Source of the DNA: Kiritimatiellia bacterium | GTDB taxonomy: Bacteria; Verrucomicrobiota; Kiritimatiellia; RFP12; UBA1067 | Length of the DNA stretch: 64,000 nt | NCBI GenBank assembly: GCA_033812795.1 | Contig: JAPXSY010000001.1 | Span: 2,282-66,281, forward strand | Direction of reading: 5' to 3' | Shown: positions 1 to 64,000 of the stretch, piece by piece | Layout: each line of letters begins with the position of its first letter | How positions within the stretch are numbered: the first letter of the stretch is position 1 | Made by a program: the position numbers and the translations under genes | Notes under the pieces: model-generated | The model's input: only the letters and a program-made list of their open reading frames with translations | What the model was told of the DNA's origin: nothing | Database searches by the model: none

Positions 1-3000
1 GCATCTTCCCCAGATTGATCGCCTTCTGCAGCGCGAACTGCATCGGTTGCTGCTGACGCTTCATGGCGTAGAGGGTCGCCATGTCCAGCCACGCCTGCCA
101 GTCGTTCGGCCGCAACTGGAGATAGCGTGAGAGCGGCGCGGCCATTTTATCCGCGTTCCCCGCCTCCCCGTACACCCGGACCACCTCCAGCAACTGCTCG
201 GGCGGCATATTCTCCGGCATGCGCGCCATCACGATATCCATGGCCTTGCAAGCGCTTTCCCCCCGCTTCAGACCACTGAGCAGCGAACCGATCTCAAACA
301 TCCGCGTCACCGGCAGATTGGGAACAGTCATGAGTTGCTCCAAATACTTCGCGGCCGCATCGTTCTGCCCGAGGTCCCGATACGCGAGCGCCAGTTCGAA
401 CACTTCGTCCGGTTGCAGGGTTTGGCTCTGCTGCATCTTGGTGGTCAGGGCGCGCACTTTCGCCTCGGTGTTCAGAATCCGCCGGATGAAATCCACAAAC
501 CCGTACCCGCGTTCGTTGTTGGGGTCACGCCGGTTGTACTCTTCCAGAATCCGGATCGACTCGACGTACCGCGCCTGGGGCAACAGGACTTCCTGCACCA
601 AGCGGAAATTGGCCTCGGGACTGACCGGATAGAGCGTGCGCGCCTCCTGAAAGGCCCGCTCCGCCTCGGCGCGCAGGCCGTGCGCGGCATACAGGCCCGC
701 AATGGCGCTACGCAGTTTGGAGAACGATTTCTGGCCGGGCAGATCGCGCCGGAACAATGGATTACGCAACAGCCTCCGCACATACCAATCCCAGAAATCC
801 AGATCAGCCCGCACCGTCTCCGCAGGAATGGCCTGACGCTCAGGGTTGATCTTCAGGATGAGACCGTGGGGCGTCATGAACGGAAACATCCAGTTGATCA
901 CATAACTCTCCTCCACGTAAAACGCGTGGCGCGCTTTGTTTTTCGCGAAGATCATGTCGCACAGGATCCCGTTGATCTCCATCACGCCCAAGGCGCCGCT
1001 CACCTGCACCCGGCCGTTTTCAATCGTCAAGGCCGCATTCTTGGGACGCTTACCGGCCTGCACCTCATCCACGTAAACCTGAAAGGCGCGCGCGCTGTCG
1101 TCTGGCGTGGGGATCCAGATTTGGTTCCCATAGAGATCGCGCATGGTCGACATGTAGGTGTTGTCAGCCAAGGCGTTCTGCGTGATCAAAAACACGTCCG
1201 GCCGTACCTGGGCCGAGTAAATCATGTATGTCGGCACAAACCGGCCGGGATCCGTACCGCCGAAAAAGATCGCGTTGGGCTCCATCGCAGGTGGAAACAG
1301 CGGATTCGGCAGCGGCTCCTCGTCCGCCTCCAACTCCTCGGTGATCGCCTCCGCACCGCGCAACTGGTAGTTGCCGAACTGCCAACCGAAGTCGTGCCCG
1401 TTCTGCTCCGCACCGCTCATGGAGAAAACCAGATACGCGTTGGTGTAGTTCTCGTAGATCGGAATCGCGGCCAAAAGCACACCCGCACACACCAGACCGA
1501 TGCGCAACGGCTTCAGCAGACGGGCATTGAGCCAGCCGAGCCGCACCAGCCACTTCAGAATGCGATTGCCGAAGGTCAGTCCGAACGCCAGACCGTAGCC
1601 GATCCAAATCGCGAACAGCCCGTGCGAACTGATGAACTTGACCTTCTGGATAAAGGCGTCCTGCAAATCGCCCTTGATGTTCGCCAGCACCACCAGAAGC
1701 ACACTCATGACCAGAAACCCCGCTGCGGTCGCGATCATCCACTGCTGGGTCACCTGATCCATGTCGGAACGGAAATCAAAACGCTTTTCCGCAAAGGAAC
1801 GGAAGAAAAACCAGCCCGCCCCGCAGGCGGCAAGGATCACCAGCGCCAGCGCCAGCGAAGCCAGCCGGACCCCGATGCCGGGATCGCCCGTGCCGGAAAG
1901 CGCATGGGTCAGGCCTTTGGCGAGAAAAAGCGCGATCACCGCCAGCATCCCGCACAGCGAGATCCCCACAGTCAGCCCTTCAGAGAGGTTGCGCGCCTGC
2001 CAGGTGCGTTTCACAAACGCTTCCACCTGCGTGAGCACCACGGTCGCCCCCCCCACCACCAGCAGAAACAGGATCAGTCCGATCAGCAGCTTGTCGAGAC
2101 GCCAGAGCGGTTCACCGCCGGCAAACTCGGAGATCAGCACCAGCACGCAGGTCAACAGGTACAGGCCGCTGGCGACATACCCTGCGCGGATGCGCCGTTT
2201 CCCGACCCGGAAACTCCAAAGCGTAAAGGGCAAAAAGCCCAGCGTGGCGGCGATCAGCGTGAACTGCACACGCAAGTCGGTGAAGTAGGTGCCGAGTTGG
2301 AAGAGGAACTTTTTGGTGAACACATCGGACGGGGCAAGTTTTTCGTACTGACCGCGGGTGATGGCGTGTTTGAAACCTTCCCACGTACGCGGGTATCCCC
2401 AGTTCATCGGCGGGTTACGCAGATCCGAAACGATCGGCATGTAGATGTAGAAGGAGACCCCCAACTCCGCGAACAGCGTGGTCACAGCCACCGCCCGCCC
2501 GTTGGGAAGCAGTTGCCAGGCCAGCCCAATCACCACGAAATTCCAGATCACCGGCCACCAGAACCACCAGGAGGTCGGATGGGTCAGTCCGTTCATGCCG
2601 CCTTTGCGCAACAGCACAAACACGGCCAGTTGCACCGCCGCCACCGGCAGGGCGTAGAAGATGCCGCGCGGCAGCGTGACCGCCAGCAGAAACAGGACAA
2701 CCAATCCTCCTGCCAGCACCAGAGTCGGCAATGACCAGTTATACGGCTGCCCCATGTATCCGGCGGGCATCGCCGCGCCCCGGATGGCAGAGAGCCGGAA
2801 AAACAACAACAAAAGCGATACGCCTGCGGCGATCAGCCACGGCAGGGTTTCCCGCTCGCCCCACCGGCTTTTAAAGACATACGCGCCGCCTAAACTGAAG
2901 GCCAGCACCAGTACGGCCAACGCAGCCACGCTGGTGTACACACTGGGATCGAACAGCGGCGCATCGGTTGCCGCGACCTCCTTCATCCGGGTCGTCGCGG

Positions 3001-4030
3001 TGGAAAAGAAAATCAGCAGCGCACCCAGAATCGTCACGCCCGCCGTGATCCATGCGCCTTGAAGAGCCAGCGCATCCAGCCGCCCCCCCTTGCCGGTTCC
3101 GGGCTCGCGCTTGCTCACCGCGTTTCGGTGCCAAGATAACCCGTGGCCCACCGCCAACCCCAGCAACACACAGACGCAACCCGCAACCAGCAGACCCGGA
3201 GACGGCACGGAAACTTTCGAAAGCGGCTCCGCTTTAGCAAACGCGGGGCCGCCCATACCGGGCGAGGCCGGCACCATCGCTCCGATCTGCAACAGATGGG
3301 AGGTCAACAGCATGGGGATGCCCACCAGAAGAAAATCGCGGAACAGTGCGATGTCACGCAGGAAAATCATCACCACCAGCGGCAGGGCCGCCAGCAGCAG
3401 CACCTGATAATTCGTCAGCCCCAAGCCGAACACGAAAGCCGTCAGCCACAAGGTTTTTTCCGCCGGGCACCGCATCCAGCGATAGGTCAGCAGAAAGATC
3501 CACATGAGGAAAAAAGCGTTGAGGGTGTACACCTCCACGATCGTGGCCTGCGACCACATCACCGGGCTGAACGCGAAAACCAGACTGCCGCCCACACCGC
3601 CGGCCCAGCAGAGCAGGTCACTCTCCTGCTGTCTGAAATCCTCCTCGCCCTCGTGCGCGTCCCGCATCATGTCGGAAGCCGAACGCGTGATCAGCATTGC
3701 CGTGATGCCGGCCGCCAACGCGGCGAACACCGCAGACATGAGCGAAATGCTCCAGGCCGGTGTCGGCTGTCCCCGGAACGTGACCCAACTGAAAACCCGG
3801 GCGAACAGATAGGCGCACATCGTCCAGATGGGATAACCGGGCGGATGCGGCACACCCAGATGATCCCCGGCCACCGCCAACTCGCCCGAATCCTCCAGTG
3901 TGACGGAGGGTCCCAGCGTAAAAAAGTAGACGAGGAAAGAGATTATCGTGGCGGTCCAGAAAGCGGTCCAGTCGATCCGCCGGAAAAAAGCAAGATTGGG
4001 GCCAGAGCCCGAAAACCGGTTTTTCATCAT
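1..4030 (-). CDS. DUF2723-like polytopic membrane protein (putative glycosyltransferase-type) with C-terminal TPR repeats; 3' end lies beyond the window start
   Basis: Manual minus-strand translation from ATG at 4030 (MMKNRFSGSGPNLAFFRRIDWTAFW...) stays open to position 1 (more than 1340 codons). It shows many hydrophobic TM segments, then TPR-like helices (YRDLGQNDAAAKYLEQL, AEAERAFQEARTLYP). It is missing from the ORF track because no stop falls inside the window. The + ORF 335..2734 is its antisense shadow. Confidence 0.7.
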   Translation of the reverse strand, partial: MMKNRFSGSGPNLAFFRRIDWTAFWTATIISFLVYFFTLGPSVTLEDSGELAVAGDHLGVPHPPGYPIWTMCAYLFARVFSWVTFRGQPTPAWSISLMSAVFAALAAGITAMLITRSASDMMRDAHEGEEDFRQQESDLLCWAGGVGGSLVFAFSPVMWSQATIVEVYTLNAFFLMWIFLLTYRWMRCPAEKTLWLTAFVFGLGLTNYQVLLLAALPLVVMIFLRDIALFRDFLLVGIPMLLTSHLLQIGAMVPASPGMGGPAFAKAEPLSKVSVPSPGLLVAGCVCVLLGLAVGHGLSWHRNAVSKREPGTGKGGRLDALALQGAWITAGVTILGALLIFFSTATTRMKEVAATDAPLFDPSVYTSVAALAVLVLAFSLGGAYVFKSRWGERETLPWLIAAGVSLLLLFFRLSAIRGAAMPAGYMGQPYNWSLPTLVLAGGLVVLFLLAVTLPRGIFYALPVAAVQLAVFVLLRKGGMNGLTHPTSWWFWWPVIWNFVVIGLAWQLLPNGRAVAVTTLFAELGVSFYIYMPIVSDLRNPPMNWGYPRTWEGFKHAITRGQYEKLAPSDVFTKKFLFQLGTYFTDLRVQFTLIAATLGFLPFTLWSFRVGKRRIRAGYVASGLYLLTCVLVLISEFAGGEPLWRLDKLLIGLILFLLVVGGATVVLTQVEAFVKRTWQARNLSEGLTVGISLCGMLAVIALFLAKGLTHALSGTGDPGIGVRLASLALALVILAACGAGWFFFRSFAEKRFDFRSDMDQVTQQWMIATAAGFLVMSVLLVVLANIKGDLQDAFIQKVKFISSHGLFAIWIGYGLAFGLTFGNRILKWLVRLGWLNARLLKPLRIGLVCAGVLLAAIPIYENYTNAYLVFSMSGAEQNGHDFGWQFGNYQLRGAEAITEELEADEEPLPNPLFPPAMEPNAIFFGGTDPGRFVPTYMIYSAQVRPDVFLITQNALADNTYMSTMRDLYGNQIWIPTPDDSARAFQVYVDEVQAGKRPKNAALTIENGRVQVSGALGVMEINGILCDMIFAKNKARHAFYVEESYVINWMFPFMTPHGLILKINPERQAIPAETVRADLDFWDWYVRRLLRNPLFRRDLPGQKSFSKLRSAIAGLYAAHGLRAEAERAFQEARTLYPVSPEANFRLVQEVLLPQARYVESIRILEEYNRRDPNNERGYGFVDFIRRILNTEAKVRALTTKMQQSQTLQPDEVFELALAYRDLGQNDAAAKYLEQLMTVPNLPVTRMFEIGSLLSGLKRGESACKAMDIVMARMPENMPPEQLLEVVRVYGEAGNADKMAAPLSRYLQLRPNDWQAWLDMATLYAMKRQQQPMQFALQKAINLGKM

Positions 4031-4215
4031 AACGACAACTCACGCTTGTAAAGAAGACACTTAATTTACAATCCTTGCCTCTCACCGGCAAGGACAACTT
4101 TCCGTTTATACGCGCCACGAGGAGGGAACACGGCTTGAACAACCGGGGCGGCTGTGTTACGTTGGGCACATCCGTTCCCGGACCGGACAGCCCCGGCGGG
4201 ACAGAGGGAGCGCTC

Positions 4216-4884
4216 ATGCCGATACAGGTGATCATTGTAGAAGACGACCCCCGTCTGCGTTCCGGATTGCGCGAAATCATCAACAGCGATCCGGCCTGCG
4301 CCTGCGTCGGCGCGTACGGTTCGGGCGAGGAGGCATTGCAACAGGCGCCTGCCCTCAACCCGCAGGTCGCGGTGATGGACATCAACCTGCCCGGCATGGA
4401 CGGCATCGCGTGCGTGCGGCATCTCGCGGAAATCCTGCCCGAACTCCAGATCGTGATGCTGACCGTTTATCAGGACACCGACAACCTGTTCCGCGCTCTG
4501 GCTGCGGGTGCGCACGGCTATCTCGTGAAACCGGCCCGCGCCCGGGATCTGCTGGACGCGATCCGCGATATCCACCGTGGTGGAGCCCCCATGACCAGCG
4601 CACTGGCGCGTAAAGTCGTCGACGCGTTCCGTGACCGCGCCTCGCCCGCGCAACCGCCGCCCGCCGCCACCCCCCCGACCACCGAATCCGATGAGTTGGC
4701 GCCGCGGGAGAAAGAAGTGCTCGATCTGCTGGCGCAGGGTTTCTCGTACAAGGAGATCGCCGATAAACTGAATGTCGCCTTCGCGACGGTGCACACCTAT
4801 GTCCTGCGGATCTACAAGAAGTTGCATGTGCGATCCAAAAACGCCGCAGTGGCCCGTTGGCTCGGTTATCAACCTGGCGAATAG
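4216..4884 (+). CDS. Response regulator, NarL/FixJ (LuxR-HTH) family
   Basis: The REC domain starts at MPIQVIIVEDD and contains the receiver aspartate context MDINLPGMDG. The C-terminal LuxR HTH is EKEVLDLLAQGFSYKEIADKLNVAFATVHTYVLRIYKKL. ATG at 4216 has an AGGGAG SD upstream; the track ORF 4075 start is an upstream in-frame extension. Confidence 0.85.
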   Translation: MPIQVIIVEDDPRLRSGLREIINSDPACACVGAYGSGEEALQQAPALNPQVAVMDINLPGMDGIACVRHLAEILPELQIVMLTVYQDTDNLFRALAAGAHGYLVKPARARDLLDAIRDIHRGGAPMTSALARKVVDAFRDRASPAQPPPAATPPTTESDELAPREKEVLDLLAQGFSYKEIADKLNVAFATVHTYVLRIYKKLHVRSKNAAVARWLGYQPGE

Positions 4885-4899
4885 GAGAAAACGTCAACC

Positions 4900-6150
4900 A
4901 TGACCACTCCCCGACCGTTCGGACGTCGCGCGTTTTTACGGCTCGCCCATGCAGGCATGGCCGTTCTGCCGGTCATGACGGCAAAGCGAGTCTCCGGACA
5001 GTCCGCTGCGGTGCAGCCAGCAACGCGCACCTATGCGCGCCAAGTGAAACTGGGGCTGGTCGGCTGCGGCGGGCGTGGTTCGTGGATCAGCAATCTATTC
5101 AAGGCGAACGGCGGGTTTGTGATGACCGCTGTGGCCGATTATTTCGCGGATCGCGCAATGCGCGTCGGCGCCCAACTGGGCGTACCGCCGTCACGCTGTT
5201 TTTCAGGACTGGATGGTTACCGCCGCCTGATGGCGTCCGGCATCGAAGCCGTAGTGCTGCAGACGCCTCCTTATTTCTTCCCGGCACATGCGGAAGCGGC
5301 CCTTGATGCGGGATTGCACCTCTACATGGCCAAACCCGTTGCGATCGACATCCCCGGTACCCTGACGATCCAACGGCTTGCGGCCCGGGCGACACAGGAG
5401 CGGCGCGTGTTTCTCGCGGATTACCAGTTGCCACGCGACCCGGTGAATCAGGAGGTCGCCAAACGGATCCGGGCCGGCGCGCTCGGCCGACTGCAAACCG
5501 TTTTCTCCTCCGGCTGGGCGGGCGGCAACGGGTATCAGGACCCGCCTCTGGAGACCCCGATCGCGAACCGGCTCAAAGACCTCGTTTGGTGCAACGATCT
5601 CGCGCTCGGCGGGGATTATCTGGTGCATTACGACGTACACATCCTCGATGCGGTGGTCTGGGCCTTGGGAAAGAAACCGGTCGCCGCCATGGGCGCATCG
5701 GCAGCGCTCAGGCCCTCCGTGCACGGCGACGCACGCGACTCCAGCACCGTCGTGTTTCTGTTTGACGACGGCACGATCTGGTGCCATCAGGGTATGCTCG
5801 GATCGTATCATGACTGGCTCAAGGTCGGCCGGCTCACCGCGTCGCTACAGGGCACGCAGGGCGCGGCTTGTCTCTCCTACGCAGGAAAGGCATACGTGCG
5901 TGGCGGACCGCGCCATTTCAGCGGCGGCATCCCCAACCCCGAGGCAAGCGTCAAAACCAACATCGCCGAATTCCGGCAGGCGATCGAGACCTCTGCCTGC
6001 GACAACGCGCAGGTTCTGCGCGCGGTCGACAGCAACCTGACAGCGATCCTCGGGCGCGAGGCCGCCGCGCGCCGGGATCGGGTCACACTTGACACGCTGA
6101 TGCGCGAAGCGCGCGTTTTACAACCCGATCTCTCCGGCCTGATACGCTGA
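4900..6150 (+). CDS. Gfo/Idh/MocA family oxidoreductase with twin-arginine (Tat) signal
   Basis: RRAFLRL Tat motif at the N-terminus; Rossmann motif LGLVGCGGRGSW; 16 nt downstream of the response regulator stop. Confidence 0.85.
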   Translation: MTTPRPFGRRAFLRLAHAGMAVLPVMTAKRVSGQSAAVQPATRTYARQVKLGLVGCGGRGSWISNLFKANGGFVMTAVADYFADRAMRVGAQLGVPPSRCFSGLDGYRRLMASGIEAVVLQTPPYFFPAHAEAALDAGLHLYMAKPVAIDIPGTLTIQRLAARATQERRVFLADYQLPRDPVNQEVAKRIRAGALGRLQTVFSSGWAGGNGYQDPPLETPIANRLKDLVWCNDLALGGDYLVHYDVHILDAVVWALGKKPVAAMGASAALRPSVHGDARDSSTVVFLFDDGTIWCHQGMLGSYHDWLKVGRLTASLQGTQGAACLSYAGKAYVRGGPRHFSGGIPNPEASVKTNIAEFRQAIETSACDNAQVLRAVDSNLTAILGREAAARRDRVTLDTLMREARVLQPDLSGLIR

Positions 6151-6384
6151 CCGCGCCGTCGGCGCGGCTCCTTACCACGGCCACCATCCTGTCGGGGCGG
6201 AGACGCCCAACCGAAGGTACGGCAACACCGCCTCGGCGTGCGTGTCGTAGTTGAACACCGTGAAGCCGGACAAGCCCAACTCGCGGGTGATGAGGCGCGC
6301 GTTGCCGACCCTCTCCCGCTGCAAGGCAACGGAACTGCGGAAAGCGACGTTAGCCTCCGTGAAATCAAGTCGCGCACATTGATC

Positions 6385-6642
6385 TCAATCATGCCCGCTT
6401 CCGGTCCTGTGGGCGGCGTTCACGCCGCCAAACGCGGAGGGCAGCCGTGCGAACCCCGCCTCTTCCCACGAGGCCTGCGGCGTCCCGCTCATGGGCACGC
6501 ACAGCGCGCGCAACGTCTTGGTGTCGCGCACCGCTTGCCAAGCGGGAAACACCGCCTCCCCCTTCGGCGGCGCAGGGATCGTCTCAGCCCTTGCCCCGCC
6601 GATCCCCGCCACAAGCAGAAACACGATCCGAACGATCTTCAT
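6385..6642 (-). CDS. Small secreted hypothetical protein (possibly the 5' part of a frameshifted gene)
   Basis: Signal peptide MKIVRIVFLLVAGIGGARA; GGAGG SD about 7 nt upstream of ATG at 6642. A protein-like ORF in another frame continues downstream to about 6172 (see findings). Confidence 0.4.
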   Translation of the reverse strand: MKIVRIVFLLVAGIGGARAETIPAPPKGEAVFPAWQAVRDTKTLRALCVPMSGTPQASWEEAGFARLPSAFGGVNAAHRTGSGHD

Positions 6643-6770
6643 CCCTTGCCTCCGATCCCGTAAACACATAATATTTTACCTTCAATGGATCGAAAAGCCA
6701 AGAATGCACCACAAGGCGGGATCATCCGCATGTTCCGCAAGGACAAAGGCCTGTCTCGGGGAAACGCACC

Positions 6771-8894
6771 GTGACAATGGAACAGGACATCACCCGATTC
6801 AACCTCGTCTCGGCATATCAGCCTGCAGGTGACCAACCCGAGGCGATCGCCGCCCTTTCGCAAGGGTTGCGCGCGGGTGCGCGTCGGCTGACGCTGGAAG
6901 GAGTGACCGGATCCGGCAAAACCTTCACGATGGCCAATCTCATCCGCGAATGGGGTCGGCCGACCCTGGTCCTCTCACACAACAAGACGCTGGCTGCCCA
7001 ACTGTTCGCCGAACTCAAAGGGTTCTTTCCGGATCACGCCGTTGAGTATTTCGTCAGTTATTATGATTATTACCAACCCGAAGCCTACATCCCGCAGACC
7101 GACACGTATATCGAAAAAGACGCCTCGATCAACGAGGAGATCGAACGGTACCGGCTCGGCGCGACCAACGCCCTGCTCGGACGGCGCGATGTTGTGATTG
7201 TAGCCTCGGTCTCCTGCATTTACGGGCTGGGATCACCGGAGGATTATCGTGAGATGCTGGTCGACCTCACGTCCGGCTGTTCCGTCGCGCGCGATGCCGT
7301 GCTGGAGCAGCTCGTCGGCATCCAATACGTTCGTAACGATTACGAGCCGCAGCCCGGCACCTTCCGGGTGCGCGGCGACAGCGTCGACATCTTTCCCTCT
7401 TATGAGACCGACGGGTTACGCGTCACGTTCTTCGGTGACGAAGTGGAGTCGCTGCATACGCTGGACCCGGTGACCGGCCGGACCGGGAGTCCGCTTTCGC
7501 GCGTGGTGATCTCCCCCGCCAAACACTTCGTCATGCCGCGGGCGAAAATTGACGCCGCAACCAGCCGGATCGCGTGCGAACTGGATGCGCGGCTGGCCGA
7601 ACTGGAGCGTCAGGGGAAACTGCTCGAAGCCCAACGGCTGCGGCAACGCACGGACTTTGACTTGGAAATGCTGCGCGAATTGGGATACTGCAACGGTATC
7701 GAGAACTACTCCCGGCATCTGGCCGGACGTGTCGCAGGCGAGCCGCCTGCCTGTCTGCTGGATTATTTCGAGGGGGAGTTTCTCACCATTCTGGACGAGT
7801 CGCATGTCACGGTGCCCCAATTGCGTGCCATGTACAACGGCGACCAGGCACGGAAACAGACTCTGGTCGAGCATGGGTTCCGTCTGCCCTCCGCCCAAGA
7901 TAACCGGCCGCTGCGCTTTGAGGAGTTTCTGGACAAGGTCGGACCGATCGTGTTCGCTTCCGCCACGCCCGGACCGTACGAACGTCAGGTTAGCGAAATC
8001 ACGGTCGAACAGGTGATCCGCCCCACGGGGCTGCTCGACCCTCCGGTTGAAATCCGGCCGCTCGACAATCAGATCGACAATCTGATCGAAGAGATCCGGC
8101 GCGCCGCGGAACAGGGCGACCGCGTTCTGGTAACCACGCTGACCAAGCGTTCCGCCGAAGACCTCACCGCATACCTCACGGAGATCGGCATCCGGGTGGA
8201 ATATCTGCACAGCGACATCGGCGCGATTGATCGCGTCGCCATTCTCGGCCGGTTACGCACCGGCGCGTTCGACTGCCTTATCGGCATCAATCTTCTGCGT
8301 GAAGGTCTCGATCTGCCCGAAGTCGCGCTTGTGGCGGTGCTCGACGCCGACAAGGAGGGGTTTCTGCGTTCCGCCACCTCGCTGATCCAGACCGCAGGCC
8401 GCACGGCACGGCACGTGAACGGCCGCGTGATCCTCTATGCGGATCGCGAGACGGAGGCGATACGCAAGATGGTCGACATCACCCGCACGCGGCGCCAGCG
8501 GCAGGAAGCCTTCAATGCGACGCACGGCATCACCCCGCAGAGTGTCCGAAAGGCGCTCAACGAATCACTGGATCTGTATGCTCAGGCCCGGCACATCGAG
8601 GAGCGGATGTTCGCCGCAGAGTCGTCCGAATCCTACGACCTGTGCCGGGCAATTGCCGACACGGAGGCGGAGATGATCGCTGCGGCCGATGCCTTGGAAT
8701 TCGAGCGCGCGGCGCTGCTGCGCGATGAGTTGCGCGAACTTAAACACCTGCTGGCCACACCCGCCGGTCCGGAAACCGACGGTGCCAAGTCCACGAAACC
8801 GAAGAACCGCAGAACGCGCCGTCCGCAGGGCAAAGGCAAAGCGGCCGCGCCGCCGCAACCGGCTGGAAAACGCTCGGTGCGCCGCCGCCCGTAG
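6771..8894 (+). CDS. uvrB: Excinuclease ABC subunit B
   Basis: Walker A GVTGSGKT, the helicase motifs, and the UvrB/UvrC-interaction (UVR) motif near ALEFERAALLRDELRELK. It also carries an unusual ~35-aa Lys/Arg/Pro-rich C-terminal tail. Confidence 0.95.
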   Translation: MTMEQDITRFNLVSAYQPAGDQPEAIAALSQGLRAGARRLTLEGVTGSGKTFTMANLIREWGRPTLVLSHNKTLAAQLFAELKGFFPDHAVEYFVSYYDYYQPEAYIPQTDTYIEKDASINEEIERYRLGATNALLGRRDVVIVASVSCIYGLGSPEDYREMLVDLTSGCSVARDAVLEQLVGIQYVRNDYEPQPGTFRVRGDSVDIFPSYETDGLRVTFFGDEVESLHTLDPVTGRTGSPLSRVVISPAKHFVMPRAKIDAATSRIACELDARLAELERQGKLLEAQRLRQRTDFDLEMLRELGYCNGIENYSRHLAGRVAGEPPACLLDYFEGEFLTILDESHVTVPQLRAMYNGDQARKQTLVEHGFRLPSAQDNRPLRFEEFLDKVGPIVFASATPGPYERQVSEITVEQVIRPTGLLDPPVEIRPLDNQIDNLIEEIRRAAEQGDRVLVTTLTKRSAEDLTAYLTEIGIRVEYLHSDIGAIDRVAILGRLRTGAFDCLIGINLLREGLDLPEVALVAVLDADKEGFLRSATSLIQTAGRTARHVNGRVILYADRETEAIRKMVDITRTRRQRQEAFNATHGITPQSVRKALNESLDLYAQARHIEERMFAAESSESYDLCRAIADTEAEMIAAADALEFERAALLRDELRELKHLLATPAGPETDGAKSTKPKNRRTRRPQGKGKAAAPPQPAGKRSVRRRP

Positions 8895-8911
8895 TGTGCG
8901 GATGGCACACG

Positions 8912-10090
8912 CTAGAGCCGCTGGACGAATGCCGCCATGCGGTCCATCGCCTCTTTGAGCTGCTCCATGCCCGTCGCGTAGGCGCACCGCAGGAAACCCG
9001 CGCCGCAGGCACCGAATGCCGTGCCCGGTATACAGGCCACATTACATTCGTTCAGCAGACGGAGGGCGAAGGTGGTCGAATCCAACCCGGTCGACTGGAT
9101 GGAGGGAAAAACGTAAAACGCTCCGCGCGGCATGAAACAATCGAGCCCCATCTCATTGAGCGAGGCGACGATATAATTCCGGCGCAGATGATACGATTCG
9201 CGCATCGCGGCCACATCCGCCGCGCCATGCTGAAGCGCCTCGATGCCCGCCATCTGGGCCGTGGACGAGGCGCACATCATGCAGTACTGGTGAATCTTCA
9301 TCATGGCATCCGTCAGCGGCGCCGGTGCGCAGACATATCCCAAACGAAACCCTGTCATAGACCAAGCCTTGGAAAACCCGTTCAGGAAAATCAGTCGGTC
9401 GCGCAAGCGCGGGATGGCCGCTAAGGAATGGCGTCCGCCCTCGTACGTGAGTTCTGAATAGACCTCATCCGAAACCAGCAACAGGTCATGGCGGATGACG
9501 AAATCCGCCAGAGCCTCGGTATCCTCGCGCCGTAGCGTGGCGCCGGTCGGGTTGTTGGGAAAACTGACGAGCAGGACCCGCGTACGGGGCGTCACCTTCT
9601 TTTCCAGTTCCTCCACGGTGAGCCGGAACTCATCGCGGCGGAAGGTTTCGACCGCGACCGGCACACCCTGAGCCATGCGGATCAGGGGCGCGTAGGCCAC
9701 AAAGCAAGGCTCGTGGTACAGCACCTCATCTCCGGGCGATAACACGGCGCGCATCGCGATGTCGAATCCCTCGCTGACCCCAACGGTGACCAAAATCTCT
9801 GTCTGCCAATCATATTCCGCCCGGAAGGTGTCACGCATGTATCCGGCCAACTCCTGACGCAACTCGGGCATGCCGAGGTTCGAGGTGTACCGTGTCATGC
9901 CCCGTTCGAGCGAAGCGATCGCCTTCTCGCGGATATGCCAAGGCGTCAGGAAGTCCGGTTCGCCGATTCCGAGCGAGATCACATCTTTGCGGCTCGCCAC
10001 GATATCGAAAAAGTCGCGGATCCCCGATTTCGGCAGGTCACGCACCAGCGGGGAGACGAAATCATGGGCAGACTTGGAGACGGTCGTCAT
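8912..10090 (-). CDS. Class I/II pyridoxal-phosphate-dependent aminotransferase
   Basis: Aspartate/aromatic aminotransferase-like sequence with the PLP lysine context FSKAWSMTGFRLGY and NPTG motif; overlaps the upstream Lrp gene by 29 nt. Confidence 0.9.
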   Translation of the reverse strand: MTTVSKSAHDFVSPLVRDLPKSGIRDFFDIVASRKDVISLGIGEPDFLTPWHIREKAIASLERGMTRYTSNLGMPELRQELAGYMRDTFRAEYDWQTEILVTVGVSEGFDIAMRAVLSPGDEVLYHEPCFVAYAPLIRMAQGVPVAVETFRRDEFRLTVEELEKKVTPRTRVLLVSFPNNPTGATLRREDTEALADFVIRHDLLLVSDEVYSELTYEGGRHSLAAIPRLRDRLIFLNGFSKAWSMTGFRLGYVCAPAPLTDAMMKIHQYCMMCASSTAQMAGIEALQHGAADVAAMRESYHLRRNYIVASLNEMGLDCFMPRGAFYVFPSIQSTGLDSTTFALRLLNECNVACIPGTAFGACGAGFLRCAYATGMEQLKEAMDRMAAFVQRL

Positions 10091-10541
10091 GGCTTACGCC
10101 TTCCATCAGGACACCCTGATCCTTGTATGTTTTCAATATGAAGTGTGTGGTAGTCGAAAGCACACCGTCGAGCGAGGCAAGGTGTGCACTGACGAACTGG
10201 GCGACCTGCTGCAGGCTCTGTCCTTTGACGAACAACAGTAAATCGTAGGCGCCCGACATCAGACACATGGACTCCACCTGCGGGAACTTGCCGATCCGGT
10301 TGGCGATCCGGTCAAACCCGCCCTCGCGTTCCGGGCGGATGCGCAACTCGATGACTGCCCGCACATCTGTTTGCTCAATGCGGTCCTGATTCAACACAGC
10401 CTGGTACCCCCGGATCACCCCGTCGCGCTCGTATGCGGCGATCCGTTCGCGCACTTCCGTTTCGGTCAGCGCCAACTTTTTGGCCAGCGTCGCGTCCGAT
10501 TCACGCGCGTTCTTTTTCAGCAGTTCAAGCAATGTATCCAT
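10062..10541 (-). CDS. Lrp/AsnC family transcriptional regulator
   Basis: N-terminal HTH (LLELLKKNARESDATLAKKLALTETEVRERI) plus C-terminal RAM/ACT-like domain; the classic Lrp-aminotransferase pairing. Confidence 0.9.
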   Translation of the reverse strand: MDTLLELLKKNARESDATLAKKLALTETEVRERIAAYERDGVIRGYQAVLNQDRIEQTDVRAVIELRIRPEREGGFDRIANRIGKFPQVESMCLMSGAYDLLLFVKGQSLQQVAQFVSAHLASLDGVLSTTTHFILKTYKDQGVLMEGVSHDDRLQVCP

Positions 10542-10595
10542 AATACTCGCCTTTCGTGAGGGTGCAGTATAGCGAAAACCGTTCGGACTGCAATG

Positions 10596-11078
10596 TCAGA
10601 GCGGCTCAATCTGTTCACAATCGGTCGTGACGGTCACCGCCTGGCCAATCAGTTCAATGTTGAGTACGACCCGTACGGTTCCGGCCAGACGCTTCACGCG
10701 ACCCTCGATCCCCATGAACGGACCGCTGAGAATTCTCACCATGCGGCCCTCTGTCAGCGGCGGGCCGGCCTTGAGCGCGGGGTTGGCCCGTAACGCCCGC
10801 CGTACCATGATCAGCTCGCGCAGCAGACGCCGCGCGTTTATGGGCACCAGAATCCGGACCAGCAGGTTGGTCTGCAGCAACGCTAAGCGCTGGGCATCCG
10901 GGAAACAGGCAAACACATACCCGGGGAAAATCGGCACCCGGACCTGGATTTTCCGGCGCTGGACAATCCGTTGCCGTTCGCGCAACGGCAGGTAAAACGG
11001 GATACCGTAAAGCCGACAGTACTCCGTGACCTTCTTCTCCGTCCGCGGCTTGACAAACAGCACTTTCCAATTCTTCAT
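10596..11078 (-). CDS. NusG-paralog transcription antiterminator (UpxY/LoaP-like; NGN plus KOW domains)
   Basis: NGN-like N-terminus (WKVLFVKPRTEKKVTEYC) and KOW motif (GRMVRILSGPFMGIEGRV); the start lies 12 nt after the gyrA stop. Confidence 0.7.
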   Translation of the reverse strand: MKNWKVLFVKPRTEKKVTEYCRLYGIPFYLPLRERQRIVQRRKIQVRVPIFPGYVFACFPDAQRLALLQTNLLVRILVPINARRLLRELIMVRRALRANPALKAGPPLTEGRMVRILSGPFMGIEGRVKRLAGTVRVVLNIELIGQAVTVTTDCEQIEPL

Positions 11079-11090
11079 GATCCCGCCGCG

Positions 11091-13607
11091 TCAGCCCTGC
11101 GTCTCCTCCGTATCGGCATCGGTGTCGGTATCGATATCGGCATCGGTGTCGGCATCAGCGATACTGACGGACACGAGCGTATCCCCGTCATCCAAGCGGA
11201 CCAGCCGGACCCCCTGGGCCGTCCGCCCGCAGAGACGCACATCGTTTACCGGCGAGCGGATCATCATGCCCGCCGAAGTGATGGAAATAAAGGACTGCTC
11301 CTCCCGAACGGCGTGTGCGGCGACCACCTTGCCGTTACGTCCGGCCACATCCTTGATGGCGATCATGCCCTTGCCGCCGCGATTATGCGGCGTGAACTCG
11401 GAGAACATCGTGCGTTTACCATACCCGTTTTCGGTGGCGATCAACAGCGTGGCCTGATCATCCACCACGTCGAAACTACGGACCGCGTCTCCTGCCCCCA
11501 GCCGGATCCCGCGCACACCGGTGGCGGCCCGCCCCATGCGTCGCACCTGCTTCTCGTTAAACCGCATGGCCTGCCCGTTGGCGGTGATCAGCAGCACATC
11601 GTCCCCGGAACGGGTCAGCCGTACCTGAATCAACCGGTCATGTTCCCCAATGTTCAACGCCCGGATGCCGTTGCGGTTGATGTTGCGGTAATCGACGAGC
11701 GCGGTCTTTTTGACGGTGCCGCCTTCGGTGGCGAACATCACGTCCACGTCCTCCGCAAATGCCCGGATCGGCAGCAGGGCCGCGACCTGTTCGCCTTCCT
11801 GAAACTGCAACAGATTCACGATCGGTTTGCCGAACGAGGTGCGGGGCGCCTCGGGGATTTCGAAGGCGCGCTCCGCGAACACGCGGCCGAAGTTGGTGAA
11901 AAAGAGCAGGGTGTCATGGGTCTCGGCGACAAAGACCGTGGTGATCAGGTCCTCCTCCTTGATCGCGACACCGGTGATCCCGCGTCCGCCGCGCCTCTGC
12001 TCCCGGTAAACCGTCAACGGTACGCGTTTCACATATCCGCGCAGGCTGAGGGTGATGACGCACGGCTCGTCCGCAATGAGGTCCTCGATGTTTACCTCAC
12101 CCTCCAGAGGCACGATCTCCGTGCGCCGTTTGTCGTTCCGCCGAGCGTGGAGCACATACTGCGCCTTGAGTTCCGCCAGATCCTGTTTGATCAGTCCGTA
12201 GATTTTAGCGGGGTCCCGCAAGAGTTCCTGCAAATACGCGATCCGGTCGCATAACTCGCGGGACTCAGCCTCGACCTTATCACGCTCCAAACCGGTCAAC
12301 TGGTACAGACGCATCTCCAGAATCGCATCCACCTGCCGGTCCGAAAAGGCGAAACGCTCCACCAGCCGGACTTTCGCCTCTTCGCGGTTGGAAGACCCGC
12401 GAATCAGGGCGACCACCTCATCCAGATGGTCCAGCGCGACCAAGAGTCCGTCCAGAATATGTTTGCGCGCCTCGGCTTTCGCCAGATCGAACTGTGTGCG
12501 GCGGGTGATGACCTCGAACCGGTGATCCGTATAACTCCGGAACAGATCCTTGAGTGTCATCACCTTGGGCCGCCCCTGATCGATCGCCAGCATGTTGGCG
12601 CCGAACGTGGTCTGAAGCTGTGTGTGTTTGTACAGGTTGTTCAGCACCACCTGCGCCATCGCGCCGCGTTTGAGTTCCACCACCACCCGGATGCCGTCGC
12701 TGGAACTCTCGTCGCGAATGTCGGAGATACCCTCCAGCACTTTGCCGTTCACGAGATCGGCCATCTTTTCGATCATGCTGGCTTTGTTCACCGTGTACGG
12801 GATCTCGGTGATGAGGATCGCCTCTTTATTCTTGTACTCCACGATCTCCGCTTTGCCCCGGATAGTCAACGATCCACGCCCGAGTTTGTACATGGCCTCG
12901 ATGCCGCGTGTCCCGCACAGTATGGCACCGGTGGGGAAATCCGGCCCCTTGACAAATTGCATCAGCTCGTCAATCGTGCACTCCGGATTCTCGATGTAGT
13001 GGGTGAGCCCGTCCACGAGTTCGCCGAGGTTATGCGGCGGGATGTTGGTGGCCATGCCGACCGCAATACCGGTCGACCCGTTCAAGAGCAGATTCGGCAG
13101 CCGGGCGGGCAGGACAGTCGGTTCCTGAAACTCCTCATTGTAGTTGGGTTTGAAATCCACCGTCTCTTTTTCCAGATCATCCAGCATCTCCTCCGCCAGA
13201 CGATCCATGCGCACCTCCGTGTACCGCATGGCTGCCGCCGGATCCCCGTCGATGGAACCGAAATTCCCCTGCCCGTCCACCAGCGGATAGCGCATCGAGA
13301 ATTCCTGCGCCATGCGCACGATCGTGTCGTACACCGCCTGATCGCCGTGGGGATGGTATTTACCGATGACATCGCCCACCACACGTGCGGATTTCTTGTA
13401 TGGCTTGTTCGATGTGTTCCCCAGTTCGTTCATCGCGTACAATACCCGACGGTGCACCGGCTTCAGCCCGTCACGCGCGTCCGGCAAAGCGCGCCCGATG
13501 ATTACGCTCATGGAATAGTCGATATACGAGGAACTCATCTCGTCTTCGATATTGATGTTTTGCAACCCTTGGTCGGTCTGCTGGTCCGGCTGAATCCCGT
13601 CGCTCAT
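11091..13607 (-). CDS. gyrA: DNA gyrase subunit A
   Basis: QRDR/active-site region ([11 protein letters not shown]), the GyrA-box-like C-terminal beta-pinwheel repeats, and an acidic [16 protein letters not shown] tail encoded by a near-periodic hexanucleotide repeat at 11094..11160. Confidence 0.95.
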
Positions 13608-13749
13608 GATGACTCCGCTTTTGAACAGTGAAAGTGGGGCTCAGTATACCACATCAGCCGAAAAAAAAACACCTTTTCCCGAATCGGATCCTGTGGTATT
13701 TTACGGTATGTGAGAAGCGATTGAACCCTTTGTTGAGGAGCAAACCGAA

Positions 13750-14715
13750 ATGGATAACCGGACCCCCTGCCCGATCTGCCGCACCCCGAACATTTCGTAT
13801 GCCAGTGCCGGAGCCAACACCAGTGAAATCAACTGCCCGCGTTGCGGCCGCTATCAGATCCAGGCGTTCGCTGAAACCCAACTCCACAACAGCCCGCCCG
13901 CTTTTCCCCCGGCCCATCTGCTCTCCGGATTGTGCCGCAACACCTGGGACCATCTGGGGGAGAAAGTGTTGATCACCGTGGATTTGTTCAAGTCCTGGGC
14001 CGATCTGGAACGGGTCGCCAAACTCCCCGTACCGCGCGACACCGATGTGGTGACCAAGGGGGAATACTTGCTGAAGCACCTGCGCCGCCGATCGAAAACA
14101 CTGGCGGACAGGGTTTCGTTTACGCCCCATGAACTAGCGTGCGGGTTCTGCTCCACGAAAAACGAACTGCTTTTCTGCCTGCGTTATCTGGCAGACCGGG
14201 GGTGGGTGGAGGAATGTTCAGCCGCCAATCGCAAGGGACCTCCTCGTGACGCGATCACGTTTCGCCTGACGCCCGCCGGATGGGCGGCATTGGCCGCTCC
14301 GGCCACTCCGGCCCAACCACGCGCCGTGGTGTCGGTCATGCTGGATCGCGAAGACGAGTCTCTCTGGACGCAAGGGTTCGCCGCCGCGGCGCAGGCCGCC
14401 GGATATGTGGCGGAGCGGGTTGAGAACCGTGAACAGCTCAACAAAATTAATGACGAGTTGATCGTGTCGCTGCGCCGCGCCGCTTTCGTGATCGCGGATC
14501 TGACCGGACAGGCCCCCATGACCTATTTCGTTGCGGGGTTCGCCGGTGGACTCGGTAAGCCCGTCTTCTGGACTTGCGAGGAAAGCGAAGCCCGCGACAA
14601 ACGGTTGTGGCTGGAAACACGCCAGTCAATCATCACCACCTGGACGCGGGACAAGCCGGAGGTGTTCGCCGCGCGTCTCGCGCAACGTATCGAAGCCACC
14701 ATCCCCGGAGAATGA
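13750..14715 (+). CDS. Hypothetical protein: N-terminal Zn-ribbon, central winged-helix-like region, C-terminal nucleoside 2-deoxyribosyltransferase (NDT)-superfamily-like domain
   Basis: CPICRT..x20..CPRCGRY zinc ribbon. The C-terminal region VVSVMLDRED ... FVIADLTGQAPMTYFVAGFAGGLGKPVF resembles the NDT/DNPH1 D.GT.fE.GyA.alGKPv core, with Val in place of the catalytic Glu. GAGGAG SD 9 nt upstream of ATG; sigma70-like TTGAAC-N18-TATACC further upstream. Confidence 0.6.
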   Translation: MDNRTPCPICRTPNISYASAGANTSEINCPRCGRYQIQAFAETQLHNSPPAFPPAHLLSGLCRNTWDHLGEKVLITVDLFKSWADLERVAKLPVPRDTDVVTKGEYLLKHLRRRSKTLADRVSFTPHELACGFCSTKNELLFCLRYLADRGWVEECSAANRKGPPRDAITFRLTPAGWAALAAPATPAQPRAVVSVMLDREDESLWTQGFAAAAQAAGYVAERVENREQLNKINDELIVSLRRAAFVIADLTGQAPMTYFVAGFAGGLGKPVFWTCEESEARDKRLWLETRQSIITTWTRDKPEVFAARLAQRIEATIPGE

Positions 14716-14733
14716 GCGCATGCGCAAACGGAC

Positions 14734-15633
14734 TTAGGGAACGGCTCCGTCCCCTTCGCGATCCGTTTCGACGGGCTCGACATGCACCACGACATCCCGC
14801 ACCCCCGACTTGGCCGCCATGATCGCGTCCCGTACCTGATGCCCGACCGCATGGCCCTCGCGCACCGATAGGTCGCCGGGAACTTGGATATGCACCTCCA
14901 CGAAGTAATCGGTCCCGCTCTTACGGATCCGGCACGCGCTCACCGAGTCCACCTGAGGCACGCCGCGGGCCTCCCCCATCACCCGGAATCGCATCTCATC
15001 CCCCACATCCCCGTCGAGCATCTCATGGAACGCCTTCCGTAGAATGCGCACGGCGTTGAATACGATGATCCCGCACGCCAGCAGCGCGGCCCAATCATCC
15101 GCCTGGGCAAAACGGGGGCCACCCAGCAGCGCGAGGCTGATCCCCACGGCAGCCGCCGCAGAGGTCAGGGCGTCCGAACGGTGATGCCAAGCGTCGCCCT
15201 CCAGTGCGAGACTGTCCGTCGCACGACCGGCCCGTAGCACGGCCCGCGAGACGGCTTCTTTGACCAACACAACCATTAGCAGTACCGGCAACGTGTACCA
15301 CGCAGGCGAAGCGTGCGGCGTCAGCAGTTCGCGCACTGCCTGAAAAGCGATCAGCAGGGCCACTGCCAGTAAGGAAAAGCCGCTGAACACGCCGGCCAGA
15401 GATTCGATTTTACCGTGCCCGTACGGGTGACAGGCATCGGCCGGCCGGAGGGAAAAATGAAACCCGAGCCAAGTGACGGATGATGTGATGATGTCCCCTA
15501 AGGATTCCACCCCGTCAGCGATCAGCGCATAGCAGTTCCCCATCAGCCCCACCGTTATCTTGACCAGCATCAGGCTGATGTTGACGCCCAGCGTCAAAAA
15601 ACCGAGCCACCGAATGGATTTCGATTGCGACAT
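14734..15633 (-). CDS. Cation diffusion facilitator family divalent-metal efflux transporter
   Basis: Six TM helices, the HxxxD-type motifs (HHRSDALTS), and a C-terminal cytoplasmic domain. The start was chosen at internal ATG 15633 (MSQSKSIRWLG); the track ORF extends to 15669. Confidence 0.85.
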   Translation of the reverse strand: MSQSKSIRWLGFLTLGVNISLMLVKITVGLMGNCYALIADGVESLGDIITSSVTWLGFHFSLRPADACHPYGHGKIESLAGVFSGFSLLAVALLIAFQAVRELLTPHASPAWYTLPVLLMVVLVKEAVSRAVLRAGRATDSLALEGDAWHHRSDALTSAAAAVGISLALLGGPRFAQADDWAALLACGIIVFNAVRILRKAFHEMLDGDVGDEMRFRVMGEARGVPQVDSVSACRIRKSGTDYFVEVHIQVPGDLSVREGHAVGHQVRDAIMAAKSGVRDVVVHVEPVETDREGDGAVP

Positions 15634-15727
15634 ATCGGAACGATCACATAAAAGCCCCATACCCGTCAATCCAATCCGATCGTAAAGAATAACGCAGGGG
15701 AAAAAGTGCTACACGCACCTTCTCTTC

Positions 15728-18700
15728 TCACTGCGCGTAGACTTCGAGTTCATCGGGAACCCACTCGGTCATCCGGTTCTCATAGATCACGGGACCGCCC
15801 CATTTGCCGGTGGTGATGAGGTCGATGTCACCATCGCCATCAATGTCAACCGGCACGATGTTGAGGCCGGCGCTGACACCCTCGTCGTAGGTGACCACAT
15901 GCTTGCGGAAGACCGGATTCGGGCCGGGGGTGAAACGGTAGTAGAACACGCACAGCTTGCCGAAGGCATCGGGGTCGCCGCCGTTGTGGGCCATGAAACG
16001 CTTGCCGGCGATGACTTCCTTGTTGCCGTCGTTATCGACGTCGGCGAATGCAAGATAGTGCGGTTGCGACCAGGTGTCGTCGATCAGATGCTGACGCCAA
16101 GAGATGGTGCCGGATGCATCGCGCTGCTGTTCGTACCAGAAGATGCCGTGCTTGTGGGCCGCGCTGGTGATGAGATCGTTCAGGCCGTCTTTGTTGACAT
16201 CGAAAACGATGATGTTGGAGGTGTGCTCGACCTTGCCGTCTTTGCCGCCCAAGGCGATGGGGTGCTTTTTCCATGTGTCCTTACGGATGTCTTTCGGGGC
16301 CTCGTACCAAACGTTGGGCCGGATCACGTCAGGGCGTCCGTCGCCGTTGATGTCGCCAACGCCGGTGCCGAATGTCGTCTTGTCCATGGAGATCGTGTGG
16401 CGCACGTAGCCGGGCTGGCCGTTGGTCAGCGTGCCCGGTTCGTACCAGACGGTCACATGCGTGTCAGGCAGAAACTCCAGCGCCTTGCCGTCGCCGTCGA
16501 TATCGACCAGCGTGCCGGTTTCGTGGTTGCCCAGCGGGTCAATGACATGCTCGGGCCACAGCTCATTGGAACGGCCCAGCGTGTTTTCGTACCAGTAGGA
16601 GGTTTTCGAAAACCAGCAGGCCGCCAGAATGTCCGGCTTGCCGTCTTTGTTGACATCGACGACCAGATTGCAGAAGTCATCGGCGTAGCCTTTGCCATCC
16701 TCTCCGACGTTACTGGAAACGGTGCGGATGCGCACGGCCTTCCAGTCGGGCGCGAGGTAGAGATAGGGCCCCGCGGCGATGTCGAGTTTCCCGTCGCCGT
16801 TGAAATCGGCCACACAGCAGGCTTCCGAGCGGTAGGTGCCGATGCGGCGCGGCACGAAGGTCAGGGGCGTGAGCACGGAGCCGGGCGCTTTGTCCGGCAC
16901 ACCCACCGGGGTGTGCAGCGCGATGACTTTGAGGGACTTGAGCGCCTCGGTTTTAAGTTCGGGATCATCCAGCATCGGTGTGAGCGCGGCGACCGCCTCG
17001 GGGGTGGGCACGGTGCGCCAAGCACCTGCGACGAGGGCCTTCTCCTGCGTCCGCGTGGCCAGTGCGCTGGCTTCTCTGAGCATGGCGGCGCGACCAGCTT
17101 GGTCCTGCTCTTGATCGATCAGCCGGATATAACCGCGCAGCGCGATTACGCGCAGGCTGTTGTTGGGATAGGTTTTAGCCAATTGAAGCAACTTGGGGGC
17201 GACGGCCTTTCCCTTCCAGCCTGCCAGTACGCGCACGGCGTCATCGGCCACGGCGCGTTCGCTGTCGTCCACGGTGCGTTGGATCAACTCCAGTCCGGCT
17301 GGCGTGCCGGCCAAGCCGATCGCTCGCAACAGGCTGCTGCGGCGTTCGACACCGGCTCCGGCGAACAGCGGCAGAATGGCGGCGGTGGTTGCGTCCGGTT
17401 CGCGGCGTGAGCAGGCCATGAGCGCCTTTTCAGCGGCGCGCCGCTCTTGGGGATCGACGGCTTTGCAGAAGGCCGCGACGAGCGCCGGGATTTGTTTGTC
17501 GGTTGCGAGTTCGGTCAGCGCCTGGAATGCGGCGGTGCGCACGGTCGGCGCGGTGGCCGCGAGGTGTTCCGCGATGGCAGAGGCGGCACGCGGCGTTTTG
17601 CGGAAGGCCGCGACGCCCAGCAGGCGCGTGAGGGCGGCGTCGTTGGCCGGACGTCGCGCAAGCGCTTTCACGATCCGGGCGTCGGTCTTGGGATCGTCCA
17701 GCTTGATTAGGCTCCTGCGCGCCGCATCTGCCAGCGCGTCGTCCGTCTGGCCGAGCAGTGCGATCAGCGCATCCGCGTCATCGGCATCGCCGATATCGCC
17801 GAGTCCGGCGGCGGCTGCCAGCCGGGAGGGCGCATCAAGACCGTCTTTCAGCGCGGCACGCACCAGCGGTGCACCGGCGCGTTTCTTGGCATGGACCAGG
17901 GCCTGTACGACAGCGAGGCGGCCCTGCGGTTCGAGTGCTTTCATCAAGTCTTCACCACGCCGTTTCAGTACCTTGTCCGGGAGTTGGGCGGTGAGACGGG
18001 CGGCGGTGCCACGCCACACTGCCGAAGCATGGTTCAATGCGGCGGGCAACAGCGTGCGCGCGCGGTCGGGGTCAGCGGTGACGCGTGCGCAAAAGGCGGC
18101 CAGCCGGATGTGGTCCGCCAGGCGGGTGTCGTCCGCGACTCGCGCATAGAGCGCGAGGGCCTGCTTTTTGTCGCCGCGCGCGAGCAGCGTCTCTGCGGCC
18201 ACGAGCGTGGCATCGGCCGTGATTGCGTCTTGCGGTGCGGCGGCCAGCGCAGCCAATGCGCGGGGGGTGGCGAGTTTGCCGAGGTACGCCAACGCGGCGG
18301 AACGCACCGGTTGCGGACGGTCGACCAGCGCGAGGATCGCGGCTTCAGCAGCGGTGTCTGCGCGACGGGTCAGGGCGGCGATCACACCGGCCAGTTCGCG
18401 GCCGTCCAGCATGGTGAGCGCGGCGCGCAGGGCGGCATCGGCTTCAGGCAGGCCGAGGGCTTCCAGCAATAGGCAGGCGTTATCGAAGGTCTCGGGACGC
18501 GCGAGCTGGGCAGTGAGCGTCGGGATGGCGGCGGCTGTGGCGCTGACCAGCAGGGTTTGGCGCGCGCTGTCTTTTTCGGCCGGGGTGCCCTCGGCAAGCT
18601 GTCGGAGTAGCGCGGCCTCATCGGCGGCAAGCGGACGCACTGCGAACAGCGCGGCCGTGAAGAGCGGCAGGATGACAGCCTTGCGGCGTGGCACGTATGT

Positions 18701-18733
18701 AAAGAGACGGGCGGTGAGGGCAACAATGGACAT
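15728..18733 (-). CDS. Large secreted protein: N-terminal HEAT/ARM-like repeats, C-terminal FG-GAP/VCBS beta-propeller repeats
   Basis: Ala/Leu-rich helical repeats in the N-terminal half. At least 7 FG-GAP-like Ca-binding repeats follow (FNGDGKLDIA, VDVNKDGKPDIL, VDIDGDGKAL, DINGDGRPDV, DVNKDGLNDL, DVDNDGNKEV, VDIDGDGDIDL). Signal peptide after ATG 18733 with a GAGGT SD. Confidence 0.8.
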   Translation of the reverse strand: MSIVALTARLFTYVPRRKAVILPLFTAALFAVRPLAADEAALLRQLAEGTPAEKDSARQTLLVSATAAAIPTLTAQLARPETFDNACLLLEALGLPEADAALRAALTMLDGRELAGVIAALTRRADTAAEAAILALVDRPQPVRSAALAYLGKLATPRALAALAAAPQDAITADATLVAAETLLARGDKKQALALYARVADDTRLADHIRLAAFCARVTADPDRARTLLPAALNHASAVWRGTAARLTAQLPDKVLKRRGEDLMKALEPQGRLAVVQALVHAKKRAGAPLVRAALKDGLDAPSRLAAAAGLGDIGDADDADALIALLGQTDDALADAARRSLIKLDDPKTDARIVKALARRPANDAALTRLLGVAAFRKTPRAASAIAEHLAATAPTVRTAAFQALTELATDKQIPALVAAFCKAVDPQERRAAEKALMACSRREPDATTAAILPLFAGAGVERRSSLLRAIGLAGTPAGLELIQRTVDDSERAVADDAVRVLAGWKGKAVAPKLLQLAKTYPNNSLRVIALRGYIRLIDQEQDQAGRAAMLREASALATRTQEKALVAGAWRTVPTPEAVAALTPMLDDPELKTEALKSLKVIALHTPVGVPDKAPGSVLTPLTFVPRRIGTYRSEACCVADFNGDGKLDIAAGPYLYLAPDWKAVRIRTVSSNVGEDGKGYADDFCNLVVDVNKDGKPDILAACWFSKTSYWYENTLGRSNELWPEHVIDPLGNHETGTLVDIDGDGKALEFLPDTHVTVWYEPGTLTNGQPGYVRHTISMDKTTFGTGVGDINGDGRPDVIRPNVWYEAPKDIRKDTWKKHPIALGGKDGKVEHTSNIIVFDVNKDGLNDLITSAAHKHGIFWYEQQRDASGTISWRQHLIDDTWSQPHYLAFADVDNDGNKEVIAGKRFMAHNGGDPDAFGKLCVFYYRFTPGPNPVFRKHVVTYDEGVSAGLNIVPVDIDGDGDIDLITTGKWGGPVIYENRMTEWVPDELEVYAQ

Positions 18734-18752
18734 GGTGTAACCTCGTACAGGA

Positions 18753-20003
18753 TTAGATGGACCAGGGAGCGCGGTTTGAACGGTGGATGAGGCGGTTGGC
18801 CTCGGCATCGTTGACAAACGCAAGCGCGGCGGGATCAAAGGTGAGTTCGCGCTTCAAGTGATAAGCGATCGTGGCGGCATGGCAGGCAACGTGCGTGATG
18901 TGCAGCGCGTCGGCCGGTGCGGTCGGCGTTTGGCGCGACCTGACGCAGGCGATGAACTCGGCCGGATGGGCCACCGGACGCATCCAGCTTTCGGATTGGA
19001 TGGCGCGGGTGTCCAGCAGGGTTGGCGAGGAGACTTGGATGTCACCCGAGTCGTCAGTCTCGACCCAACCCTCATCGCCCTCGAAGCGCACGGCGCACGA
19101 GTTACGGAAACCTTTCTGACGCATCACCACCTGGATGCCGTCGGCATACCAGGCATGTACGGTGGTGTCGTCAATCGGCTTGTAGCGGACCGGCGTGGTG
19201 TGTTCGCGGTTGAGCGCCATCTGGCAGAGGTCGAGGGTATGGCTGCCCCATTCGGTGAGCTCGCCGTGGTAGTCGTATTCGCCGCCCCAGTGCTTGAGGT
19301 AAGCGTTGTTGTAGGGGCGCCAAGGGGCAGGGCCGAGCCACATGTCCCAGTCGATCTCGTCGACCGGCGGCATTTTCTCTTCGGGCAGAAAGTGGTTGGT
19401 CGCCGAGCGTCCCATACCCGCTGCCATACCGGCGTGTAACGTGTGGATGCGTCCGAGGCGTCCGCTCTTGACCAGTGACATGGCGGTCATGAAATTGCCG
19501 ACGGTGCGGCGCTGTACTCCGCCTTGATACACGCGGTGGTAGCGCGCGGCTGCCTTCACGACGGCCTCGCCCTCGTGGATGGAGAGCGAGATCGGCTTTT
19601 CGCAGTAGACGTCCTTACCGGCCTGCATGGAGCAGATCGCGAGGCGCGCATGCCAGCGGTCACCGGTCGCGATGTAGAGGGCGTCGATGTCCTTACGTGC
19701 GAGAAGATCACGGAAGTCGCGGTAGGCCGTGCAGTCTGTGTTGCCGTTAAAGGTGTCGACCGTGGCCTTGGCGCGTTCGCGCCGTTCGCGCACCGCATCG
19801 CAGACCGCAAGCATACGGGTGCCGGGCTGGTTCAGGAAAACCGGCAGCATTTGCTTGGTACGGCTGCCGCAGCCGATGACACCCATCGTGACGGTGGCCG
19901 ACGGTGCAGTCGGATTTGCACGCGCGACAGCGGTGCCGGCGACGGTGGTGAACGCAGCGGCGCGTAACAAAAATCCGCGCCGGTTGATTGAAGAACGCAA
20001 CAT
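18753..20003 (-). CDS. Gfo/Idh/MocA family oxidoreductase with Tat signal
   Basis: NRRGFLLRAAAFTTVAG Tat signal and Rossmann motif MGVIGCGSRTKQ; a paralog of 4900..6150. Confidence 0.85.
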   Translation of the reverse strand: MLRSSINRRGFLLRAAAFTTVAGTAVARANPTAPSATVTMGVIGCGSRTKQMLPVFLNQPGTRMLAVCDAVRERRERAKATVDTFNGNTDCTAYRDFRDLLARKDIDALYIATGDRWHARLAICSMQAGKDVYCEKPISLSIHEGEAVVKAAARYHRVYQGGVQRRTVGNFMTAMSLVKSGRLGRIHTLHAGMAAGMGRSATNHFLPEEKMPPVDEIDWDMWLGPAPWRPYNNAYLKHWGGEYDYHGELTEWGSHTLDLCQMALNREHTTPVRYKPIDDTTVHAWYADGIQVVMRQKGFRNSCAVRFEGDEGWVETDDSGDIQVSSPTLLDTRAIQSESWMRPVAHPAEFIACVRSRQTPTAPADALHITHVACHAATIAYHLKRELTFDPAALAFVNDAEANRLIHRSNRAPWSI

Positions 20004-20095
20004 ACAGAATCTCCCTTTGTGAAAACAGTATAGAGGAGATGGGACTCAGGGTCTAATAAAACAACGATCGAAATGTGTATCCGTCCGAATGGCGC

Positions 20096-20920
20096 CTAAA
20101 ATCGACAGCCGAGCCCAAGTCCGAAAATCGGATACGTTGTCTTGGCCATTGGCACATCTCTTGCGTTGATGAGTTCGCGCGCCTGCTTGTTGTAAAGCAC
20201 ATAGTGCCGATAACGCCCCCAGAGGTACCAGCTCTCTGTAAACCGCCATTCCGTCAACACCCCCATTACCGCAAACATAAACGAACCGCCAAGAAAATGA
20301 TGATCCGGGCCCTTGCCGTAGTTGCTTCTAAACCTGTTGACGTCACCCCATGTCGTTTCGGCATACGGCGTGACCGTGAATGAGTCCGCCGGCTTGAAAG
20401 GTTTCCGCAAGCCGAAACACATACGCCCATTGGTGGTCGGTGTGACGCATCCAAGGCCGATCCAATACGGTGTAACCCATGGATTGTGCCAATACTGACG
20501 GGCATACCAGGCAATGGGCGTGCGCGGCTTCTCTTCATAGCCCCCATACCAATCCCATAGAATACCGCCGTCTGTAGACACCTTCAACGTCTCTGCAAGT
20601 TTGACGTCATACCCATACAGCAGTGTCCCCTCATAAATATAGAAAGCGCGGCGATGTTTATGATCCGTTTGATCGTTCAGCGCACTGCATATCCAAGCAC
20701 TGCTGGAGAGGCGACCGTAATTCCGCGACTGCACCGTAAGAGACGCGTATTGTTCCGCCACGGGACGTGTATAGGTGAGCGACCCGCCGGAAGAGAGATA
20801 GGCGGATTCAAAATACGCCCTTACATTGACGTGAACGTCAAACTCTTCCGCATGAACATTCGACGTAAACGTGACGAGAACCGCTCCGTAAACAGCGACG
20901 CCTAGCCAACGACGGCCCAT
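20096..20920 (-). CDS. Hypothetical outer-membrane beta-barrel-like protein
   Basis: Signal peptide MGRRWLGVAVYGAVLVTFTSNVHA; aromatic-rich alternating pattern; C-terminal residue Phe. Lies in a visibly lower-GC stretch. Confidence 0.5.
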   Translation of the reverse strand: MGRRWLGVAVYGAVLVTFTSNVHAEEFDVHVNVRAYFESAYLSSGGSLTYTRPVAEQYASLTVQSRNYGRLSSSAWICSALNDQTDHKHRRAFYIYEGTLLYGYDVKLAETLKVSTDGGILWDWYGGYEEKPRTPIAWYARQYWHNPWVTPYWIGLGCVTPTTNGRMCFGLRKPFKPADSFTVTPYAETTWGDVNRFRSNYGKGPDHHFLGGSFMFAVMGVLTEWRFTESWYLWGRYRHYVLYNKQARELINARDVPMAKTTYPIFGLGLGCRF

Positions 20921-21001
20921 ATTGATCTTCTGTGTCGCACAGGAAATCACTCCCGAAAGTCCGCTTAAAAAACGTTGGCCCCGGAGCCGTCCGCCTCTAA
21001 C

Positions 21002-21346
21002 CTACAGGCGCATGAAAAAACCAAGACGCTTAACCGCGCGACTTCGGAACCATCGAGACACCATACACCACCCTGCGGCAGAATGCAAACGGCAGTTGAA
21101 CAGGCAGAATTCGAGAGCAAAATGTGCCCCGTCGAAGCACACCGCCTGCAGCGAGAGTCCCGCCGTGTCGTTGTTGACCGTGATCGGCGTATCGCCCGGG
21201 TTTCGGATGATCACGACATTGCCGCTCATCGGCTTCGCGTTACCCTGCCAATTCGCCGGATTGGACCAGTTGCCATTGCCAGACGTCCACACGCGCGTTT
21301 CGGCGAACAGCGAACACGCCAAAAGCGCCGCGCTGTCACATGCCAC
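21002..21346 (-). pseudogene. Remnant of a beta-helix surface-protein gene (N-terminal motif only)
   Basis: The 114-aa ORF contains WTSGNGNWSNPANWQGNAKP, the same N-terminal motif as the 41243..43267 protein (NYTGATDGDLATDTNWSGGAKP), then degenerates; no full-length partner ORF. Confidence 0.35.
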
Positions 21347-21398
21347 TGTGCGCTACAACGACGCACTCGTGTTGCGCTCGTATCGATGACGCACGTGC

Positions 21399-22256
21399 TC
21401 ATCTATAATCCGTAATGTCTTTGAACAGGCCTTCGCTATACTCGTAAAACCGGATTTGGATTCGAGGGGGATTCTTCTTCGGATCAGCCCTCCAGCCATG
21501 CATGTTTCCCCCCATGGCATTCACCGTAAAGAACACCGGGATTTCACGCCTGGAAACGCTTTTCGGCACAAGACCAAACCCTTCACTCAGACACAACCCG
21601 GAGTGTTTGCGGAGGGTTCCGATCATCTTTAAATCGAATGTCACACGTGACGATCCTCCATAATGACCGAGGATGATTTCCTTCCCATCCGTACCCATTG
21701 TCTGAACGCCATATACGACTGAATACCCCAATTGCAGCGTCTTTTCCTCCTTTGGATTCAGATTCAAGTCAAATGTGCGAATGCAGCAATTGCTGTGCGC
21801 GACTTTACCGAATCGATCTGGGCCCGCATACAATGTGTCACCTACGACCAACGCACCGTCGAGGGAGTCGTCGACCGCACGTTCGTATAACGGATCCAAA
21901 TCTTCGTTCCAGACACGTATGAGGCCTTTGCTGCCATATTTTTTGCGAATCTCTTTTCCCCGGAGTGCAAAGGCTCCGAATATCTTTCCGTCCGCATAAG
22001 CGATGTCCCCAAGATGCGCCGGGACGGTGATGTGCTTTTTGTGAACCCCGTTCCAGTCAAAGCTGTCAATGCCCAATTGATGGCTCAGGTAAAACCCCTT
22101 CTCGGAGCAGCAAGCACCTTGGATGTGCCCCGACTCGATCAGGCAGTCCAGATCATGGGGATGCGTCTCGATCACGGGTAACTTCTCTCCGGCCCGGACA
22201 GTCAGTCCAAGCAAAAAGAGGATGAGACAACCCTGTAACACGGTTCTGCTGTTCAT
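21399..22256 (-). CDS. Secreted hypothetical protein
   Basis: Signal peptide MNSRTVLQGCLILFLLGLTVRA; protein-like composition over 285 aa; lower-GC region; no family recognised. Confidence 0.6.
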   Translation of the reverse strand: MNSRTVLQGCLILFLLGLTVRAGEKLPVIETHPHDLDCLIESGHIQGACCSEKGFYLSHQLGIDSFDWNGVHKKHITVPAHLGDIAYADGKIFGAFALRGKEIRKKYGSKGLIRVWNEDLDPLYERAVDDSLDGALVVGDTLYAGPDRFGKVAHSNCCIRTFDLNLNPKEEKTLQLGYSVVYGVQTMGTDGKEIILGHYGGSSRVTFDLKMIGTLRKHSGLCLSEGFGLVPKSVSRREIPVFFTVNAMGGNMHGWRADPKKNPPRIQIRFYEYSEGLFKDITDYR

Positions 22257-22477
22257 GAATACCCCCTACCCGCTTCCAGATATCATGTAAAACGGATGTG
22301 CCATAATCTTTCAGCCCTATTTAAAAATAATCACGCTCATTACCATTCAGACAAGACACTGCCATCCATAGGGTAAATCGGAAACACATCCGTTTACATA
22401 ATCCGCAACCATTATGCGGGGAGAGGGCAAAAAGAGTCAACCCCTGAAGTCCGCGAAAACGTTTAGGATTGGGTTGG

Positions 22478-22519
22478 GGCTGAAATGGACTTTTTCTGGT
22501 TTCTGGAATGTGTTACAGT
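22478..22519 (+). promoter_or_regulatory. Conserved 42-bp upstream motif, copy 1 (GGCTGAAATGGACTTTTTCTGGTTTCTGGAATGTGTTACAGT)
   Basis: 40 of 42 nt identical to 54982..55023; both copies end 38-39 nt before the start codon of a secreted enzyme gene. Confidence 0.55.
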
Positions 22520-22558
22520 TTTTTCAATTTGGGTAAACCAGTTGTGTGAAAGAAAGGA

Positions 22559-25147
22559 ATGAACGTTCCAATGAAGAATTCTTGTTTCTCATTCGCGTGT
22601 TGCTGCGTTACCTGTCGAGGGGTGCGGGCGGCGGTCATCGTATGGATGTCGCTTGTGGCGACCGTGACAGTCCACGCGTCCGCCTTCGAAAACATCCTGC
22701 ATAACCCCGAACTGCGCCGCGATAAAAGCGGATATGCCTTTGACTGGAATTTCACCTACGAAGGCTTGGAGGATTCGCTGCGGTTCGGAGATGAAGACGG
22801 AATCGGTACAGCCACGCTGCTACCCAGCAAGTTGAGCACGTGCGGGGTGCGTCAGGTCGACATACGTCTCAAATGCGGCGGGAAATACAAAATCGGCGCT
22901 CTGGTACGCACGAAGAACTGCACGTGCACGCAGGGCGGGATCATCATCTATAATCGGGCATGGGTGAAGTCGGAAGGCGTCAGACCCTTCCCGCGAGATA
23001 CAGACGGAAAATGGGTACGGCTCGAGAAAGAGATCACGGCCCCCGAGTCCCGCGGCGGAATGTACGTGTTCACGGTTTACGCTTCAAATCTGACCGAAGG
23101 AGAAATCTCTTTCCGTGAACCCTATCTCATCGCGCTTGATGCCGAGTCCGACGCGGAAGTGGTGCGCCCCCCTAAGCTTTCCGAACTCAGGGCGATCACG
23201 CCGATTACACCGCTTCTCGGGAAGTTGCCGGAAGGCGACGCGACCGTCACGTTCTCCTTCCTCGACGAAATCGAAAAGGATGTCTGCAAGGTCGCGCTTA
23301 AAACGGAAGGCGACGGCGATTTCTGCGAAATCGGCAGTTTCCCGATCATCGGCGGGCTCATCAAGGCAAAGCTCCCCGACCTCAAACCCGGTCGCGGCTC
23401 CATCCGGGTCGCGGTTTGCGACAAGTCGGGCGTGGAGGTGGCCGCGAACGAATATCCGGTTCGCGTGTTGGCACGGGCGGAAACTCCGCCTGAGGGGCGC
23501 AGACTTAACGAGCTTGTAACCCGCATCCTGACTGCGGAGTCGAAAGACGGGGAATTCCGTTTTCAGGCTCCGCGCGACGGATGGATCTGGATCTCGCTCG
23601 AGCGCGGCAACGAGGGAACGACAGTGACGCTTGATGACGGGACAGAGCCGGTCATTATCCACCGCGAAAACGAACGCTACGAAACCATGCGTCACGTGAA
23701 GAGCGGCGAACATGTCCTCAGCGTCAAAGGTGCGACAGGCGGAAGCCTCGTCGTGAATTCGATTCCGATGATCGCGGGATTTACCGTGCCGATCCGATTC
23801 TTCAAGGATTATTACGAGGTTTTCGGCGGCAAATTCTGCCGCGAGCGGATTTTTCCCGTGATCAACACCTTCAGCATAGGCTATCCACTGAGGGTAATCG
23901 GCGAGGATGAACTCGCCGACCTCAAATCGCGCGGCAAGGAGCTGCTCGGACAGATCTGCCCCTGGAACCCGAAGCAACATCCCGAATGCGACGGAACCCG
24001 TACCGAACCCGCAGATCATCTCACGAAGCGGATGAGAAACAGCAATGGGATGACATCGCCGGAAATGAGCGGCACGACTTTCGACGAGATCTACGCGGAC
24101 GACGTCCTGCCGAAACTTGTGTTTTCGGAAGTGCTCAGGAATCTCGCGACCGCGCAGCGTCCGGTCTACATCTGGAGCGCTGGCTATACCTACGCCTTTA
24201 ATGCGCTTAACCGTGAGTTCCTGTCAGCCGTAGCCAATGCCTGCGACGGTAACGGCAAGCTCAATTTCGAGTGTTATCCCTGGACGAAACCGACCGAAGC
24301 GGAGGCTGTGGCACATATCGAGGAAATGCTGGTCGATTCGATGATCCGCGCCAACCGGCTGATGCCCGGATACGTGAATTCTTCCTGTTATCATCTGGGA
24401 GCGTACTCTCTCCCCGGCCGCATGAGCTACGATCATTATTTCTATGCCGATTACCGCTGGCTCGTCGACCGCTACTGGCGGACGCTGGCGACGAATCCGC
24501 TTTTCCGCGGTCTCGCCGGTATCGGGCTCTACGCTTATATTTACGCGTCTGAGGAGGATGTCCGCTGGCTGCTCGCGACTATCCGCCACTACGCGATCGA
24601 GGGGCGTACCGATTCGCTGGCTGATCGCTATGGCTTTGGCTATATCCTTCCGCATCTCAAGAACGCCGATTTCGCGTCCGGACTCGACGGCTGGCGCGTT
24701 TCCGAAGGTGAACCGGGTTGTGTGATCGCCTGTCAGCGCAAGAACTTTGCCCGTGGCGTGCTCAGATACCACGATTCCAAGGGGGAGTCGACGTGCGTGC
24801 TGAAACGCTCGGCGAAGGAGGCGAACACGATCGCACGGGAGATCGAGAATCTCGTTCCCGGCAGGCTTTATACACTCAGGTACGCCGTCCACAACACGAA
24901 CGGCGTGTTCGATGTCGCGGTGACACTCTCGGGAGCAACGGATGTAACTGCGACGACAGAAGTGGCGGCGAACGGTCAGACCTCAGTCGTGACGAAGGAT
25001 CTTGATGTGCGTACCCTCGTCTTCCGTGCCGAGCATGAGAAGGCGACGTTCTCGCTTACCGACTGGCTCGACGAGAAGGTACCGAAACGCGGTATCGGCG
25101 AGGAGACGCTGTTCGGCGCCATCCGTGTCAGACCGTATTACGAATGA
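22559..25147 (+). CDS. Large secreted hypothetical protein (putative carbohydrate-active enzyme; family not recognised)
   Basis: 862-aa ORF with a hydrophobic signal region (AAVIVWMSLVATVTVHASA); AGGA SD before ATG 22559; shares its upstream motif with the GH5 gene at 55062. Confidence 0.75.
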   Translation: MNVPMKNSCFSFACCCVTCRGVRAAVIVWMSLVATVTVHASAFENILHNPELRRDKSGYAFDWNFTYEGLEDSLRFGDEDGIGTATLLPSKLSTCGVRQVDIRLKCGGKYKIGALVRTKNCTCTQGGIIIYNRAWVKSEGVRPFPRDTDGKWVRLEKEITAPESRGGMYVFTVYASNLTEGEISFREPYLIALDAESDAEVVRPPKLSELRAITPITPLLGKLPEGDATVTFSFLDEIEKDVCKVALKTEGDGDFCEIGSFPIIGGLIKAKLPDLKPGRGSIRVAVCDKSGVEVAANEYPVRVLARAETPPEGRRLNELVTRILTAESKDGEFRFQAPRDGWIWISLERGNEGTTVTLDDGTEPVIIHRENERYETMRHVKSGEHVLSVKGATGGSLVVNSIPMIAGFTVPIRFFKDYYEVFGGKFCRERIFPVINTFSIGYPLRVIGEDELADLKSRGKELLGQICPWNPKQHPECDGTRTEPADHLTKRMRNSNGMTSPEMSGTTFDEIYADDVLPKLVFSEVLRNLATAQRPVYIWSAGYTYAFNALNREFLSAVANACDGNGKLNFECYPWTKPTEAEAVAHIEEMLVDSMIRANRLMPGYVNSSCYHLGAYSLPGRMSYDHYFYADYRWLVDRYWRTLATNPLFRGLAGIGLYAYIYASEEDVRWLLATIRHYAIEGRTDSLADRYGFGYILPHLKNADFASGLDGWRVSEGEPGCVIACQRKNFARGVLRYHDSKGESTCVLKRSAKEANTIAREIENLVPGRLYTLRYAVHNTNGVFDVAVTLSGATDVTATTEVAANGQTSVVTKDLDVRTLVFRAEHEKATFSLTDWLDEKVPKRGIGEETLFGAIRVRPYYE

Positions 25148-25306
25148 ATTCAAGCCAAAAGGAGCAGTTGAACGGGTAGAATTCTGGCAAAGCTCCGTAA
25201 ACATTGGGTTTTGTCGCGGTCCCCGCCGCACCGTATTGAGATGCGGGCGGAGCCCGCAATCTCAAAGGCTGTGAGACTGTGAGGTGGTGGTATTCCGTGG
25301 TTAAAT

Positions 25307-25432
25307 GATCGATCCCGATCCCGATAGCGATCCCGACCCCGATTTGGATGAAACCTTGAAACCCTGAAACCATGAAACCAGAAACCCGATCCCGATTCCG
25401 ATAGCGATCCCGACCCCGATTTGGATGAAACC
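25307..25432. repeat. Direct repeat: two ~48-bp units (GATCCCGAT[A/T]CCGATAGCGATCCCGACCCCGATTTGGATGAAACC) separated by four TGAAACC-type heptamers
   Basis: Seen directly at 25307..25355 and 25385..25432; lies between convergent genes 22559..25147 (+) and 25503..29630 (-). Confidence 0.6.
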
Positions 25433-25502
25433 AAAGAAAGGTGAAGGTTCAACTGCTCTTTTTAGGTTTAAGCCACAAACAGGAATGCGAATACCTGTCT
25501 TT

Positions 25503-28500
25503 TTACTCTCGCGGTTGCGAACCACTACCTGACCGTAAAATCATCGTGGGCCAGAGATAGGGCTTGCGGTCACAGGTGGCTCCAGATTCCACGGCGAAGG
25601 ACAACCCCCGTTCAACGCGTTCGTCTGGTTTCACGTAATCATGAAGGTAAAGCCCCAAACCCGCCACCGTGCCCGGCTTGAGGTCGACAGGCGCCATGTA
25701 GCGCTTCGCAATCGCGATCTCGTACACGTAACCCTGCGCCGTGCGCGTGAACGTGTGCTGCATCTTTGTGCGGATCTCCTCGTCCGTGGCCGACTGTGTG
25801 CCTTGCGCGAGCTGCCAGTTCACCGCCCTTTGCCGCCAGCAATGTCCCTGCGCGAAGTCGTAACGCATGTCGTTCTCGTCGTAATCTTTTTCGCCTTGGC
25901 TGCGGGCATCGGCGAAACCGTCAAAGAACACCTCCAGGCACCCGTCGTAGGCATACAGGTGCTGCGGCCTGAACGGCTGCTGCGACTCGGCGAGCGGGAC
26001 GAACGCGGGATCCTCCACGTCTACGCGCAGGAAGAAGAAGTCGGCGTTGTACGCCGCCTTGAACGCGGCCTTCATCGCGACGGGCCTGCCGTCTTCCGCG
26101 CGCACCTCGTTCACAAGGGGGATCGCGCGGACAGACGCCCAGTCAGGCACCGCGCCGCACTCGTCCACGTAGAACCACTGCGCGCGCCAGGGCTTGGAGA
26201 GCGTGGAGATGTGCCCTTCCCATGTGTAGAGCGTCATCGCCTGCGGGTCGGGCGTTTCGACAATCGGGAAGACCTCCGTGCCTCGGGCGGGGATCGCGTA
26301 GGGCAGGCTGCGCCCGTTCACGGTGAGCTCGCCCTCCTGCGTCTTCTTGGTGACGTTGTCCACGACAAGCGACAGGACGCCCCTCTCGTCGGGGCGCACG
26401 TCCACGACGAGGGCCGTGGCGGGATCGTCAGAGGCGGCATCCTCCAGCGCCTGCAGCAGCGCCGCTGCATCGCGGCCCGCAAGGAAGAGCGGCGCAGGCG
26501 TGAGCGGAATCTCGTACCGCCCGTCCACCGGTTTCGGCAGGGCGCGGCGGTTGCCGTTCATGTCGTAGGCGGCCGTGCCGGCCGGCAAGGCCATCTGTAC
26601 GACAGGGCCTTTGCGACGACCGAGTTCGGCGTCATGGTTTGTGGTCCACACGGCGAGGATCGCCTGCGTGGAACCGTCCTCCCGCTTCTGGTTGAAGCAA
26701 TACCCGCGCACGTCGCCGAACGGCTGCGCGTCGCCCGCCCAGCGCGGATCGGGCAGCAGGCGCGCCAGAGTGTTGGGCACCTTGCTCCAGCCCCGGGGAG
26801 AGAAGGCGAGGTCAAACACCGGCGCACTCTGCCACGGATGCGCCATGCGCACTTTCGGCCAGAACTTGAGCGCAATGAGGTAGAGGCGCATCAAACTCGC
26901 CGCGTGCGTGAACTCGCGCACGCCCGCGGCAAGCGAGGGCATCTGCTGGCCGCGGAAACGGTCGCCCCAGCCGTGTGCGCCCCATTCGGGGATGTTCATC
27001 GGCAACATGTTGAAGCATTCGGTGAAATAAACGGGGACATCCGGCGCGTAGCCGTAATGGGCCATGCGCGCGATCAGGTGCTGCGTCTCAACGTCGGCGT
27101 CGCGCGGCCCCAAAATGCCACCGTCGATATTGGAGTAGGGGTGGATCGAGACGGCGGAATACGAAAAACCGTGCTTTTGGGCCGTTTCGAGATAGCCGTC
27201 GATCACATCGTAGTTGCGCCCGCGGAAGTAATGGCTCGTGCCGTGCGTGGGCGTGAAGCCGAGTTTCAGCCCGCGCTCATCGAACGCGCGTTTCGCGCCT
27301 TTCCACACGGCATACTGCAGCTTGAAGTATTCATCGAAACCGATGCGGCGGGCGCAGTCTTCATCCTCGTTCCAGTACGTCCACACGAGGTCGTTCGTGG
27401 CGCAGTTTTTCGCAAGTTCGTAAGCGCATGACTCCAGGGCGGCCTGTACCTCTGGCGTGGCTTTTTCGATGTACCGGAACGGGCTGAAGCTTTTCTTCTC
27501 CGCCAGTTCGGGATGCGCCGCGAGAGCCGCCGCGCGCAAGACGGCGTTCGTCTGCGTGAGGCGTTCATACGCAACGGGATGCACGATGTTCTGGATGTCA
27601 TAATCGCGGAAGAAGTGCGCCGCCGTGGATGTCGTGAGCGTGTCGTTGCCGACGCCGTTGACCGAACCGAATCCCCACTCGACGAATTTCTTTGCCATGT
27701 GCGGCGTACGGGCGTGCTTGCCGAACCACATGTGCGAGCAGAAGAACCGCTTCGTGGCGTGCGTGGCGTTGCAGGGAACCATTATCGAAAAACGTTCGTA
27801 GTCCGTCCATGCGCAGCCATCCGGTAAACGGAAATCGTAGCGCACGGTGAAGACGCCCTCGCCGAGTCTTTCAGGCGGCAAGACGAACGGCATCTCAGCG
27901 CGGCCTGCGGCGTCGAGCGCGGCGGACAGATGCTCGTCCACGCACGTTTCATGATAGACGTTCGCCACACGAACGCGCACGTCGAACGGCAGCCCGGCGG
28001 TGCCGACGAACGAGAGGTGCCCGGCGTAGTCTTCACCCGGCACAAGGTCGTTGTCAGGGTCGGACGTGATGAGGTGCGCGATGACGGGGTCATCCACGTT
28101 TGCCGTCGCCTCGACGCCCGCCTCCACCTGGATGCCGTCCACGAAGACGTTCGCGCCGCCCAGCTGCAGGTAGATGCCGCTGGAATCGGGCGAAAACGTG
28201 TATTCCACGCGCTTCCAGCCCTCCTCGGGCTTGATGTTCCAATGGCAGCGCAGCTTTTCCGGGTCGGGTAGGAACTTCATGAACGCACGGTTGCCGCGCA
28301 TCGCCACGGATTTGGGCCACAGCGAGAGGTATCCGTTCTTTTCGCCGCGCACTTTGAACCAGACGCTCACCGTGTAGCGCTTGCCCGCCTCCAACGGCAG
28401 CGCCGCCGAGCAAATCCCGCACATGCGCGGCTGCGATGCGTTGAGTTCCATCATCTTCGCGCCGAACAGGCCGCCGCCCACCACGGCGTACTTCTCCCTG

Positions 28501-29630
28501 TCGCCCTCGGCCGGCGGGTCCCAGACGGACCCGCCGTCCTCCCAGCGCCAGTGCTTGAGTCCCTGCTCGAAGGAGCCGTTCACCAGCAGGTTGCGCGTGG
28601 GCCGCGGCGGCACGTGCAAGGCGTCGGACGCCCAGAAATCGATGCCCCCCACGGGCGGCTCGGCGGCGTGCTTCGCCACGGAGGACATGCAGAGGTCGAT
28701 CACGATGCGTCCCTTCACAGGACGCGTCCGCGCCGGATCGGCGCTGAAGTGACTCAGCCCCACGACCGGGAACACGCCGCGCCGATAGGTGTCCCATGTA
28801 GGCCCTGTCCGATGCAGCATGTGGTACCAAGGACCGGACGCCAAAGCGTTCGTGGGGAAAAAGATCTCGAAATGCAGCTCTTCGTTGTCAGGCTCGTGAA
28901 AGAAACGCACATCGCCCGCATGCTTACCGCCTGTCTGGAGGTGGTGCTTTTCAGGATTTTTCTGCATGAGGGGGGTGAAGGCCGCGATGTCGATGGGCTG
29001 GAACGGCACATCGCCCGCGCCGAAGACGTTCTTCGTCACGTCGCCGCCGTAGTTGATGTTGCACCAGGTGTAGCTGTGGAACTTTTGGCCGATCCGGTTC
29101 GCCTTCTCCTGCGGCACGCCGAAGTCGTAGTCCACGTTCACCTTGGAATCGGCCGCGCCGGAGACACGGTAGGAGAAGACGGCCGTCTCTCCGTCCGTGC
29201 CCGGCACGTTGTATTCGCGGCGCCATGTGGCGGTTCCGGCGGCACGGTCGACCGTGAGTTCGTCGGGGCGATCGGTCTTGACGCTCGCGGCGGGGCCCAG
29301 GTTGAGAACGAGCCAGTGCCGCGTACCCAGATAGACGACGAGCCGCCCGAAAAGCATGGGCTCGTTGCAGTTCACCTTGGCGTCCTCACCGCTCACCATC
29401 ACACGCTTGTCGCCTGCATGGAAGTTGACCACATCCAAAGCCTTGCCGCGGTCAGTGCCGACGGTCGCGGTCATCACCACCTGCTGGCGCACGGCGCCTT
29501 CGCGCGCGAACGGTGTCCACGTCACGGGCAGCGGCGCACAGCCCGCAGGTTCAGACTGTTCGGCAAACGCCAAAACGCCGACACCGATCAACGCCATTAT
29601 GAAAAACGACTTCTTCGGGTAGTGTCTCAT
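25503..29630 (-). CDS. Secreted multidomain glycoside hydrolase with a CBM4/9/22-like module and a C-terminal CBM9-like module (GH family uncertain)
   Basis: Signal peptide after ATG 29630 (MRHYPKKSFFIMALIGVGVLAFA). NLLVNGSFEQGLKHWRW is typical of CBM4_9-type modules; a central TIM-barrel-like region follows; the C-terminus has a CBM9-like YDGCLEVFFDG segment. Confidence 0.75.
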   Translation of the reverse strand: MRHYPKKSFFIMALIGVGVLAFAEQSEPAGCAPLPVTWTPFAREGAVRQQVVMTATVGTDRGKALDVVNFHAGDKRVMVSGEDAKVNCNEPMLFGRLVVYLGTRHWLVLNLGPAASVKTDRPDELTVDRAAGTATWRREYNVPGTDGETAVFSYRVSGAADSKVNVDYDFGVPQEKANRIGQKFHSYTWCNINYGGDVTKNVFGAGDVPFQPIDIAAFTPLMQKNPEKHHLQTGGKHAGDVRFFHEPDNEELHFEIFFPTNALASGPWYHMLHRTGPTWDTYRRGVFPVVGLSHFSADPARTRPVKGRIVIDLCMSSVAKHAAEPPVGGIDFWASDALHVPPRPTRNLLVNGSFEQGLKHWRWEDGGSVWDPPAEGDREKYAVVGGGLFGAKMMELNASQPRMCGICSAALPLEAGKRYTVSVWFKVRGEKNGYLSLWPKSVAMRGNRAFMKFLPDPEKLRCHWNIKPEEGWKRVEYTFSPDSSGIYLQLGGANVFVDGIQVEAGVEATANVDDPVIAHLITSDPDNDLVPGEDYAGHLSFVGTAGLPFDVRVRVANVYHETCVDEHLSAALDAAGRAEMPFVLPPERLGEGVFTVRYDFRLPDGCAWTDYERFSIMVPCNATHATKRFFCSHMWFGKHARTPHMAKKFVEWGFGSVNGVGNDTLTTSTAAHFFRDYDIQNIVHPVAYERLTQTNAVLRAAALAAHPELAEKKSFSPFRYIEKATPEVQAALESCAYELAKNCATNDLVWTYWNEDEDCARRIGFDEYFKLQYAVWKGAKRAFDERGLKLGFTPTHGTSHYFRGRNYDVIDGYLETAQKHGFSYSAVSIHPYSNIDGGILGPRDADVETQHLIARMAHYGYAPDVPVYFTECFNMLPMNIPEWGAHGWGDRFRGQQMPSLAAGVREFTHAASLMRLYLIALKFWPKVRMAHPWQSAPVFDLAFSPRGWSKVPNTLARLLPDPRWAGDAQPFGDVRGYCFNQKREDGSTQAILAVWTTNHDAELGRRKGPVVQMALPAGTAAYDMNGNRRALPKPVDGRYEIPLTPAPLFLAGRDAAALLQALEDAASDDPATALVVDVRPDERGVLSLVVDNVTKKTQEGELTVNGRSLPYAIPARGTEVFPIVETPDPQAMTLYTWEGHISTLSKPWRAQWFYVDECGAVPDWASVRAIPLVNEVRAEDGRPVAMKAAFKAAYNADFFFLRVDVEDPAFVPLAESQQPFRPQHLYAYDGCLEVFFDGFADARSQGEKDYDENDMRYDFAQGHCWRQRAVNWQLAQGTQSATDEEIRTKMQHTFTRTAQGYVYEIAIAKRYMAPVDLKPGTVAGLGLYLHDYVKPDERVERGLSFAVESGATCDRKPYLWPTMILRSGSGSQPRE

Positions 29631-29748
29631 TTCAAGGACATAATTAGACCACACGAGAGGATTGCTTCCAGGCGCAAAGACATCCCGCCATCCTCACACC
29701 CGTCCATGTCTCAAAACATGACCCTCTCACCTTCATGCGCTACCTTCT

Positions 29749-29773
29749 GGAGGGATGTTCACCCTCCTTTTTT
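29749..29773 (+). terminator. Intrinsic-terminator-like hairpin (GGAGGG-ATGTTCA-CCCTCC followed by TTTTTT)
   Basis: Perfect 6-bp stem, 7-nt loop and a T6 run on the + strand; no + strand gene ends within 4 kb upstream. Confidence 0.5.
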
Positions 29774-30028
29774 CCTTCTCGTTCCTGCCCACCTGCACCC
29801 GCGGCGCATGACCGAAGCCCGGTAGCCTGTCGCCATTCGTAACAATAGCATACCGTACCCATGGCACAAAAGAAGCAATGAAAAAAGAAATGTAAAATTG
29901 TTGTATTGTCCGTAACTGTGAAGATTGACAGGGCATACGGGAATGTGGGAAGCTATCGACAACACGAAAATGGTGCTGGACACTTAGATGCCTTCATGAG
30001 GACGAAAAAGGATAGCGGGCGCGGGCGC

Positions 30029-30467
30029 ATGGAAGATGAGGACTTGGCTATCATCTACATTGACGAGCCGGGGTGCCGTGTCCTCGATCTGGCCAAAGCC
30101 GGGCTACGCGAAGTCCCGATGCTTAACTTCAGCCGTCGCCGCCATTTTCGCGGGCCGACCAGCCCCCACCGCCACGCTGGCTGTCTGGAGGTCGGTATCT
30201 GCCTGCGCGGCGCACTCACCCTCCTGAACAACAATCGAGAGTATCGGGTCATGCCGGGCGATCTCTTCCTCAACAAGCCGTCTGGAAAAATCAAAACGCC
30301 TCCTGACCGAATCCGACACGCCGGTCAGCAAGCTGGCCCACGACCTTGGATTCTGTGCCTCGCAACATTTCTCCAGCCACTTCAAGCGCGCTTATGGCAT
30401 CACCCCTAACGCCTGGCGCAAGCAGCAGGCACTCGGTCGGGGTCATAAAAAGCGTCATAAAAAATGA
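30029..30467 (+). pseudogene. AraC-family regulator pseudogene (cupin domain plus only the last HTH, frameshifted)
   Basis: The frame from 30029 encodes a cupin-like region (IIYIDEPGCRVLDL...HRHAGCLEVGICLRGALTLL...PGDLFLNKP). A different frame (about 30290..30467) encodes an AraC C-terminal HTH (LTESDTPVSKLAHDLGFCASQHFSSHFKRAYGITPNAWRKQQ). The total is far too short for an AraC protein and the first HTH is missing. Confidence 0.6.
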
Positions 30468-30526
30468 CGAATTCCTTTGCTCCAGATCGCAATGACCGGT
30501 GTCGCAATCCACAACCCTCGCATACG

Positions 30527-33199
30527 TCACATTTCTTTCTGATTGCCGAACAGCGTCACACGCCAGGGCGTGACGACTTCACCGACCGTCTTCCAACCGC
30601 GCGGATAATCCGGGAATACAAGCCCTGTCACCGGGCCACGTTCCTGCAACCGAAACCTCGGCATGTCACCGCGATTCGCATCGCAAACCACGACCTGTAG
30701 TCCGTCTTGATCATCCCATGGGCCGTTTTCGAGATACTGCCAGCGAGCTCCTTTCGTTGGCTGGACACGCCGCCGGTACAAGAGTTTCCCGCCCGTCACG
30801 TTCCAGGCCGCCATTTCGCCGTAGACGGTACGCACACCGGCTCCGGGGACACGCCAGCGGAACGCGATACCGCCGTCAAACGCACGGATCTCAAACGTCG
30901 CCGTCTCGCGCCCGGAGATCAGGTCCTTCATCGGAACGACGGCCTCCTCGTATCCGCGGGCTTTCTGCGGATGCACGAAGTCCGAATCATCCCGCAGCTC
31001 ATCCGTCGGCGCATCCTTGGCCGTGCTGAATTTTGCCGCGCACGGCACGATAAGCTTCCCGAAATCACGGTACCCCACGGTGACCCCAAGCGATGATCGG
31101 TCGATGATCCGTGCGCCATCATAATCGGCGGTCCACGAGAAACGACCTGCCGTGTCGAGAAAAAACTCGGCTTTCGTCCGTCCGTCAGGACTCTTGACAC
31201 CGATGCGGGCGGCATCGGCAAAACCAATCGGTTGCGGCGCAACCGAGAGCCGCACCGCATTCGTTTCCGTCACCACGATGTTGCCGACGATCGGCATCTC
31301 GTCCGCAAGCGACTTTGCGAGTCCGCCCAGCGAAAACGCCCGTCCGCAGTTTTGGAACACGTTGCCGGAGATTGGATTGGAGTGGGGCAGGTTCGGCCGG
31401 TCGTCCACCAGCGCGGCAATCTCGGGATAGGCCACATGCCACGGCGCCTTGCGGTAAGCAAACGGCATCACGCAGGACTCCGCCCAACTGTTTCCATCAC
31501 CGTCTGGCAGAAAACTGCCGCGCAGGCGGCGTTCCCATGAGACTCCGCGATCGCCACAAGACACCCCCGTCCTCACGTCCACGAAGAGATTGTTGTGGAT
31601 GCGGTGCATATTGCCGCCGCCGATGAGAATTGCGATACCGGCTCCGAAAAAACGGTTGCCGATCACGTCATCGCCCCAATCGCAGTCGTCGAAGTAGAAA
31701 GCGCTGCGGTGCGCCAACAGCTTGGGATCGCCGTCGCCCAGCTCGTGGACAACATTCCCGAACAGCAGATTGCCCTGGGAGCTTGTGTCGTAGCCCGTGT
31801 AGGTCGCGCCAGCGTCACAGGCTTCCAGGAGCACATGATGAATATCGTTCTCGGCGAAGAGATGCTCATTGCCGCCGTACCCGATCGCCCCGGCCGCGCC
31901 ATGGTGAATCTCGCAATTGCGGACCGCGTTACCGCACCCGCCGACTATGATGCCGAGCGCGGTGCGGCTGAAGCGGCCATAATTCGTCACCTCGCTCTTT
32001 TCGATGAGGTTTCCAGAACCGATCAAGTTCTTGCGATCGCCACCGTGAAGCGTGATGCCGCTTCCGCCGGTCTTTTCGACCACACACCCCGTGACCACGT
32101 TGTCACGGCCGTTCACGGCAAGCGCCACGCCGCCGAAATTCGCAAACCGGCAGCCGGATAGGACGACATGCCGGCTTTCCGAGCCCAAAGACACGCCCGG
32201 CGCGGTACCGTGGGAATAGGCGAAAGTCATGTTCTCAAAACGCATCCATTCGGCCTTGTCGAGCGCCACAAGCGTCGGTGCCGCCGGAACGAGCACCACG
32301 GGCATCTTTTCCCGCCCCGGCACAGGCAGAAGATAGAGCTTTTTCGCCTTGCGGTCGAGCCACCACTCGCCGGGCGCATCCAGTTCGGCCGCAACATTCA
32401 CGACCTTGAAGCGGCGTTCCTTCATGCCGCACGTTCCCTTACCGAGCAATCCCCACTTGTGTATCTTGCGGGGCTTCGCAATGTGTTTTGCCGCATCATA
32501 TTCCGCCAGCCGCAGGATCTCCTCGTCCCAGTCGTGTTTCCAATAGCCGTCACACCACACGCCCTCATCGAGATTCCACCGCGCGGCATTCGGTGCGCCT
32601 TCAAGGAAGAACGCCCCCGGCCGCACGGCGAACTCGTTCTTGGGGTCGTCCGTGAGCCCCGTGTCCGCGACCTTGTCAAACGATGCCCATTTGCCGTTCG
32701 GCCAACTGGCGATCTCAAGCGGTTCGCCGTCCTGATAGAGCCAGGGGCCCGGATGCATGCCGTGGTAAGCGTCAGGCCACGGCTTCAGTTCGCCGGGAAG
32801 CACCTTCGAGACGTCCGCCACGCGGATCTTTTCCCGAACGTCCGGGGAAAACGACGCCAGCCGTGCATGGTCAGCCACCGATGCGAACTCGGAAGGCTCG
32901 ATCATGATGCCGCTGACAATCTTGACCGTTCCGGGCTTCTCCGCACGCCAGATTACCGGCGCACCCGCAGAACCCGAATCCTCCTTGCCGAAGACAAGTG
33001 TACCGGTCATTCGATACTCGCCGGGCGCAAGCGTCACCGTCACCGGTTCGCCATGCCGAATGCGTCCGGACGCGCGCGCCGCGCGCACTTCGTCACGCAC
33101 CTTGACGAGGTCGCCCCCCGAAGGCACGTCCAACGTGAATCCAAGCGTGATGCTGGCAGAAAACAGCGCTGCCAGTGCCAAGATTGTCCTTTCGCCCAT
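30527..33199 (-). CDS. Secreted right-handed parallel beta-helix (pectin-lyase-fold) protein with an extra C-terminal domain
   Basis: Signal peptide MGERTILALAALFSASITLG. Multiple PbH1-like repeats (NVVTGCVVEKTGGSGITLHGG, NAVRNCEIHHGAAGAIGYGG, HLFAENDIHHV). Confidence 0.8.
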   Translation of the reverse strand: MGERTILALAALFSASITLGFTLDVPSGGDLVKVRDEVRAARASGRIRHGEPVTVTLAPGEYRMTGTLVFGKEDSGSAGAPVIWRAEKPGTVKIVSGIMIEPSEFASVADHARLASFSPDVREKIRVADVSKVLPGELKPWPDAYHGMHPGPWLYQDGEPLEIASWPNGKWASFDKVADTGLTDDPKNEFAVRPGAFFLEGAPNAARWNLDEGVWCDGYWKHDWDEEILRLAEYDAAKHIAKPRKIHKWGLLGKGTCGMKERRFKVVNVAAELDAPGEWWLDRKAKKLYLLPVPGREKMPVVLVPAAPTLVALDKAEWMRFENMTFAYSHGTAPGVSLGSESRHVVLSGCRFANFGGVALAVNGRDNVVTGCVVEKTGGSGITLHGGDRKNLIGSGNLIEKSEVTNYGRFSRTALGIIVGGCGNAVRNCEIHHGAAGAIGYGGNEHLFAENDIHHVLLEACDAGATYTGYDTSSQGNLLFGNVVHELGDGDPKLLAHRSAFYFDDCDWGDDVIGNRFFGAGIAILIGGGNMHRIHNNLFVDVRTGVSCGDRGVSWERRLRGSFLPDGDGNSWAESCVMPFAYRKAPWHVAYPEIAALVDDRPNLPHSNPISGNVFQNCGRAFSLGGLAKSLADEMPIVGNIVVTETNAVRLSVAPQPIGFADAARIGVKSPDGRTKAEFFLDTAGRFSWTADYDGARIIDRSSLGVTVGYRDFGKLIVPCAAKFSTAKDAPTDELRDDSDFVHPQKARGYEEAVVPMKDLISGRETATFEIRAFDGGIAFRWRVPGAGVRTVYGEMAAWNVTGGKLLYRRRVQPTKGARWQYLENGPWDDQDGLQVVVCDANRGDMPRFRLQERGPVTGLVFPDYPRGWKTVGEVVTPWRVTLFGNQKEM

Positions 33200-33242
33200 T
33201 TTGTCTCTCACTTGATCAACCCCCATTCTTGCGCGAAGCTTT

Positions 33243-34967
33243 TCACGGATGCGAAGGCCGTTTCTTCGGCACGTGCTTCAGATCGTAACGACCGGTGTCG
33301 AAATCCACGATCATCCGCGTGCCGTCAGAATAGGCGACCTCGACCTTATCCGTGCCGAGGATGCGGTGATCGGTCATAAACGAGGTCTGAAGATGACAGC
33401 GGCGGGCATACTCGTCGACTCCTCGCTTGACGGCGGCAACGGCGGCGGCGAAGTGCGCGGGGGTGTCGAACTCGAGATCGGCCTGACCCATCCAGGCGCG
33501 GCCCTCAAGGAACTTGGAATGGACGTAGAACACGGGGCGCGCGCCGAATTCGGCCGCAACAAGCTGCGTACGCTTGTCTTTGATCGTGTAGTTCGTCGTG
33601 TGCGCGAAGGGATTGGACATGACGATGCCATGATAGACAAGCTGCCAGAACGGCACAAAGCGGTCCGTCAGCTTCGGCATCGGCGCGGTCGGATCGGCGA
33701 ACGAAACATATAACGCATAATCAAGACTCCCGGCGGTGAAGTCGAAACCGCCTTCACTCGCGATGCCGCCCATCAGATCCGCCCCGCGCCGCAGCATACG
33801 GTTCACGTAGTCCGCCGCCTCGCGCCGCGTGAGAGGATGCCGCCCGTCAAAGCAGCGGCGCGGCGTGACGATCGACAGGACGTCGATGTAGTGCAGTCCG
33901 CGAAAACCCAGCGCGGCGATTTTCCCAAGATCGTGCTGCGCGTACTTCTCCCATGCGACCTTCGGGCAGAGATTATACATCTGTCCGCCCGACCAGCAGG
34001 CGTTCTTCGATAGCGTTCCGTCCGGCGCTCGAATGATGTCATCCGGCGACCAACATTCCGCAACCGTATAGGCGTCGGAATGATTATTGTGGCAGACAAT
34101 CCGGTAACCCAGCGACTGCACGTCGGCAATCAGTTTCTTAAGACCTGCCTCGCCGCCAAGCTCCGGCTCGACCGGGAAAAGCTGCGGATAACGTCCGTCA
34201 TGTCCCTTCCGGTTCCAACCGACGAGACAGATTTCCACCCGTTCGACACCCGCCGTCTTGAGCGCATGCGCGAACTCTGAAACCCGGTCGAACGTCACCG
34301 CCACCTTCATCGGGGGCTCGTTGGACGGCGTCTGCTCCTTCACCGGCGGCGGCGCGGGCTTCCATGCCTGACGGATGCGCACCTCGACAGCCTTGGCGGC
34401 ATAAGCGAGATCCGGATTTTTCACCAGCCGATCCCCGAGTGGAACGATTTCGCCGCGCGACAGCCGCAGGTCGCGATACCATGCCGCCATCTGCGGATAC
34501 TCCGCCACCGGCGGCAAGGTTTGAATGCGAATGGCGATGTCTTCCTCGGGCACTCGTCCGCCCAGATCGAAGCGCATCGAAACGGAATAGTCGCCTTTGA
34601 CCGCACGCACGATCAGTTTACAGTCCCATGGCAGGCCTTCGATGAGCGTAGCGAACGTCCCGCGAGGCGTCTTCATCCCCCAAAGCGGCATCAAGTCCGT
34701 CGGCACGGAAAACTCACCTTCTTCTTCCCGGAACGTACCAAGATGACCCGACGGCAACACGAAGTATCCAGACTCCCCCTTCTTCGCCCGCGCGAAATCC
34801 GGCGTCACTTTCACCGAGACCGCGTCCTTCGGTATGCGCGCCCGCGGCCAGACGAACTGCACGACATGGTTCGTCTCGGGTATCTCGACGGTCTCGACCA
34901 CCCTCTGGCCCGTCGCCAGAGTCGACTCCACCGTAAATGCCGCAGCAAACAACAAACTCAAAGCCAT
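33243..34967 (-). CDS. Secreted putative glycoside hydrolase (TIM-barrel-like, family not recognised)
   Basis: Signal peptide MALSLLFAAAFTVESTLA; 574 aa protein-like; embedded in the same-strand GH cluster, 4 nt after the upstream gene stop. Confidence 0.65.
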   Translation of the reverse strand: MALSLLFAAAFTVESTLATGQRVVETVEIPETNHVVQFVWPRARIPKDAVSVKVTPDFARAKKGESGYFVLPSGHLGTFREEEGEFSVPTDLMPLWGMKTPRGTFATLIEGLPWDCKLIVRAVKGDYSVSMRFDLGGRVPEEDIAIRIQTLPPVAEYPQMAAWYRDLRLSRGEIVPLGDRLVKNPDLAYAAKAVEVRIRQAWKPAPPPVKEQTPSNEPPMKVAVTFDRVSEFAHALKTAGVERVEICLVGWNRKGHDGRYPQLFPVEPELGGEAGLKKLIADVQSLGYRIVCHNNHSDAYTVAECWSPDDIIRAPDGTLSKNACWSGGQMYNLCPKVAWEKYAQHDLGKIAALGFRGLHYIDVLSIVTPRRCFDGRHPLTRREAADYVNRMLRRGADLMGGIASEGGFDFTAGSLDYALYVSFADPTAPMPKLTDRFVPFWQLVYHGIVMSNPFAHTTNYTIKDKRTQLVAAEFGARPVFYVHSKFLEGRAWMGQADLEFDTPAHFAAAVAAVKRGVDEYARRCHLQTSFMTDHRILGTDKVEVAYSDGTRMIVDFDTGRYDLKHVPKKRPSHP

Positions 34968-34971
34968 TCCC

Positions 34972-37900
34972 TTACCTCCCTAATCCGAAAATGTAGACCT
35001 CGTCCAGCGCCACGTCCCCGTTCTTGTTGTGCTTCGGGTCGCGATTCGGCGTGAAAGCGAGGCGCACATAGCGTCCGCGCACGCCCTGCAGCCGGATCTC
35101 GGCGTAACGCGAAACATCGTGAAGCTTCTGGCTCCACGCCATCACGAACGACTTCGCTTCGGTGTAGTCGCGGCCGTTCTCCGAAAAGGCGACCTTCACA
35201 GCGACCGGGCCGAGCGCGCGGTTTTGCGTGCGCATCTCCCAGAACATGATCCGCGTCAGATCGCGCACGCTCTTGAGATCGAACTCGACCGTCGGCTCGG
35301 CGATCCCCTTCCAGACACAGCTCCGGCGTCGTCCCGCCCGGTCCCCGCTCTGCAGCGCCCAAATCTCCGTACCGTTCGCGCGCGTCGCGTTAAGCGCATC
35401 CTTGATCTCCTCACCCTTCGTTTCGTCGGCGACAGAAAGATGACGGTAGGTCGCTCCCGTCCACTCACTCCAAGGCATGTTCCGGCTCACCCAGTTGTCC
35501 GAAAGGAGAATCTCGCGCCCTTTCTTCGGCACGTCAACGCAGACCACCGTATGCGTCACCGCGACACGACGCCCCTCGCGGTCGAAGAGATCGACCGTGA
35601 GCGGATAGATCCGGTTCGGATAGAGTTCGGGATTGCCTTCCGCCGGCACCGTGAGCGTGAACGCAAATGCGGCGCGCGCGCCACGCTTCAGCGGATCGCA
35701 CGTCTGCGCCGGCGAGACCTTCCAGCCCTTGAGCGCATGGAGCTGCACGCGACCACCGGCGAAGTCGGCGCGGACGGACGGATTGTCAATCGTCACGTTC
35801 ACGCGGAACGTCGCCCCCGGCTTCAGCAGCGGCGTTGCCTCGTCCGGCGCGGCGGCGCGTCCGCCAAAGTCCGCGAAGGCGGTCCCCAGAAGCGGCGCAT
35901 GGTCGCGCAGCAGATACAGGAACGCCGCGCTCTTCAACGCCGGCAGTTCGAATCGGACGCCGTCGGCCGTGCGCGTGAACGGCACGTCGTCAAGCGCGTT
36001 GCCCTCGGCCAGCCCGATGTAGGCTTTGCGGACATCCCGCACGAGATCCGCCGGAAGCCGCACGTCCAGTGTCGCCGGCGCGGCCGGCCGGTAGGTGAGC
36101 GCCGATACGGCGATCACCACATTGCCCTTCGTATCCACGAGCGGCTTCTCGCAGCGGAAATTGCACGTTTCGTCCGTCGACAGCGTGTACGACGGCGCAA
36201 TCCCCGCATCCTTCAGGAGTGCACGGAACATCTCGCGCGCGGGCACCTCGTCGTTAGCGGACTCGCTGCGGATCGTCCCCATCTGCGTGTTCGTCCAGTA
36301 CGCCCGTCCCTTGCCGTAGCGGTTGCGCGTCCAGATCGCCGCCTTGTTGGAGTAGTAGAGCCCGTGTTGCGCGTTGACGACCTCGGCCGTCGTCAGTTTC
36401 CAGCGGACCTTTCCGTCAGCCCGCACGAGGTTGCCCCACGGCGAGCCGAACCACACGTCGCCCTGATCGACGACGATATCGTGCGATTCCCAGATGCCCT
36501 CGAACGTGACGCCGAGAACGTCCGTCAGGTTGTTGTCGGTCCGCGGCAGGTTGTGCTCATCGAAGGCCCCGCAGCGGACGTCGCAAAAGAGCCGGCCGCC
36601 ACCCTTCACGTAGGCGCGGATACGTTCAATCTCCGCATCGTCAAAATGCTCGGCCGCGCAGAGGAAGAGGCCGTCGATCTGGCTCATGTAGACCGGATTG
36701 ATCTTTTCGTACGTGATGACGTTCACGTGATAGCCCGCGTCCCGCAGGTGCTTGTAGAGCCGCAGGCGCGAATTGATCGGGAACCCCCACGGCTCCATGT
36801 TATCGTCGATGCCGAACGGCACGTCGCGCACGGCCATCAGGATCGCCAGCGTCGGCGTTCCACGGACAGGTGCCGACTCGGTAAACAGGCGCTCAGTGCG
36901 GTGGACGGCCGAATAGAAGCGCGGCAGATAGTAGATCTTCTCGCGGTTGGTGGCGTCAGGATTGATGAAGCCGAAACTCGCCCAGTCACCCCACGCGCCG
37001 AACCAGCCGTTGCAGAAGAACGTGCCGCCCTTCAGGCCGTTCGGGATCATCCGCCAGACGGTCTGGGCGAACTGCCAGCCCGGGCCGTTATGGTTGTTGT
37101 TCTCGCCGTAGAGCATGCCGCGGCGTTTGCCCGGCCGCCAGTCGTCCGGGACGATGGTGTGCGTGTAACAGTTCATCTCATAGGCGTTGCGGTCGCCGTG
37201 TCCGTAGTGGTCCATGCCGCGAACGCCGTCGGTATAGGGCGCGATCGCCTTTCCGATCAGCTCGTGATTGCCGCGTCTTGTTCGGGCAATGCGCTGCATC
37301 TCGAGCGAACTCTGCGTGTCCTTGCCGTTCACGCTGCGACGCTTGGGGTCACACGACTGAATGATCTTGTAGTACTCGGCGAGGAACTCCGCAAAGCTCT
37401 CCTGCTGAAAGCGAATCCAGTCCATGAAGTGCCCCGGCGTCTTCGCATAATCATCAAGCCGGCACGGCTCCGCCTCGGCGAATGAGTTGTAGTCCTTGCC
37501 CCAGGCCCGGTTCAACTTCGCAAGATCCCCCTTGTAACTTTTCGTCTCGAGCCACACGCGGAAAGCCGCGACCGCCTGATCCGAATAGTCGAGAGGCGGC
37601 AGGTACTCGTTATCAATCTCCCACTTGAAGATCCGGTCGTCGGCGACAGCGAGCGCGTTCGACACCGACGTGCGCGCGAAGTCAAAGATATACTCACGCA
37701 CCTTGGGATCGAACAGGCAGGCGCAGCGCACCTCCTTGCCGTCTTGGTCGCGGATCTTGGCAAGCCATGGACGCGTCTGGGCGCTGATGGCGCCCCAGAT
37801 CGAAATGCCGTAGACACCCTGCGGCGCGAAGTCCTCGGGCTTGGTATTCTTGTCCACGCCGCGGCAGACGTAGTTCCCGCCAACCGCGACGTTGAAGCCA

Positions 37901-39045
37901 TGGGTAAAGTTCTCGCCGAGCACGCCGACCGGGAAGAAGCCGTCTGTGCCGTTCATGTGCTCGTCGATCTCAAGCGAATACGCCCGTGCCGACGTGAGCG
38001 GATCTGTCAAGTCCAGCTTCGGCACCGACGCCTGCAGGTCCGGTTCGGCGGCCGCAACCGTACGCAGGACGCCATCGCGGTATTCGATTTCAAAGAAGCG
38101 CATGCGTTCGGCCCCGGCCGGGCCATTCGGCTGGTGCAGGGTCAGGGTCAGGGGTCCCCGATCGCCTCCGCCCACCAGTTTCCGGAAGGACATTCCATGC
38201 CCGCCGTTCTCGGGGAAGAGCATCCGATGGTTCTTCCAGGGGCCCTTCACGCTCCCCGTCTCGGACTTGGTCCAGTAGACGCAGTAGGCTCCGTTCGACC
38301 GGACCGTCGACCAGGTCATCAGCAGATCACCCGACGCCGCATCGCGGAACAGAGAGGGCCCGTCCGTCACGAGGCAACTCGCCTTCACATCCGGAGCGGA
38401 CGAGGCCTTGAACAGCGTGACGGGGTCCCCTGCGGCATCCGAGAGATCGTCTCTGAGCGGCATCAGGCACATCTCCCCGTCGCGAACCTGCGTCCACTCG
38501 TGACAAAAGACCATGTAGGGCCTACCGTCCTCGACCACGAGCGTCCCGTCGAGCGCGCTCCAATTCGGCGGCGTGACGGAGTCGCGCTTGACGATCTCGT
38601 AGGGGCCTTCGGGACGGTCGGCGGCGAAGATCCAGGTCCCGCGCTTGACGTGGTCACGCCAACCGGGATGATGCGGCACCTTCGTGCCGTTGAAGGTGAG
38701 CGTCGCGAACAGATACCAGCGCCCATTGAACTCATGTACCTCCGGCGCCCAGACCGCCGTACAGTTCAGCTCCTTTGGGAGATCCAGGACATGCCGCGGT
38801 CCCGTCCACTGCTCGAGATCGCGGCTCAGATACATCTCCACGCCCTGTCCCGTATGACGCCAGGCGTCCGCCGCCTCGTTTTTTCTGGCGTAGATGCTCG
38901 AATAGAGGCGGTAGACGCCCTTCTCGCCATCCGCGACGACAAACGGATCGCGAATGTGGATGTCGCCTGACGGCAGCGCGGCCCCAGCCCCCAGACATAA
39001 CGCCACACCGGCAATCGCCAGACAGAATCTCAGTGTAATATGCAT
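34972..39045 (-). CDS. Multidomain glycoside hydrolase: GH43-like beta-propeller, GH42-like beta-galactosidase TIM barrel and trimerisation domain, F5/8 discoidin-like C-terminus
   Basis: Signal peptide MHITLRFCLAIAGVALCLGAGAA. GH43-like motifs (RDPFVVAD, WAPEVHEFNGRWYLF). GH42-type acid/base context KWEIDNEY. The discoidin-like tail ends at LDEVYIFG. Confidence 0.8.
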   Translation of the reverse strand: MHITLRFCLAIAGVALCLGAGAALPSGDIHIRDPFVVADGEKGVYRLYSSIYARKNEAADAWRHTGQGVEMYLSRDLEQWTGPRHVLDLPKELNCTAVWAPEVHEFNGRWYLFATLTFNGTKVPHHPGWRDHVKRGTWIFAADRPEGPYEIVKRDSVTPPNWSALDGTLVVEDGRPYMVFCHEWTQVRDGEMCLMPLRDDLSDAAGDPVTLFKASSAPDVKASCLVTDGPSLFRDAASGDLLMTWSTVRSNGAYCVYWTKSETGSVKGPWKNHRMLFPENGGHGMSFRKLVGGGDRGPLTLTLHQPNGPAGAERMRFFEIEYRDGVLRTVAAAEPDLQASVPKLDLTDPLTSARAYSLEIDEHMNGTDGFFPVGVLGENFTHGFNVAVGGNYVCRGVDKNTKPEDFAPQGVYGISIWGAISAQTRPWLAKIRDQDGKEVRCACLFDPKVREYIFDFARTSVSNALAVADDRIFKWEIDNEYLPPLDYSDQAVAAFRVWLETKSYKGDLAKLNRAWGKDYNSFAEAEPCRLDDYAKTPGHFMDWIRFQQESFAEFLAEYYKIIQSCDPKRRSVNGKDTQSSLEMQRIARTRRGNHELIGKAIAPYTDGVRGMDHYGHGDRNAYEMNCYTHTIVPDDWRPGKRRGMLYGENNNHNGPGWQFAQTVWRMIPNGLKGGTFFCNGWFGAWGDWASFGFINPDATNREKIYYLPRFYSAVHRTERLFTESAPVRGTPTLAILMAVRDVPFGIDDNMEPWGFPINSRLRLYKHLRDAGYHVNVITYEKINPVYMSQIDGLFLCAAEHFDDAEIERIRAYVKGGGRLFCDVRCGAFDEHNLPRTDNNLTDVLGVTFEGIWESHDIVVDQGDVWFGSPWGNLVRADGKVRWKLTTAEVVNAQHGLYYSNKAAIWTRNRYGKGRAYWTNTQMGTIRSESANDEVPAREMFRALLKDAGIAPSYTLSTDETCNFRCEKPLVDTKGNVVIAVSALTYRPAAPATLDVRLPADLVRDVRKAYIGLAEGNALDDVPFTRTADGVRFELPALKSAAFLYLLRDHAPLLGTAFADFGGRAAAPDEATPLLKPGATFRVNVTIDNPSVRADFAGGRVQLHALKGWKVSPAQTCDPLKRGARAAFAFTLTVPAEGNPELYPNRIYPLTVDLFDREGRRVAVTHTVVCVDVPKKGREILLSDNWVSRNMPWSEWTGATYRHLSVADETKGEEIKDALNATRANGTEIWALQSGDRAGRRRSCVWKGIAEPTVEFDLKSVRDLTRIMFWEMRTQNRALGPVAVKVAFSENGRDYTEAKSFVMAWSQKLHDVSRYAEIRLQGVRGRYVRLAFTPNRDPKHNKNGDVALDEVYIFGLGR

Positions 39046-39069
39046 CGAAAGCCCTCGTCTTCTTTAACC

Positions 39070-41232
39070 TTATTTTGTGGATACGTCGATCCCATGAACC
39101 ACCACGGGAGCACCCGTCAACTCAAGCGTAATTTCCCCATTGGAGGCGGCGAATGTCTGTGTGCGCCCGAGAACGTCCGTCACGGTCACGACATCCTTTG
39201 TGGCGCGAAACGTGTGCTTCTTCACCACGCGCCAGTGGTTGAACCAGGGCTCGTAGTGGAAGAACGGCGCACCTTTCACGCGCCGCACGGGCGCATGCCA
39301 ACGCGTCTCCGTGCCTTCCGTGCGGTCGTAGAGAATCGCAAAAGGACCATTGGGTGAATCAAACGTCATACCGCGCAGTTTATCAGCCTTCTCTTCAGGC
39401 TGGATCCACCGTCCGAAACGCGCACCATCCAACACTTCAGCGGCCGTTACGAATCCCATGAATGAAGGTTTGGGCGAATCGTCACGCATTAACAACCCGT
39501 AGTGATACTCCATGTCGTTCGGATTCACACCGTCCTCATCGTAACTGATGCCTTCGTGCAACTGGTAGAAATGCATCGCGGCGGCACCCTCAGCCACGGC
39601 AAGCGCACATGTGAGGAAGGTGTTCTCGCCCGCCTGACGATATGAATCGGCCCAGCCGTCATTCGGCTTCGTCTTGGCATAGACCTCCGTGTAATACATC
39701 GGCTTGTCGGCGTAGCCAAACGAAGCGTACATTTTCTTTGATCCGCGCACGAGACCAAGATACTTCCAGCCACCAGCCGCGTCATCCGCCGTAAAAAAGC
39801 CGCGCGCTGGATGGATCGCGATGCCATCAAGGCGGTCGAAGATGCCTTTGTCCTTGATCAACTTCGCAAGCGCGGGTCGAAATGCGCTCGTACCATAGAT
39901 GATCTTGAACGTGCCGCCCTGCCGCGTACGTTCAGCACGTAGAGCGTCCAGCCATGTGGAGTAGGCATCGTAGAGGCGGTGTTGGATCGCGAGGTCGCCA
40001 CGATAGCCAATTTCATTGCCGAACTCCAAAGTCGGCGCCCCCTTGGCAATGGTGTTCGCCACCCACTTCGCCACACGTGTCCTGTGCTCGACGTTGTTCA
40101 TATCACAGGGCGTCTCGGGACATTGGAAGTGGTCGCCCGCGATAATTCCATAGGAACGCGACACGCGGTTGTCACCGCTGCGAAGATGACGCACGCCCAT
40201 ACGCTGCATGAGCTTCAGCTCGGCGGCCACCTCTTCGGGCGAACTGAACTTCTTCCCGAACCGCGCATTCATACCAAGAATGGAAGATTCCCGATGCACA
40301 AACGTGTAAGGCGGAAGAATCGCGAAATTCGTCCGCGTAAAGGCGTTTGTCCCTGCGCGCGCCTCGGCAAAATAGAGTCCCCGTGCCGTGACAGGAACAG
40401 TCATGGGGAGTCCCTGACGCTCTCCCGGCATAAGAGCGCACGTATTCGTTTGAGAGAAGACAAGCTGTCCATCCCAGTCACGGACATCGACGCCAACCGG
40501 GATGTCCGCAGCCTCCCGCCCAGTATTCGCCACGTTCAGCATCATGGATACGGGGCCCTTCTCCCAGAGGTTGTTGCGCTTCTCCGTATCCAAGTGCACG
40601 GCCACGCCCTGCCCCGCATGACGCGCCGCCACCTGCCAGCCGGGGTCATCTGCCGCCGCACGATAAAAGGTCAAGCCCGCCCGCCACACGCCGTTCGTTC
40701 CGCCCGTAAAGTTCAAGTGCTCGCTGTGCGGCCCACACCAATTCTCGTTACCCGTAAGCTCGTACCAGAGAGTCCCGCGTGCGCCTGACATCTGTTTCAA
40801 TTTGACGTTGTACGTTTCGTACGCCTCGCCCTGCTCGGGATTTGCGGCACAACGCCGCCATGTGCCGTGCTTCTCCACACCCTTTTTCTTGACGCCTTTT
40901 TCGAGGCGCAAATCCAGCATCACGCCGTCCGCACGGGCGTTGGCAGACACCGTGTAGACAAAATCCCACCGTACGCGATCCCCCCCATTGCTCACCGTAG
41001 CCTTCAAATCGGCGTCCGTGTAGGCCACAGCACCGACATTTTCTGTGAACGTGCAGGACACGGGACTCGCCTTGCCTCCGCTGAACTTGAAACGCACGTC
41101 CCCGACACCCACGACGTCATCCACCCACACGCATCCTTGCTTCAGCACGACTTCAGCCATGCTTGTACAGGCCAAAATAAGCGCCGTCACCAGAATGCAA
41201 GAACGGTCAATACGAAGTGAGAAATGGATCAT
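39070..41232 (-). CDS. Secreted clan GH-A (TIM barrel) glycoside hydrolase, paralog A
   Basis: Signal peptide from ATG 41232 (MIHFSLRIDRSCILVTALILACTSMA); NEP-type acid/base motif LEFGNEIGY; a paralog of 43924..46296 (shared YGLLMRDDSPKPS). Confidence 0.8.
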   Translation of the reverse strand: MIHFSLRIDRSCILVTALILACTSMAEVVLKQGCVWVDDVVGVGDVRFKFSGGKASPVSCTFTENVGAVAYTDADLKATVSNGGDRVRWDFVYTVSANARADGVMLDLRLEKGVKKKGVEKHGTWRRCAANPEQGEAYETYNVKLKQMSGARGTLWYELTGNENWCGPHSEHLNFTGGTNGVWRAGLTFYRAAADDPGWQVAARHAGQGVAVHLDTEKRNNLWEKGPVSMMLNVANTGREAADIPVGVDVRDWDGQLVFSQTNTCALMPGERQGLPMTVPVTARGLYFAEARAGTNAFTRTNFAILPPYTFVHRESSILGMNARFGKKFSSPEEVAAELKLMQRMGVRHLRSGDNRVSRSYGIIAGDHFQCPETPCDMNNVEHRTRVAKWVANTIAKGAPTLEFGNEIGYRGDLAIQHRLYDAYSTWLDALRAERTRQGGTFKIIYGTSAFRPALAKLIKDKGIFDRLDGIAIHPARGFFTADDAAGGWKYLGLVRGSKKMYASFGYADKPMYYTEVYAKTKPNDGWADSYRQAGENTFLTCALAVAEGAAAMHFYQLHEGISYDEDGVNPNDMEYHYGLLMRDDSPKPSFMGFVTAAEVLDGARFGRWIQPEEKADKLRGMTFDSPNGPFAILYDRTEGTETRWHAPVRRVKGAPFFHYEPWFNHWRVVKKHTFRATKDVVTVTDVLGRTQTFAASNGEITLELTGAPVVVHGIDVSTK

Positions 41233-41242
41233 CGGAAAACCC

Positions 41243-43267
41243 CTAGCGGAAAAGCACCATGGTACCACGTCCGCTTGGAATCCGCACGAAGACCGTGTTG
41301 TTCTCCCTAATCAGTCTTGTGCCTAATTCAGGAAACGGCAGAATCGCATGAGCGTTCAAGCCTTCGATGTCGATGCTGGACTTACTGTGCTTCCGATTCC
41401 AGAATCCACCCTGGTCGTAGAGGAGCGGCACCATGAGCGTCGTCTGCGGACGCTCTCCCGACGCCAGCACCACTTCAAACACGGCGTTGTCATAAAGCTC
41501 CACGTTATGATTGCTGCCCGCCACGTTCTGAAACGGCGCGGTTTCATACCCGGCATCCGGCACAACATAGCGCAGGCGCAACGGATGCTCCATCTCCGCA
41601 CCGTCCAGTCCGAGCGCCACGCCTGGGTACGGATCCGCGGTCGAGCTCACTTTCGCGCTCGTCACCTTGAAGAGCGGCTGCGCACCGCGGAATTCAAGCG
41701 CGCAGTTCGGACAGTTCGTAAACGGATAAAGAATACCTTCAGACGACCAGTTCCGTGAAAACGAACCCGACTTCACCACGGTCGTGTTCGACACGCAGAA
41801 CACGGAGTTCGAACTGCCGTTCTCAAACCGCAAACCATCGCACCAGGAAGCCAGGTTCACCTCGCCGCCAGTCACCGTCACGCAATTGTCCCGTCCCGCA
41901 AAGCTCACCGTTCCCGTCACCGTACCGCCTGTCACCCACGCGGCATTGTTTGTCCCGTCCATCACCAATTTCGCCAGACTCACGCCACCCGTAATTTCCA
42001 CGCGGTTGGACATGTTGCCCGTTGTGATCGTGGCCGCGTTCTGGATGCCGGAAGAAAGCCGGTACACGTTATCCATGCCACGCACGGAAACCGACTTGTC
42101 CGGTCCCGTGCCGCCACAGATTTCGTACACGTTCCCCGTTCCTGTCAAGTGCACGCCGTTATTACCCAGCGTCAACGTGCCGCCCGCGTTTTCGAATCGG
42201 TTGCTTTGTCCTTCAAGGAACAAGCCGCCACTGCCCCAGCCATCCATTTTCACCGTACTGCCTTCCATACGGAACACGTCCCAGGCACCCCGCATCGACA
42301 CGCGGCTCAACGTGAGAGTCCCCGACGTCCCCGTCACGTCGACTCTGTTGGAATATGATTGGTTCGGATTCACCGTGGATCCAAAATTAAGTCCACGATT
42401 CGTGTTGTAGACACTGATCGTGGCATTATGGAAAATCGCGCGGTTGCGAACCGCCAGTCCGTTGTAAGCGCCTGATGAGTATTGTGTTTCAGCAGGTTGC
42501 GCGTTGCCAAATGTGATCACAAACAACCCCAATGTTCCGTTGGTGATCGCCAGCGTACAGTCGGTTGCCTTGTAGAATTTGAAACCCCGGCCGACATGCG
42601 CTGTGGACGATGAGCCGCCATTGACCAGCACCGTGCCGCCATCGCGAATCAGGAATGTGTTGCCCGTACCTGAAATGTGTGAATATTCGGAATAGCCAGC
42701 CGTTTCCAAAAGTCCCCCATTCCGCACATCCAGTAGACATCCGGCCAGCGTTGGATCATTCGCAAAAAACACGTATTTATCGTTCACGGCCACGACATTT
42801 GTACTGCCGTCAATCACGAGCGAGGAGTTGTTCTTGTTGAGCACAAAGGCTTTGTTCTGCGGTTGGTTCAGAAACACGCCGTTCGTAAAAGTCACGGACG
42901 AATCCTCACCCACGGCGAAAGATGTGATGTTCGAGATCGTCCCGTTCTGAAACGTCGCCGAACCGCCCGTCACGGAGAACGCATTCGTGACACCCAGCGC
43001 GTGACCGCCCAGATTGAGCAAAAAGTCGGAAAGACCGCTGACCGTGAAGTCGCTGATCCACATCTCGCTCGAGAGCGTCCAGCCGTCAGCGGGGACAGTC
43101 CCCGTGGCGTCGATCAGCGCCGAATCATCGACCCCGGGTTTCGCGCCCCCACTCCAGTTAGTGTCCGTCGCGAGATCACCGTCCGTCGCGCCCGTATAGT
43201 TCACCGTTGCGGCTGAAAGCCCAGAAACCGCCAACCCCGCCAGCCAGCACAAGACACTCTTTTTCAT
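41243..43267 (-). CDS. Secreted Gly/Thr/Asn-rich beta-helical surface protein (autotransporter-associated beta-strand-repeat-like)
   Basis: Signal peptide MKKSVLCWLAGLAVSGLSAA followed by NYTGATDGDLATDTNWSGGAKPG; repetitive G/T/N/S-rich beta-strand repeats throughout. Confidence 0.75.
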   Translation of the reverse strand: MKKSVLCWLAGLAVSGLSAATVNYTGATDGDLATDTNWSGGAKPGVDDSALIDATGTVPADGWTLSSEMWISDFTVSGLSDFLLNLGGHALGVTNAFSVTGGSATFQNGTISNITSFAVGEDSSVTFTNGVFLNQPQNKAFVLNKNNSSLVIDGSTNVVAVNDKYVFFANDPTLAGCLLDVRNGGLLETAGYSEYSHISGTGNTFLIRDGGTVLVNGGSSSTAHVGRGFKFYKATDCTLAITNGTLGLFVITFGNAQPAETQYSSGAYNGLAVRNRAIFHNATISVYNTNRGLNFGSTVNPNQSYSNRVDVTGTSGTLTLSRVSMRGAWDVFRMEGSTVKMDGWGSGGLFLEGQSNRFENAGGTLTLGNNGVHLTGTGNVYEICGGTGPDKSVSVRGMDNVYRLSSGIQNAATITTGNMSNRVEITGGVSLAKLVMDGTNNAAWVTGGTVTGTVSFAGRDNCVTVTGGEVNLASWCDGLRFENGSSNSVFCVSNTTVVKSGSFSRNWSSEGILYPFTNCPNCALEFRGAQPLFKVTSAKVSSTADPYPGVALGLDGAEMEHPLRLRYVVPDAGYETAPFQNVAGSNHNVELYDNAVFEVVLASGERPQTTLMVPLLYDQGGFWNRKHSKSSIDIEGLNAHAILPFPELGTRLIRENNTVFVRIPSGRGTMVLFR

Positions 43268-43923
43268 ACCAACCCCCTCTTGCCTCAAATACTTGACCGT
43301 TAAACTGCGTCAGATCGTAGCATAACCGACGAGAAACCTCCACGTTAACTTTCTCCGTCATTTGTAATCGGTTCGTGACAGGGGGATGCGAGTTTAGTGC
43401 GTGGTTTGTGTGTGCGCAGTCGGGAGCGCGGGCGTCTTCCGCGCTACGCGCGGATTTAGGATTTAGCCTGCCGCACGGCTTCGCCGCGAAAAAACCTTGG
43501 AATAAGTTTAGGACATGGTTTCCGACAGATTCGCTTCGGCGGGGAGAAATCCATGATTAACATGATGTTGTTCAATCCTGAAAATCCTGTCATCCTGTCA
43601 ATTTGTAGGCAAGGAGTTAGGAGTTTTTTCACTTCGACATTCTGAGTTCGGCGTCGGGCGTTCGGCGTTCAAAGGCGGCGGCGTGAAACGCCGCCCGGAC
43701 GAGCAGACGCTCGTCCCTCCCATCCTGCGGCAAAACAAAAAAATCTGCGCAATCTGCAAATCTGCGGATAAAACCAGCAGCCTCAAGACACGTTGTTGCG
43801 GGCAAGGACGCCCACGCTCCCTTCTCACTGCTCCCCTTTTCACCAGAAACGCATGACCTTCGCACAGCCCTGTCACGGACCGATAGCCCGTCGTTTCGCC
43901 CGTTTCAAAACGGAATTACCCGA

Positions 43924-46296
43924 TCAATCGCTCACCTTGCCGCTCGACTTCTCTTCGGCGGCGTATTCATCTTCGCTCGGCTCCCGTCCGACGGCCGGCG
44001 CCGCAGGGAACGACGCGGCGGGCAGGATGTCAACCGGATCCAGACCGTAGACAAAGACGGGTTCGCCGTCGAGCGCGATCTCGAACTTCCCGTCCTTGAC
44101 CGCCGCCGGCCGTTCGCGGCCGATCATGTCGAAGACGCGCACCGCGCCCGCTGTTTTGAACGCATAGGGCTTCGTGCGGTGCCAGTGCCGCACCCACGGA
44201 TCCTTGTGCCGGAAAAGCGCGTCGCGGTAGACGCCCTTGGGCAGTTCGCGCTGCCAAAGTTTGTACAGCATGCCGCCTTCGTTCCGGTCGAAGAGGACCG
44301 CCAGCCGCCCGCGGGGCGTGTCGAAGACGAATGCGCGCAGGGTATCCGTGCGGTTTGTGCCGGCTCCCTTCTCACCGAGAAACTTCGCGCCGTCCAGATG
44401 CTCGCATGTCGCCGCATAGCTGAGAAGGGACGGCTTAGGCGAGTCGTCGCGCATCAGAAGCCCGAAGTCGTACTCGGCGTTCACCGTCGTCTGCCCGCTC
44501 GGGTGCGCGAGCGGATAGCCGTGCGGATCTTGGCTCGTGCCTTGGTGAAGCTTGTAGAACATCATGTTCTTGACGTTCGGCTCGACGGATGCGATGACGA
44601 GCGACAGGAGCGTGTTCTCGGTCGCCTGGCGCAGCGAATCCTTCCAGCCGTCGTTCGGATGCGTCGCCGCATAGCATTCGGTCATGTGGATTTCCTTGTC
44701 TGGGTAACCGAGCTCGGCGAAGCGGGCGCGGGCACGCTGGATAATGCCGCGGTATACCCAACCGCCGTGCGTCACATCGGCCGTATAATAGCCGCGCCCG
44801 GGGTGAAGCGTCAGCCCGTCCACGAGGTCAAAGACCCCCTCATCCTTCATGATCCGCATCATGTGCGCGGAATAGTCCGGCTGGATGCCGAAGGTGATGA
44901 TCTTGACGTGTCCGAGTCCTTCCGCCGCGAGCCGGGCACGGATGACCTTGAGCCAACTCACGTAGCATTTGACAAGCCGCGTCTGTTCCTCGTGCGTCTT
45001 GTGCCAACCGACTTCGTTGCCGAATTCGAAATAAGGGTTCCCCCGCTCCTTGATGCGGCCGACGATCTCCTTCTCGATGATCTTGACGTGCTTCGGATTC
45101 TGCGGATCGAACATCTCCGGCGGCGCGTGACGGGAGGCGTAGGCGGTGATGCCATAGTTTGTCCGGAAATGGTTGTTGTCGCCGTAGCGGAGGATCGACA
45201 CGCCGAGACGTTCCATCAGCCGCTCGGCTTCGGGCGTTTCGGGATAGGACGCCATCGCCGCGATCGACGTGTCGCGATGCGTGAACCGGTGCGGCGGCAA
45301 CACGGCAACATTCATCCGCGCGAAGCCATCCTCGCGCTCGCCCTCCCCGACCGTCGACTCGATGAACCAGATGCCGCGTGCGCCCTCTTCCACGGCCGGC
45401 AATGCATAGTCCCTGACGAACGGCACGCCGATTTTGAACTCGAACCTCTCGGACTGATCGAAAACGACCTTGCCGTCGAAGTCCCGCGCCACCGTCCGTA
45501 CTGTCCGCCAGCCATCGATTAGCGGTTTGACCGTAAGCCGGAACTTCGGCGCACCGCTCTCGAACAGGTTGAACGGGCGCTCCGTCGCAAGCGCGATCAC
45601 AAACGGCCGCCCGTCCACCTGTGCCGCGGCGCATTGCGCATCCTCGGAGTCGACGCCCGTCACGAACTCAAGCCGTCCGTGATAGACGCCGTTCGTTGAC
45701 GTGCGGGGGAACCCCGGACACTCCGTCCGCGCGCCCGACCAGCCGGTGTTCCGGCACCAGAAGACCTGACCGGACTTCGCGCGATACGGCTTAACGTTCA
45801 TGCTCTTGACCTCGAACGGCACCCCGGGATCATACCACCCTTCCGCCACCGCCGGCTTGCAACGTTGCCAATAGCCGCACTTCGTCACTTGCTGGCTCCG
45901 CCCCGTGTCATTCAGGCGGAAGACCTCGACCATCTGTCCGCCGCTCCTGAAGCACGGCGGGATTTCCGAGACGAAATCCACGGCGAAACCATGTCCCGTC
46001 AGGTACGCTTCCGCCGAAAACGGAAAGTTCGTGCCGCTGGCATTTGTGATCTCGTAGGCGATCCGCAGACGGTTATCCGACGTTCGCTCCGCCGACTTCG
46101 GCACAGCGCACGGCGTCGACCACACGAACGGAACCTTCCCGACCGCAAGGATGTCGGTTCCCGTCTTGTCCGCAATAACCAGTCGGCCGTCGGCAAAGCG
46201 CAATGAACACAGATCATCCGAAAGCCGCGGCGCGTCGCTCGCCGAAAGCGTCCCCGCAGCCCAGATAACCGCCAGCAGCGTCCACCTCGTCTTCAT
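43924..46296 (-). CDS. Secreted clan GH-A (TIM barrel) glycoside hydrolase, paralog B
   Basis: Signal peptide MKTRWTLLAVIWAAGTLSA and FEFGNEVGW acid/base motif; clear collinearity with 39070..41232. Confidence 0.8.
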   Translation of the reverse strand: MKTRWTLLAVIWAAGTLSASDAPRLSDDLCSLRFADGRLVIADKTGTDILAVGKVPFVWSTPCAVPKSAERTSDNRLRIAYEITNASGTNFPFSAEAYLTGHGFAVDFVSEIPPCFRSGGQMVEVFRLNDTGRSQQVTKCGYWQRCKPAVAEGWYDPGVPFEVKSMNVKPYRAKSGQVFWCRNTGWSGARTECPGFPRTSTNGVYHGRLEFVTGVDSEDAQCAAAQVDGRPFVIALATERPFNLFESGAPKFRLTVKPLIDGWRTVRTVARDFDGKVVFDQSERFEFKIGVPFVRDYALPAVEEGARGIWFIESTVGEGEREDGFARMNVAVLPPHRFTHRDTSIAAMASYPETPEAERLMERLGVSILRYGDNNHFRTNYGITAYASRHAPPEMFDPQNPKHVKIIEKEIVGRIKERGNPYFEFGNEVGWHKTHEEQTRLVKCYVSWLKVIRARLAAEGLGHVKIITFGIQPDYSAHMMRIMKDEGVFDLVDGLTLHPGRGYYTADVTHGGWVYRGIIQRARARFAELGYPDKEIHMTECYAATHPNDGWKDSLRQATENTLLSLVIASVEPNVKNMMFYKLHQGTSQDPHGYPLAHPSGQTTVNAEYDFGLLMRDDSPKPSLLSYAATCEHLDGAKFLGEKGAGTNRTDTLRAFVFDTPRGRLAVLFDRNEGGMLYKLWQRELPKGVYRDALFRHKDPWVRHWHRTKPYAFKTAGAVRVFDMIGRERPAAVKDGKFEIALDGEPVFVYGLDPVDILPAASFPAAPAVGREPSEDEYAAEEKSSGKVSD

Positions 46297-46396
46297 CGCC
46301 CGGCACTCCTCAACGGAAGCCGACCGGAAAGGTCGTCGCGCCGAAGGTCACGTCTCCCGATAGCGTATAGCCTCCTCATTCGCTGGAGCCCCTGCA

Positions 46397-48175
46397 TCAA
46401 CGGATCGTCAGCACACTCCCGCTCGGCGGCGGTTTCGCGTAGATCGTCTTCCCCTTGTCCCAGACAAGGGTCCAGCTCGGGGGCAGGATGGCGCTTGCAT
46501 TGAGCTGGTCAACGACGGTTTGGGACATATCCAGCCACCCTCCCGCCGTGTAGAAGAGCGGCACCGGCTCTGTCCCCTTGTAAGCGGAACCATCAATTTC
46601 AAATACGGTATTACCATAAAGCGTTGCCGTTCGATTCACGACCTGGTTCTGCATCGGCGCGGCAGCATAGCCCTGTTCGGGGATGACGAACTTGAAGTGC
46701 ACGGGATCCAGAAGCGGCTGTCCGCTCGCCGTACCGAGGACCCAGGCCTTCCAATTCGGCGTGGAGACACAACGCATCAGCGGGTTTGTGCCACGGAATT
46801 CAATCGCGGCGTTCGGGCTGTTCGTCCAGTTGAAGGCATCCACATTGCCGCTGCCGACGCAGACGCGCCCGTTCATCGTGTAGGTCGCATTCGAAATGAC
46901 CAATCGGCCGTTCGGCTTCTCTGCAAAGGAAATCACGCTCCCGTCACCTGGCGTATAGTACTCCGTGCCGTCCTTCAGGACAAAAACGTTGTTCGTGCCG
47001 CCAAGGACGACCGCATTCTGGCCGGCGTTGTTCGTCCAGGCGGCCGCCAGTTCACAAAGGCAGTCCTTAGAAGCTGCACCGAATGTCAGCACCCCGTTCG
47101 CACGCTTCGCCCCGATGGAAAAGTATCCGTTCGTGCCGCTGAAGGTCAGGCTCTTGTCCATCGTGCCGTCCACGAACTCGTAGCGATTGGAAAAGCCCCC
47201 GATGGTCACGCCGTAGGGCGCCGAGCAGGTACCGCCCGTCTGACGGATCAGGTTCGGTCCATTTCCTCCCATTGTCAACGTTCCTTTGTTTCACGTCACC
47301 AGCAGGCCGTCCGACAGGAGCAACCGGTTGTACCGGCCATTGACCTGGCAGCTTCCCGATGACAGCTCGCCCCCCAGCACTTCAACCCGGTTCGAGACGC
47401 CATTCATCACCACCGGAGGCGAGGCCTTGGCCGTGTCCTGAATCCGGAGAAGATCCCAGGCGCCGTTCATGTCAAAGGTCGAGAAGCCGCTGGCAACACT
47501 TGACCCGGAAACGACCATCTCATTGGAAACCGAATACCCGGACCGCCATTCAAAATACCGCCGCCCCGTATATTGGGGTGTCGCCTGCGGCACATTCATG
47601 GAAAAGGTCGAATCATGCACCAGCAGACGACACCCTGTCGCCTTCTTGCTGTCCAGACCGAACCTGAAGACGAACGCCGTCATCGTCGCATTCGTCAGGG
47701 CGATCGTGCAGTCCTTGGCATTGCCGAAACCAGACCCCCAATTGTATTCCGTGATGTCGCTGAGCAGGAGCGAACCGCCTTCCACCCGGATGTTCGACCC
47801 CGTGCCGCCGAGTTTGAAGAACCCCCTGTTCGGTGTTGTCACATGGTAGGTTCCCCCGTTGACGATATCGAGGGACAGGCCCGTCACGCCCAATGAGTTG
47901 CACAGGCCACCCGCCCGCCCTGCCTGAGTGGCCGTCTCCTCGAGCCATCCACCATCAATGAGAATCGACACGTCATTCTTTGTGACCAGATCGTCGGACG
48001 CAGTCGATATGACCCTCGTGCCGGCATTGAGGATCTTCACCTCATCTCCCTGCGCCAACGAGCCCAGCAGCGATGCGACCTCGTTCGTTCCCGAGTCATA
48101 GATGTACGTCGCCGCGCGGACGATCCCAGGGACAATCGACAGGCTCACAGCCAACATGACCATTCGTTTTTTCAT
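46397..48175 (-). pseudogene. Beta-helical surface protein paralog interrupted by an in-frame TGA (47291..47293)
   Basis: ORFs 47291..48175 and 46397..47278 are in the same frame. The first resembles the N-terminal half of the 41243..43267 protein (SNRVEVLGGE vs SNRVEITGG; CTIALTNATMTAFVFRFG vs CTLAITNGTLGLFVITFG). The second resembles its C-terminal half (AAIEFRGTNPLMRCV vs CALEFRGAQPLFKV; NASAILPP vs NAHAILPFP). TGA is a normal stop here (gyrA ends in TGA). Confidence 0.55.
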
Positions 48176-48290
48176 CCTTACCGCCTTTCATACAGAAACA
48201 ATAACCGACCAACCTCGGCACAATAGCCAATCAACCTCCTCAAACGCTGATTAGTGTACCATAATTCACCCGCTGGCACTTACACAAACT

Positions 48291-49922
48291 TCATCGACAG
48301 AGTATCACGCCAATCGCCCACATGAACACGAAAATCGCTAATGAGACGAGAAAGGTTAAAAGGACGCCACGGCCGACATCGCGGCCGTCGGCACGGACGA
48401 GCGAACGGAAGCGGGCGATCGTCTCCGGCTTCTCGGGACGCGTCAGGAACGTCGCCGCAAGCCACACCACCGTCGTCACGCCGATCGTCAGTAAAAGGCG
48501 TTTCCAGAAAACGAGCGGTACCGCGAATGACGGCCAGACAAGCTGGAAGAAACACGCGCAGAGGATCGACGCCCCCATCGCGGCGATTTCCGTCCAGGCG
48601 TTGATGCGCATCCAGAACCACCGCAGGAGAAACACCGCGCCGGTGCCCGCGCCGACCATCACCATCAGGTCGAATCCTGCCTTCGCGTCCGCAATGAACG
48701 GCACCAGCAGACAGCCCGCGAGCATCAGCCCAACCGAGGTCCAGCGCGCGACGCGGATCAGTTCCCGCCCGTCCGCCTGCGGACGCACGAACCGCACCCA
48801 CACATCGTTGGCAACGTAGTTCGCGCCCATCGAGAGATGCGCGGCGATCGTCGAGAACAAAGCCCCCATCAAGGACGCCGCAACGAGTCCGAGCCAGCCC
48901 GCCGGCACGAACTTGATCATCGCCGGATACGCCATATCGTTGCCGACGAGTGCAGGATCGACATCCGGAAACGCCGCGCGTATGGACGCAAGGTCGGGAA
49001 AGACAAGGATGGAGGCGAAGGCGGTGATATACCACGGCCACGGGCGGAGCGCGTACTGTACGATCTGCGCGAAAAGCGTCCCGCCGAGCGCGTGGTTCGG
49101 CGTCTTTGCCGTCAACATGCGTTGGACGATGTAACCGCCGCCGCCCGGCTCCGAACCCGAATACCACACGTTCCACCACTGAATCGCGACCGGCACGATG
49201 AAAACCGCAATGGCGGTGTCCAGATCATCGAATCGCGGCAGGAAGTCGAGCTTCGGACGGATCGCGGCGTTCTGCATCAGCGCCGCCCATCCGCCGACCT
49301 CAGGTTGCGATAACGCGAATGCGGTCACCGCCACCGCGCCGACCATGATCAACGTGAAAAGATAGAAGTCGGCGTAGATCGTTCCGCGGATGCCGCCGAT
49401 CATCGAATAGGCGATGCTGGCGACAGCCGTAACCGCGAGGATCGTCCAGACAGGCACACCGAAAAGAACGGCCCCCAGCTTCACCGCCCCGAGAAGAACG
49501 GTCGCCATCACGATCACGTTGTAGATGACGCCGAGATAAACGGCGCGGAAGGCGCGGAGAAACGCCGCCGGCTTCCCCGAATATCGCAATTCGTAGAACG
49601 CGATGTCCGTCGTCGCTCCCGACCGGTGCCAGAGCTTCGCATAGACGAAGACCGTGAGGACGCCGCCCGTGAGAAACGACCACCAAACCCAGTTGCCAGC
49701 GAGTCCATTTTCCCGAATTAACTGGGTGAACAGATTCGCCGAGTTGGTCGACGTCATCGCGGCCACCATCGAGATGCCGATCAACCACCAGGGCATTGAA
49801 CGCCCCGACTGGAAAAAGTCGGAAGATGTGTGCGCGCGACGCCGGTTGGCGAACGCCGGTATCGCGAGCAACACGACAAAAAACGCTACGGTCACCAACC
49901 AGTCTGCCAGTGCGAATCTCAT
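48291..49922 (-). CDS. Sodium:solute symporter family (SSF) transporter
   Basis: 13-14 TM helices; SSF-like segments (GRSMPWWLIGISMVAAMTSTNS, GGIRGTIYADF); the last gene of the operon. Confidence 0.85.
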   Translation of the reverse strand: MRFALADWLVTVAFFVVLLAIPAFANRRRAHTSSDFFQSGRSMPWWLIGISMVAAMTSTNSANLFTQLIRENGLAGNWVWWSFLTGGVLTVFVYAKLWHRSGATTDIAFYELRYSGKPAAFLRAFRAVYLGVIYNVIVMATVLLGAVKLGAVLFGVPVWTILAVTAVASIAYSMIGGIRGTIYADFYLFTLIMVGAVAVTAFALSQPEVGGWAALMQNAAIRPKLDFLPRFDDLDTAIAVFIVPVAIQWWNVWYSGSEPGGGGYIVQRMLTAKTPNHALGGTLFAQIVQYALRPWPWYITAFASILVFPDLASIRAAFPDVDPALVGNDMAYPAMIKFVPAGWLGLVAASLMGALFSTIAAHLSMGANYVANDVWVRFVRPQADGRELIRVARWTSVGLMLAGCLLVPFIADAKAGFDLMVMVGAGTGAVFLLRWFWMRINAWTEIAAMGASILCACFFQLVWPSFAVPLVFWKRLLLTIGVTTVVWLAATFLTRPEKPETIARFRSLVRADGRDVGRGVLLTFLVSLAIFVFMWAIGVILCR

Positions 49923-49931
49923 GACCCGTTG

Positions 49932-50897
49932 CTACTCCTGTCTAGCGTTCACGGATTCCGGTGCGAAGTCGTCGAGTTGGAACTTCCACTCGGGACGTGT
50001 ACGGAAGGGAGTCTTGAATGTTCTTTTCAGGACCCCCTTCTTCTCCAAATGGCAATAACATGCGACATCGCAGGCGCGTCCGCAGATTGAGCAGGTGTAG
50101 GAGTGCTGCGCCGGCGGATAAAAATAGATCGCGTCAAGGATCCGCTTCGCTTTCTCTGAATCGATCTCGGCCTCGCCCGCGATGATCGCAAGCCGGTCCT
50201 CGAAATCAGGGAAGGCCTCCGGCGGCATGAACGGATTCTTCGTGCCGTTCGCGCCGTTGTAATAGACGGCGCAACGCCACGGATCAACCTCGCCGGACTC
50301 TGGGTCAATACATTTGCCCGGACACCCCTTCACACATGCGCCGCACCTGTCGCAAAGATGCGGCGTCACCACCTGATCCGGCTCAAGTTCAGCATCCGTC
50401 AAGATGAAGCACGTCCGCTGCATCGGCCCGAAATCGTCCGTCAGGAGCGCACCGTGGAAGCCGCGTTCACCGAGTCCGCACCGCACCGCCGCATCCGTGA
50501 AGTCGAACTGCGGCTCCTCGACGCGTCCGCGCGCAATCGCGTCATAGGCGACTTCCGGGTTCATGCCATCCTCCGCCTCCATGATCGTCTGGTGGCGGCG
50601 TTGGGGCACGGCCGTGAAGCCCTTGGACTCGATCCGATTCGCCAGCCTCACAAGCGCGATCGGCATCACCGTCTCCTCCATGTTCTCGACGGACATCGTC
50701 GTATACTGGTAGTAGGTCGTTCCCTCCTCGGTACCGCGATAGCTACCGCGAAGGCACCGGAACGCCAAACCGATGACACTCTTCACCTGCGGATAGATCC
50801 TGAAAATCTTGTGATCCGCCGGGAACCGCGACGCAGGCGCGACGCCAACCAGATCCGCGCCGCATTCTTTAGCCAACTTCAGAAGTTCGTGCTTCAC
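49932..50897 (-). CDS. QueG/RdhA-superfamily Fe-S protein paralog 1 (epoxyqueuosine-reductase-like; two ferredoxin-type Cys motifs)
   Basis: N-terminus LKLAKECGADLVGVAPASRF resembles the QueG N-terminal region. Cys motifs are CDRCGACVKGCPGKC and CSICGRACDVACYC. It is 321 aa with no room for a C-terminal HEAT-like tRNA-binding region. Confidence 0.65.
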   Translation of the reverse strand: MKHELLKLAKECGADLVGVAPASRFPADHKIFRIYPQVKSVIGLAFRCLRGSYRGTEEGTTYYQYTTMSVENMEETVMPIALVRLANRIESKGFTAVPQRRHQTIMEAEDGMNPEVAYDAIARGRVEEPQFDFTDAAVRCGLGERGFHGALLTDDFGPMQRTCFILTDAELEPDQVVTPHLCDRCGACVKGCPGKCIDPESGEVDPWRCAVYYNGANGTKNPFMPPEAFPDFEDRLAIIAGEAEIDSEKAKRILDAIYFYPPAQHSYTCSICGRACDVACYCHLEKKGVLKRTFKTPFRTRPEWKFQLDDFAPESVNARQE

Positions 50898-51682
50898 AAC
50901 TTCACCCCCTTGATGTGCTCCCAGCAGGCGACGTCACACTTGCGTCCGCACAGGCACGCTTGATACCCCCACTGCGTTCGCGGCAACGAATAACCGCGTG
51001 CCTTGTTGTAATGCTCCCAGCACTTCCACGAGTCGAGTCCCTTCTCCACGTCGATGCATCCGGCATCGCACGCCTTCACGCAGGCATCACAGCCCGCGCA
51101 GAGATCGTCCGCGTACGGCGCGTTCGTCTCAAGCGGAGCGTCGGTGATGATGAAGGCATAGCGCATGAACGGACCGTACTCGCGATTGATGACGCGTCCG
51201 TACCTGCCGGGCATGCCGATGCCGCACGCCCGAGCGGCCTTGCCGAAGTCGATCATGACGTCCGGCGGCGGCTTGCCCGGCTCGACCGCTTCCGCATGGG
51301 CAAGCTCGTAGACGCCGATCATCTCGGGGTTCGCGGTCTTGTCGCCCTTGACGCGGAGGTTCGGCGTCGTCCGTTGCAGGCACGCGTCATAACCGGCGTC
51401 TTCAATGATCGAAGCCATCTTGAAGAGAAAAATATCGAAGTATTCCTCATCAATCGCTTTCACGCCGAGTGTCGTATACGCATAGAACTGCGATTCGTCC
51501 TTCATCGTCTTGTATAGACCCTTCGGAACGGGAATGCCAAAACCGATGATCGCCTGCGCCTTCGGGCAGACCTGCTTCGGATCGTGGCGCGGATCCTCTC
51601 CCTCGAACAGCTTCAGATCTCCGACGCCGAACATAGCCGCCCCGAGTTCACGCGCCACCTGCTCAATCGTTTCTCGATTCAT
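50894..51682 (-). CDS. QueG/RdhA-superfamily Fe-S protein paralog 2
   Basis: N-terminus EQVARELGAAMFGVGDL; Cys motifs CAGCDACVKACDAGC and CLCGRKCDVAC; 262 aa; ATGA start/stop overlap with paralog 1. Confidence 0.65.
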   Translation of the reverse strand: MNRETIEQVARELGAAMFGVGDLKLFEGEDPRHDPKQVCPKAQAIIGFGIPVPKGLYKTMKDESQFYAYTTLGVKAIDEEYFDIFLFKMASIIEDAGYDACLQRTTPNLRVKGDKTANPEMIGVYELAHAEAVEPGKPPPDVMIDFGKAARACGIGMPGRYGRVINREYGPFMRYAFIITDAPLETNAPYADDLCAGCDACVKACDAGCIDVEKGLDSWKCWEHYNKARGYSLPRTQWGYQACLCGRKCDVACWEHIKGVKL

Positions 51683-51701
51683 CTTCCCTCACCTCAACCC
51701 G

Positions 51702-52787
51702 TTACCTGTCCATTTTCCACGCCTTCGGACGTGTACGGAGCGGATTCTTAAACCGGCCGTGTAGACAGCCGCCCGGTTTCTCGAGCATCTCGACACAAGC
51801 GCGGATACAGCCGCCGCACTTGGCCATGTTGTAGCCGACCCAGCTCGGGAAGTACTTTGCCAACGCCCGGTAGACCTTCATGATCTCTTGTTCACTCGCA
51901 TCGGTTTTACCTGCGAACAGATCAAGGTCACCGTCCTTGTTTTCGTCCCAGACCTCTTTGGGAACGAACGGATTGTAGTAACGTCCGGCGTGAGTATAGA
52001 AGGCATAGCACTTCCACATGTCGATATCGCCCCACTCCATCTTGTAGTCGCCGATCGAAGCCGTACACTTCTTGCCAGATTTAATCTCAGGAATGCAATT
52101 CCCCGGGCACTCGCGCACACACGCCCCGCACCGGCGGCAGAGCGGCTTGCCGTTGTAGATCTCGTCATACTCGTCGAACTCAGCATCCGTGAACAGAAAC
52201 GCGACGCGCTGCAAGGGGCCGAACTCCGGCGTCAGCAGCATCTTCGACCACCCGATTTCGCCGAGACCGCAGGCAACCGCGCAGATGCGGAACTGGAACT
52301 GCAAGTCCGGCGGGACGTTCTCGCCCGGACGCGTCGCGCGGGTGAAGTCAACGGAACGGTGATGCGCCGTCGAATCCTTCGCGTTCTCACTCACCTCGAT
52401 CTGTTCCTCAGGAGAGAGCTTCGCGTCCTCCGATCCGTCCATATCGCTGACACATCCACGCGCGCCGGTGTTGCGGTAGACAAACGCCTCGTAGCCCGCG
52501 TCCTCGATCGCCTTGCCGACATGGTACAGGGTCGCCGGCGCAAGGATCTCGTTGATGCCGCCGTAGGCCATCGACGGATACTGGTAGAACTGCGTCCCCT
52601 CCTCAATGCCGCGCTGTACGCCGCGCGGGATACGAAAGACGAGACCAACCATCGATTTGCAGTTCGGGAACAGGAACGTCGGATTCATCTCGTCCGGCGC
52701 ATCGCTCATGCGCGAAATCGGCGCGATGCCGCAATTATCGGCGCCGGCCTTTTTGGCAATCTCCTTGATTCGTTTTGCTGAAAGCAT
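51702..52787 (-). CDS. QueG/RdhA-superfamily Fe-S protein paralog 3
   Basis: Start chosen at ATG 52787 with GGAGG SD 5 nt upstream (MLSAKRIKEIAKKAGADNCGIAP). Cys motifs are CRRCGACVRECPGNC and CGGCIRACVEM...GGC. The start is 1 nt after the upstream gene stop. Confidence 0.65.
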   Translation of the reverse strand: MLSAKRIKEIAKKAGADNCGIAPISRMSDAPDEMNPTFLFPNCKSMVGLVFRIPRGVQRGIEEGTQFYQYPSMAYGGINEILAPATLYHVGKAIEDAGYEAFVYRNTGARGCVSDMDGSEDAKLSPEEQIEVSENAKDSTAHHRSVDFTRATRPGENVPPDLQFQFRICAVACGLGEIGWSKMLLTPEFGPLQRVAFLFTDAEFDEYDEIYNGKPLCRRCGACVRECPGNCIPEIKSGKKCTASIGDYKMEWGDIDMWKCYAFYTHAGRYYNPFVPKEVWDENKDGDLDLFAGKTDASEQEIMKVYRALAKYFPSWVGYNMAKCGGCIRACVEMLEKPGGCLHGRFKNPLRTRPKAWKMDR

Positions 52788-52788
52788 G

Positions 52789-53646
52789 TTACCTCCAAAG
52801 TGCCGAATGATCGGGTTCGAGCAGCCCCTTGATCTCTCCGAGATGCGATCCGGTCGCATAGGACTCCAGGATACGGACAGGATGCGCGTTAATGCGCGTG
52901 GCGAGCTTCATCGCCGTGCAGAGCCCTTCGTACTTCGTCACGCTTTCCGGTTCAATCCAGTTCGTCCGTTCCATCCACTTCGCGCGGTTCTCCGGTTTGG
53001 CAAGCCACTCCCAGCACATTCCCCGGTACACGTACCCGTTATCCTTCTGTGCGATCTCCGTTTCGTGCGCGACAAGATTATCGTGGAACATGTGGGCCGA
53101 GCAGTGGTTGAGGCATCCGGAATTCGCAAGGATGAAGAGCTCCTTGCCGTAGGCATCGCACCACGTCTTCGCCGCGCGCACGGCATCGAGATCGCGGTTG
53201 AGTTCACGCTTCAGGTAGTATCCGTCAAAAACGTCAGCAAGATACTCCATGCCTTCGATCGTTCCGATCTCCATGTTCACCGATGCACGCGTCTTCAGCT
53301 CCGGGAAATTATCTTTCACGAACTTCGCGATAAGCGGAGAAGTCGTCGTCACGCCCTCAAGCGATCCATCCGCGGCAAAACGTTCCACGGTTTCGCCGAT
53401 ATGGGAAAAAAGCGACTTCGCAAGCGACTCGCCACCATAACAGGTCGCGTTGAAAAGGAGGTGCAGCGGCAATCCCGCTTCCGCCATCCGGCCGAGGTCG
53501 TCGAGCAGGCGGTCCTCCGACCTGATCACGGCACGCCCCGATGCCCAACCGGAAGCCGCGAAGTACACGTCGTGCATGACGTCCTTACGCGCGATAATCG
53601 CTTCGATCCACGCCGCATCATCCTGATACCCCACACTGAATTTCAT
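52789..53646 (-). CDS. Cys-containing hypothetical protein, tentatively peptidase-U32-family-like (RlhA/TrhP/UbiU-type fold)
   Basis: N-terminus MKFSVGYQDDAAWIEAIIARKDVMHDVYFAAS loosely follows the U32 N-terminal pattern (ELLAPAG...AAI.AGADAVY.G). Conserved Cys at ATCYGG, NSGCLNHCS and GMCW. It is the first gene of the operon. The family assignment is weak. Confidence 0.5.
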   Translation of the reverse strand: MKFSVGYQDDAAWIEAIIARKDVMHDVYFAASGWASGRAVIRSEDRLLDDLGRMAEAGLPLHLLFNATCYGGESLAKSLFSHIGETVERFAADGSLEGVTTTSPLIAKFVKDNFPELKTRASVNMEIGTIEGMEYLADVFDGYYLKRELNRDLDAVRAAKTWCDAYGKELFILANSGCLNHCSAHMFHDNLVAHETEIAQKDNGYVYRGMCWEWLAKPENRAKWMERTNWIEPESVTKYEGLCTAMKLATRINAHPVRILESYATGSHLGEIKGLLEPDHSALWR

Positions 53647-53758
53647 GTGTCTATCTTACCGCAATTCATCGACGTTCATTTACACAAATGCGCATTATAT
53701 TTTGCACTAAAGCGAATATGCGATTGTGCCAAATCAGGAATTTTGGTTGAATGCGGGT

Positions 53759-54937
53759 ATGAAACGGGCCTCCGCTGCATCCGGTATACCCAGAGTTCTG
53801 GTGACCATTCCGACGGCGAATTTCACGCACCGGAAAGTTTTGGAGGGCATTCTCGACTACGCCCGAATCAAGGGGCCTTGGCAGTTTCACCTCAATACCG
53901 GAGACATCGCGGTACAGGACATGAAACGGGTCGATAACTGGAAGTGCTCCGGCATCATTGCCTTGTCCTCAAACAAGGCTGTGCTGAGACGGCTCGTGCG
54001 GTTCCGCAAGCCGACGGTTTTCATCAATCCGCCGGACGCGGGGAACGTCCCGCCGCGCGGCTGCGTATTCGTCCGGCGCGACGACCGCAACCTCGGACGT
54101 GTCGCGGCGGAATACTTCATCTCCGGCGGTTTCCGATCCTTCGCCTTTGTCGGTGCCAGCCGTCCGGCGGCTTGGTCAGATGATCGGCGGGACGGATTTA
54201 CAACTCGGCTCGCACAAGAAGGCTTCACCTGCATCGACTACGGCTCCGTCACGCCGGAAGAGAGCGCGGACGCCGCCATTGAAGCGCCGCGGCTTTTAAC
54301 ATGGCTCAAGACGCTCCCGCGTCAGACCGCACTTTTTACCGTAAAAGACATCCGCGGGCAGCAGATATTATCCGCGTGCCTCGACGCCTCAATCCGCGTT
54401 CCGGAGGATCTCGCCGTGCTCTCGACGGATAACGACCCAGTCCTCTGCGACACGGTATCGCCGCCTTTGTCGTCGATTTCCCTGGATGGCGAAAATACCG
54501 GAAAACTATGCGCCGGAATCCTCGACGACCTGCTCCATGGGAAAAAAGTCGAACCTGTCGTCAGCATCATGTGCCCACGCATCATCACACGCCGATCCTC
54601 CGATGTAACCGCCGTCGAAGATCCGCTCCTCGCACGGGCGCTTGATTATGTCCGCGCCCATCTTGACGAACCCTTCCGAATCGGTAAACTCGCAAGCGAG
54701 ACGGGGATTTCGGTTCGTACGATCCAACTCAGGGCGCGCAAACAGTTCGGGCACCCCTTCCGTGAGGAAATTCGTCGGTTGCGTCTTGCCAAGGCCATTT
54801 CGCTTCTTTCCAACACAGATCTTCCGGCCGCCGACATCGCAGCGATGTGCGGGTTCTGTAGCGGAAGCCATCTCTCACGCGCTGTAAAGGACGCCTTCGG
54901 ATACCCGCCAAGCACATTCCGGCCGAAACCGACATGA
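53759..54937 (+). CDS. XylR-type regulator: periplasmic-binding-protein-like sugar-binding domain fused to AraC HTH
   Basis: N-terminal LacI/PBP-type fold (RVLVTIPTANFTHRKVLEGILDYARIKG...). C-terminal AraC HTH (LASETGISVRTIQLRARKQFG...AAMCGFCSGSHLSRAVKDAFGYPPSTFR). It is transcribed divergently from the operon across a 112-bp AT-rich gap. ATG 53759 was preferred over the GTG 53726 of the track. Confidence 0.8.
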   Translation: MKRASAASGIPRVLVTIPTANFTHRKVLEGILDYARIKGPWQFHLNTGDIAVQDMKRVDNWKCSGIIALSSNKAVLRRLVRFRKPTVFINPPDAGNVPPRGCVFVRRDDRNLGRVAAEYFISGGFRSFAFVGASRPAAWSDDRRDGFTTRLAQEGFTCIDYGSVTPEESADAAIEAPRLLTWLKTLPRQTALFTVKDIRGQQILSACLDASIRVPEDLAVLSTDNDPVLCDTVSPPLSSISLDGENTGKLCAGILDDLLHGKKVEPVVSIMCPRIITRRSSDVTAVEDPLLARALDYVRAHLDEPFRIGKLASETGISVRTIQLRARKQFGHPFREEIRRLRLAKAISLLSNTDLPAADIAAMCGFCSGSHLSRAVKDAFGYPPSTFRPKPT

Positions 54938-54981
54938 CATCCCCGCAGCTCTTTGGTTTGGTAACAGTAGGGCTGATTTTT

Positions 54982-55023
54982 GGCTGAAATGGACTTCTTC
55001 CGGTTTCTGGAATGTGTTACAGT
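54982..55023 (+). promoter_or_regulatory. Conserved 42-bp upstream motif, copy 2 (GGCTGAAATGGACTTCTTCCGGTTTCTGGAATGTGTTACAGT)
   Basis: 40 of 42 nt identical to 22478..22519; ends 38 nt before ATG 55062. Confidence 0.55.
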
Positions 55024-55061
55024 GCCACGAGTTGCGGTATAACATGTGGCGAGAAGAAACA

Positions 55062-56549
55062 ATGAAACGTCATTTGATTGAATGTGGCTGGCTGGCGGCG
55101 CTGCTGTGCGGGATGGTTGCGGGCGCGCCGGTGGCCGTGAATGGCGCCGATGATTCCGGGCGTGCAGTTGCGAAGCTGATCGAGGTCTCGCGGAAGCATC
55201 CGCGCTACTTCGTCGAGGGCGCCACGGAGAAAACATGGATTCCGATCGGCTGCAACATCTGCTTTGCCCGGCTCAACGTCTCGGACGCCGAGGTGCGCGC
55301 GAACTTCGAACGCTGGCTGCGGCGCTTTGCCGCGAACGGCGGCAACTGCATCCGCCTCTGGGCCGGACACCGCTCGCTTGAGGTGATGCCCGAGAAGCCC
55401 GGCGTGTGGGACGCCGAGAAAACGAAGACGATGAAGGGCATCATCGCCCTCTGCGAGGAGCTCGGCATCAAGGTGAAGATCACCTTCGAGAGCTTCCGCA
55501 TGTGTCTCTCCCCCGAGGTGCAGGCGAAGACGGCGCAGCCGAAGGTGAACTTCGACTACAACGGCATCTTCAACCGTCCGCTCTACGCGCCGTACGCAAA
55601 GAACGTCGCCGAGTTCTTCCGTTCGCCGGAGTGCCGCGCGATCTACCTCCGCAAGGCGCAGTATTTCAAGGACCTTGGCTTCGCCGATTCGCCTGCGGTC
55701 TACTGTTGGGAACTCTGGAACGAGATCAACTGCTGCGGCTCGATCGCCCAGTATTCGGAATGGTCCGAGTGGGCGCTCGCCGAGTTGAAGCGGATGTTCC
55801 CGCGTCAACTCACGGTCAACAACCTCGGCAGCTTCTCTGACGTGGGTGCCTATCAGATGTATGACGCGCTCGCGCAGGAGAAGGGTAACGACTTCATGCA
55901 GATTCACCGCTACCTCGACGCAGGCGCCTGTCTTGATGCCTGCCGCGCGTCGATGGACGTGGTGGCCGCGAGCGCGACGCGCGAACTGCTCGACCGCTCG
56001 CCGAAGCCCGCGATCGTCGCCGAGATCGGCGCCGTCCAGGCGAACCACGCCGGCCCCTTCCCCTACTACCCCTTTGACAAGGAGGGCACGCTGCTGCACG
56101 ACGCCGTCTTCGCGGCGTTCTTCGCGGGTTCGGCGGGTTGCGGCCAGTTCTGGCACTGGGACCACCAGTACATCGATGGCAACAACCTCTGGTGGCATTT
56201 CGGGCGCTTTGCGAAGGCGATCGAGGGCCTTGACCCCGTCGCCGAAGAGATGAAGCCGTTCTACACGGAATCGCGGCGGTTACGGATGTACGGTCTGCGC
56301 GGGAAGAAGACGTCCATTGTCTGGTGCCGCGACAAGGTCAGCGACTGGCGGAGTGAACTCGTCGAGGGAAACCACGCACAGGTCCTCTCGGACCAGGACG
56401 TGCCGTTCCGGAACTGCGACCTCGACTGCTATCTGCCCTGGGAGGACCGCCGGGTCACGGTCAAGGCGCCGCGGTTGCCGGCGTTCCGTCGTTCGATCGT
56501 CGTCCGCGTGCCCTCCACAGCCGTCGAGGGCGTGGTCCGTCCGCACTGA
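55062..56549 (+). CDS. Secreted clan GH-A glycoside hydrolase, GH5-like (mannanase/cellulase-type)
   Basis: Signal peptide MKRHLIECGWLAALLCGMVAGAPVAVNG; acid/base motif YCWELWNEIN; nucleophile region near IVAEIGAVQ. The track ORF start 55014 lies inside the upstream motif and was rejected. Confidence 0.8.
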   Translation: MKRHLIECGWLAALLCGMVAGAPVAVNGADDSGRAVAKLIEVSRKHPRYFVEGATEKTWIPIGCNICFARLNVSDAEVRANFERWLRRFAANGGNCIRLWAGHRSLEVMPEKPGVWDAEKTKTMKGIIALCEELGIKVKITFESFRMCLSPEVQAKTAQPKVNFDYNGIFNRPLYAPYAKNVAEFFRSPECRAIYLRKAQYFKDLGFADSPAVYCWELWNEINCCGSIAQYSEWSEWALAELKRMFPRQLTVNNLGSFSDVGAYQMYDALAQEKGNDFMQIHRYLDAGACLDACRASMDVVAASATRELLDRSPKPAIVAEIGAVQANHAGPFPYYPFDKEGTLLHDAVFAAFFAGSAGCGQFWHWDHQYIDGNNLWWHFGRFAKAIEGLDPVAEEMKPFYTESRRLRMYGLRGKKTSIVWCRDKVSDWRSELVEGNHAQVLSDQDVPFRNCDLDCYLPWEDRRVTVKAPRLPAFRRSIVVRVPSTAVEGVVRPH

Positions 56550-56598
56550 GGAGTGAAATGAATCGAATCCAATCAGAGTCCTGCGCTATACTAATGGC

Positions 56599-57735
56599 AT
56601 GAATGTGATGCGCTCCCCCTTTGTCACCCTTGTGTTGATCGCCATGCTCGCGTTTCTGGCGCTGCAGTTCCGGGAGGTGCGGCAGCGCGCTGTGTCCGCA
56701 CCGTCCTCTCCTGCAACGGGCTCGGTGCCGATGTCCGCAAGACCGCATGCGCCAGAGGCGGAGCGACCCTGTCCCGAGACCGACGCCATCGCGGTTTATA
56801 AACGCGTCTCGCCCTCGGTGGTGGCCGTGGCCAACCACGCGCTGATCCGGCGCGGGTTCTTCGGATTCCAATTGTACGAGGTGCCACAGGGCGCGGGCTC
56901 CGGTTTCGTGTGGGACAAGAAGGGCCATATCGTCAGTAATTACCATGTGGTGCATCAAGCCAGCACACTGACCGTTACCTTCCCGGATGGATCACGGTAT
57001 GACGCCGCACTGGTCGGTATCGCGCCGGATTATGATTTGGCGGTGCTGAGGATCAACGCACCCCCCGAGAAACTCGTGCCGGTCACGGTCGCCACCTCAC
57101 GCGCGTTGCAGGTCGGACAGCAGGTTTACGCGATCGGCAACCCGTTTGGTCTCGACACCACCCTATCGGCCGGTCTGGTCAGCGCACTCGGCCGCACCAT
57201 CACCTCCATGACCGACCGCAAGATTTACGATGTCATCCAGACCGACACCGCGATCAATCCCGGCAACTCCGGCGGTCCCCTGCTTTCCTCATCCGGCAGG
57301 CTAGTGGGGGTCAACACCGCGATCCTTAGCCCGAGTGGCGCGTATGCCGGCATTGGCTTCGCGGTCCCCTCGGACACCGTGTCCCGCGTGGTGCCGCAAC
57401 TCATTGAGAAGGGCCGGGTCACGCGTGCCGGACTCGGCGTGTATCTGTTGCCCGATCATGTGACCGCACGCGCGGGCATCGCGGGCGTGGCCCTGTACGC
57501 GGTTGCGGAACGAACACCCGCCGCACGCGCAGGTCTTGAAGGGATCGGCGTCAGTCGGCTCGGAGATCTGATTTTCGGCGATGTGATCCAAGCCGTGGAC
57601 GGAATCCCGGTGGGCACGATCGAAGAGCTACAGGCCGTCCTCGACCCCCGTCGGCCGGGCGAACAAGTCCGGCTAACCGTTGCCCGTAACGGCAAACGGC
57701 GGGATGTGACCCTGACGCTGATCGAAGAGGAGTGA
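56599..57735 (+). CDS. HtrA/DegP-family trypsin-like serine protease (S1C) with a PDZ domain
   Basis: Catalytic His (VSNYHVV), Asp (YDLAVLRI) and Ser (GNSGGPL) contexts; C-terminal PDZ; N-terminal TM anchor. Confidence 0.9.
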   Translation: MNVMRSPFVTLVLIAMLAFLALQFREVRQRAVSAPSSPATGSVPMSARPHAPEAERPCPETDAIAVYKRVSPSVVAVANHALIRRGFFGFQLYEVPQGAGSGFVWDKKGHIVSNYHVVHQASTLTVTFPDGSRYDAALVGIAPDYDLAVLRINAPPEKLVPVTVATSRALQVGQQVYAIGNPFGLDTTLSAGLVSALGRTITSMTDRKIYDVIQTDTAINPGNSGGPLLSSSGRLVGVNTAILSPSGAYAGIGFAVPSDTVSRVVPQLIEKGRVTRAGLGVYLLPDHVTARAGIAGVALYAVAERTPAARAGLEGIGVSRLGDLIFGDVIQAVDGIPVGTIEELQAVLDPRRPGEQVRLTVARNGKRRDVTLTLIEEE

Positions 57736-57737
57736 CC

Positions 57738-58553
57738 TCAATAGGCGACCAATCGGCGCACCGCTGTGGCGATATCGCGGACGCGCTGCTCACCCGCCTC
57801 GCGCTCGATGGCCACGGCACCCTCGTACCCGATCTCCTCCAGCACGTTCAGGAACGCGAAAGCATTGACCTGCCCTTCGCCCCACACGACTTCGCTCCCC
57901 CACGTGCCGGGCACAGTGGTTCGGATCGCATCCTTGATGTGAATGTGGCGGATCCAAGGCGCGAGGCGACGCAGCGCCGGAAGCGGCTCATCCTTGTTGT
58001 ACAGAATGAGATTAGCCGGATCGAAGTTCAAGAGCACATTCGGATGGTTCAGGGTCTCAACAAACCGCTGAAGCTCCTCGGCTGTTTCCTGTCCGGTCTC
58101 CATCAGTAGCGTCACGCCCGCCTCACCCGCCGAATCCCCCAGCGCGCGCACACGGTCATAGAATTTTTTAGCGTAGGCGTTGTCAGTGTGATCCAAGAAC
58201 CCCACGTGCATCATGATGTACTGCGAGCCGAGCGCAGCCGTGATCTGGGCCGCACGGGCGAACGCCTCCCCGCTCGCGGGCCAGTGCGCATCCGGCGCGA
58301 TCCCGCCGGTCACCTTGATCGTGTCCAACGTGCTGTAATCCTCATAGTCGTAATTCATCATGCCGGCCGTCACAGTCCAGCCCTGCTTTCGAACGGCATC
58401 AAGATACGCCTCGCCGTCCGGTGCCAGAGCCGGGGCGATCGCCAGATTGATATGCTCCAATCCCAGCGCGGTCATCACAGACCCGATCTCCTCCACGCTT
58501 TTTCTGAACGACCAACTGCACACGGCCACTGGCCATTTTCCGCACTTTAACAT
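57738..58553 (-). CDS. Sugar phosphate isomerase/epimerase (xylose-isomerase-like TIM barrel)
   Basis: Start taken at ATG 58553 (MLKCGKWPVAVCSWSF); the typical TIM-barrel metal-binding segments; the stop is 3 nt from the convergent HtrA stop. Confidence 0.8.
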   Translation of the reverse strand: MLKCGKWPVAVCSWSFRKSVEEIGSVMTALGLEHINLAIAPALAPDGEAYLDAVRKQGWTVTAGMMNYDYEDYSTLDTIKVTGGIAPDAHWPASGEAFARAAQITAALGSQYIMMHVGFLDHTDNAYAKKFYDRVRALGDSAGEAGVTLLMETGQETAEELQRFVETLNHPNVLLNFDPANLILYNKDEPLPALRRLAPWIRHIHIKDAIRTTVPGTWGSEVVWGEGQVNAFAFLNVLEEIGYEGAVAIEREAGEQRVRDIATAVRRLVAY

Positions 58554-58611
58554 GATCTTTCCTCCGCGGGTCCGGCGAACGGGCCCAATGTTTTCGCTTC
58601 TCTTTTTTCGC

Positions 58612-59658
58612 TTACTTTGCGAGGCGCACGGTTCTGCCCGTCCGGGCCGAACGTTTTTCAGCATCCACGATCCGCACGGAATCGCGCGACTGTTCCGGCG
58701 TGGTCACGCACGCGACCTTGCGGCCGCACAGCAGATCCATGAACCAGCGGATCTCGTACTCGTAGCCGTCGCCTTTCGGCAGTTTCGGCACGAACGCCTT
58801 TCCTTTGGCAGGATAGACGCAGAGCGGTTTCCCGCGTTTATCGTCCAGCACGACTACGGCCTTCTCGAACGTCACCACATACCCGGCCTCGAAGCCCAAC
58901 GTCGGCGCCATGGCCCAACTTGCCTCGGCCGTCACCGCCGCACCGCCCACATCGTACAGAGTGGAGATGTAGCGCATCGCCCCGTCTTTCGCAAAGTTAG
59001 CCCGGCTCGTCACCGCGCGCGGCATGCCGAACAAAAACTGAACGATATCCGTGTCATGGATGTGCAGATCCAGCGCCACGCCGCCGCTTTTCGACTCATC
59101 CATGAACCAGTTGACCCCTTTTTGCCAGCCCGGAGGCGCGCTGAAACGGTAGAAGGAGGCCGCGATGACTTTGCCGTACTTCCCGCTATCAATCAGATCC
59201 TTGAGATACACGTAACTCGGCCAGAAGCGCAGGCACTGGGCAATCATCAGCCGCGTACCCTTCGGCGCCTGTTTCGCGGCGCGCAGCATCACGCCGCAAT
59301 CAACCGCATTCAACGCCATGGGCTTTTCGCACAGCACGCTCACCCCGGCTTTCAGCGCCTTGACCGTGAACGGAACGTGTAACGGCGTCGGCAGGGTCAG
59401 CGAGATCACATCCGGGCGGGCCTCCTTCAACATCCGGTCGAAGTCGTCATAAATCACCGCATCCCCGTAATCCATCGAGGTGTCCGCACCCGCGACGTTC
59501 CCGCCCTGAACCGGAGCCGTGAACTGCGCCTGATTCTGATCGCACAACGCCACGATTTTCGCGTTCCGGATCTTTTTCCACTGCCCGTAATGCATGCGCC
59601 CCATAAACCCGAACCCCACGATGGCGACGCGTTTCTGAACCGGTTTCCGTTTAGCCAT
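58612..59658 (-). CDS. Gfo/Idh/MocA family oxidoreductase
   Basis: Rossmann motif RVAIVGFGFMGRMH; a cytoplasmic-type paralog with no Tat signal. Confidence 0.85.
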   Translation of the reverse strand: MAKRKPVQKRVAIVGFGFMGRMHYGQWKKIRNAKIVALCDQNQAQFTAPVQGGNVAGADTSMDYGDAVIYDDFDRMLKEARPDVISLTLPTPLHVPFTVKALKAGVSVLCEKPMALNAVDCGVMLRAAKQAPKGTRLMIAQCLRFWPSYVYLKDLIDSGKYGKVIAASFYRFSAPPGWQKGVNWFMDESKSGGVALDLHIHDTDIVQFLFGMPRAVTSRANFAKDGAMRYISTLYDVGGAAVTAEASWAMAPTLGFEAGYVVTFEKAVVVLDDKRGKPLCVYPAKGKAFVPKLPKGDGYEYEIRWFMDLLCGRKVACVTTPEQSRDSVRIVDAEKRSARTGRTVRLAK

Positions 59659-59724
59659 ATCTCCTCCCTTGCGGTTATCCTTACGACGACTGTGCGTATA
59701 GCATCCTAAATCGGCGCCAGCTTG

Positions 59725-60747
59725 TCAATGACCGTTGTGCGCAGGCAGAAATTCGGCGCGCACCATGCCGCAGCCGGCATTCGCGGCGGTGACGACCTGC
59801 GGCACACCATTGACCACATCCAGCGATTGCACATGGGTATGGCCCGCGAACACGCCCAGAATGCCGGGCGCGCTGAACACCTCATTGCGGAAGGCGCGCG
59901 TCACCGCCGTGTGGCCTGCGGCAGGCCATTGAGGACGGCGCTCGATCTTCCAGTGCCGGTCCTGCGCGGCACCCCAGTCAGGATGGCCGCAACCGAATCC
60001 GACCGGTCGGCCGGGCGCGTAGAGCGGAATGTGCATGAGCAGAACCAGCGGCGTGTTGTCGGCCACCTGTTCGCGGAAAAACGCCCGCTGTTCAGGCAGG
60101 ATCTCGTAGGTCGAATCGTCGATCGCCACAAACCGGATCCCCCGGATTTCGCGGACGGCCATCAACGGGTTCTGTCCCTGATATAGGGGCTTGAGCCGCT
60201 TTTCCGTCCATTCGCTCCGCAGGGCCATGCTCGATCCGGGCAACCCCTCGTAGTGCCAGTCATGGTTGCCCGCGACATAGAGGTAGGGCACACCTGACGC
60301 ATCGAGTTTGGCCTGTGCCCATTCAATCGCCGCCTCGGAGGGAAAGCTGAACACATCGCCCACCAGCGCGAGCAGATCGACGCGCGCCTCCTTCGCGCGC
60401 CGGAGCGTCTCCTCGAAACTGGCCTCCGGCGTGGTGAGCTCGCCGCTCTCGACATGCCGCACACGGTTGTAGCCCCCCGCCATACGGCTGCTGTATTCGC
60501 GGAACGGTTCGCCACGCGCGTCATCACGGTGCAGATGCGTGTCACCCGCAACCCACACCTTGACCGGCTCGCGGACCGCCGGGGAAAACACCCGAATCCG
60601 GTTACCGTCCAACGCGAACGATCCGTGCCCGAACGATTTGTCCGTCGACGCCCCCTCCGCCTGCCGTACACCCCCGCTGAGCGCCCAAACCGAAGCGCCG
60701 CACGCCCCCATCCGGAGAAATCCCCGTCTCGTTCCGTTCCGTTCCAT
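59725..60747 (-). CDS. Tat-secreted metallophosphoesterase (calcineurin-like)
   Basis: Start at ATG 60747 with AAGGAGG SD (MERNGTRRGFLRMGACGASVWALSGG). Metallophosphatase motifs GDTHL, GDVFS, GNHD, GHTH. Confidence 0.75.
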   Translation of the reverse strand: MERNGTRRGFLRMGACGASVWALSGGVRQAEGASTDKSFGHGSFALDGNRIRVFSPAVREPVKVWVAGDTHLHRDDARGEPFREYSSRMAGGYNRVRHVESGELTTPEASFEETLRRAKEARVDLLALVGDVFSFPSEAAIEWAQAKLDASGVPYLYVAGNHDWHYEGLPGSSMALRSEWTEKRLKPLYQGQNPLMAVREIRGIRFVAIDDSTYEILPEQRAFFREQVADNTPLVLLMHIPLYAPGRPVGFGCGHPDWGAAQDRHWKIERRPQWPAAGHTAVTRAFRNEVFSAPGILGVFAGHTHVQSLDVVNGVPQVVTAANAGCGMVRAEFLPAHNGH

Positions 60748-60923
60748 AACTCGACCTCCTTTACGGTTTGAGATTGTGCGAAAAAAAGAGCGATGTGTCG
60801 AACGCAAAGTCCAGATTGACGTCCCCGGAGATGAACTGCGAAGATATGCAACACATCGGGTTGGGGGGAACGTTACCCCGCCACCCGTATCGTATGGACA
60901 GGGTTGTGCAGGCGAAAGGAAAG

Positions 60924-61423
60924 ATGATGAGACCAAGATGCCAGTGGGCTGGAATCGCTGTCGCGCTTATACTTATCGGAGGCCGGGCCGAATCGAAAAC
61001 CGTGAATGTCTTTTTCGCCGGCGGCCAGTCGAATGCCAAAGCCGTCTGGGCCACCGCAATCGCCGACGGACTGAAAGCCGGGTACGGTTCGTCTTTGGTG
61101 ATGGCGCACACCAATCATTCCGGGGAGGGTCTCGCAAACTGGTTTACCGACACCAGCAAGATCAATTACAGCAACGATCTCTTCCACCTCAATGGCACGA
61201 GTGTCTTGCAGACCCGCATGGCGGAGATCGCCGCCGCCGGGGACGAACCGGTTTTCCGGGGGGATGTGCGGCCGGTGTCAGCGGAGTTCAGGCTATGGTG
61301 ATCTTCCGCACCGGCACCGTCGCCCAGCCATCCATCACCAACGGCACGGCATTCGTGGACGACCTGCGCGTCACGGTTTTTGAACCGGTCTGGCCCCCCA
61401 CAACGCTTCTGAAGCTGTTCTGA
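60924..61423 (+). pseudogene. SGNH/DUF303-type carbohydrate esterase (sialate-O-acetylesterase-like), truncated and frameshifted
   Basis: Signal peptide then the VFFAGGQSNAK (GQSN serine motif) N-terminus from ATG 60924. The frame stops at 61301, and a C-terminal-like segment (MVIFRTGTVAQPSITNGTAFVDDLRV...) continues in another frame to 61423. The total is far shorter than family members. Confidence 0.4.
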
Positions 61424-61469
61424 CCCGTACAATCAAAGCGGCTCGCGTGCCGGGCAGACCGCCTCTGAA

Positions 61470-64000
61470 TCACTCCGCCTTGCCGCGTTTTCGCGTCTTT
61501 CTCGGCTTCGGGGCGGGCCGGGTTCCGGCGTCCACCGTTGTCGCGCTCTCCGTTTTTTTCTTCTTACGGTTACGGGGCGGCGAGGCCGTTTTCTTATCCG
61601 GTGTACGCAACGGCAATTCGTCCTGCATGCGGAAGTGCAATCCTGTCCCGTCCTCTTTTAATGTCGTCTCGACCGTGCCCGCAGTCAGTACGCCGCGCAA
61701 CAGTTCCTCTGCGAGCGGATCCTCCAGATGCCGCTCCACCGTACGCCGCAACGGACGCGCGCCGAGTGCCGGATCGAATCCCTTGTCGACCAGAAATGCG
61801 GCCGCTTCTTCCGTGATCTCCAGACAAATCCCCTTTGTTTCGAGACGCTTCCGGACCCCGGCCAGTTCGATGTCCAGAATCCGGACCACATCCTGCCGAT
61901 CCAGTTTCCGGAAAACGATGATCTCATCAAATCGGTTCAGCAATTCCGGTTTGAACACGAGTTTCGCGGAGTCGATCATTCGTTCGCGTAAACGCTCATA
62001 ATCATCCGCCGCGCTCTCGCGTCCGAAGCCCAGTCCCTGACCCTGCTTCGCGTAATCGAACCCGAGGTTCGAGGTCAGGATCACCACCGTATTGCGGAAA
62101 TCCACCTGACGTCCCAGACTGTCCGTGAGGCGGCCCTCCTCCAGAATTTGAAGCAGCATGTGCATCACATCCGGATGCGCCTTCTCGACCTCGTCGAACA
62201 GCACGACACTATAGGGTCGCCTGCGCACACGTTCGGTAAGCTGCCCCCCCTCTTCGTGCCCCACATAACCGGGCGGCGAGCCGATAAGCCGCGAGACCGT
62301 GAATTTCTCCATGTACTCCGACATGTCGATCTGAATCAGGGCTTTGTCGTCACCAAACATCTTTTCGGCCAGAGTCTTGGCCAGCAGGGTTTTGCCCACA
62401 CCGGTCGGCCCCAGAAAAATGAAGGAGCCGATCGGACGCCGCGGATCTTTCAAATCGGCCCGCGAGCGACGCAGTGCCCGGGCAATCGCCTGTACCGCAG
62501 GGGTCTGCCCCACCACCGCCTCTTCCAGATCGTTTTCGATGTGCAGCAGGCGCGAGAGTTCCGACTGGCTCATGCGTTTGATCGGCACGCCCGCGATCCG
62601 CGCCACCGTTTCCGTGACATCGTCCGCCGTCACCGTCAGCGTCTTTTCCGCGTGCTCGGTCTTCCATGCCGCCACGATTGCATCGAGTTCCTGACGGGCC
62701 TTGCGCTCCTCATCACGTAGCGCCGCAGCTTCCTCGAAGCGCTGCTCGCGGATCGCGATATCCTTTTTCTGCCCCATCTCGCGAATCCGTTGTTCATGCT
62801 CGCGCAAATCCGGCGGGCGCGCCGAAACCCGCATCCGCACCCGCGCGCCCGTCTCATCAATCGCGTCGATCGCCTTGTCCGGAAGTTGCCGTCCGGGCTG
62901 ATAGCGCGCCGTCAGCTTCGCGGCCGCGATCAGGGAATCCTCTTCGTAGGTGACGTTGTGATGCGCGGCGTAACGCGGTGCCAAACCCTTTAGAATTTCG
63001 ACCGTCTCCTCCACGGTGGGCTCGTCCACACGCACGGTTTGAAAGCGGCGCTCCAGTGCGGCATCCTTTTCAATGTGGCGTCGATACTCGTTGAGCGTCG
63101 TGGCACCGATGCACTGCAACTCGCCACGCGCCAGCGCGGGCTTGATGATGTTGGCCGCGTCCATCGCACCCTCGGCACCGCCCGCACCGACAATGGTGTG
63201 TAGCTCGTCGAGAAACAGCACGATGTTTTTTTCGCGGCAGACCTCATCAACCACCGCTTTGATCCGCTCCTCAAACTGGCCGCGGTACTTGGTGCCCGCC
63301 ACCAGCAGCGCCATATCCAGCGCGACCACACGCTTGTCGCGCATGCGCTCCGGCACGTCACCCAACGCGATCGCCTGCGCCAACCCCTCCACCACGGCCG
63401 TTTTACCGACCCCGGCTTCGCCCAGCAGAGCCGCATTGTTTTTGGAGCGGCGGCAAAGGATCTGAATCAGACGCTCCAACTCATTCGCGCGCCCCACCAT
63501 CGGATCGAGTTCTCCTTTTTTGGCCAGCTCGGTCAGATCGCGTCCGAACGCATTCAGTGCGGGGGTCCGGCTTCGCTCTTTTTTACTGCCCGCGCCTTCC
63601 CCCGGTTTCCCGTCCGGCGCGGCCCTGGCCTCACGCTCCTCCCTGCCGGAACCCTCACCGGGTCCGAACACGCCATCCTCCTCGTCTCCTTCCCCCGCCT
63701 CCATGCTGAGACGGATCTGTTCGATCACCGCCTCCAGCCGGACATGGAGCGATTGGAGCACCTGTGCGGCCACGCCCTCACCTTCACGCAGCAGTGCCAG
63801 AAGCAGATGTTCCGTTCCCACCTGCGGCTGACGCATGGCATGCGCCTCGGCCATCGCCAAATGCAGCACTTTCTTGGTGCGCGGCGTATGCGGCAACTCG
63901 CCCTTGGTCTTGGTCTCGCCACCAAACCCGACCATCCGCTCCACCGCGATACGCACATCCTGCAACGAAACATCCAACTCTTCCAACACCTCGACCGCCA
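61470..64000 (-). CDS. clpC: ClpC/ClpA-type AAA+ chaperone (Clp protease ATP-binding subunit), 5' partial
   Basis: Clp_N repeat, two AAA+ modules (Walker A GEAGVGKT and GPTGVGKT), UVR-like coiled coil, and a Lys/Arg-rich C-terminal tail. The reading frame is still open at the window end, so the true start lies beyond 64000. Confidence 0.9.

Follow-up and report, generated by a model that had tools for sequence, protein, structure and literature searches.

A Glu residue is the covalent nucleophile of DNPH1 and of the nucleoside 2-deoxyribosyltransferases (NDTs), and NDT, DNPH1 and TIR domains are obligate oligomers. B. subtilis PurR consists of a winged helix-turn-helix (wHTH) and an inactive PRTase fold and NrtR of a Nudix-like domain and a wHTH; DNA and ligand binding have been demonstrated for these regulators. 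Within the TIR-DrHyd-SLOG class, nucleotide sensing is ascribed to the inactive members (PMC9503650). Type II retron effectors are single polypeptides that contain both an NDT-like and a DNA-binding domain (Mestre et al. 2020, PMC7736814). In Swarozyc, a DUF4062 TIR-like NADase is combined with an HTH/winged auxiliary domain which senses a phage portal, and the catalytic Glu is essential (bioRxiv 10.64898/2026.05.01.722283).

The gene described here was analysed in a 64-kb window (the whole stretch of 64,000 nucleotides). Its product differs from DNPH1/Rcl and the NDTs (PF05014), which possess the catalytic Glu, in having Val261 at a position that is variable in its clade, in the fusion of the domain to a zinc ribbon and a winged helix, and in a PF05014 score below the cut-off. 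A bona fide NDT or DNPH1 is ruled out by the sub-threshold score together with the missing nucleophile. From the TIR NADases and the TIR-DrHyd-SLOG class it is distinguished by the absence of a TIR, TIR_2 or DUF4062 match, of the Glu and of an immune-operon context; a TIR NADase is ruled out because there is neither a TIR profile match nor the Glu. In the type II retron effectors the NDT domain is N-terminal and there is no zinc ribbon, whereas the domain order is the opposite here. These effectors always adjoin a reverse transcriptase and an ncRNA, whereas the immediate neighbors of the gene are gyrA and a CDF transporter gene. The reversed domain order and the lack of a reverse transcriptase at the immediate flanks rule out a retron type II effector. 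Like Swarozyc, the protein unites a TIR-like domain and a winged-helix-type sensor module in a single chain; unlike Swarozyc, its domain is PF05014-like and not DUF4062, the domain order is another one, and the Glu is lacking. The likeness to PurR and NrtR lies in a winged helix joined to a dead nucleotide-enzyme fold as effector-binding domain, as is proposed here for this protein, while the folds themselves are unrelated.

A further relative is an unnamed protein family, here called the parent family, in which the Kiritimatiellia homologues of the gene (here called the clade) are nested. The protein has the same collinear three domains, with the C4 zinc-ribbon cysteines, the LTPxGW wing motif and residues D250, G263, G267, W274, Q292 and W298 in common. 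Only the parent family has an invariant E261, the FVAMxF and HFD motifs, an acidic charge and a hypervariable N-terminal half, and only the parent family is scattered over many taxa, including archaea, and found on plasmids, in prophages and in defence islands. Judged by its sequence, the protein is a divergent, apparently inactivated branch of this family, and we infer that it is a pseudoenzyme sensor of the TIR/DrHyd class. The literature search found no paper on this architecture or on a nucleoside regulator of Kiritimatiellota.

Gene organization and domain architecture

The gene is monocistronic within the window. It is divergent from gyrA (11091-13607, minus strand) and convergent with the CDF gene (14734-15669, minus strand), which follows after a gap of 18 nt and whose product matches the Cation_efflux and ZT_dimer profiles. 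The parts of the gene are:

13750..14715, plus strand, complete CDS of 321 aa plus stop, an intact ORF
13750..13863, plus strand, C4 zinc ribbon, residues 1-38 (C7, C10, C29, C32)
13864..14034, plus strand, helical region, residues 39-95, with clade-specific inserts
14035..14295, plus strand, predicted MarR-like winged helix-turn-helix, residues 96-182
14320..14703, plus strand, predicted C-terminal Rossmannoid domain of the NDT/DNPH1/TIR class, residues 191-318, with degenerate catalytic motifs
14530..14532, plus strand, codon GTT for Val261, at the site where NDT/DNPH1 have their catalytic Glu and the parent family its invariant Glu

The translated 321-aa protein contains the cysteines of CPICRT...CPRCGRY and the C-terminal core AFVIADLTGQAPMTYFVAGFAGGLGKPVF, as the earlier note had described. 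Searching the PDB with the single sequence gave nothing meaningful, and the family profile gave only marginal matches to Rcl (E about 0.1), so that a comparison of structures was needed. An AlphaFold2 model of the 321-aa protein was computed from an alignment of 129 sequences; for the whole protein the mean pLDDT is 92.3 and the pTM 0.73. The model confirms three predicted domains, a zinc ribbon, a MarR-like winged helix and a domain of the NDT/DNPH1/TIR class, and together with Foldseek it bears out the three-domain architecture that the earlier note had proposed from the letters of this DNA.

The zinc ribbon is modelled as three beta-strands (pLDDT > 90). Its cysteines C7, C10, C29 and C32 are invariant in the alignments, and profile searches gave weak CxxC matches to Lar_restr_allev (E=0.057) and ECs_2282. 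Residues 96-182 are modelled as a winged helix of the order H-S-H-H-S-S with the MarR-type winged helix-turn-helix fold. Features of this region are a basic first helix H1 (LKHLRRRSK), a helix of the recognition type at residues 137-149, a wing loop rich in Gly, Pro, Arg and Lys, and the LTPxGW motif. No Pfam match of the protein to MarR, MarR_2 or HTH_27 was obtained at E<=10. Membership in MarR at the sequence level is ruled out, as there is no match to a MarR or HTH profile.

Residues 191-318 are modelled as a beta-alpha-beta Rossmannoid domain with the five-stranded parallel sheet of the NDT/DNPH1-type fold. DNPH1/Rcl ranked first in the Foldseek search with the model (prob 1.0, TMt 0.6-0.7), in agreement with the fold class suggested in the note. 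PF05014 (Nuc_deoxyrib_tr) covered residues 222-280 only and scored 18.8 bits (E=0.0018), below its gathering threshold of 28.8 bits; the Pfam check that had been recommended thus stayed sub-threshold, and the structure check returned the proposed fold and not an unrelated one. The PADLOC 'Effector/TIR' model matched 51 residues (E=7e-5), and none of the TIR-type Pfam profiles matched at E<=10; the TIR-family profiles considered were TIR, TIR_2, DUF4062, ThsB_TIR and the CAP12 type. Val261 aligns with the Glu of GYELG in Rcl in the profile alignment, as had been noticed. The catalytic Glu of the [FY]-E-x-G motif is thus absent (Val261; variable in the clade), and the protein does not combine a TIR-like fold with a conserved catalytic Glu.

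Distribution and inheritance in Kiritimatiellia

A word-indexed search yielded 97 homologues of 50-100% identity (mostly 50-70%), nearly all of full length, and all named sources among them are Kiritimatiellota. When each GTDB species was scanned with a single genome, orthologues of 55-91% identity were found in 34 species-level genomes, all of them Kiritimatiellia/PVC MAGs. The G+C content of the gene (61.8%) and its GC3 (72.7%) are like those of the neighboring genes. The arrangement of gyrA and the gene is common to the window and its closest relatives, L008 (there also with the CDF gene), L010 and L014, and the adjacency persists despite saturated synonymous sites. A GFO/IDH/MocA-like gene lies downstream in the window and in L012, L018, L020 and L021, a recurrence that speaks for gradual rearrangement around an inherited gene. 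The surroundings of the clade loci are chromosomal and of housekeeping or metabolic type, not mobile elements or defence islands, and no clade member was found on the viral contigs of IMG/VR.

The gene has been inherited vertically within Kiritimatiellia. Recent horizontal acquisition is ruled out by the native GC and GC3, the gyrA adjacency at saturated dS, the 34 species-level orthologues and the zero members on viral contigs. The earlier note had considered the arrangement typical of an acquired accessory gene; the 34 orthologues, the shared gyrA adjacency, the native GC and GC3 and a dN/dS of 0.12 do not support this. Its comparison of synteny on the gyrA side was carried out in relatives, and the gene is not universally fixed beside gyrA with a known housekeeping role.

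The dN/dS of 0.12 was determined against the 91%-identical orthologue of L008 (0.11 for the N-terminal and 0.135 for the C-terminal half) and is similar to that of gyrA (0.14). Against the orthologue of L010, where dS > 2, it is about 0.10. Both halves of the protein are under strong purifying selection. The ORF is intact in at least 84 members at 50-91% identity, and 101 positions are at least 95% conserved. A decaying relic of a once-active mobile gene, that is, a pseudogene in the making, would agree with the loss of catalytic motifs described below, but this number of intact ORFs and conserved positions, and a dN/dS which is about 0.1 for either half and stays so where dS is saturated, make it hardly credible, and it is effectively refuted.

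The parent family

The clade is nested inside a huge family without a name, with 4,799 representatives at E<=1e-3 and 2,308 at E<=1e-10 in an exhaustive HMMER search. Its members are mostly about 300 aa long and collinear over the full length at 26-36% identity. One distant member used as query retrieved 5,289 clusters at E<=1e-20, from sources as distant as Thorarchaeota, Gammaproteobacteria and Magnetococcales; a profile of the broad alignment, searched against the word-indexed database, mostly re-found the clade, so that the single distant member was the better query. Among 70 sampled members, PF05014 matched 69 at E<=0.01 (best 4e-7) and the PADLOC TIR effector model all 70, while a weak TIR_2 match was seen in only one. 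Pfam, NCBIfam and the literature gave no family, name or paper for the full architecture, and the libraries searched gave no defence-system name for the family. Some PGAP records name members 'nucleoside 2-deoxyribosyltransferase'; thousands are recorded as 'hypothetical proteins'.

Members are carried by 21 plasmids of six genera. On a conjugative Bradyrhizobium plasmid the member is located between a helicase gene, a ThiF-family gene and an AAA ATPase gene, and on a Hydrogenimonas plasmid its neighbors are genes for an ATPase and an HNH endonuclease. A further 57 loci are situated on viral or prophage contigs; the INPHARED phage genomes contained no homologue of the member queried. The following neighbors of chromosomal members were recorded:

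L047, DUF4062
L048, DUF4917, Type ISP restriction enzyme and resolvase
L049, SIR2 and Phd/YefM antitoxin
L050, DUF3644
L044, DUF4062-NACHT
L042, Phage_Nu1/DUF4160

In L044 and L047 the genes of the parent family thus adjoin genes with DUF4062, the domain of Swarozyc.

The genomic contexts of the parent family (plasmids, prophages, defence islands) are of the conflict type. Given the invariant Glu together with FVAMxF and HFD, its C-terminal domain is probably an N-glycosidase effector. The N-terminal half of the family is hypervariable and appears sensor-like. By analogy, the parent family may plausibly work in the manner of Swarozyc.

Loss of the catalytic signature and inversion of constraint

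Motifs were counted in 142 representatives of the parent family and 84 full-length clade members. In the parent family, E261 and G263 are present in 142 of 142 sequences, the strand-1 motif FVAMxF (F193-V-A195-M196-x-F198) in 135-140 (F193 in 140, M196 in 138) and H287-F288-D289 in 127-139 (H287 in 127, D289 in 139). Position 261 of the clade is occupied by E (43), Q (28), A (5), V (2), L (2) or T (1) among the 84 members. Strand 1 has changed to [AV]-V-[AST]-L-x-[LPV], and HFD is lost, with W, F, L or M in place of His287 and L, V or I in place of Phe288. The combination of invariant E261, FVAMxF and HFD is found neither in the window nor in the clade as a whole. By these counts the clade is an offshoot in which the invariant, putatively catalytic signature of the parent family has been lost, and the variable position 261 and the lost FVAMxF and HFD support clade-wide the earlier suggestion that the domain may be non-catalytic.

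In a neighbor-joining (NJ) tree, which is unbootstrapped, the nearest outgroups have Glu at position 261, the basal lineages of the clade Gln, the subclade of the window Ala or Val, and the others Glu, Asp or Gly. The position varies across the tree and is therefore unconstrained in the clade; it varies also among the members linked to a symporter gene (see below). As about half of the clade members still have Glu261, some of these may retain activity.

Other residues of the domain are kept. D250, F260, G267, W274, R291, Q292 and W298 occur in 84 of 84 clade members, and the residues retained on the pocket wall and the ribose side are D250, F260, G263/G267, W274, R291, Q292 and W298. New invariants of the clade are E277 (82/84), where the parent family has R or K, and K270, where it has L or I.

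Averaged over all pairs, the identity among clade members is 0.66 in the ribbon, 0.79 in the helical region, 0.69 in the winged helix and 0.65 in the NDT-like domain; the corresponding values for the parent family are 0.39, 0.20, 0.24 and 0.51. Constraint is inverted: in the clade, the N-terminal half and especially the helical region are best conserved. Invariant inserts of the clade at N47...P54, S82-W83 and P95-D99 (invariant residues N47, P50, F52-P54 and S82-W83) are missing from 128-134 of the 142 parent-family sequences. The net charge is +2.7 (basic) in the clade versus -5.9 (acidic) in the parent family.

These data bear on a possible role in defence, which the earlier note had raised. 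As a single-gene anti-phage or abortive-infection module, the protein would sense with its N-terminal part and act through its C-terminal part by residual catalysis, ligand sequestration or oligomerisation. This would be in keeping with the location of the parent family on plasmids and prophage contigs and beside DUF4062, DUF4917/Type ISP R-M/resolvase, SIR2/antitoxin and DUF4062-NACHT genes, with the matches to the PADLOC TIR effector model, and with a monocistronic gene that has no fixed partner across the clade. It is nevertheless unlikely, since the clade has neither a constant catalytic Glu nor the other motifs that are invariant in the parent family, and since conservation is highest (0.79) in the sensor-like N-terminal half, the opposite of an arms-race pattern. 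The long vertical inheritance, the native composition, the low dN/dS, the zero clade members on viral contigs and the housekeeping or metabolic neighbors in the clade argue in the same direction. A defence module fits the contexts of the parent family but not those of this clade.

The clade-invariant N-terminal inserts suggest a fixed macromolecular partner. They would be explained by a ligand-independent adaptor or structural factor whose degenerate Rossmannoid domain only oligomerises, as NDT, DNPH1 and TIR domains do obligately, and whose N-terminal module binds a conserved host protein or nucleic acid in a lineage-specific housekeeping process unrelated to nucleosides; the variable neighborhood agrees with this. 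Such a factor is nevertheless improbable, since the pocket-lining residues are invariant despite the loss of catalysis, which ligand binding explains more easily, and since the gene is recurrently coupled to a symporter gene.

Association with a nucleoside symporter

Clustering of the flanking ORFs revealed no universal partner, and the neighbors differ between subclades. An operon partner conserved throughout the clade was therefore rejected; the one neighbor that recurs in more than one subclade is a nucleoside symporter. A receiver-domain gene lies 4 bp downstream of the gene in one of the subclades.

The recurrent neighbor encodes a protein of 410-450 aa with a match to the Nucleoside H+ symporter family (PF03825, E=2e-72). 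It is situated immediately upstream of the gene and co-directional with it in 10 of the 27 species-level loci with enough upstream sequence. The linkage is missing from the remaining 17 assessable loci, and the 64-kb window contains no homologue of the symporter. The symporter stop and the gene start overlap by 8 bp in four loci; the two genes are separated by 33-41 bp in L025, L032 and the near-identical L006 and by 99 bp in L017, and an FGGY kinase gene lies between them in two loci. The symporter-linked loci fall in three subclades which differ in their other flanks, a pattern that points to a functionally coupled pair and not to residual synteny alone. Part of the linkage may be inherited synteny.

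This operon layout with its 8-bp overlaps would also suit an active nucleoside or nucleotide N-glycosidase or transferase with relocated catalytic residues (e.g. Glu277 at the end of strand beta-4) that salvages the nucleosides imported by the symporter. The DNPH1-like fold, the new invariants E277 and K270 and the retained D250, R291 and Q292 are compatible with such an enzyme. However, the position of the nucleophile drifts (E, Q, A, V, D, G) even in symporter-linked members, the strand-1 and HFD motifs are lost, and a salvage enzyme would have no need of a highly conserved zinc-ribbon and winged-helix half. There is little probability, in our estimate, that the protein is still an enzyme of this kind.

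Promoter and leader

The elements upstream of the gene are:

13735..13740, plus strand, Shine-Dalgarno sequence GAGGAG, 9 nt 5' of the ATG, kept in L008 and L010 and replaced by GGAGG in L014
13692..13702, plus strand, candidate extended -10 promoter TGTGGTATTTT (TGnTAnnnT), from the aligned upstream regions
13621..13650, no strand assigned, TTGAAC-N18-TATACC, conserved in L008, L010 and L014 and unreported by the consensus scan

GAGGAG is a good Shine-Dalgarno sequence, as had been reported earlier. TTGAAC-N18-TATACC had been described as the gene's own promoter; the sequence exists and is conserved, but it probably contains the -10 of gyrA on the other strand. On the minus strand the TATACC element reads TATACT, TATACT, TATGCT and TATACT in the four gyrA-linked genomes. 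This -10 precedes the gyrA ATG by about 38 nt and is followed by a conserved GCGGAG Shine-Dalgarno sequence. Because the minus-strand -10 and the gyrA Shine-Dalgarno sequence are conserved, the element is probably the promoter and leader of gyrA and not the promoter of the gene. The candidate for the latter is TGnTAnnnT, the position of which is kept across the four gyrA-linked genomes; the consensus promoter scan needs a -35 and did not report it.

No terminator-like site was found by the scan. Rfam gave no match anywhere in the window, including the 5' region of the gene, or in the symporter leaders, and RNAalifold predicted a plausible fold with little covariation for seven leaders. In 33 upstream regions of 23 groups, k-mers and palindromes shared across subclades did not exceed shuffled controls. 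The survey thus gave no sign of an operator common to the subclades in front of the gene or the symporter operon; operators could differ between subclades.

Proposed function

It is highly probable that the protein has the architecture described, is a degenerate offshoot of a mobile family and has been inherited vertically. With respect to function, the leading explanation, held tentatively and at somewhat less than even confidence, is a non-catalytic, domesticated sensor or regulator which responds to a nucleoside or nucleotide-type ligand and is tied to nucleoside uptake. The favored option of the earlier note is accordingly its 'nucleotide-binding sensor or regulator'. The proposal agrees with the sensor role given for inactive TIR-DrHyd-SLOG domains (PMC9503650) and has the design of PurR and NrtR. 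Against it weigh the k-mer survey that yielded no common operator, the missing MarR and HTH profile matches, the Glu261 of about half the clade, and the loci, including the window, that lack the symporter linkage.

According to this proposal catalysis has been lost and nothing would be cleaved any more. Ligand binding is proposed because the pocket-wall residues are retained: the old active-site pocket would bind a nucleoside or nucleotide-type ligand, and the exchange of R/K for Glu at position 277 would disfavor a phosphate and favor an uncharged nucleoside. The signal would pass to the basic zinc-ribbon and winged-helix module and from there to DNA or to a conserved host partner. By analogy with Swarozyc, the binding partner of the winged helix could be a protein and not DNA. 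The protein would thus be a one-component sensor or regulator, and the process served would be nucleoside uptake or salvage, which is proposed because of the recurrent, translationally coupled position downstream of the nucleoside:H+ symporter gene.

Implications

A wider, joint reading is doubtful: the parent family would be an undescribed single-protein immune system, and the Kiritimatiellia copy would have become a nucleoside-responsive transcription factor. The parent family (> 5,000 clusters in bacteria and archaea) would then represent an abundant form of TIR/DNPH1-class immunity. A member would have been captured early by Kiritimatiellia and its enzyme inactivated, and it would have come to control a NupG-type symporter operon throughout the lineage.

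Of greater interest, as by-products of this analysis, are the parent family as a candidate immune system and the polarity of the domestication. Attention is drawn to a very large protein family that has no name and whose genomic behavior is of the immune type, and caution is advised against annotating its proteins as 'nucleoside 2-deoxyribosyltransferase'. If the proposal is true, the domestication of an immune effector into a metabolic regulator would be documented: a mobile TIR/DNPH1-class effector would have been captured by a host lineage, its catalysis lost, and its sensor half frozen for housekeeping signalling. This would be the end state of a path which is often proposed and rarely traced with clear polarity. 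For the poorly studied Kiritimatiellia, the protein would be a candidate regulator of nucleoside uptake.

Gene neighborhood in the window

The window gyrA gene encodes a GyrA protein whose C-terminal end is a low-complexity, acidic Asp/Thr repeat tail (11091-11170, minus strand), and long spurious ORFs, such as 10971-12254 (plus strand), lie on the antisense strand of the GC-rich gyrA 3' region. Two genes follow downstream:

10596-11078, minus strand, NusG N-terminal-domain paralogue of 160 aa (PF02357, E=2.5e-8), directly downstream of gyrA
10062-10541, minus strand, ORF of 159 aa, provisionally labeled AsnC/Lrp-like by us

The block of aminotransferase, 159-aa ORF, NusG-like gene and gyrA is conserved in two Kiritimatiellia loci carrying an orthologue of the three-domain gene (L008 and L010). 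A specialized antiterminator role is possible for the NusG paralogue. A further gene, absent at the corresponding position in orthologue loci L020 and L021, separates the CDF gene from a GFO/IDH/MocA-like oxidoreductase gene whose product bears a twin-arginine-like signal:

15728-18838, minus strand, secreted-looking protein of 1,036 aa with HEAT repeats and, after them, repeats of the FG-GAP/VCBS type

Genes preceding the orthologues

In basal subclade genomes, a Cys-rich ORF of 123-125 aa with CxxC motifs and no match in Pfam is located upstream of the orthologue (L002:7627-8004; also L003, L035 and L037). Its end overlaps the orthologue start by 4 bp (ATGA) in all four loci, which suggests that in the basal lineage it encodes a small partner protein whose translation is coupled to that of the orthologue.

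At other loci the orthologue is preceded by a nucleoside:H+ symporter gene with a strongly conserved TTGACA-N17-TGATAAT promoter, after which comes a conserved 5' leader that is long and GC-rich:

L019:4622-4781, promoter and leader of about 115 nt; also L017, L020, L024, L027, L028 and L029
L006:6606-6714, promoter and leader of about 70 nt; also L032

The leader matched no known Rfam family. RNAalifold predicted a fold of two hairpins; the leader sequences are too similar to show more than a little covariation. The leader could act in cis as a regulatory RNA, so far undescribed, that controls nucleoside uptake.

Contexts of the parent family

In several prophage-type contigs (L063-L066 and L068, IMG/VR UViGs from isolate genomes) the parent-family gene lies about 3-4 kb or less from a contig end, where accessory or defence 'moron' genes carried by prophages are typically located. 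In chromosomal loci, the NAD-related conflict domains DUF4062, DUF4062-NACHT-FGE-sulfatase, DUF4917 and SIR2 directly adjoin parent-family genes (L047:8956-9951, L044:184-3555, L048:6957-7997 and L049:6964-7713). In L020 (6985-7719) and L021, the Kiritimatiellia orthologue is closely followed downstream by a CobB-like SIR2 gene. NAD/ADP-ribose may be a recurring theme around parent-family genes and these two orthologues, or the adjacency may be coincidence.

What the first reader, a model, noticed from the sequence alone, without database searches (positions are those of the whole stretch)
22478..22519. 42-bp near-identical motif at a fixed distance upstream of two secreted-enzyme genes (second copy at 54982..55023)
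The motif is GGCTGAAATGGACTT[T/C]TTC[T/C]GGTTTCTGGAATGTGTTACAGT. It occurs twice with 40 of 42 identities, 32 kb apart. Each copy ends 38-39 nt before the ATG of a signal-peptide protein: the 862-aa secreted protein at 22559 and the GH5-like hydrolase at 55062. Spacing and orientation are conserved, which argues for a shared cis-regulatory element such as a promoter for an alternative sigma factor, an operator, or a 5' leader. It does not resemble the canonical sigma70 -35/-10 consensus. The six-frame ORF at 55014 actually starts inside the motif.
Basis: seen in the sequence. Interest (0 to 1): 0.6.

Follow-up and report, generated by a model that had tools for sequence, protein, structure and literature searches.

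The report
Promoter block shared by two genes
A 42-base block sits just upstream of two unrelated secreted carbohydrate-enzyme genes in an uncultured Kiritimatiellia bacterium; it most likely is one ordinary (extended -10) promoter copied to a second gene, a known way for bacteria to rewire gene expression.

Summary
The 42-mer occurs at 22478-22519 and 54982-55023, both on the + strand, with 40/42 identities. Shuffles give no such match, and the copies end 39 and 38 nt before the first ATG of two non-homologous genes.

The claim that it does not resemble a sigma-70 promoter does not hold. The last nine bases, TGTTACAGT, fit the extended -10 pattern TGnTAnAnT. That pattern occurs six times in the window, and five of those are intergenic and face a gene, although only 7.6% of the window is intergenic. 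I found no sigma-54 spacing, no simple ECF pattern, no Rfam match and no significant RNA fold.

No third copy turned up in any data I could reach. The element is absent upstream of the closest orthologue of the GH5-like gene (95% aa). It is also absent downstream of the closest orthologue of the neighbouring XylR-type regulator (89% aa). Copy 2 lies in an 88-nt junction segment specific to this lineage. The regulator's own conserved operator looks different.

My best reading is a self-contained promoter, possibly with an embedded operator, duplicated onto a second gene. It is a two-member "putative mobile promoter". Whether it defines a regulon could not be tested. Interest is low to moderate.

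The parts
22478..22519 (+). 42-mer, copy 1 (GGCTGAAATGGACTTTTTCTGGTTTCTGGAATGTGTTACAGT)
   Evidence: It is identical (42/42) in two other metagenome contigs of the same species, L023 and L029.
54982..55023 (+). 42-mer, copy 2 (T>C at motif positions 16 and 20)
   Evidence: It is identical in L001-L005 and L040.
22511..22519 (+). Predicted extended -10 element TGTTACAGT (TGnTAnAnT), the last 9 nt of copy 1
   Evidence: The pattern occurs 6 times in the window and 5 of those are intergenic and gene-facing. Promoter function is inferred, not shown.
55015..55023 (+). Predicted extended -10 element TGTTACAGT, the last 9 nt of copy 2
22526..22526 (+). Predicted transcription start (an A, 7 nt after the -10), giving a leader of about 33 nt
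   Evidence: Inference from the sequence. This A is the only base that matches between the two copies in the first 8 nt after the motif.
55030..55030 (+). Predicted transcription start (an A, 7 nt after the -10), giving a leader of about 32 nt. It is also the first base homologous to the L013 orthologue.
   Evidence: the BLASTN match to L013 starts at window 55030; inference
22532..22539 (+). GGTAAACC, a second and weaker -10-like box at the same offset from the 42-mer as in copy 2
   Evidence: The pattern GGTAnAnC is only weakly enriched between genes (4 of 25).
55036..55043 (+). GGTATAAC, the ancestral -10 of the GH5-like gene (TGGTATAAC in the orthologue L013); the TG has been lost here
54942..55029 (.). 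Lineage-specific junction segment that holds copy 2. It has no counterpart downstream of the regulator orthologue or upstream of the GH5 orthologue.
   Evidence: Homology to L031/L032 ends at 54941 and homology to L013 begins at 55030.
22559..25147 (+). Gene downstream of copy 1: 862-aa putative secreted protein with a borderline CBM_4_9 domain, nearly an orphan
   Evidence: The only hits are its own 90% cluster and one homologue at 27% identity.
55062..56549 (+). Gene downstream of copy 2: 495-aa putative secreted GH5-like (clan GH-A) hydrolase
53759..54937 (+). XylR-type regulator (Peripla_BP_3 + AraC HTH_18) ending 44 nt before copy 2. It is a candidate but unsupported binder.
   Evidence: (E. 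coli XylR 4FE4, E 1.4e-35, near full length)
53647..53758 (.). Divergent intergenic region with a footprint conserved across regulator orthologues (direct repeat CACAAATGCGnAT, period about 22 bp). This is the regulator's probable own operator and it is unlike the 42-mer.

Best explanation
The 42-mer is a compact sigma-70-type promoter that has been copied so that it drives two unrelated genes. Its last nine bases, TGTTACAGT, are an extended -10 element (TG, one base, TAnAnT). RNA polymerase would start about 7 nt downstream, at the A at 22526 and at 55030, giving leaders of 33 and 32 nt. That explains the 'fixed distance' to the ATG. The upstream 33 bp would span -48 to -16. They contain no good -35 hexamer, which extended -10 promoters do not need, and they may hold the site of an unidentified regulator that would co-regulate the two genes. 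The two copies arose by duplication of the promoter block alone, so this is promoter propagation onto a relocated or acquired gene. What is shown: the sequence match, the specificity of the -10 signature in this window, the sharp boundaries, and the lineage-specific junction position. What is inferred: promoter activity, the start site, any operator, and the copying mechanism.
For: (1) The two copies share 40/42 bases and occur at no other place in the window. Both are intergenic, both face a gene, and they end 39 and 38 nt from the ATG.
(2) TGnTAnAnT occurs 6 times on both strands of the 64 kb. Five of these are intergenic (7.6% of the window is intergenic) and all five face the next gene: gyrA at 13651, plus 48261, 58552 and the two motif copies. 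Leaving the motif copies out, 3 of 4 are intergenic, binomial p about 1.6e-3, my calculation from the counts.
(3) The conserved block ends exactly at the last T of this -10. The next identical base is an A seven nt downstream in both copies.
(4) Other predicted promoters in the window also show TGGTAnAnT boxes and no recognisable -35.
(5) The downstream genes are not homologous. The flanks are no more alike than those of some unrelated gene pairs: 3 of 595 pairs of gene 5' regions score 34 or more, this pair included. So only the promoter block was copied.
(6) Copy 2 sits in an 88-nt segment that neither the 89% regulator orthologue nor the 95% GH5 orthologue has.
(7) Two-member families of near-identical short upstream blocks before non-homologous genes are a documented class. 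Among putative mobile promoters, doublets are the commonest family size, with mean identity 92% and mean length 66 nt (PMC3488235).
Against: There is no transcript data, so the start site and promoter activity are inferred. The window offers only four independent TGnTAnAnT sites to calibrate the signature. A second -10-like box (GGTAAACC / GGTATAAC) lies at exactly the same offset after both copies (hexamer 14 nt downstream). That is unexpected if the 42-mer is self-sufficient, and it fits the rival geometry in which the 42-mer is an upstream element. The tool's strict sigma-70 scan did not flag either site, because the -35 is poor. Identity of 40/42 over the whole block is more than RNA polymerase contacts need. 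It reflects either a recent copy or an embedded operator, and I cannot tell which. No copying mechanism is visible: there are no terminal inverted repeats, no target duplication and no transposase.
Confidence: 0.55

Rival explanations
1. The 42-mer is an activator-dependent upstream element, a class II site. In this reading the real -10 is the box 14 nt downstream (TAAACC at 22534-22539, TATAAC at 55038-55043). The 42-mer then spans -68 to -27. GTTACA (motif positions 35-40) would serve as a -35 with a 16-nt spacer, and the rest would be the tandem binding site of an AraC/XylS-type dimer, possibly the XylR-type protein encoded just upstream of copy 2.
For: The offset to a GGTAnAnC box is identical in both copies, although the flanks are otherwise unrelated. 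In copy 2 that box is the ancestral promoter of the gene, TGGTATAAC in L013. The span of -68 to -27 and the length of 42 bp are those of classical AraC-family sites (established knowledge of araI, XylS and RhaS sites). A XylR-type regulator gene ends 44 nt upstream of copy 2. CTGRAATG occurs twice, 23 bp apart, and the two variable positions fall between those units (read from the sequence).
Against: Both candidate -10 boxes lack the TG and the final T that mark promoters in this window, and GGTAnAnC is only 4/25 intergenic. The internal direct repeat is not significant (p = 0.14). The regulator's conserved partner is the divergent Fe-S/SSF operon, and its conserved footprint (the CACAAATGCGnAT repeat) does not resemble the 42-mer. 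Regulator orthologues at 89% and 82% identity lack the motif. No regulator gene lies near copy 1.
Confidence: 0.22
2. The block is a neutral scar with no regulatory role. It could be a remnant of a small mobile element or an IS end, a recombination junction, or attL/attR-like direct repeats flanking the 32.5-kb CAZyme-rich segment between the copies.
For: Copy 2 lies exactly at a synteny breakpoint. Copy 1 lies in a low-GC stretch (0.53-0.55) next to a gene remnant and an orphan gene. The copies are direct repeats 32,504 bp apart. The termini CTGAAAT...GTTACAG are weakly inverted, 5 of 7 (read from the sequence).
Against: Pfam found no integrase, transposase or recombinase in any of the ORFs scanned across the window; several have no Pfam match. 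There is no significant inverted repeat and no target-site duplication. Only two copies exist. The exact-18-mer scans found none in the viral contigs, and elsewhere only chance hits and the source organism's own copy-1 locus. Both copies are intergenic, in the same orientation towards a gene, and at the same distance from the ATG within 1 nt, which a neutral scar would not predict. The block's 3' edge coincides with a promoter signature.
Confidence: 0.12
3. The 42-mer is a promoter for an alternative sigma factor (ECF or sigma-54), or a transcribed 5' leader or RNA element.
For: TGGAAT and TGAAAT loosely resemble ECF -35 boxes (GGAAC / TGAAAC; my own knowledge). No terminator separates the regulator gene from copy 2, so the motif could be transcribed there. 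The predicted hairpin gains a G-C pair from the T>C change at position 20.
Against: There is no GG-N10-GC and no GAA[CT]-N15-19-CGT in either copy with its downstream flank. Pfam found no ECF sigma gene among the ORFs scanned in the window. Rfam finds nothing at gathering score in the window or at E <= 10 around copy 1. Fold z-scores are +0.54, -0.79, +0.10 and -0.69, so not significant.
Confidence: 0.08

Closest known systems
Putative mobile promoters (PMPs; Matus-Garcia, Nijveen & van Passel 2012, Nucleic Acids Res 40:10032, PMC3488235)
   Same: A highly similar non-coding block lies within 150 nt upstream of non-homologous genes in one genome. Two-member families are the commonest size, with mean identity 92%. 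The block is not an Rfam family, and no IS gene was found nearby. The block is associated with rewired or relocated genes.
   Different: The block is 42 nt long, below the 50-nt cut-off of that survey. It ends about 38 nt before the start codon, not close to it. Its mobility is inferred from one lineage-specific junction, not from many copies.
Extended -10 (TGn) sigma-70 promoters, e.g. E. coli galP1 and the -16 TRTG region of Gram-positive promoters
   Same: A TG lies one base upstream of a TAnnnT hexamer. The -35 is poor or absent. The element sits at a short, fixed distance upstream of the coding sequence.
   Different: Here a further 33 bp upstream are conserved almost perfectly between the two copies, far more than RNA polymerase needs. 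No promoter has been mapped experimentally in Kiritimatiellia (literature searches).
AraC/XylS-family activator sites, including E. coli XylR at xylA/xylF
   Same: The element is about 40 bp long and adjoins the core promoter. A full-length XylR homologue is encoded next to copy 2. The target genes are carbohydrate-active.
   Different: There are no significant half-site repeats. The regulator's conserved footprint elsewhere is different. The motif does not travel with regulator orthologues.
IS-borne outward -35 / hybrid promoters and MITE-borne promoters
   Same: A short block placed just upstream of a gene's native -10 at a rearrangement junction.
   Different: There is no IS, no transposase, no inverted repeat, no target duplication and no multi-copy family.

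Membership tests
Extended -10 sigma-70 promoter | TG one base upstream of a -10 hexamer with T(-12), A(-11), T(-7) | tested here: met
   TGTTACAGT at 22511-22519 and 55015-55023
Extended -10 sigma-70 promoter | The signature predicts promoters in this organism (intergenic, gene-facing) | tested here: met
   5 of 6 TGnTAnAnT sites are intergenic against a 7.6% background, and all five face a gene; 3 of 4 when the motif copies are excluded. The sample is small.
Extended -10 sigma-70 promoter | Transcription starts 5-9 nt downstream of the hexamer | not testable with these tools
   Needs 5' RACE or dRNA-seq. An A lies 7 nt downstream in both copies.
Putative mobile promoter (PMC3488235) | Homologous non-coding sequence within 150 nt upstream of the start codons of two or more genes in one genome | tested here: met
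Putative mobile promoter (PMC3488235) | The downstream coding sequences are not homologous | tested here: met
   BLASTP best E 1.1
Putative mobile promoter (PMC3488235) | Alignment of at least 50 nt at 80% identity or more | tested here: not met
   The strict local alignment stops at 42 nt with 95% identity. The flank similarity is not distinguishable from that of unrelated gene pairs.
AraC/XylR-type operator | Two direct-repeat half-sites about 21 bp apart next to the -35 | tested here: inconclusive
   CTGRAATG matches 7/8 at a 23-bp period, but the best internal direct repeat has p = 0.14 against shuffles.
AraC/XylR-type operator | The site resembles the neighbouring regulator's conserved operator | tested here: not met
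   The footprint in the divergent region conserved across orthologues is the CACAAATGCGnAT direct repeat. It shares only a TGTGT / AAATG core with the 42-mer.
AraC/XylR-type operator | The site co-occurs with regulator orthologues | tested here: not met
   The loci of the 89%, 82% and 64% orthologues (L031-L035) have no match of 25/42 or more, or of 15-16/21 or more.
Sigma-54 promoter | GG at -24 and GC at -12, that is GG-N10-GC | tested here: not met
   No match in either copy with its downstream flank
ECF sigma promoter | GAAC-like -35 followed 16-17 nt later by a CGT-like -10, usually with a cognate ECF sigma gene nearby | tested here: not met
   No GAA[CT]-N15-19-CGT. Pfam found no ECF sigma gene among the ORFs scanned in the window. 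ECF consensus sequences vary, so this is a weak exclusion.
IS / MITE / dispersed repeat | Many copies on both strands, inside and outside genes; terminal inverted repeats; target-site duplication | tested here: not met
   There are two copies only in the window, in about 12 kb of extra flank and in all related loci. The genome, metagenome and viral scans gave only chance hits or the same locus. Best inverted 8-mer is 5/8, p = 0.96. The whole source genome was not available.
attL/attR of an integrated element | Direct repeats flanking a segment that encodes an integrase or recombinase, often at a tRNA gene | tested here: not met
   No integrase family in any ORF between the copies. tRNA genes were not scanned.
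Cis-regulatory RNA (riboswitch or leader) | A match to a known family, or a stable conserved structure | tested here: not met
   Rfam gives 0 hits. Fold z-scores are between -0.8 and +0.5.

The most novel reading that the evidence does not exclude
The 42-mer could be a portable promoter-plus-operator cassette that this Kiritimatiellia lineage copies onto newly relocated or newly acquired carbohydrate-active genes by an unknown mechanism that needs no transposase. That would plug those genes into one pre-existing regulatory circuit. If so, it would be an active route of regulon growth in genomes where single genes change context constantly; the GH5-like gene has a different neighbourhood in every relative examined.
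Probability: 0.15. Interest if true: 0.5.

Novelty: new member of a known kind. Interest (0 to 1): 0.25.

Why it matters
If the reading is right, it gives a first concrete promoter model for an uncultured Kiritimatiellia: an extended -10 of the form TGnTAnAnT with no recognisable -35. It also gives a clean example of promoter reuse, in which one 42-bp block wires an orphan CBM-bearing protein and a relocated GH5-like hydrolase to the same control. That helps with annotating transcription units and predicting co-expression of polysaccharide-degrading genes in this poorly studied PVC group. It does not reveal a new kind of mechanism.

Tried and rejected
- **More copies.** A genome-contig scan with the invariant 18-mer gave 6 chance hits (Cocleimonas, Flavivirga, Chloroflexia and others), and the source species is not in that collection. 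A metagenome-contig scan gave only the copy-1 locus twice plus chance hits, and the known copy-2 contigs were not in that collection, so sensitivity is limited. Two viral scans gave nothing. Extending the window by 6.7 kb to the right and 5.1 kb to the left gave nothing.
- **Footprinting upstream of GH5-like orthologues.** Relatives at 95% and 72-77% identity sit in different contexts and none has the motif.
- **Footprinting upstream of 862-aa orthologues.** This was impossible: only one homologue exists, at 27% identity, and its upstream region is unrelated.
- **Extended homology of the flanks.** It looked significant against shuffles (p 0.0025). The control with 595 pairs of gene 5' regions shows that unrelated pairs score as high, so I rejected it as evidence of a longer duplication.
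- **Internal half-site structure.** Not significant.
- **Coding potential across the motif.** The frame is open in both copies, but it stops before the gene in copy 1, and the T>C change at position 16 is non-synonymous. Rejected.
- **Strain variation as a test of constraint.** The 302-nt intergenic region has no SNPs at all, so this is uninformative.
- **Literature on Kiritimatiellota promoters or regulators.** Nothing relevant.

Full report
**Observation.** The 42-mer GGCTGAAATGGACTT[T/C]TTC[T/C]GGTTTCTGGAATGTGTTACAGT is present at 22478-22519 and 54982-55023, on the + strand both times, with 40/42 identities. None of 100 dinucleotide-preserving shuffles produced such a match. Searching each half separately, and running an identity scan on both strands, found no weaker third copy in the 64 kb. 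The copies end 39 and 38 nt before the first ATG of ORFs 22559-25147 and 55062-56549. The ORF 55014-56549 does begin at a GTG inside copy 2.

**Context.** The window comes from an uncultured Kiritimatiellia bacterium seen in several anaerobic-digester metagenomes, where contigs match it at 99.3-100% identity.
- The two downstream proteins are unrelated (BLASTP E > 1).
- The 495-aa protein is a clan GH-A, GH5-like enzyme. The evidence is a sub-threshold Pfam Cellulase hit, PF00150 in some homologues, and PDB matches to a DUF5060 protein and weakly to GH5 mannanases.
- The 862-aa protein has a borderline CBM_4_9 domain and is nearly an orphan. Among 5.8 billion proteins, only its own cluster and one homologue at 27% identity were found.
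- Both N-termini look like signal peptides by eye.
- Copy 2 lies 44 nt after the stop codon of a XylR-type regulator with Peripla_BP_3 and AraC HTH domains. That protein matches E. coli XylR (4FE4) at E 1.4e-35 over nearly its full length.
- The 32.5 kb between the copies encodes GH43/GH42, a GH97_N-domain protein, DUF5696 and CBM proteins, a sodium:solute symporter and Fe-S proteins. Pfam found no integrase or transposase in any ORF scanned.

**What the element looks like.** In this window the 9-mer pattern TGnTAnAnT, an extended -10, occurs six times counting both strands.
- Five of the six are intergenic, although only 7.6% of the window is intergenic. All five point at the next gene: gyrA (13651), 48261, 58552 and the two motif copies.
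- The motif's last nine bases, TGTTACAGT, match every specified position of the pattern.
- Leaving the motif copies out, 3 of the 4 remaining sites are intergenic (binomial p about 1.6e-3, my calculation from those counts).
- Visual inspection of upstream regions shows the same TGGTAnAnT boxes and no recognisable -35.
- The conserved block ends exactly at the final T of this -10. The only identical base in the next eight positions is an A seven nt downstream (22526 and 55030), which is the expected position of a start site.

On this reading the block spans -48 to -7, which is the extent of a complete promoter, and the 'fixed distance' to the ATG is a 32-33-nt leader. The strict TTGACA/TATAAT scan did not flag the sites because the -35 is poor.

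**Alternatives to a housekeeping promoter.** Neither copy with its flank contains GG-N10-GC (sigma-54) or GAA[CT]-N15-19-CGT (a simple ECF pattern). Rfam gives nothing at gathering score for the window, or at E <= 10 around copy 1. Predicted RNA folds are no better than shuffles, with z between -0.8 and +0.5. Internal repeats (CTGRAATG twice, TTCTGG twice) are not significant, with p = 0.14, and there is no inverted repeat.

**Evolution.** The element does not travel with either neighbouring gene.
- The closest orthologue of the GH5-like gene (95% aa, 92% nt; L013) lies after clpX. It keeps the native -10 (TGGTATAAC) and the ribosome-binding region but lacks the 42-mer. Nucleotide homology to the window covers only 55030-56551.
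- More distant orthologues sit in a different context in each genome and also lack it.
- The closest orthologues of the regulator (89% and 82% aa) keep the divergent 285-aa/Fe-S/SSF operon. Their homology ends at 54941, just after the stop codon.

Hence 54942-55029, which contains copy 2, is a junction segment specific to this lineage. The regulator's conserved footprint in its divergent promoter is a direct repeat of CACAAATGCGnAT, which does not resemble the 42-mer. Copy 1 lies in a low-GC stretch next to a gene remnant and the orphan gene.

The flanks of the two copies at first looked weakly similar (p 0.0025 against shuffles). A control with 595 pairs of gene 5' regions gave equal or higher scores for unrelated genes. 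That similarity therefore reflects generic features of translation starts, and only the 42 bp were copied.

**Copy number.**
- The exact 18-mer scan of 596 Gb of genomes returned six chance hits, and the source species is absent from that collection.
- The metagenome scan returned only the copy-1 locus twice plus chance hits.
- Viral contigs gave nothing.
- About 12 kb of extra flanking sequence gave nothing.

The metagenome collection lacks the contigs known to carry copy 2, so its sensitivity is limited. Roughly one hit was seen per known copy and none for unknown copies. That argues against a high-copy repeat but not against a few more sites.

**Interpretation.** I commit to the following as most likely (about 0.55). 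The 42-mer is a self-contained extended -10 promoter, possibly with an embedded operator in its upstream 33 bp. It has been duplicated so that two unrelated secreted carbohydrate-active genes share one transcriptional control.

This is the phenomenon described as promoter propagation, or putative mobile promoters. Two-member families of short, roughly 92%-identical upstream blocks before non-homologous genes are its commonest form (PMC3488235). The present block is shorter than that survey's 50-nt cut-off, so it is the same kind of thing but not a formal member.

The main rival (about 0.22) places the functional -10 at the GGTAAACC / GGTATAAC box, which lies at an identical offset after both copies, and treats the 42-mer as a -68 to -27 activator site, perhaps for an AraC/XylR-type protein. 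The shared offset is real and remains unexplained under my preferred reading. Against the rival, those boxes lack the features that mark promoters here, and the link to the adjacent regulator failed every test I could run. Tandem promoters would reconcile the two readings.

A neutral scar or mobile-element remnant (about 0.12), and an alternative-sigma or RNA element (about 0.08), are less likely for the reasons given above.

**Verdict.** The element is most likely an ordinary sigma-70-type promoter block reused at a second gene, so it is a new member of a known kind. Whether it defines a larger regulon, and how a sharply bounded 42-bp block was copied, cannot be settled without the whole genome and transcript 5' ends.

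Noticed in passing
window 25148-25502; L043 2467-3335: The convergent gap after the 862-aa gene holds a non-coding repeat block. A 46-nt unit occurs twice (25310-25355 and 25387-25432), separated by tandem 8-nt (T/C/A)TGAAACC units. A 99.3%-identical strain (L023) differs here by unit insertions of 16 nt and 8 nt. Copies at 81-90% identity lie 2-2.6 kb beyond the left end of the window. This is a small dispersed, length-variable intergenic repeat family with no Rfam match.
   Followed up: partly
window 20951-21398 (and GC dip 20000-24000): This non-coding stretch carries 6 of the 20 substitutions and 2 of the 4 indels that separate two strains over 6.6 kb. It contains an ORF remnant (21002-21346, minus strand) with a WTSGNGNWSNPANW-type motif. 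GC falls to 0.53-0.55 here, against about 0.61 elsewhere. It looks like a decaying or recently acquired region next to copy 1.
   Followed up: partly
window 53647-53664 (minus strand) and 56581-56601: Two -10-like boxes lie exactly 6 nt before an ATG: TAAGAT-agacac-ATG for the operon starting at 53646, and TATACT-aatggc-ATG for the HtrA-like gene at 56599. This suggests leaderless mRNAs in this organism.
   Followed up: no
window 53647-53758: The divergent region between the XylR-type regulator and the 285-aa/Fe-S/SSF operon carries a direct repeat CACAAATGCGnAT (period about 22 bp). It is conserved in orthologues at 89% and 82% identity and is probably the regulator's real operator.
   Followed up: partly
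window 55030-56551; L006, L009, L010, L013, L014: The GH5-like gene has a different genomic neighbourhood in every relative examined. Homology to the 92%-nt relative stops at both gene borders, so the gene behaves as a single-gene unit that relocates with its own -10.
   Followed up: partly
window 49932-53646 (minus strand): An operon, conserved together with the regulator, encodes three proteins distantly similar to QueG / reductive-dehalogenase Fe-S proteins, a 285-aa protein with no family match, and next to them a sodium:solute symporter. Its function is unknown.
   Followed up: no
L036 7930-8000: Upstream of the only distant homologue (27%) of the 862-aa protein, in another organism, there is a triple tandem TTGAATCC(C/T) followed by TTACAAT just before the called ATG. 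This is a different repeat-type upstream element.
   Followed up: no
window 2-4039 (minus strand): The long + strand ORFs 335-2734 and 3143-4051 are shadow ORFs. The real gene is a TMEM260_N/TPR protein of at least 1346 aa on the minus strand that runs off the left end of the window (1384 aa in L043).
   Followed up: yes

Follow-up and report, generated by a model that had tools for sequence, protein, structure and literature searches.

Among described systems, one of the closest counterparts of the locus considered here is the Bacteroidota PUL, which has SusC/SusD. Further points of reference are offered by single protein families. Type V autotransporters carry a C-terminal 12-stranded outer-membrane beta-barrel; proteins bearing a T9SS CTD, a PEP-CTERM/exosortase signal or an OMP beta-signal have a conserved extreme C-terminal element placed at fixed distance and combined with differing N-terminal "cargo". 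Kiritimatiellia and Lentisphaerae are common, uncultured glycan degraders of rumen and gut, and the locus bears on the ways in which they capture polymers without SusC/D-type machinery.

The window, i.e., the whole analysed stretch of 64,000 nucleotides, was described in the earlier note as containing a glycan-degradation cluster at 30527-48175. Seven same-strand genes, including two paralogous [beta-helix protein]-[hydrolase] pairs, were indeed found in this interval, and the assignment to glycan degradation is borne out by clear Pfam matches to GH43, GH42 and GH42M. The boundary at 48175 turned out to be too tight, since the symporter, Fe-S genes and regulator extend the unit to ~54.9 kb, and the locus is best explained as a chromosomal carbohydrate-utilisation unit of ~24 kb (about 30.5-54.9 kb) in an uncultured Kiritimatiellia bacterium. 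Most relatives of the locus derive from assemblies of rumen and gut origin. Its features are as follows:

30527-33226, minus strand: last operon gene, for a secreted protein of 899 aa with a right-handed beta-helix and, C-terminally, a GH97_N-like beta-sandwich
33243-34967, minus strand: 574-aa DUF5696 protein, GH129-like and GH101-related
34972-39045, minus strand: 1357-aa fusion in which an arabinanase-like GH43 domain is joined to a GH42-like barrel, a GH42M domain and a weakly matched F5/8-type-C domain
39070-41268, minus strand: ORF of hydrolase A (720 aa at 39070-41232, ATG 41232 being the probable true start), distant GH39-like, clan GH-A
41243-43288, minus strand: ORF of partner A (674 aa at 41243-43267, start ATG 43267), with a signal peptide (judged by eye), an N-terminal NW motif and, at about residues 95-500, a predicted right-handed beta-helix; the conserved C-terminal domain occupies nt 41246-41719, of which nt 41246-41266 encode the tail GTMVLFR-COOH
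43268-43923: intergenic spacer of 656 nt between pairs A and B
43924-46296, minus strand: hydrolase B, 790 aa, ancient paralogue of hydrolase A from a separate subfamily
46397-48175, minus strand: partner B, 592 codons, two ORF pieces of one gene (46397-47278 and 47291-48175), with a C-terminal domain (46400-46825) and the tail GSVLTIR-COOH
48291-49922, minus strand: sodium:solute symporter of the SSF type (Pfam SSF 1.8e-26; NCBIfam sss 1.1e-30)
49932-52859, minus strand: three tandem paralogous QueG/reductive-dehalogenase-like 4Fe-4S proteins (34% identity, E 7e-58)
53726-54937, plus strand, divergent from the cluster: AraC-family regulator (Pfam Peripla_BP_3 3.5e-34, HTH_18 5.6e-20)

Intergenic gaps inside each gene block amount to 4-100 nt. 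The spacer, which has no Rfam match and contains two GC-rich hairpins with a fold z-score of only -1.75, is probably a boundary between two transcription units, and a hairpin resembling a terminator is located at 30469-30453 by the last operon gene. All seven products had been taken for signal-peptide proteins; this stands for six N-termini, judged by eye, but not firmly for the 574-aa protein, whose N-terminus MALSLLFAAAFTVESTLA has no basic n-region, leaving its signal peptide weak or uncertain.

The symporter gene lies 115 nt upstream of the cluster on the same strand, so the cluster does possess an importer, and its previous portrayal as lacking one, unlike a PUL, is misleading. This protein, with a 58%-identical counterpart in related locus L003, is the likely importer of released sugars. 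The narrower part of the claim was confirmed by a domain scan, which among all large ORFs of the window showed neither a TonB-dependent receptor (no TonB_dep_Rec or Plug domain) nor SusD, nor any domain of ABC transporters; with neither SusC nor SusD there, the locus does not qualify as a PUL, which is the expected state for a Kiritimatiellia genome, outside Bacteroidota. The 4Fe-4S genes are spaced by 9 nt and 19 nt, plus one 4-nt overlap. The AraC-family regulator carries a periplasmic-binding-protein-like sugar-sensor domain, and the same regulator type, also divergent, adjoins partner or DUF5696 genes in L003, L004, L007, L010, L037, L040 and L042.

The fusion protein was assigned by Pfam scores above cut-offs (given in brackets) for GH43, 96.6 bits (32.2), GH42, 54.9 (21), and GH42M, 34.5 (25.8), so that these parts of the proposed GH43/GH42/discoidin architecture hold, while F5_F8_type_C remains under its cut-off (22.8 bits against 28.2). 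In PDB, the endo-arabinase 5c0p was matched at E 2.9e-39 and beta-galactosidases of GH42 at about 7e-8; since the GH42 match spans just about 100 model residues, this part is to be regarded as a distant GH42-like barrel. It is 55-70% identical to the neighbour of the GH-like gene in L001, L003, L004, L005, L007 and L009, where it occurs without GH43 domain. The product formerly termed a putative GH can now be named, on sequence comparison, as a DUF5696/GH129-like protein: it matches Pfam PF18952 (3.7e-35, scoring 122 bits where the cut-off is 25.6) and, over residues 84-451, PDB 5wzn (E 6.6e-23), GH101 enzymes following at about 2e-4. It is only distantly related to GH101 and to the structure concerned, the GH129 alpha-N-acetylgalactosaminidase NagBb of Bifidobacterium bifidum. 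GH129-like enzymes are reported to include both alpha-GalNAc-ases and 3,6-anhydro-galactosidases and are discussed in carrageenan catabolism too (PMC5698469), for which reason specificity is not transferable from GH129 to the 574-aa protein. Its orthologues are present in L003, L004, L009 and L010 (84% identical); L037 and L040 contain DUF5696 genes as well. The pectin-lyase-fold assignment of the 899-aa protein was right, with Pfam matches to Beta_helix (2.3e-10) and NosD (1.3e-7) along with GH97_N (9.7e-17); BT_1002 (PDB 5mqp) is matched weakly, at E 8e-4, and the protein is a candidate GH141-like enzyme.

Hydrolases A and B share 35% identity across about 725 aa (E 2e-114) and match no model in Pfam and NCBIfam scans. 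Hydrolase A has a 100%-identical counterpart in a protein recorded under a Kiritimatiellia MAG. Their earlier placement in clan GH-A is backed by the structure model and by catalytic motifs. The model of hydrolase A consists of N-terminal beta-sandwiches, a (beta/alpha)8 TIM barrel and a C-terminal beta-sandwich; the structure models were built from shallow alignments of 8-9 sequences and have pLDDT of 73-75. GNE and TE motifs are invariant in 9/9 aligned sequences, both window paralogues included, as are R, H, Y and W residues at positions characteristic of the clan. In hydrolase A, N406-E407 and T515-E516 map to predicted strands 401-406 and 512-519, which agrees with an Asn-Glu acid/base after strand 4 and a nucleophile Glu after strand 7 and marks E407 and E516 as putative catalytic residues in the model. 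Among known enzymes the closest are those of GH39, namely the divergent BcGH39 of Bacteroides cellulosilyticus WH2 (PDB 5jvk) and PslG (4zn2). The match to 5jvk is local and covers 46 residues only, hhalign against a Pfam-positive GH39 protein gave a probability of 0.1, and Pfam Glyco_hydro_39 found no match at E 0.01; by these searches the two proteins are not placed in GH39 itself. They are candidates for a new CAZy family or subfamily.

Both partners model as right-handed parallel beta-helices with repeating three-strand coils, in line with the fold originally proposed. Structurally they resemble passengers of type V autotransporters (Vag8, UpaB, pertactin, Hap), with identity of just 10-13%; no Pfam match of any kind was obtained at E up to 10, and instead of a beta-barrel translocator the helix is followed by about 160 beta-sandwich-like, family-specific residues ending in G, five hydrophobic residues and Arg. 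The family is tiny and unannotated (85 clusters among 1.84 billion representatives). Its C-terminal domain, the most strongly conserved part among 43 full-length members, is also found fused behind GDSL esterase or LamG domains.

Gene order links these proteins with the hydrolases. The partner gene stands upstream of a GH-like gene in both pairs of the window and in L003, L004, L007, L009, L010, L011, L016, L034 and L037, and in 4/5 loci found via the partner itself a GH-like gene lies downstream. In most related PVC gut loci the GH39-like hydrolase gene accompanies a GH42-like enzyme gene. Functional coupling of partner and hydrolase may be inferred from this arrangement, and the conserved order strengthens the glycan-binding or tethering role suggested before for the beta-helix proteins. 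Alternatively, the partner could be a general Kiritimatiellia envelope/adhesin protein inherited beside the hydrolase gene in few related genomes, its adjacency having no functional meaning. Coupling is not obligatory, since the GH-like gene has no partner in Victivallales, Thermoguttaceae and Verrucomicrobia loci; partner genes adjoin other enzymes (L010, L040, L042) or unrelated genes (e.g., L038), and all partner-containing loci belong to a narrow set of gut Kiritimatiellia. Nevertheless, the pairing is kept in both hydrolase subfamilies although the partners diverged to 25-40% identity, the intergenic distance within a pair often amounts to 10-40 nt, partner genes are flanked by the same regulator type, and in almost every locus the slot upstream of the GH-like gene is held by a tail-bearing or pilin-like secreted protein, even a non-homologous one. 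In Victivallales loci this position, between a LacI regulator and the GH-like and GH42-like genes, belongs to an N_methyl pseudopilin-like gene. Adjacency devoid of functional meaning thus appears rather unlikely.

We consider slightly less plausible still that the partner is itself carbohydrate-active, as a lyase, hydrolase or epimerase from a new family of beta-helix enzymes, making the pair one of two enzymes. Among the 43 full-length members conserved catalytic-type residues are absent, and conserved helix columns are nearly all N, G, T or F; most likely the partner is not an enzyme.

As to the origin of the two pairs, their paralogy, already recognised, is far beyond chance for hydrolases and for partners alike (28-29% identity between the 681-aa ORF of partner A and the halves of partner B, E 4e-22 and 4e-14). 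The further claim of duplication as a unit is tenable for an ancient event only, a recent one being contradicted by the separate orthologues of B. Within the family, partner B shows no special closeness to partner A. It is not a split protein, as had been thought, but one gene with a single in-frame TGA (47291-47293), the ORFs on either side sharing frame; the codon aligns to Gly of partner A and reads GGA (Gly) in sister strain L035 (99.2% nucleotide identity), where partner B is intact. That a recent local tandem duplication gave a copy B now decaying, with partner B a pseudogene and hydrolase B redundant, is very improbable: the stop codon, the position of partner B as the most divergent of its family and the 11 nonsynonymous against 5 synonymous codon differences of hydrolase B from the sister strain (small counts) would fit it, but hydrolase B, 35% identical to A, is 72% and 64% identical to genes of other Kiritimatiellia (L010 and L034, respectively; 43-44% in Victivallales-type L014 and L015), its orthologue in L034 and L010 again lies after a partner gene and before a GH42-like gene, its catalytic motifs are intact (FGNE at 45013-45024, TECYA at 44668-44682), and partner B, with 10 synonymous and 7 nonsynonymous codon changes from the sister strain, does not look as if under free decay. 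By sequence, pairs A and B, each having orthologues in other genomes, represent ancient paralogues of one gene pair that is conserved in Kiritimatiellia.

Taken together, a sugar-sensing-regulated set of secreted hydrolases with SSF import and a surface beta-helix accessory protein, encoded in ancient paired paralogues, is the reading we hold to, with somewhat better than even confidence. The AraC-type regulator would respond through its sensor domain and control the minus-strand genes; the secreted set, i.e., two GH39-like GH-A hydrolases, the GH43 and GH42-like fusion, the GH129-like enzyme and the beta-helix GH141-like protein, would degrade, outside the cytoplasm, a glycan of galactose, arabinose or GalNAc type, and the symporter would take up the products. 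Specificity is not readable because the enzyme families are distant. The partner would be an elongated, autotransporter-passenger-like protein presumably located on the surface; its C-terminal domain and tail would sort or anchor it, either at the cell envelope or on a partner protein, and there it would bind polymer or hold enzymes.

The tail itself is of fixed form. In the logo of 73 sequences, 85% have G at position -7 and 71% have R at -1, with five hydrophobic residues in between, and a strict pattern is matched by 12/1141 ORFs, all twelve being family members or occupying the same operon position. The same tail occurs on three mutually non-homologous proteins, and unrelated proteins at the operon position of the partner bear it too. 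It is modelled as coil (pLDDT about 54) and could be a terminal strand left unplaced by the model. We suggest, as less likely than not, a previously undescribed sorting or strand-donating signal of gut Kiritimatiellia, marking displayed non-enzymatic surface proteins that aid secreted glycoside hydrolases. Such a signal would act with or without the preceding ~160-residue domain; the marked set would include beta-helix stalks, in part topped by an esterase or a lectin, and also three or more unrelated families, and pilin-like proteins would play the same role in Victivallales. If so, the tail would offer a way into surface display for a phylum in which we know of no genetic system; in the other case, the annotation of this otherwise ordinary CAZyme cluster has still become cleaner.

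Compared with known signals, the tail has the terminal position and variable cargo noted at the outset, whereas no sorting-domain model of Pfam and NCBIfam (T9SS CTD, PEP-CTERM) matches the partners. A T9SS is not known from Kiritimatiellia. PEP-CTERM comprises a membrane helix of ~20 residues, a PEP motif and a basic cluster, whereas the tail has five hydrophobic residues, too few for such a helix, and no PEP; the OMP beta-signal ends in Phe or Trp, the partner tail in Arg, Lys or Gln. The cluster is ordinary in kind, and its distinctive part is the two old copies of an unannotated [beta-helix]-[GH39-like] gene pair, which brings forward two families outside Pfam and NCBIfam, the GH39-like clan GH-A hydrolases and the tailed beta-helix proteins in a conserved accessory position. 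As in a Bacteroidota PUL, a sensor-regulator and several secreted glycoside hydrolases are co-encoded with a secreted, presumably non-catalytic accessory protein, and the enzymes are conserved while the accessory gene is variable. The differences from a PUL lie further in the host, which belongs to the PVC group, in the importer, here an SSF symporter of the inner membrane, and in the accessory protein, which is not a lipoprotein with SusD or Ig-like fold but a beta-helix with a C-terminal tail; tailed surface proteins, if the proposed signal is true, would be the PVC-group counterpart of the surface glycan-binding machinery of Bacteroidota.

Seven genes, read from eight long ORFs, occupy 30527-48175 on the minus strand; among them are two pairs (A and B), each of a partner, as we call the paralogous right-handed beta-helix proteins, and a hydrolase-like gene encoding a distant GH39-like protein of clan GH-A.

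Genes of the cluster and its upstream flank
30527-33226, minus strand: beta-helix protein, 899 aa
33243-34967, minus strand: DUF5696 protein, 574 aa
34972-39045, minus strand: GH43 / GH42-like fusion, 1357 aa
39070-41232, minus strand: hydrolase-like A, 720 aa, counted from the ATG matching database protein P0001
41243-43267, minus strand: partner A, 674 aa
43924-46296, minus strand: hydrolase-like B, 790 aa
46397-48175, minus strand: partner B, broken into two ORFs that share a frame
48291-49922, minus strand: SSF sodium:solute symporter, 115 nt from partner B
49932-52859, minus strand: three paralogous QueG/reductive-dehalogenase-like Fe-S proteins
53726-54937, plus strand: AraC regulator with periplasmic-binding-type sensor domain, divergent from the cluster

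Intergenic gaps within each block span 4-100 nt, and pair B is parted from pair A by a 656-nt spacer (43268-43923) with unremarkable folding. A terminator-like hairpin is located after the last gene (30469-30453), though promoter and terminator scanning gave no excess over shuffled expectation; Rfam returned zero matches across the whole window, and GC content stays near 60% throughout. The remainder of the window is ordinary chromosome (gyrA, uvrB, Clp ATPase), and for hydrolase-like A there is a database entry with 100% identity, a hypothetical protein whose name assigns it to a Kiritimatiellia MAG. The earlier note regarded all seven products as signal-peptide proteins, and their N-termini do look right by eye, the 574-aa protein being the weak case. 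Just downstream of the cluster lie genes for two secreted proteins, both large (1383 aa at 25503-29654, minus strand; 862 aa at 22559-25147, plus strand), with weak CBM9 / CBM_4_9 matches only; a 1280-aa CBM_4_9-like protein is encoded near the hydrolase-like gene of L001, one of the related loci from other genomes designated here by L-numbers. The CBM protein gene and the cluster are separated by a 167-aa ORF (29906-30409, plus strand) that has only a cupin / AraC-ligand-binding fragment without DNA-binding domain and may be a regulator remnant.

The 1357-aa product, described previously as a GH43/GH42/discoidin fusion, keeps its two enzymatic parts owing to clear Pfam matches to GH43, GH42 and GH42M, but the F5/8-type-C match is sub-threshold. 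The GH43 part finds an endo-arabinase structure in PDB (E 3e-39). This fusion was found only in the window lineage (the window and L036, which covers part of the gene), orthologues compared in L003, L007 and L009 being about 1034-1184 aa long and lacking the GH43 domain. The “putative GH” turned out to be the DUF5696 protein, with a match to the solved GH129 alpha-N-acetylgalactosaminidase 5wzn (E 6.6e-23) and weak matches to GH101 enzymes. For the 899-aa protein, Pfam reports Beta_helix, NosD and GH97_N-like matches, and there is a weak match to BT_1002, a GH141 fucosidase. Full-text literature search for DUF5696 gave zero results, and the titles and abstracts found for DUF1559, or for Kiritimatiellae together with glycoside hydrolases, contained nothing bearing on the gene pair.

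The ORFs scanned across the window contained no SusC, SusD or ABC domain, as had been claimed for the cluster, yet the lack of SusC/D is ordinary and to be expected outside Bacteroidota. The concomitant statement that the cluster has no importer is true only within 30527-48175, since the minus-strand array continues upstream with the SSF symporter, whose counterpart in the related locus L003 is 58% identical. In seven further loci, partner or DUF5696 genes have a regulator of the AraC/sensor type beside them. The three Fe-S proteins share the same-strand array with the symporter and the glycan genes and are an odd neighbour for a CAZyme operon: encoded in tandem (321, 262 and 385 aa; first and third 34% identical, E 7e-58), they are distant kin of epoxyqueuosine reductase QueG and reductive dehalogenases, far under family cut-offs.

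Partner B, taken initially for a split gene, is interrupted by a single in-frame TGA (47291-47293), which in the family alignment falls on a Gly of partner A. In a sister strain represented by an independent assembly (L035, 99.2% nucleotide identity over 7.5 kb), this position is GGA (Gly) and the protein is uninterrupted, meaning that partner B is one gene and that the TGA stems either from a G-to-T nonsense mutation confined to this strain or from faulty assembly. Recoding of the TGA as selenocysteine or by read-through is dismissed by the same GGA and by the Gly of partner A. Codon differences from sister strains are too few for judging selection.

Paralogy of the two pairs is corroborated for both members: hydrolase-like A aligns with B at 35% identity across some 725 residues (E 2e-114), and partner A is 29% identical to partner B's C-terminal half (E 4e-22) and 28% to its N-terminal half (E 4e-14). 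The age of the duplication is another matter. Hydrolase-like B shares 72% identity with its counterpart in L010 and 64% with that in L034, a Hadza-gut Kiritimatiellaeota MAG where partner, hydrolase-like and GH42-like genes again come in this order; even in L014, a Victivallales MAG, and in L015, which has the same gene order, identity amounts to 43-44%. These values exclude a recent tandem duplication. Partner B is about equally remote from all family members (71-144 bits), partner A not being its nearest relative. Since hydrolase-like B is nearer to outside genes and partner B is near to none, the pairs are old lineages placed here side by side; duplication of the pair as a unit, as proposed in the earlier note, may have taken place, but then as an ancient event.

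Neither hydrolase-like protein matches any Pfam or NCBIfam model, and hhalign gave no match between the family profile and a genuine GH39 neighbour. Only eight relatives came out of a word-indexed search covering 5.8 billion proteins, and scanning of 185,579 species genomes revealed 24 loci, mostly in rumen and gut assemblies, hosted by Kiritimatiellae, Victivallales and other Lentisphaerae, Thermoguttaceae, one Verrucomicrobia MAG and one Corynebacterium. Many of these proteins (L004, L005, L006, L007, L009 and database proteins P0004-P0008) bear a charged C-terminal extension with the consensus H-E-x-x-H-K-x-x-D-[VI]-E-[ED]-I-D-[RK]-x-N-R-E-COOH, absent from copy A of the window and replaced in copy B by a different acidic one; for this peptide, a role in docking or retention is conceivable.

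The partner is equally devoid of annotation, having no Pfam match even at E 10, none in NCBIfam and no PDB sequence match. Exhaustive HMM search over 1.84 billion representatives yielded only 85 clusters, and ten members looked up are named “hypothetical protein” and nothing more. In the alignment of 43 full-length members, which have an NW motif at the N-terminus, conserved helix columns are almost all Asn, Gly, Thr and Phe, and conservation peaks in the C-terminal domain (TNCPNCAIEFRG..P, RLRF.LP..Y..AP, PL.YD, KTL). To us, this pattern makes a catalytic groove less likely. Nearly all complete members end with Gly at position -7 (85%), five hydrophobic residues and a final Arg (71%, with Lys or Gln in most of the others). 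GDSL esterase or LamG/DUF2341 domains can likewise stand in front of the C-terminal domain, as would be expected of a stalk-plus-anchor module. In a set of 1141 ORFs (stop to stop, 150 aa or longer) from the window and 34 related loci, the strict tail pattern was found in 12, of which ten are partner-family members and two (L005 55-2094 and L006 98-3085, ending GLIIVVQ and GLFIVVQ) lie immediately upstream of a hydrolase-like gene. A third tailed protein from outside the family (L040 7317-10127, ending GMMLIIR) belongs to a partner-containing operon. For these three proteins, 669-937 aa long, Pfam gave no match, and homology could be detected neither to the partner family nor among them. The tail is missing from all the glycoside hydrolases; judging by its distribution, it is specific and portable.

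Partner first and hydrolase-like gene second, both on one strand, is the order in the two pairs of the window and in L003, L004, L007/L008, L009, L010, L011, L016, L034 and L037, mostly as a direct neighbour and at times with one enzyme gene between. Among loci reached via the partner (L007, L009, L010, L037, L038), four of five have a hydrolase-like gene downstream, and L042 encodes a 1770-aa protein combining LamG, helix and C-terminal domain beside a 1232-aa protein with a hydrolase-like domain. A GH42-like/F5/8C gene follows the hydrolase-like one, directly or within a few kb, in many loci of Kiritimatiellia type, namely the window, L001, L003, L004, L005, L007, L009, L016 and L034; most Victivallales-type loci have a gene of similar size there, GH42-like by Pfam in both scanned cases (L019, L023). 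Upstream, most of the Victivallales-type loci (L014-L030) carry a gene for a pseudopilin-like protein (about 250 aa, N-terminal methylation motif; for example, L019 9068-9841 and L023 8828-9625), usually between a LacI-type regulator and the hydrolase-like gene, and the Kiritimatiellia-type L001 has an N_methyl gene at the same position. The enzymes are thus the constant part, whereas the accessory slot upstream is taken, depending on the lineage, by one or another elongated protein that is secreted and presumably exposed at the surface. In L007 and L016, the hydrolase-like genes are 100% identical and the upstream partner-family genes only about 34%, which suggests that one genome region has two different partner genes or that the assembly is chimeric.

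As to substrate, location and coupling, we infer, as the most likely, a scheme to be set beside the observed gene content, folds, motifs and gene order. The regulator would sense a sugar and switch on the minus-strand genes; secreted enzymes would break down a glycan in which linkages of galactose, arabinose or GalNAc type abound, the gut offering plant arabinogalactan or pectic side chains and host O-glycans as obvious candidates, and the products would be taken up via the SSF symporter. Partners may serve as non-catalytic surface stalks binding the polymer or holding the enzymes, their C-terminal domain and tail giving sorting or attachment. The cluster reported in the earlier note is thus real and was broadly well read, but the features stressed there are ordinary or in need of correction. 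Noteworthy are a clan GH-A family so far without annotation and the tailed beta-helix proteins, a very small family that shares its accessory position with the pilin-like genes of sister lineages.
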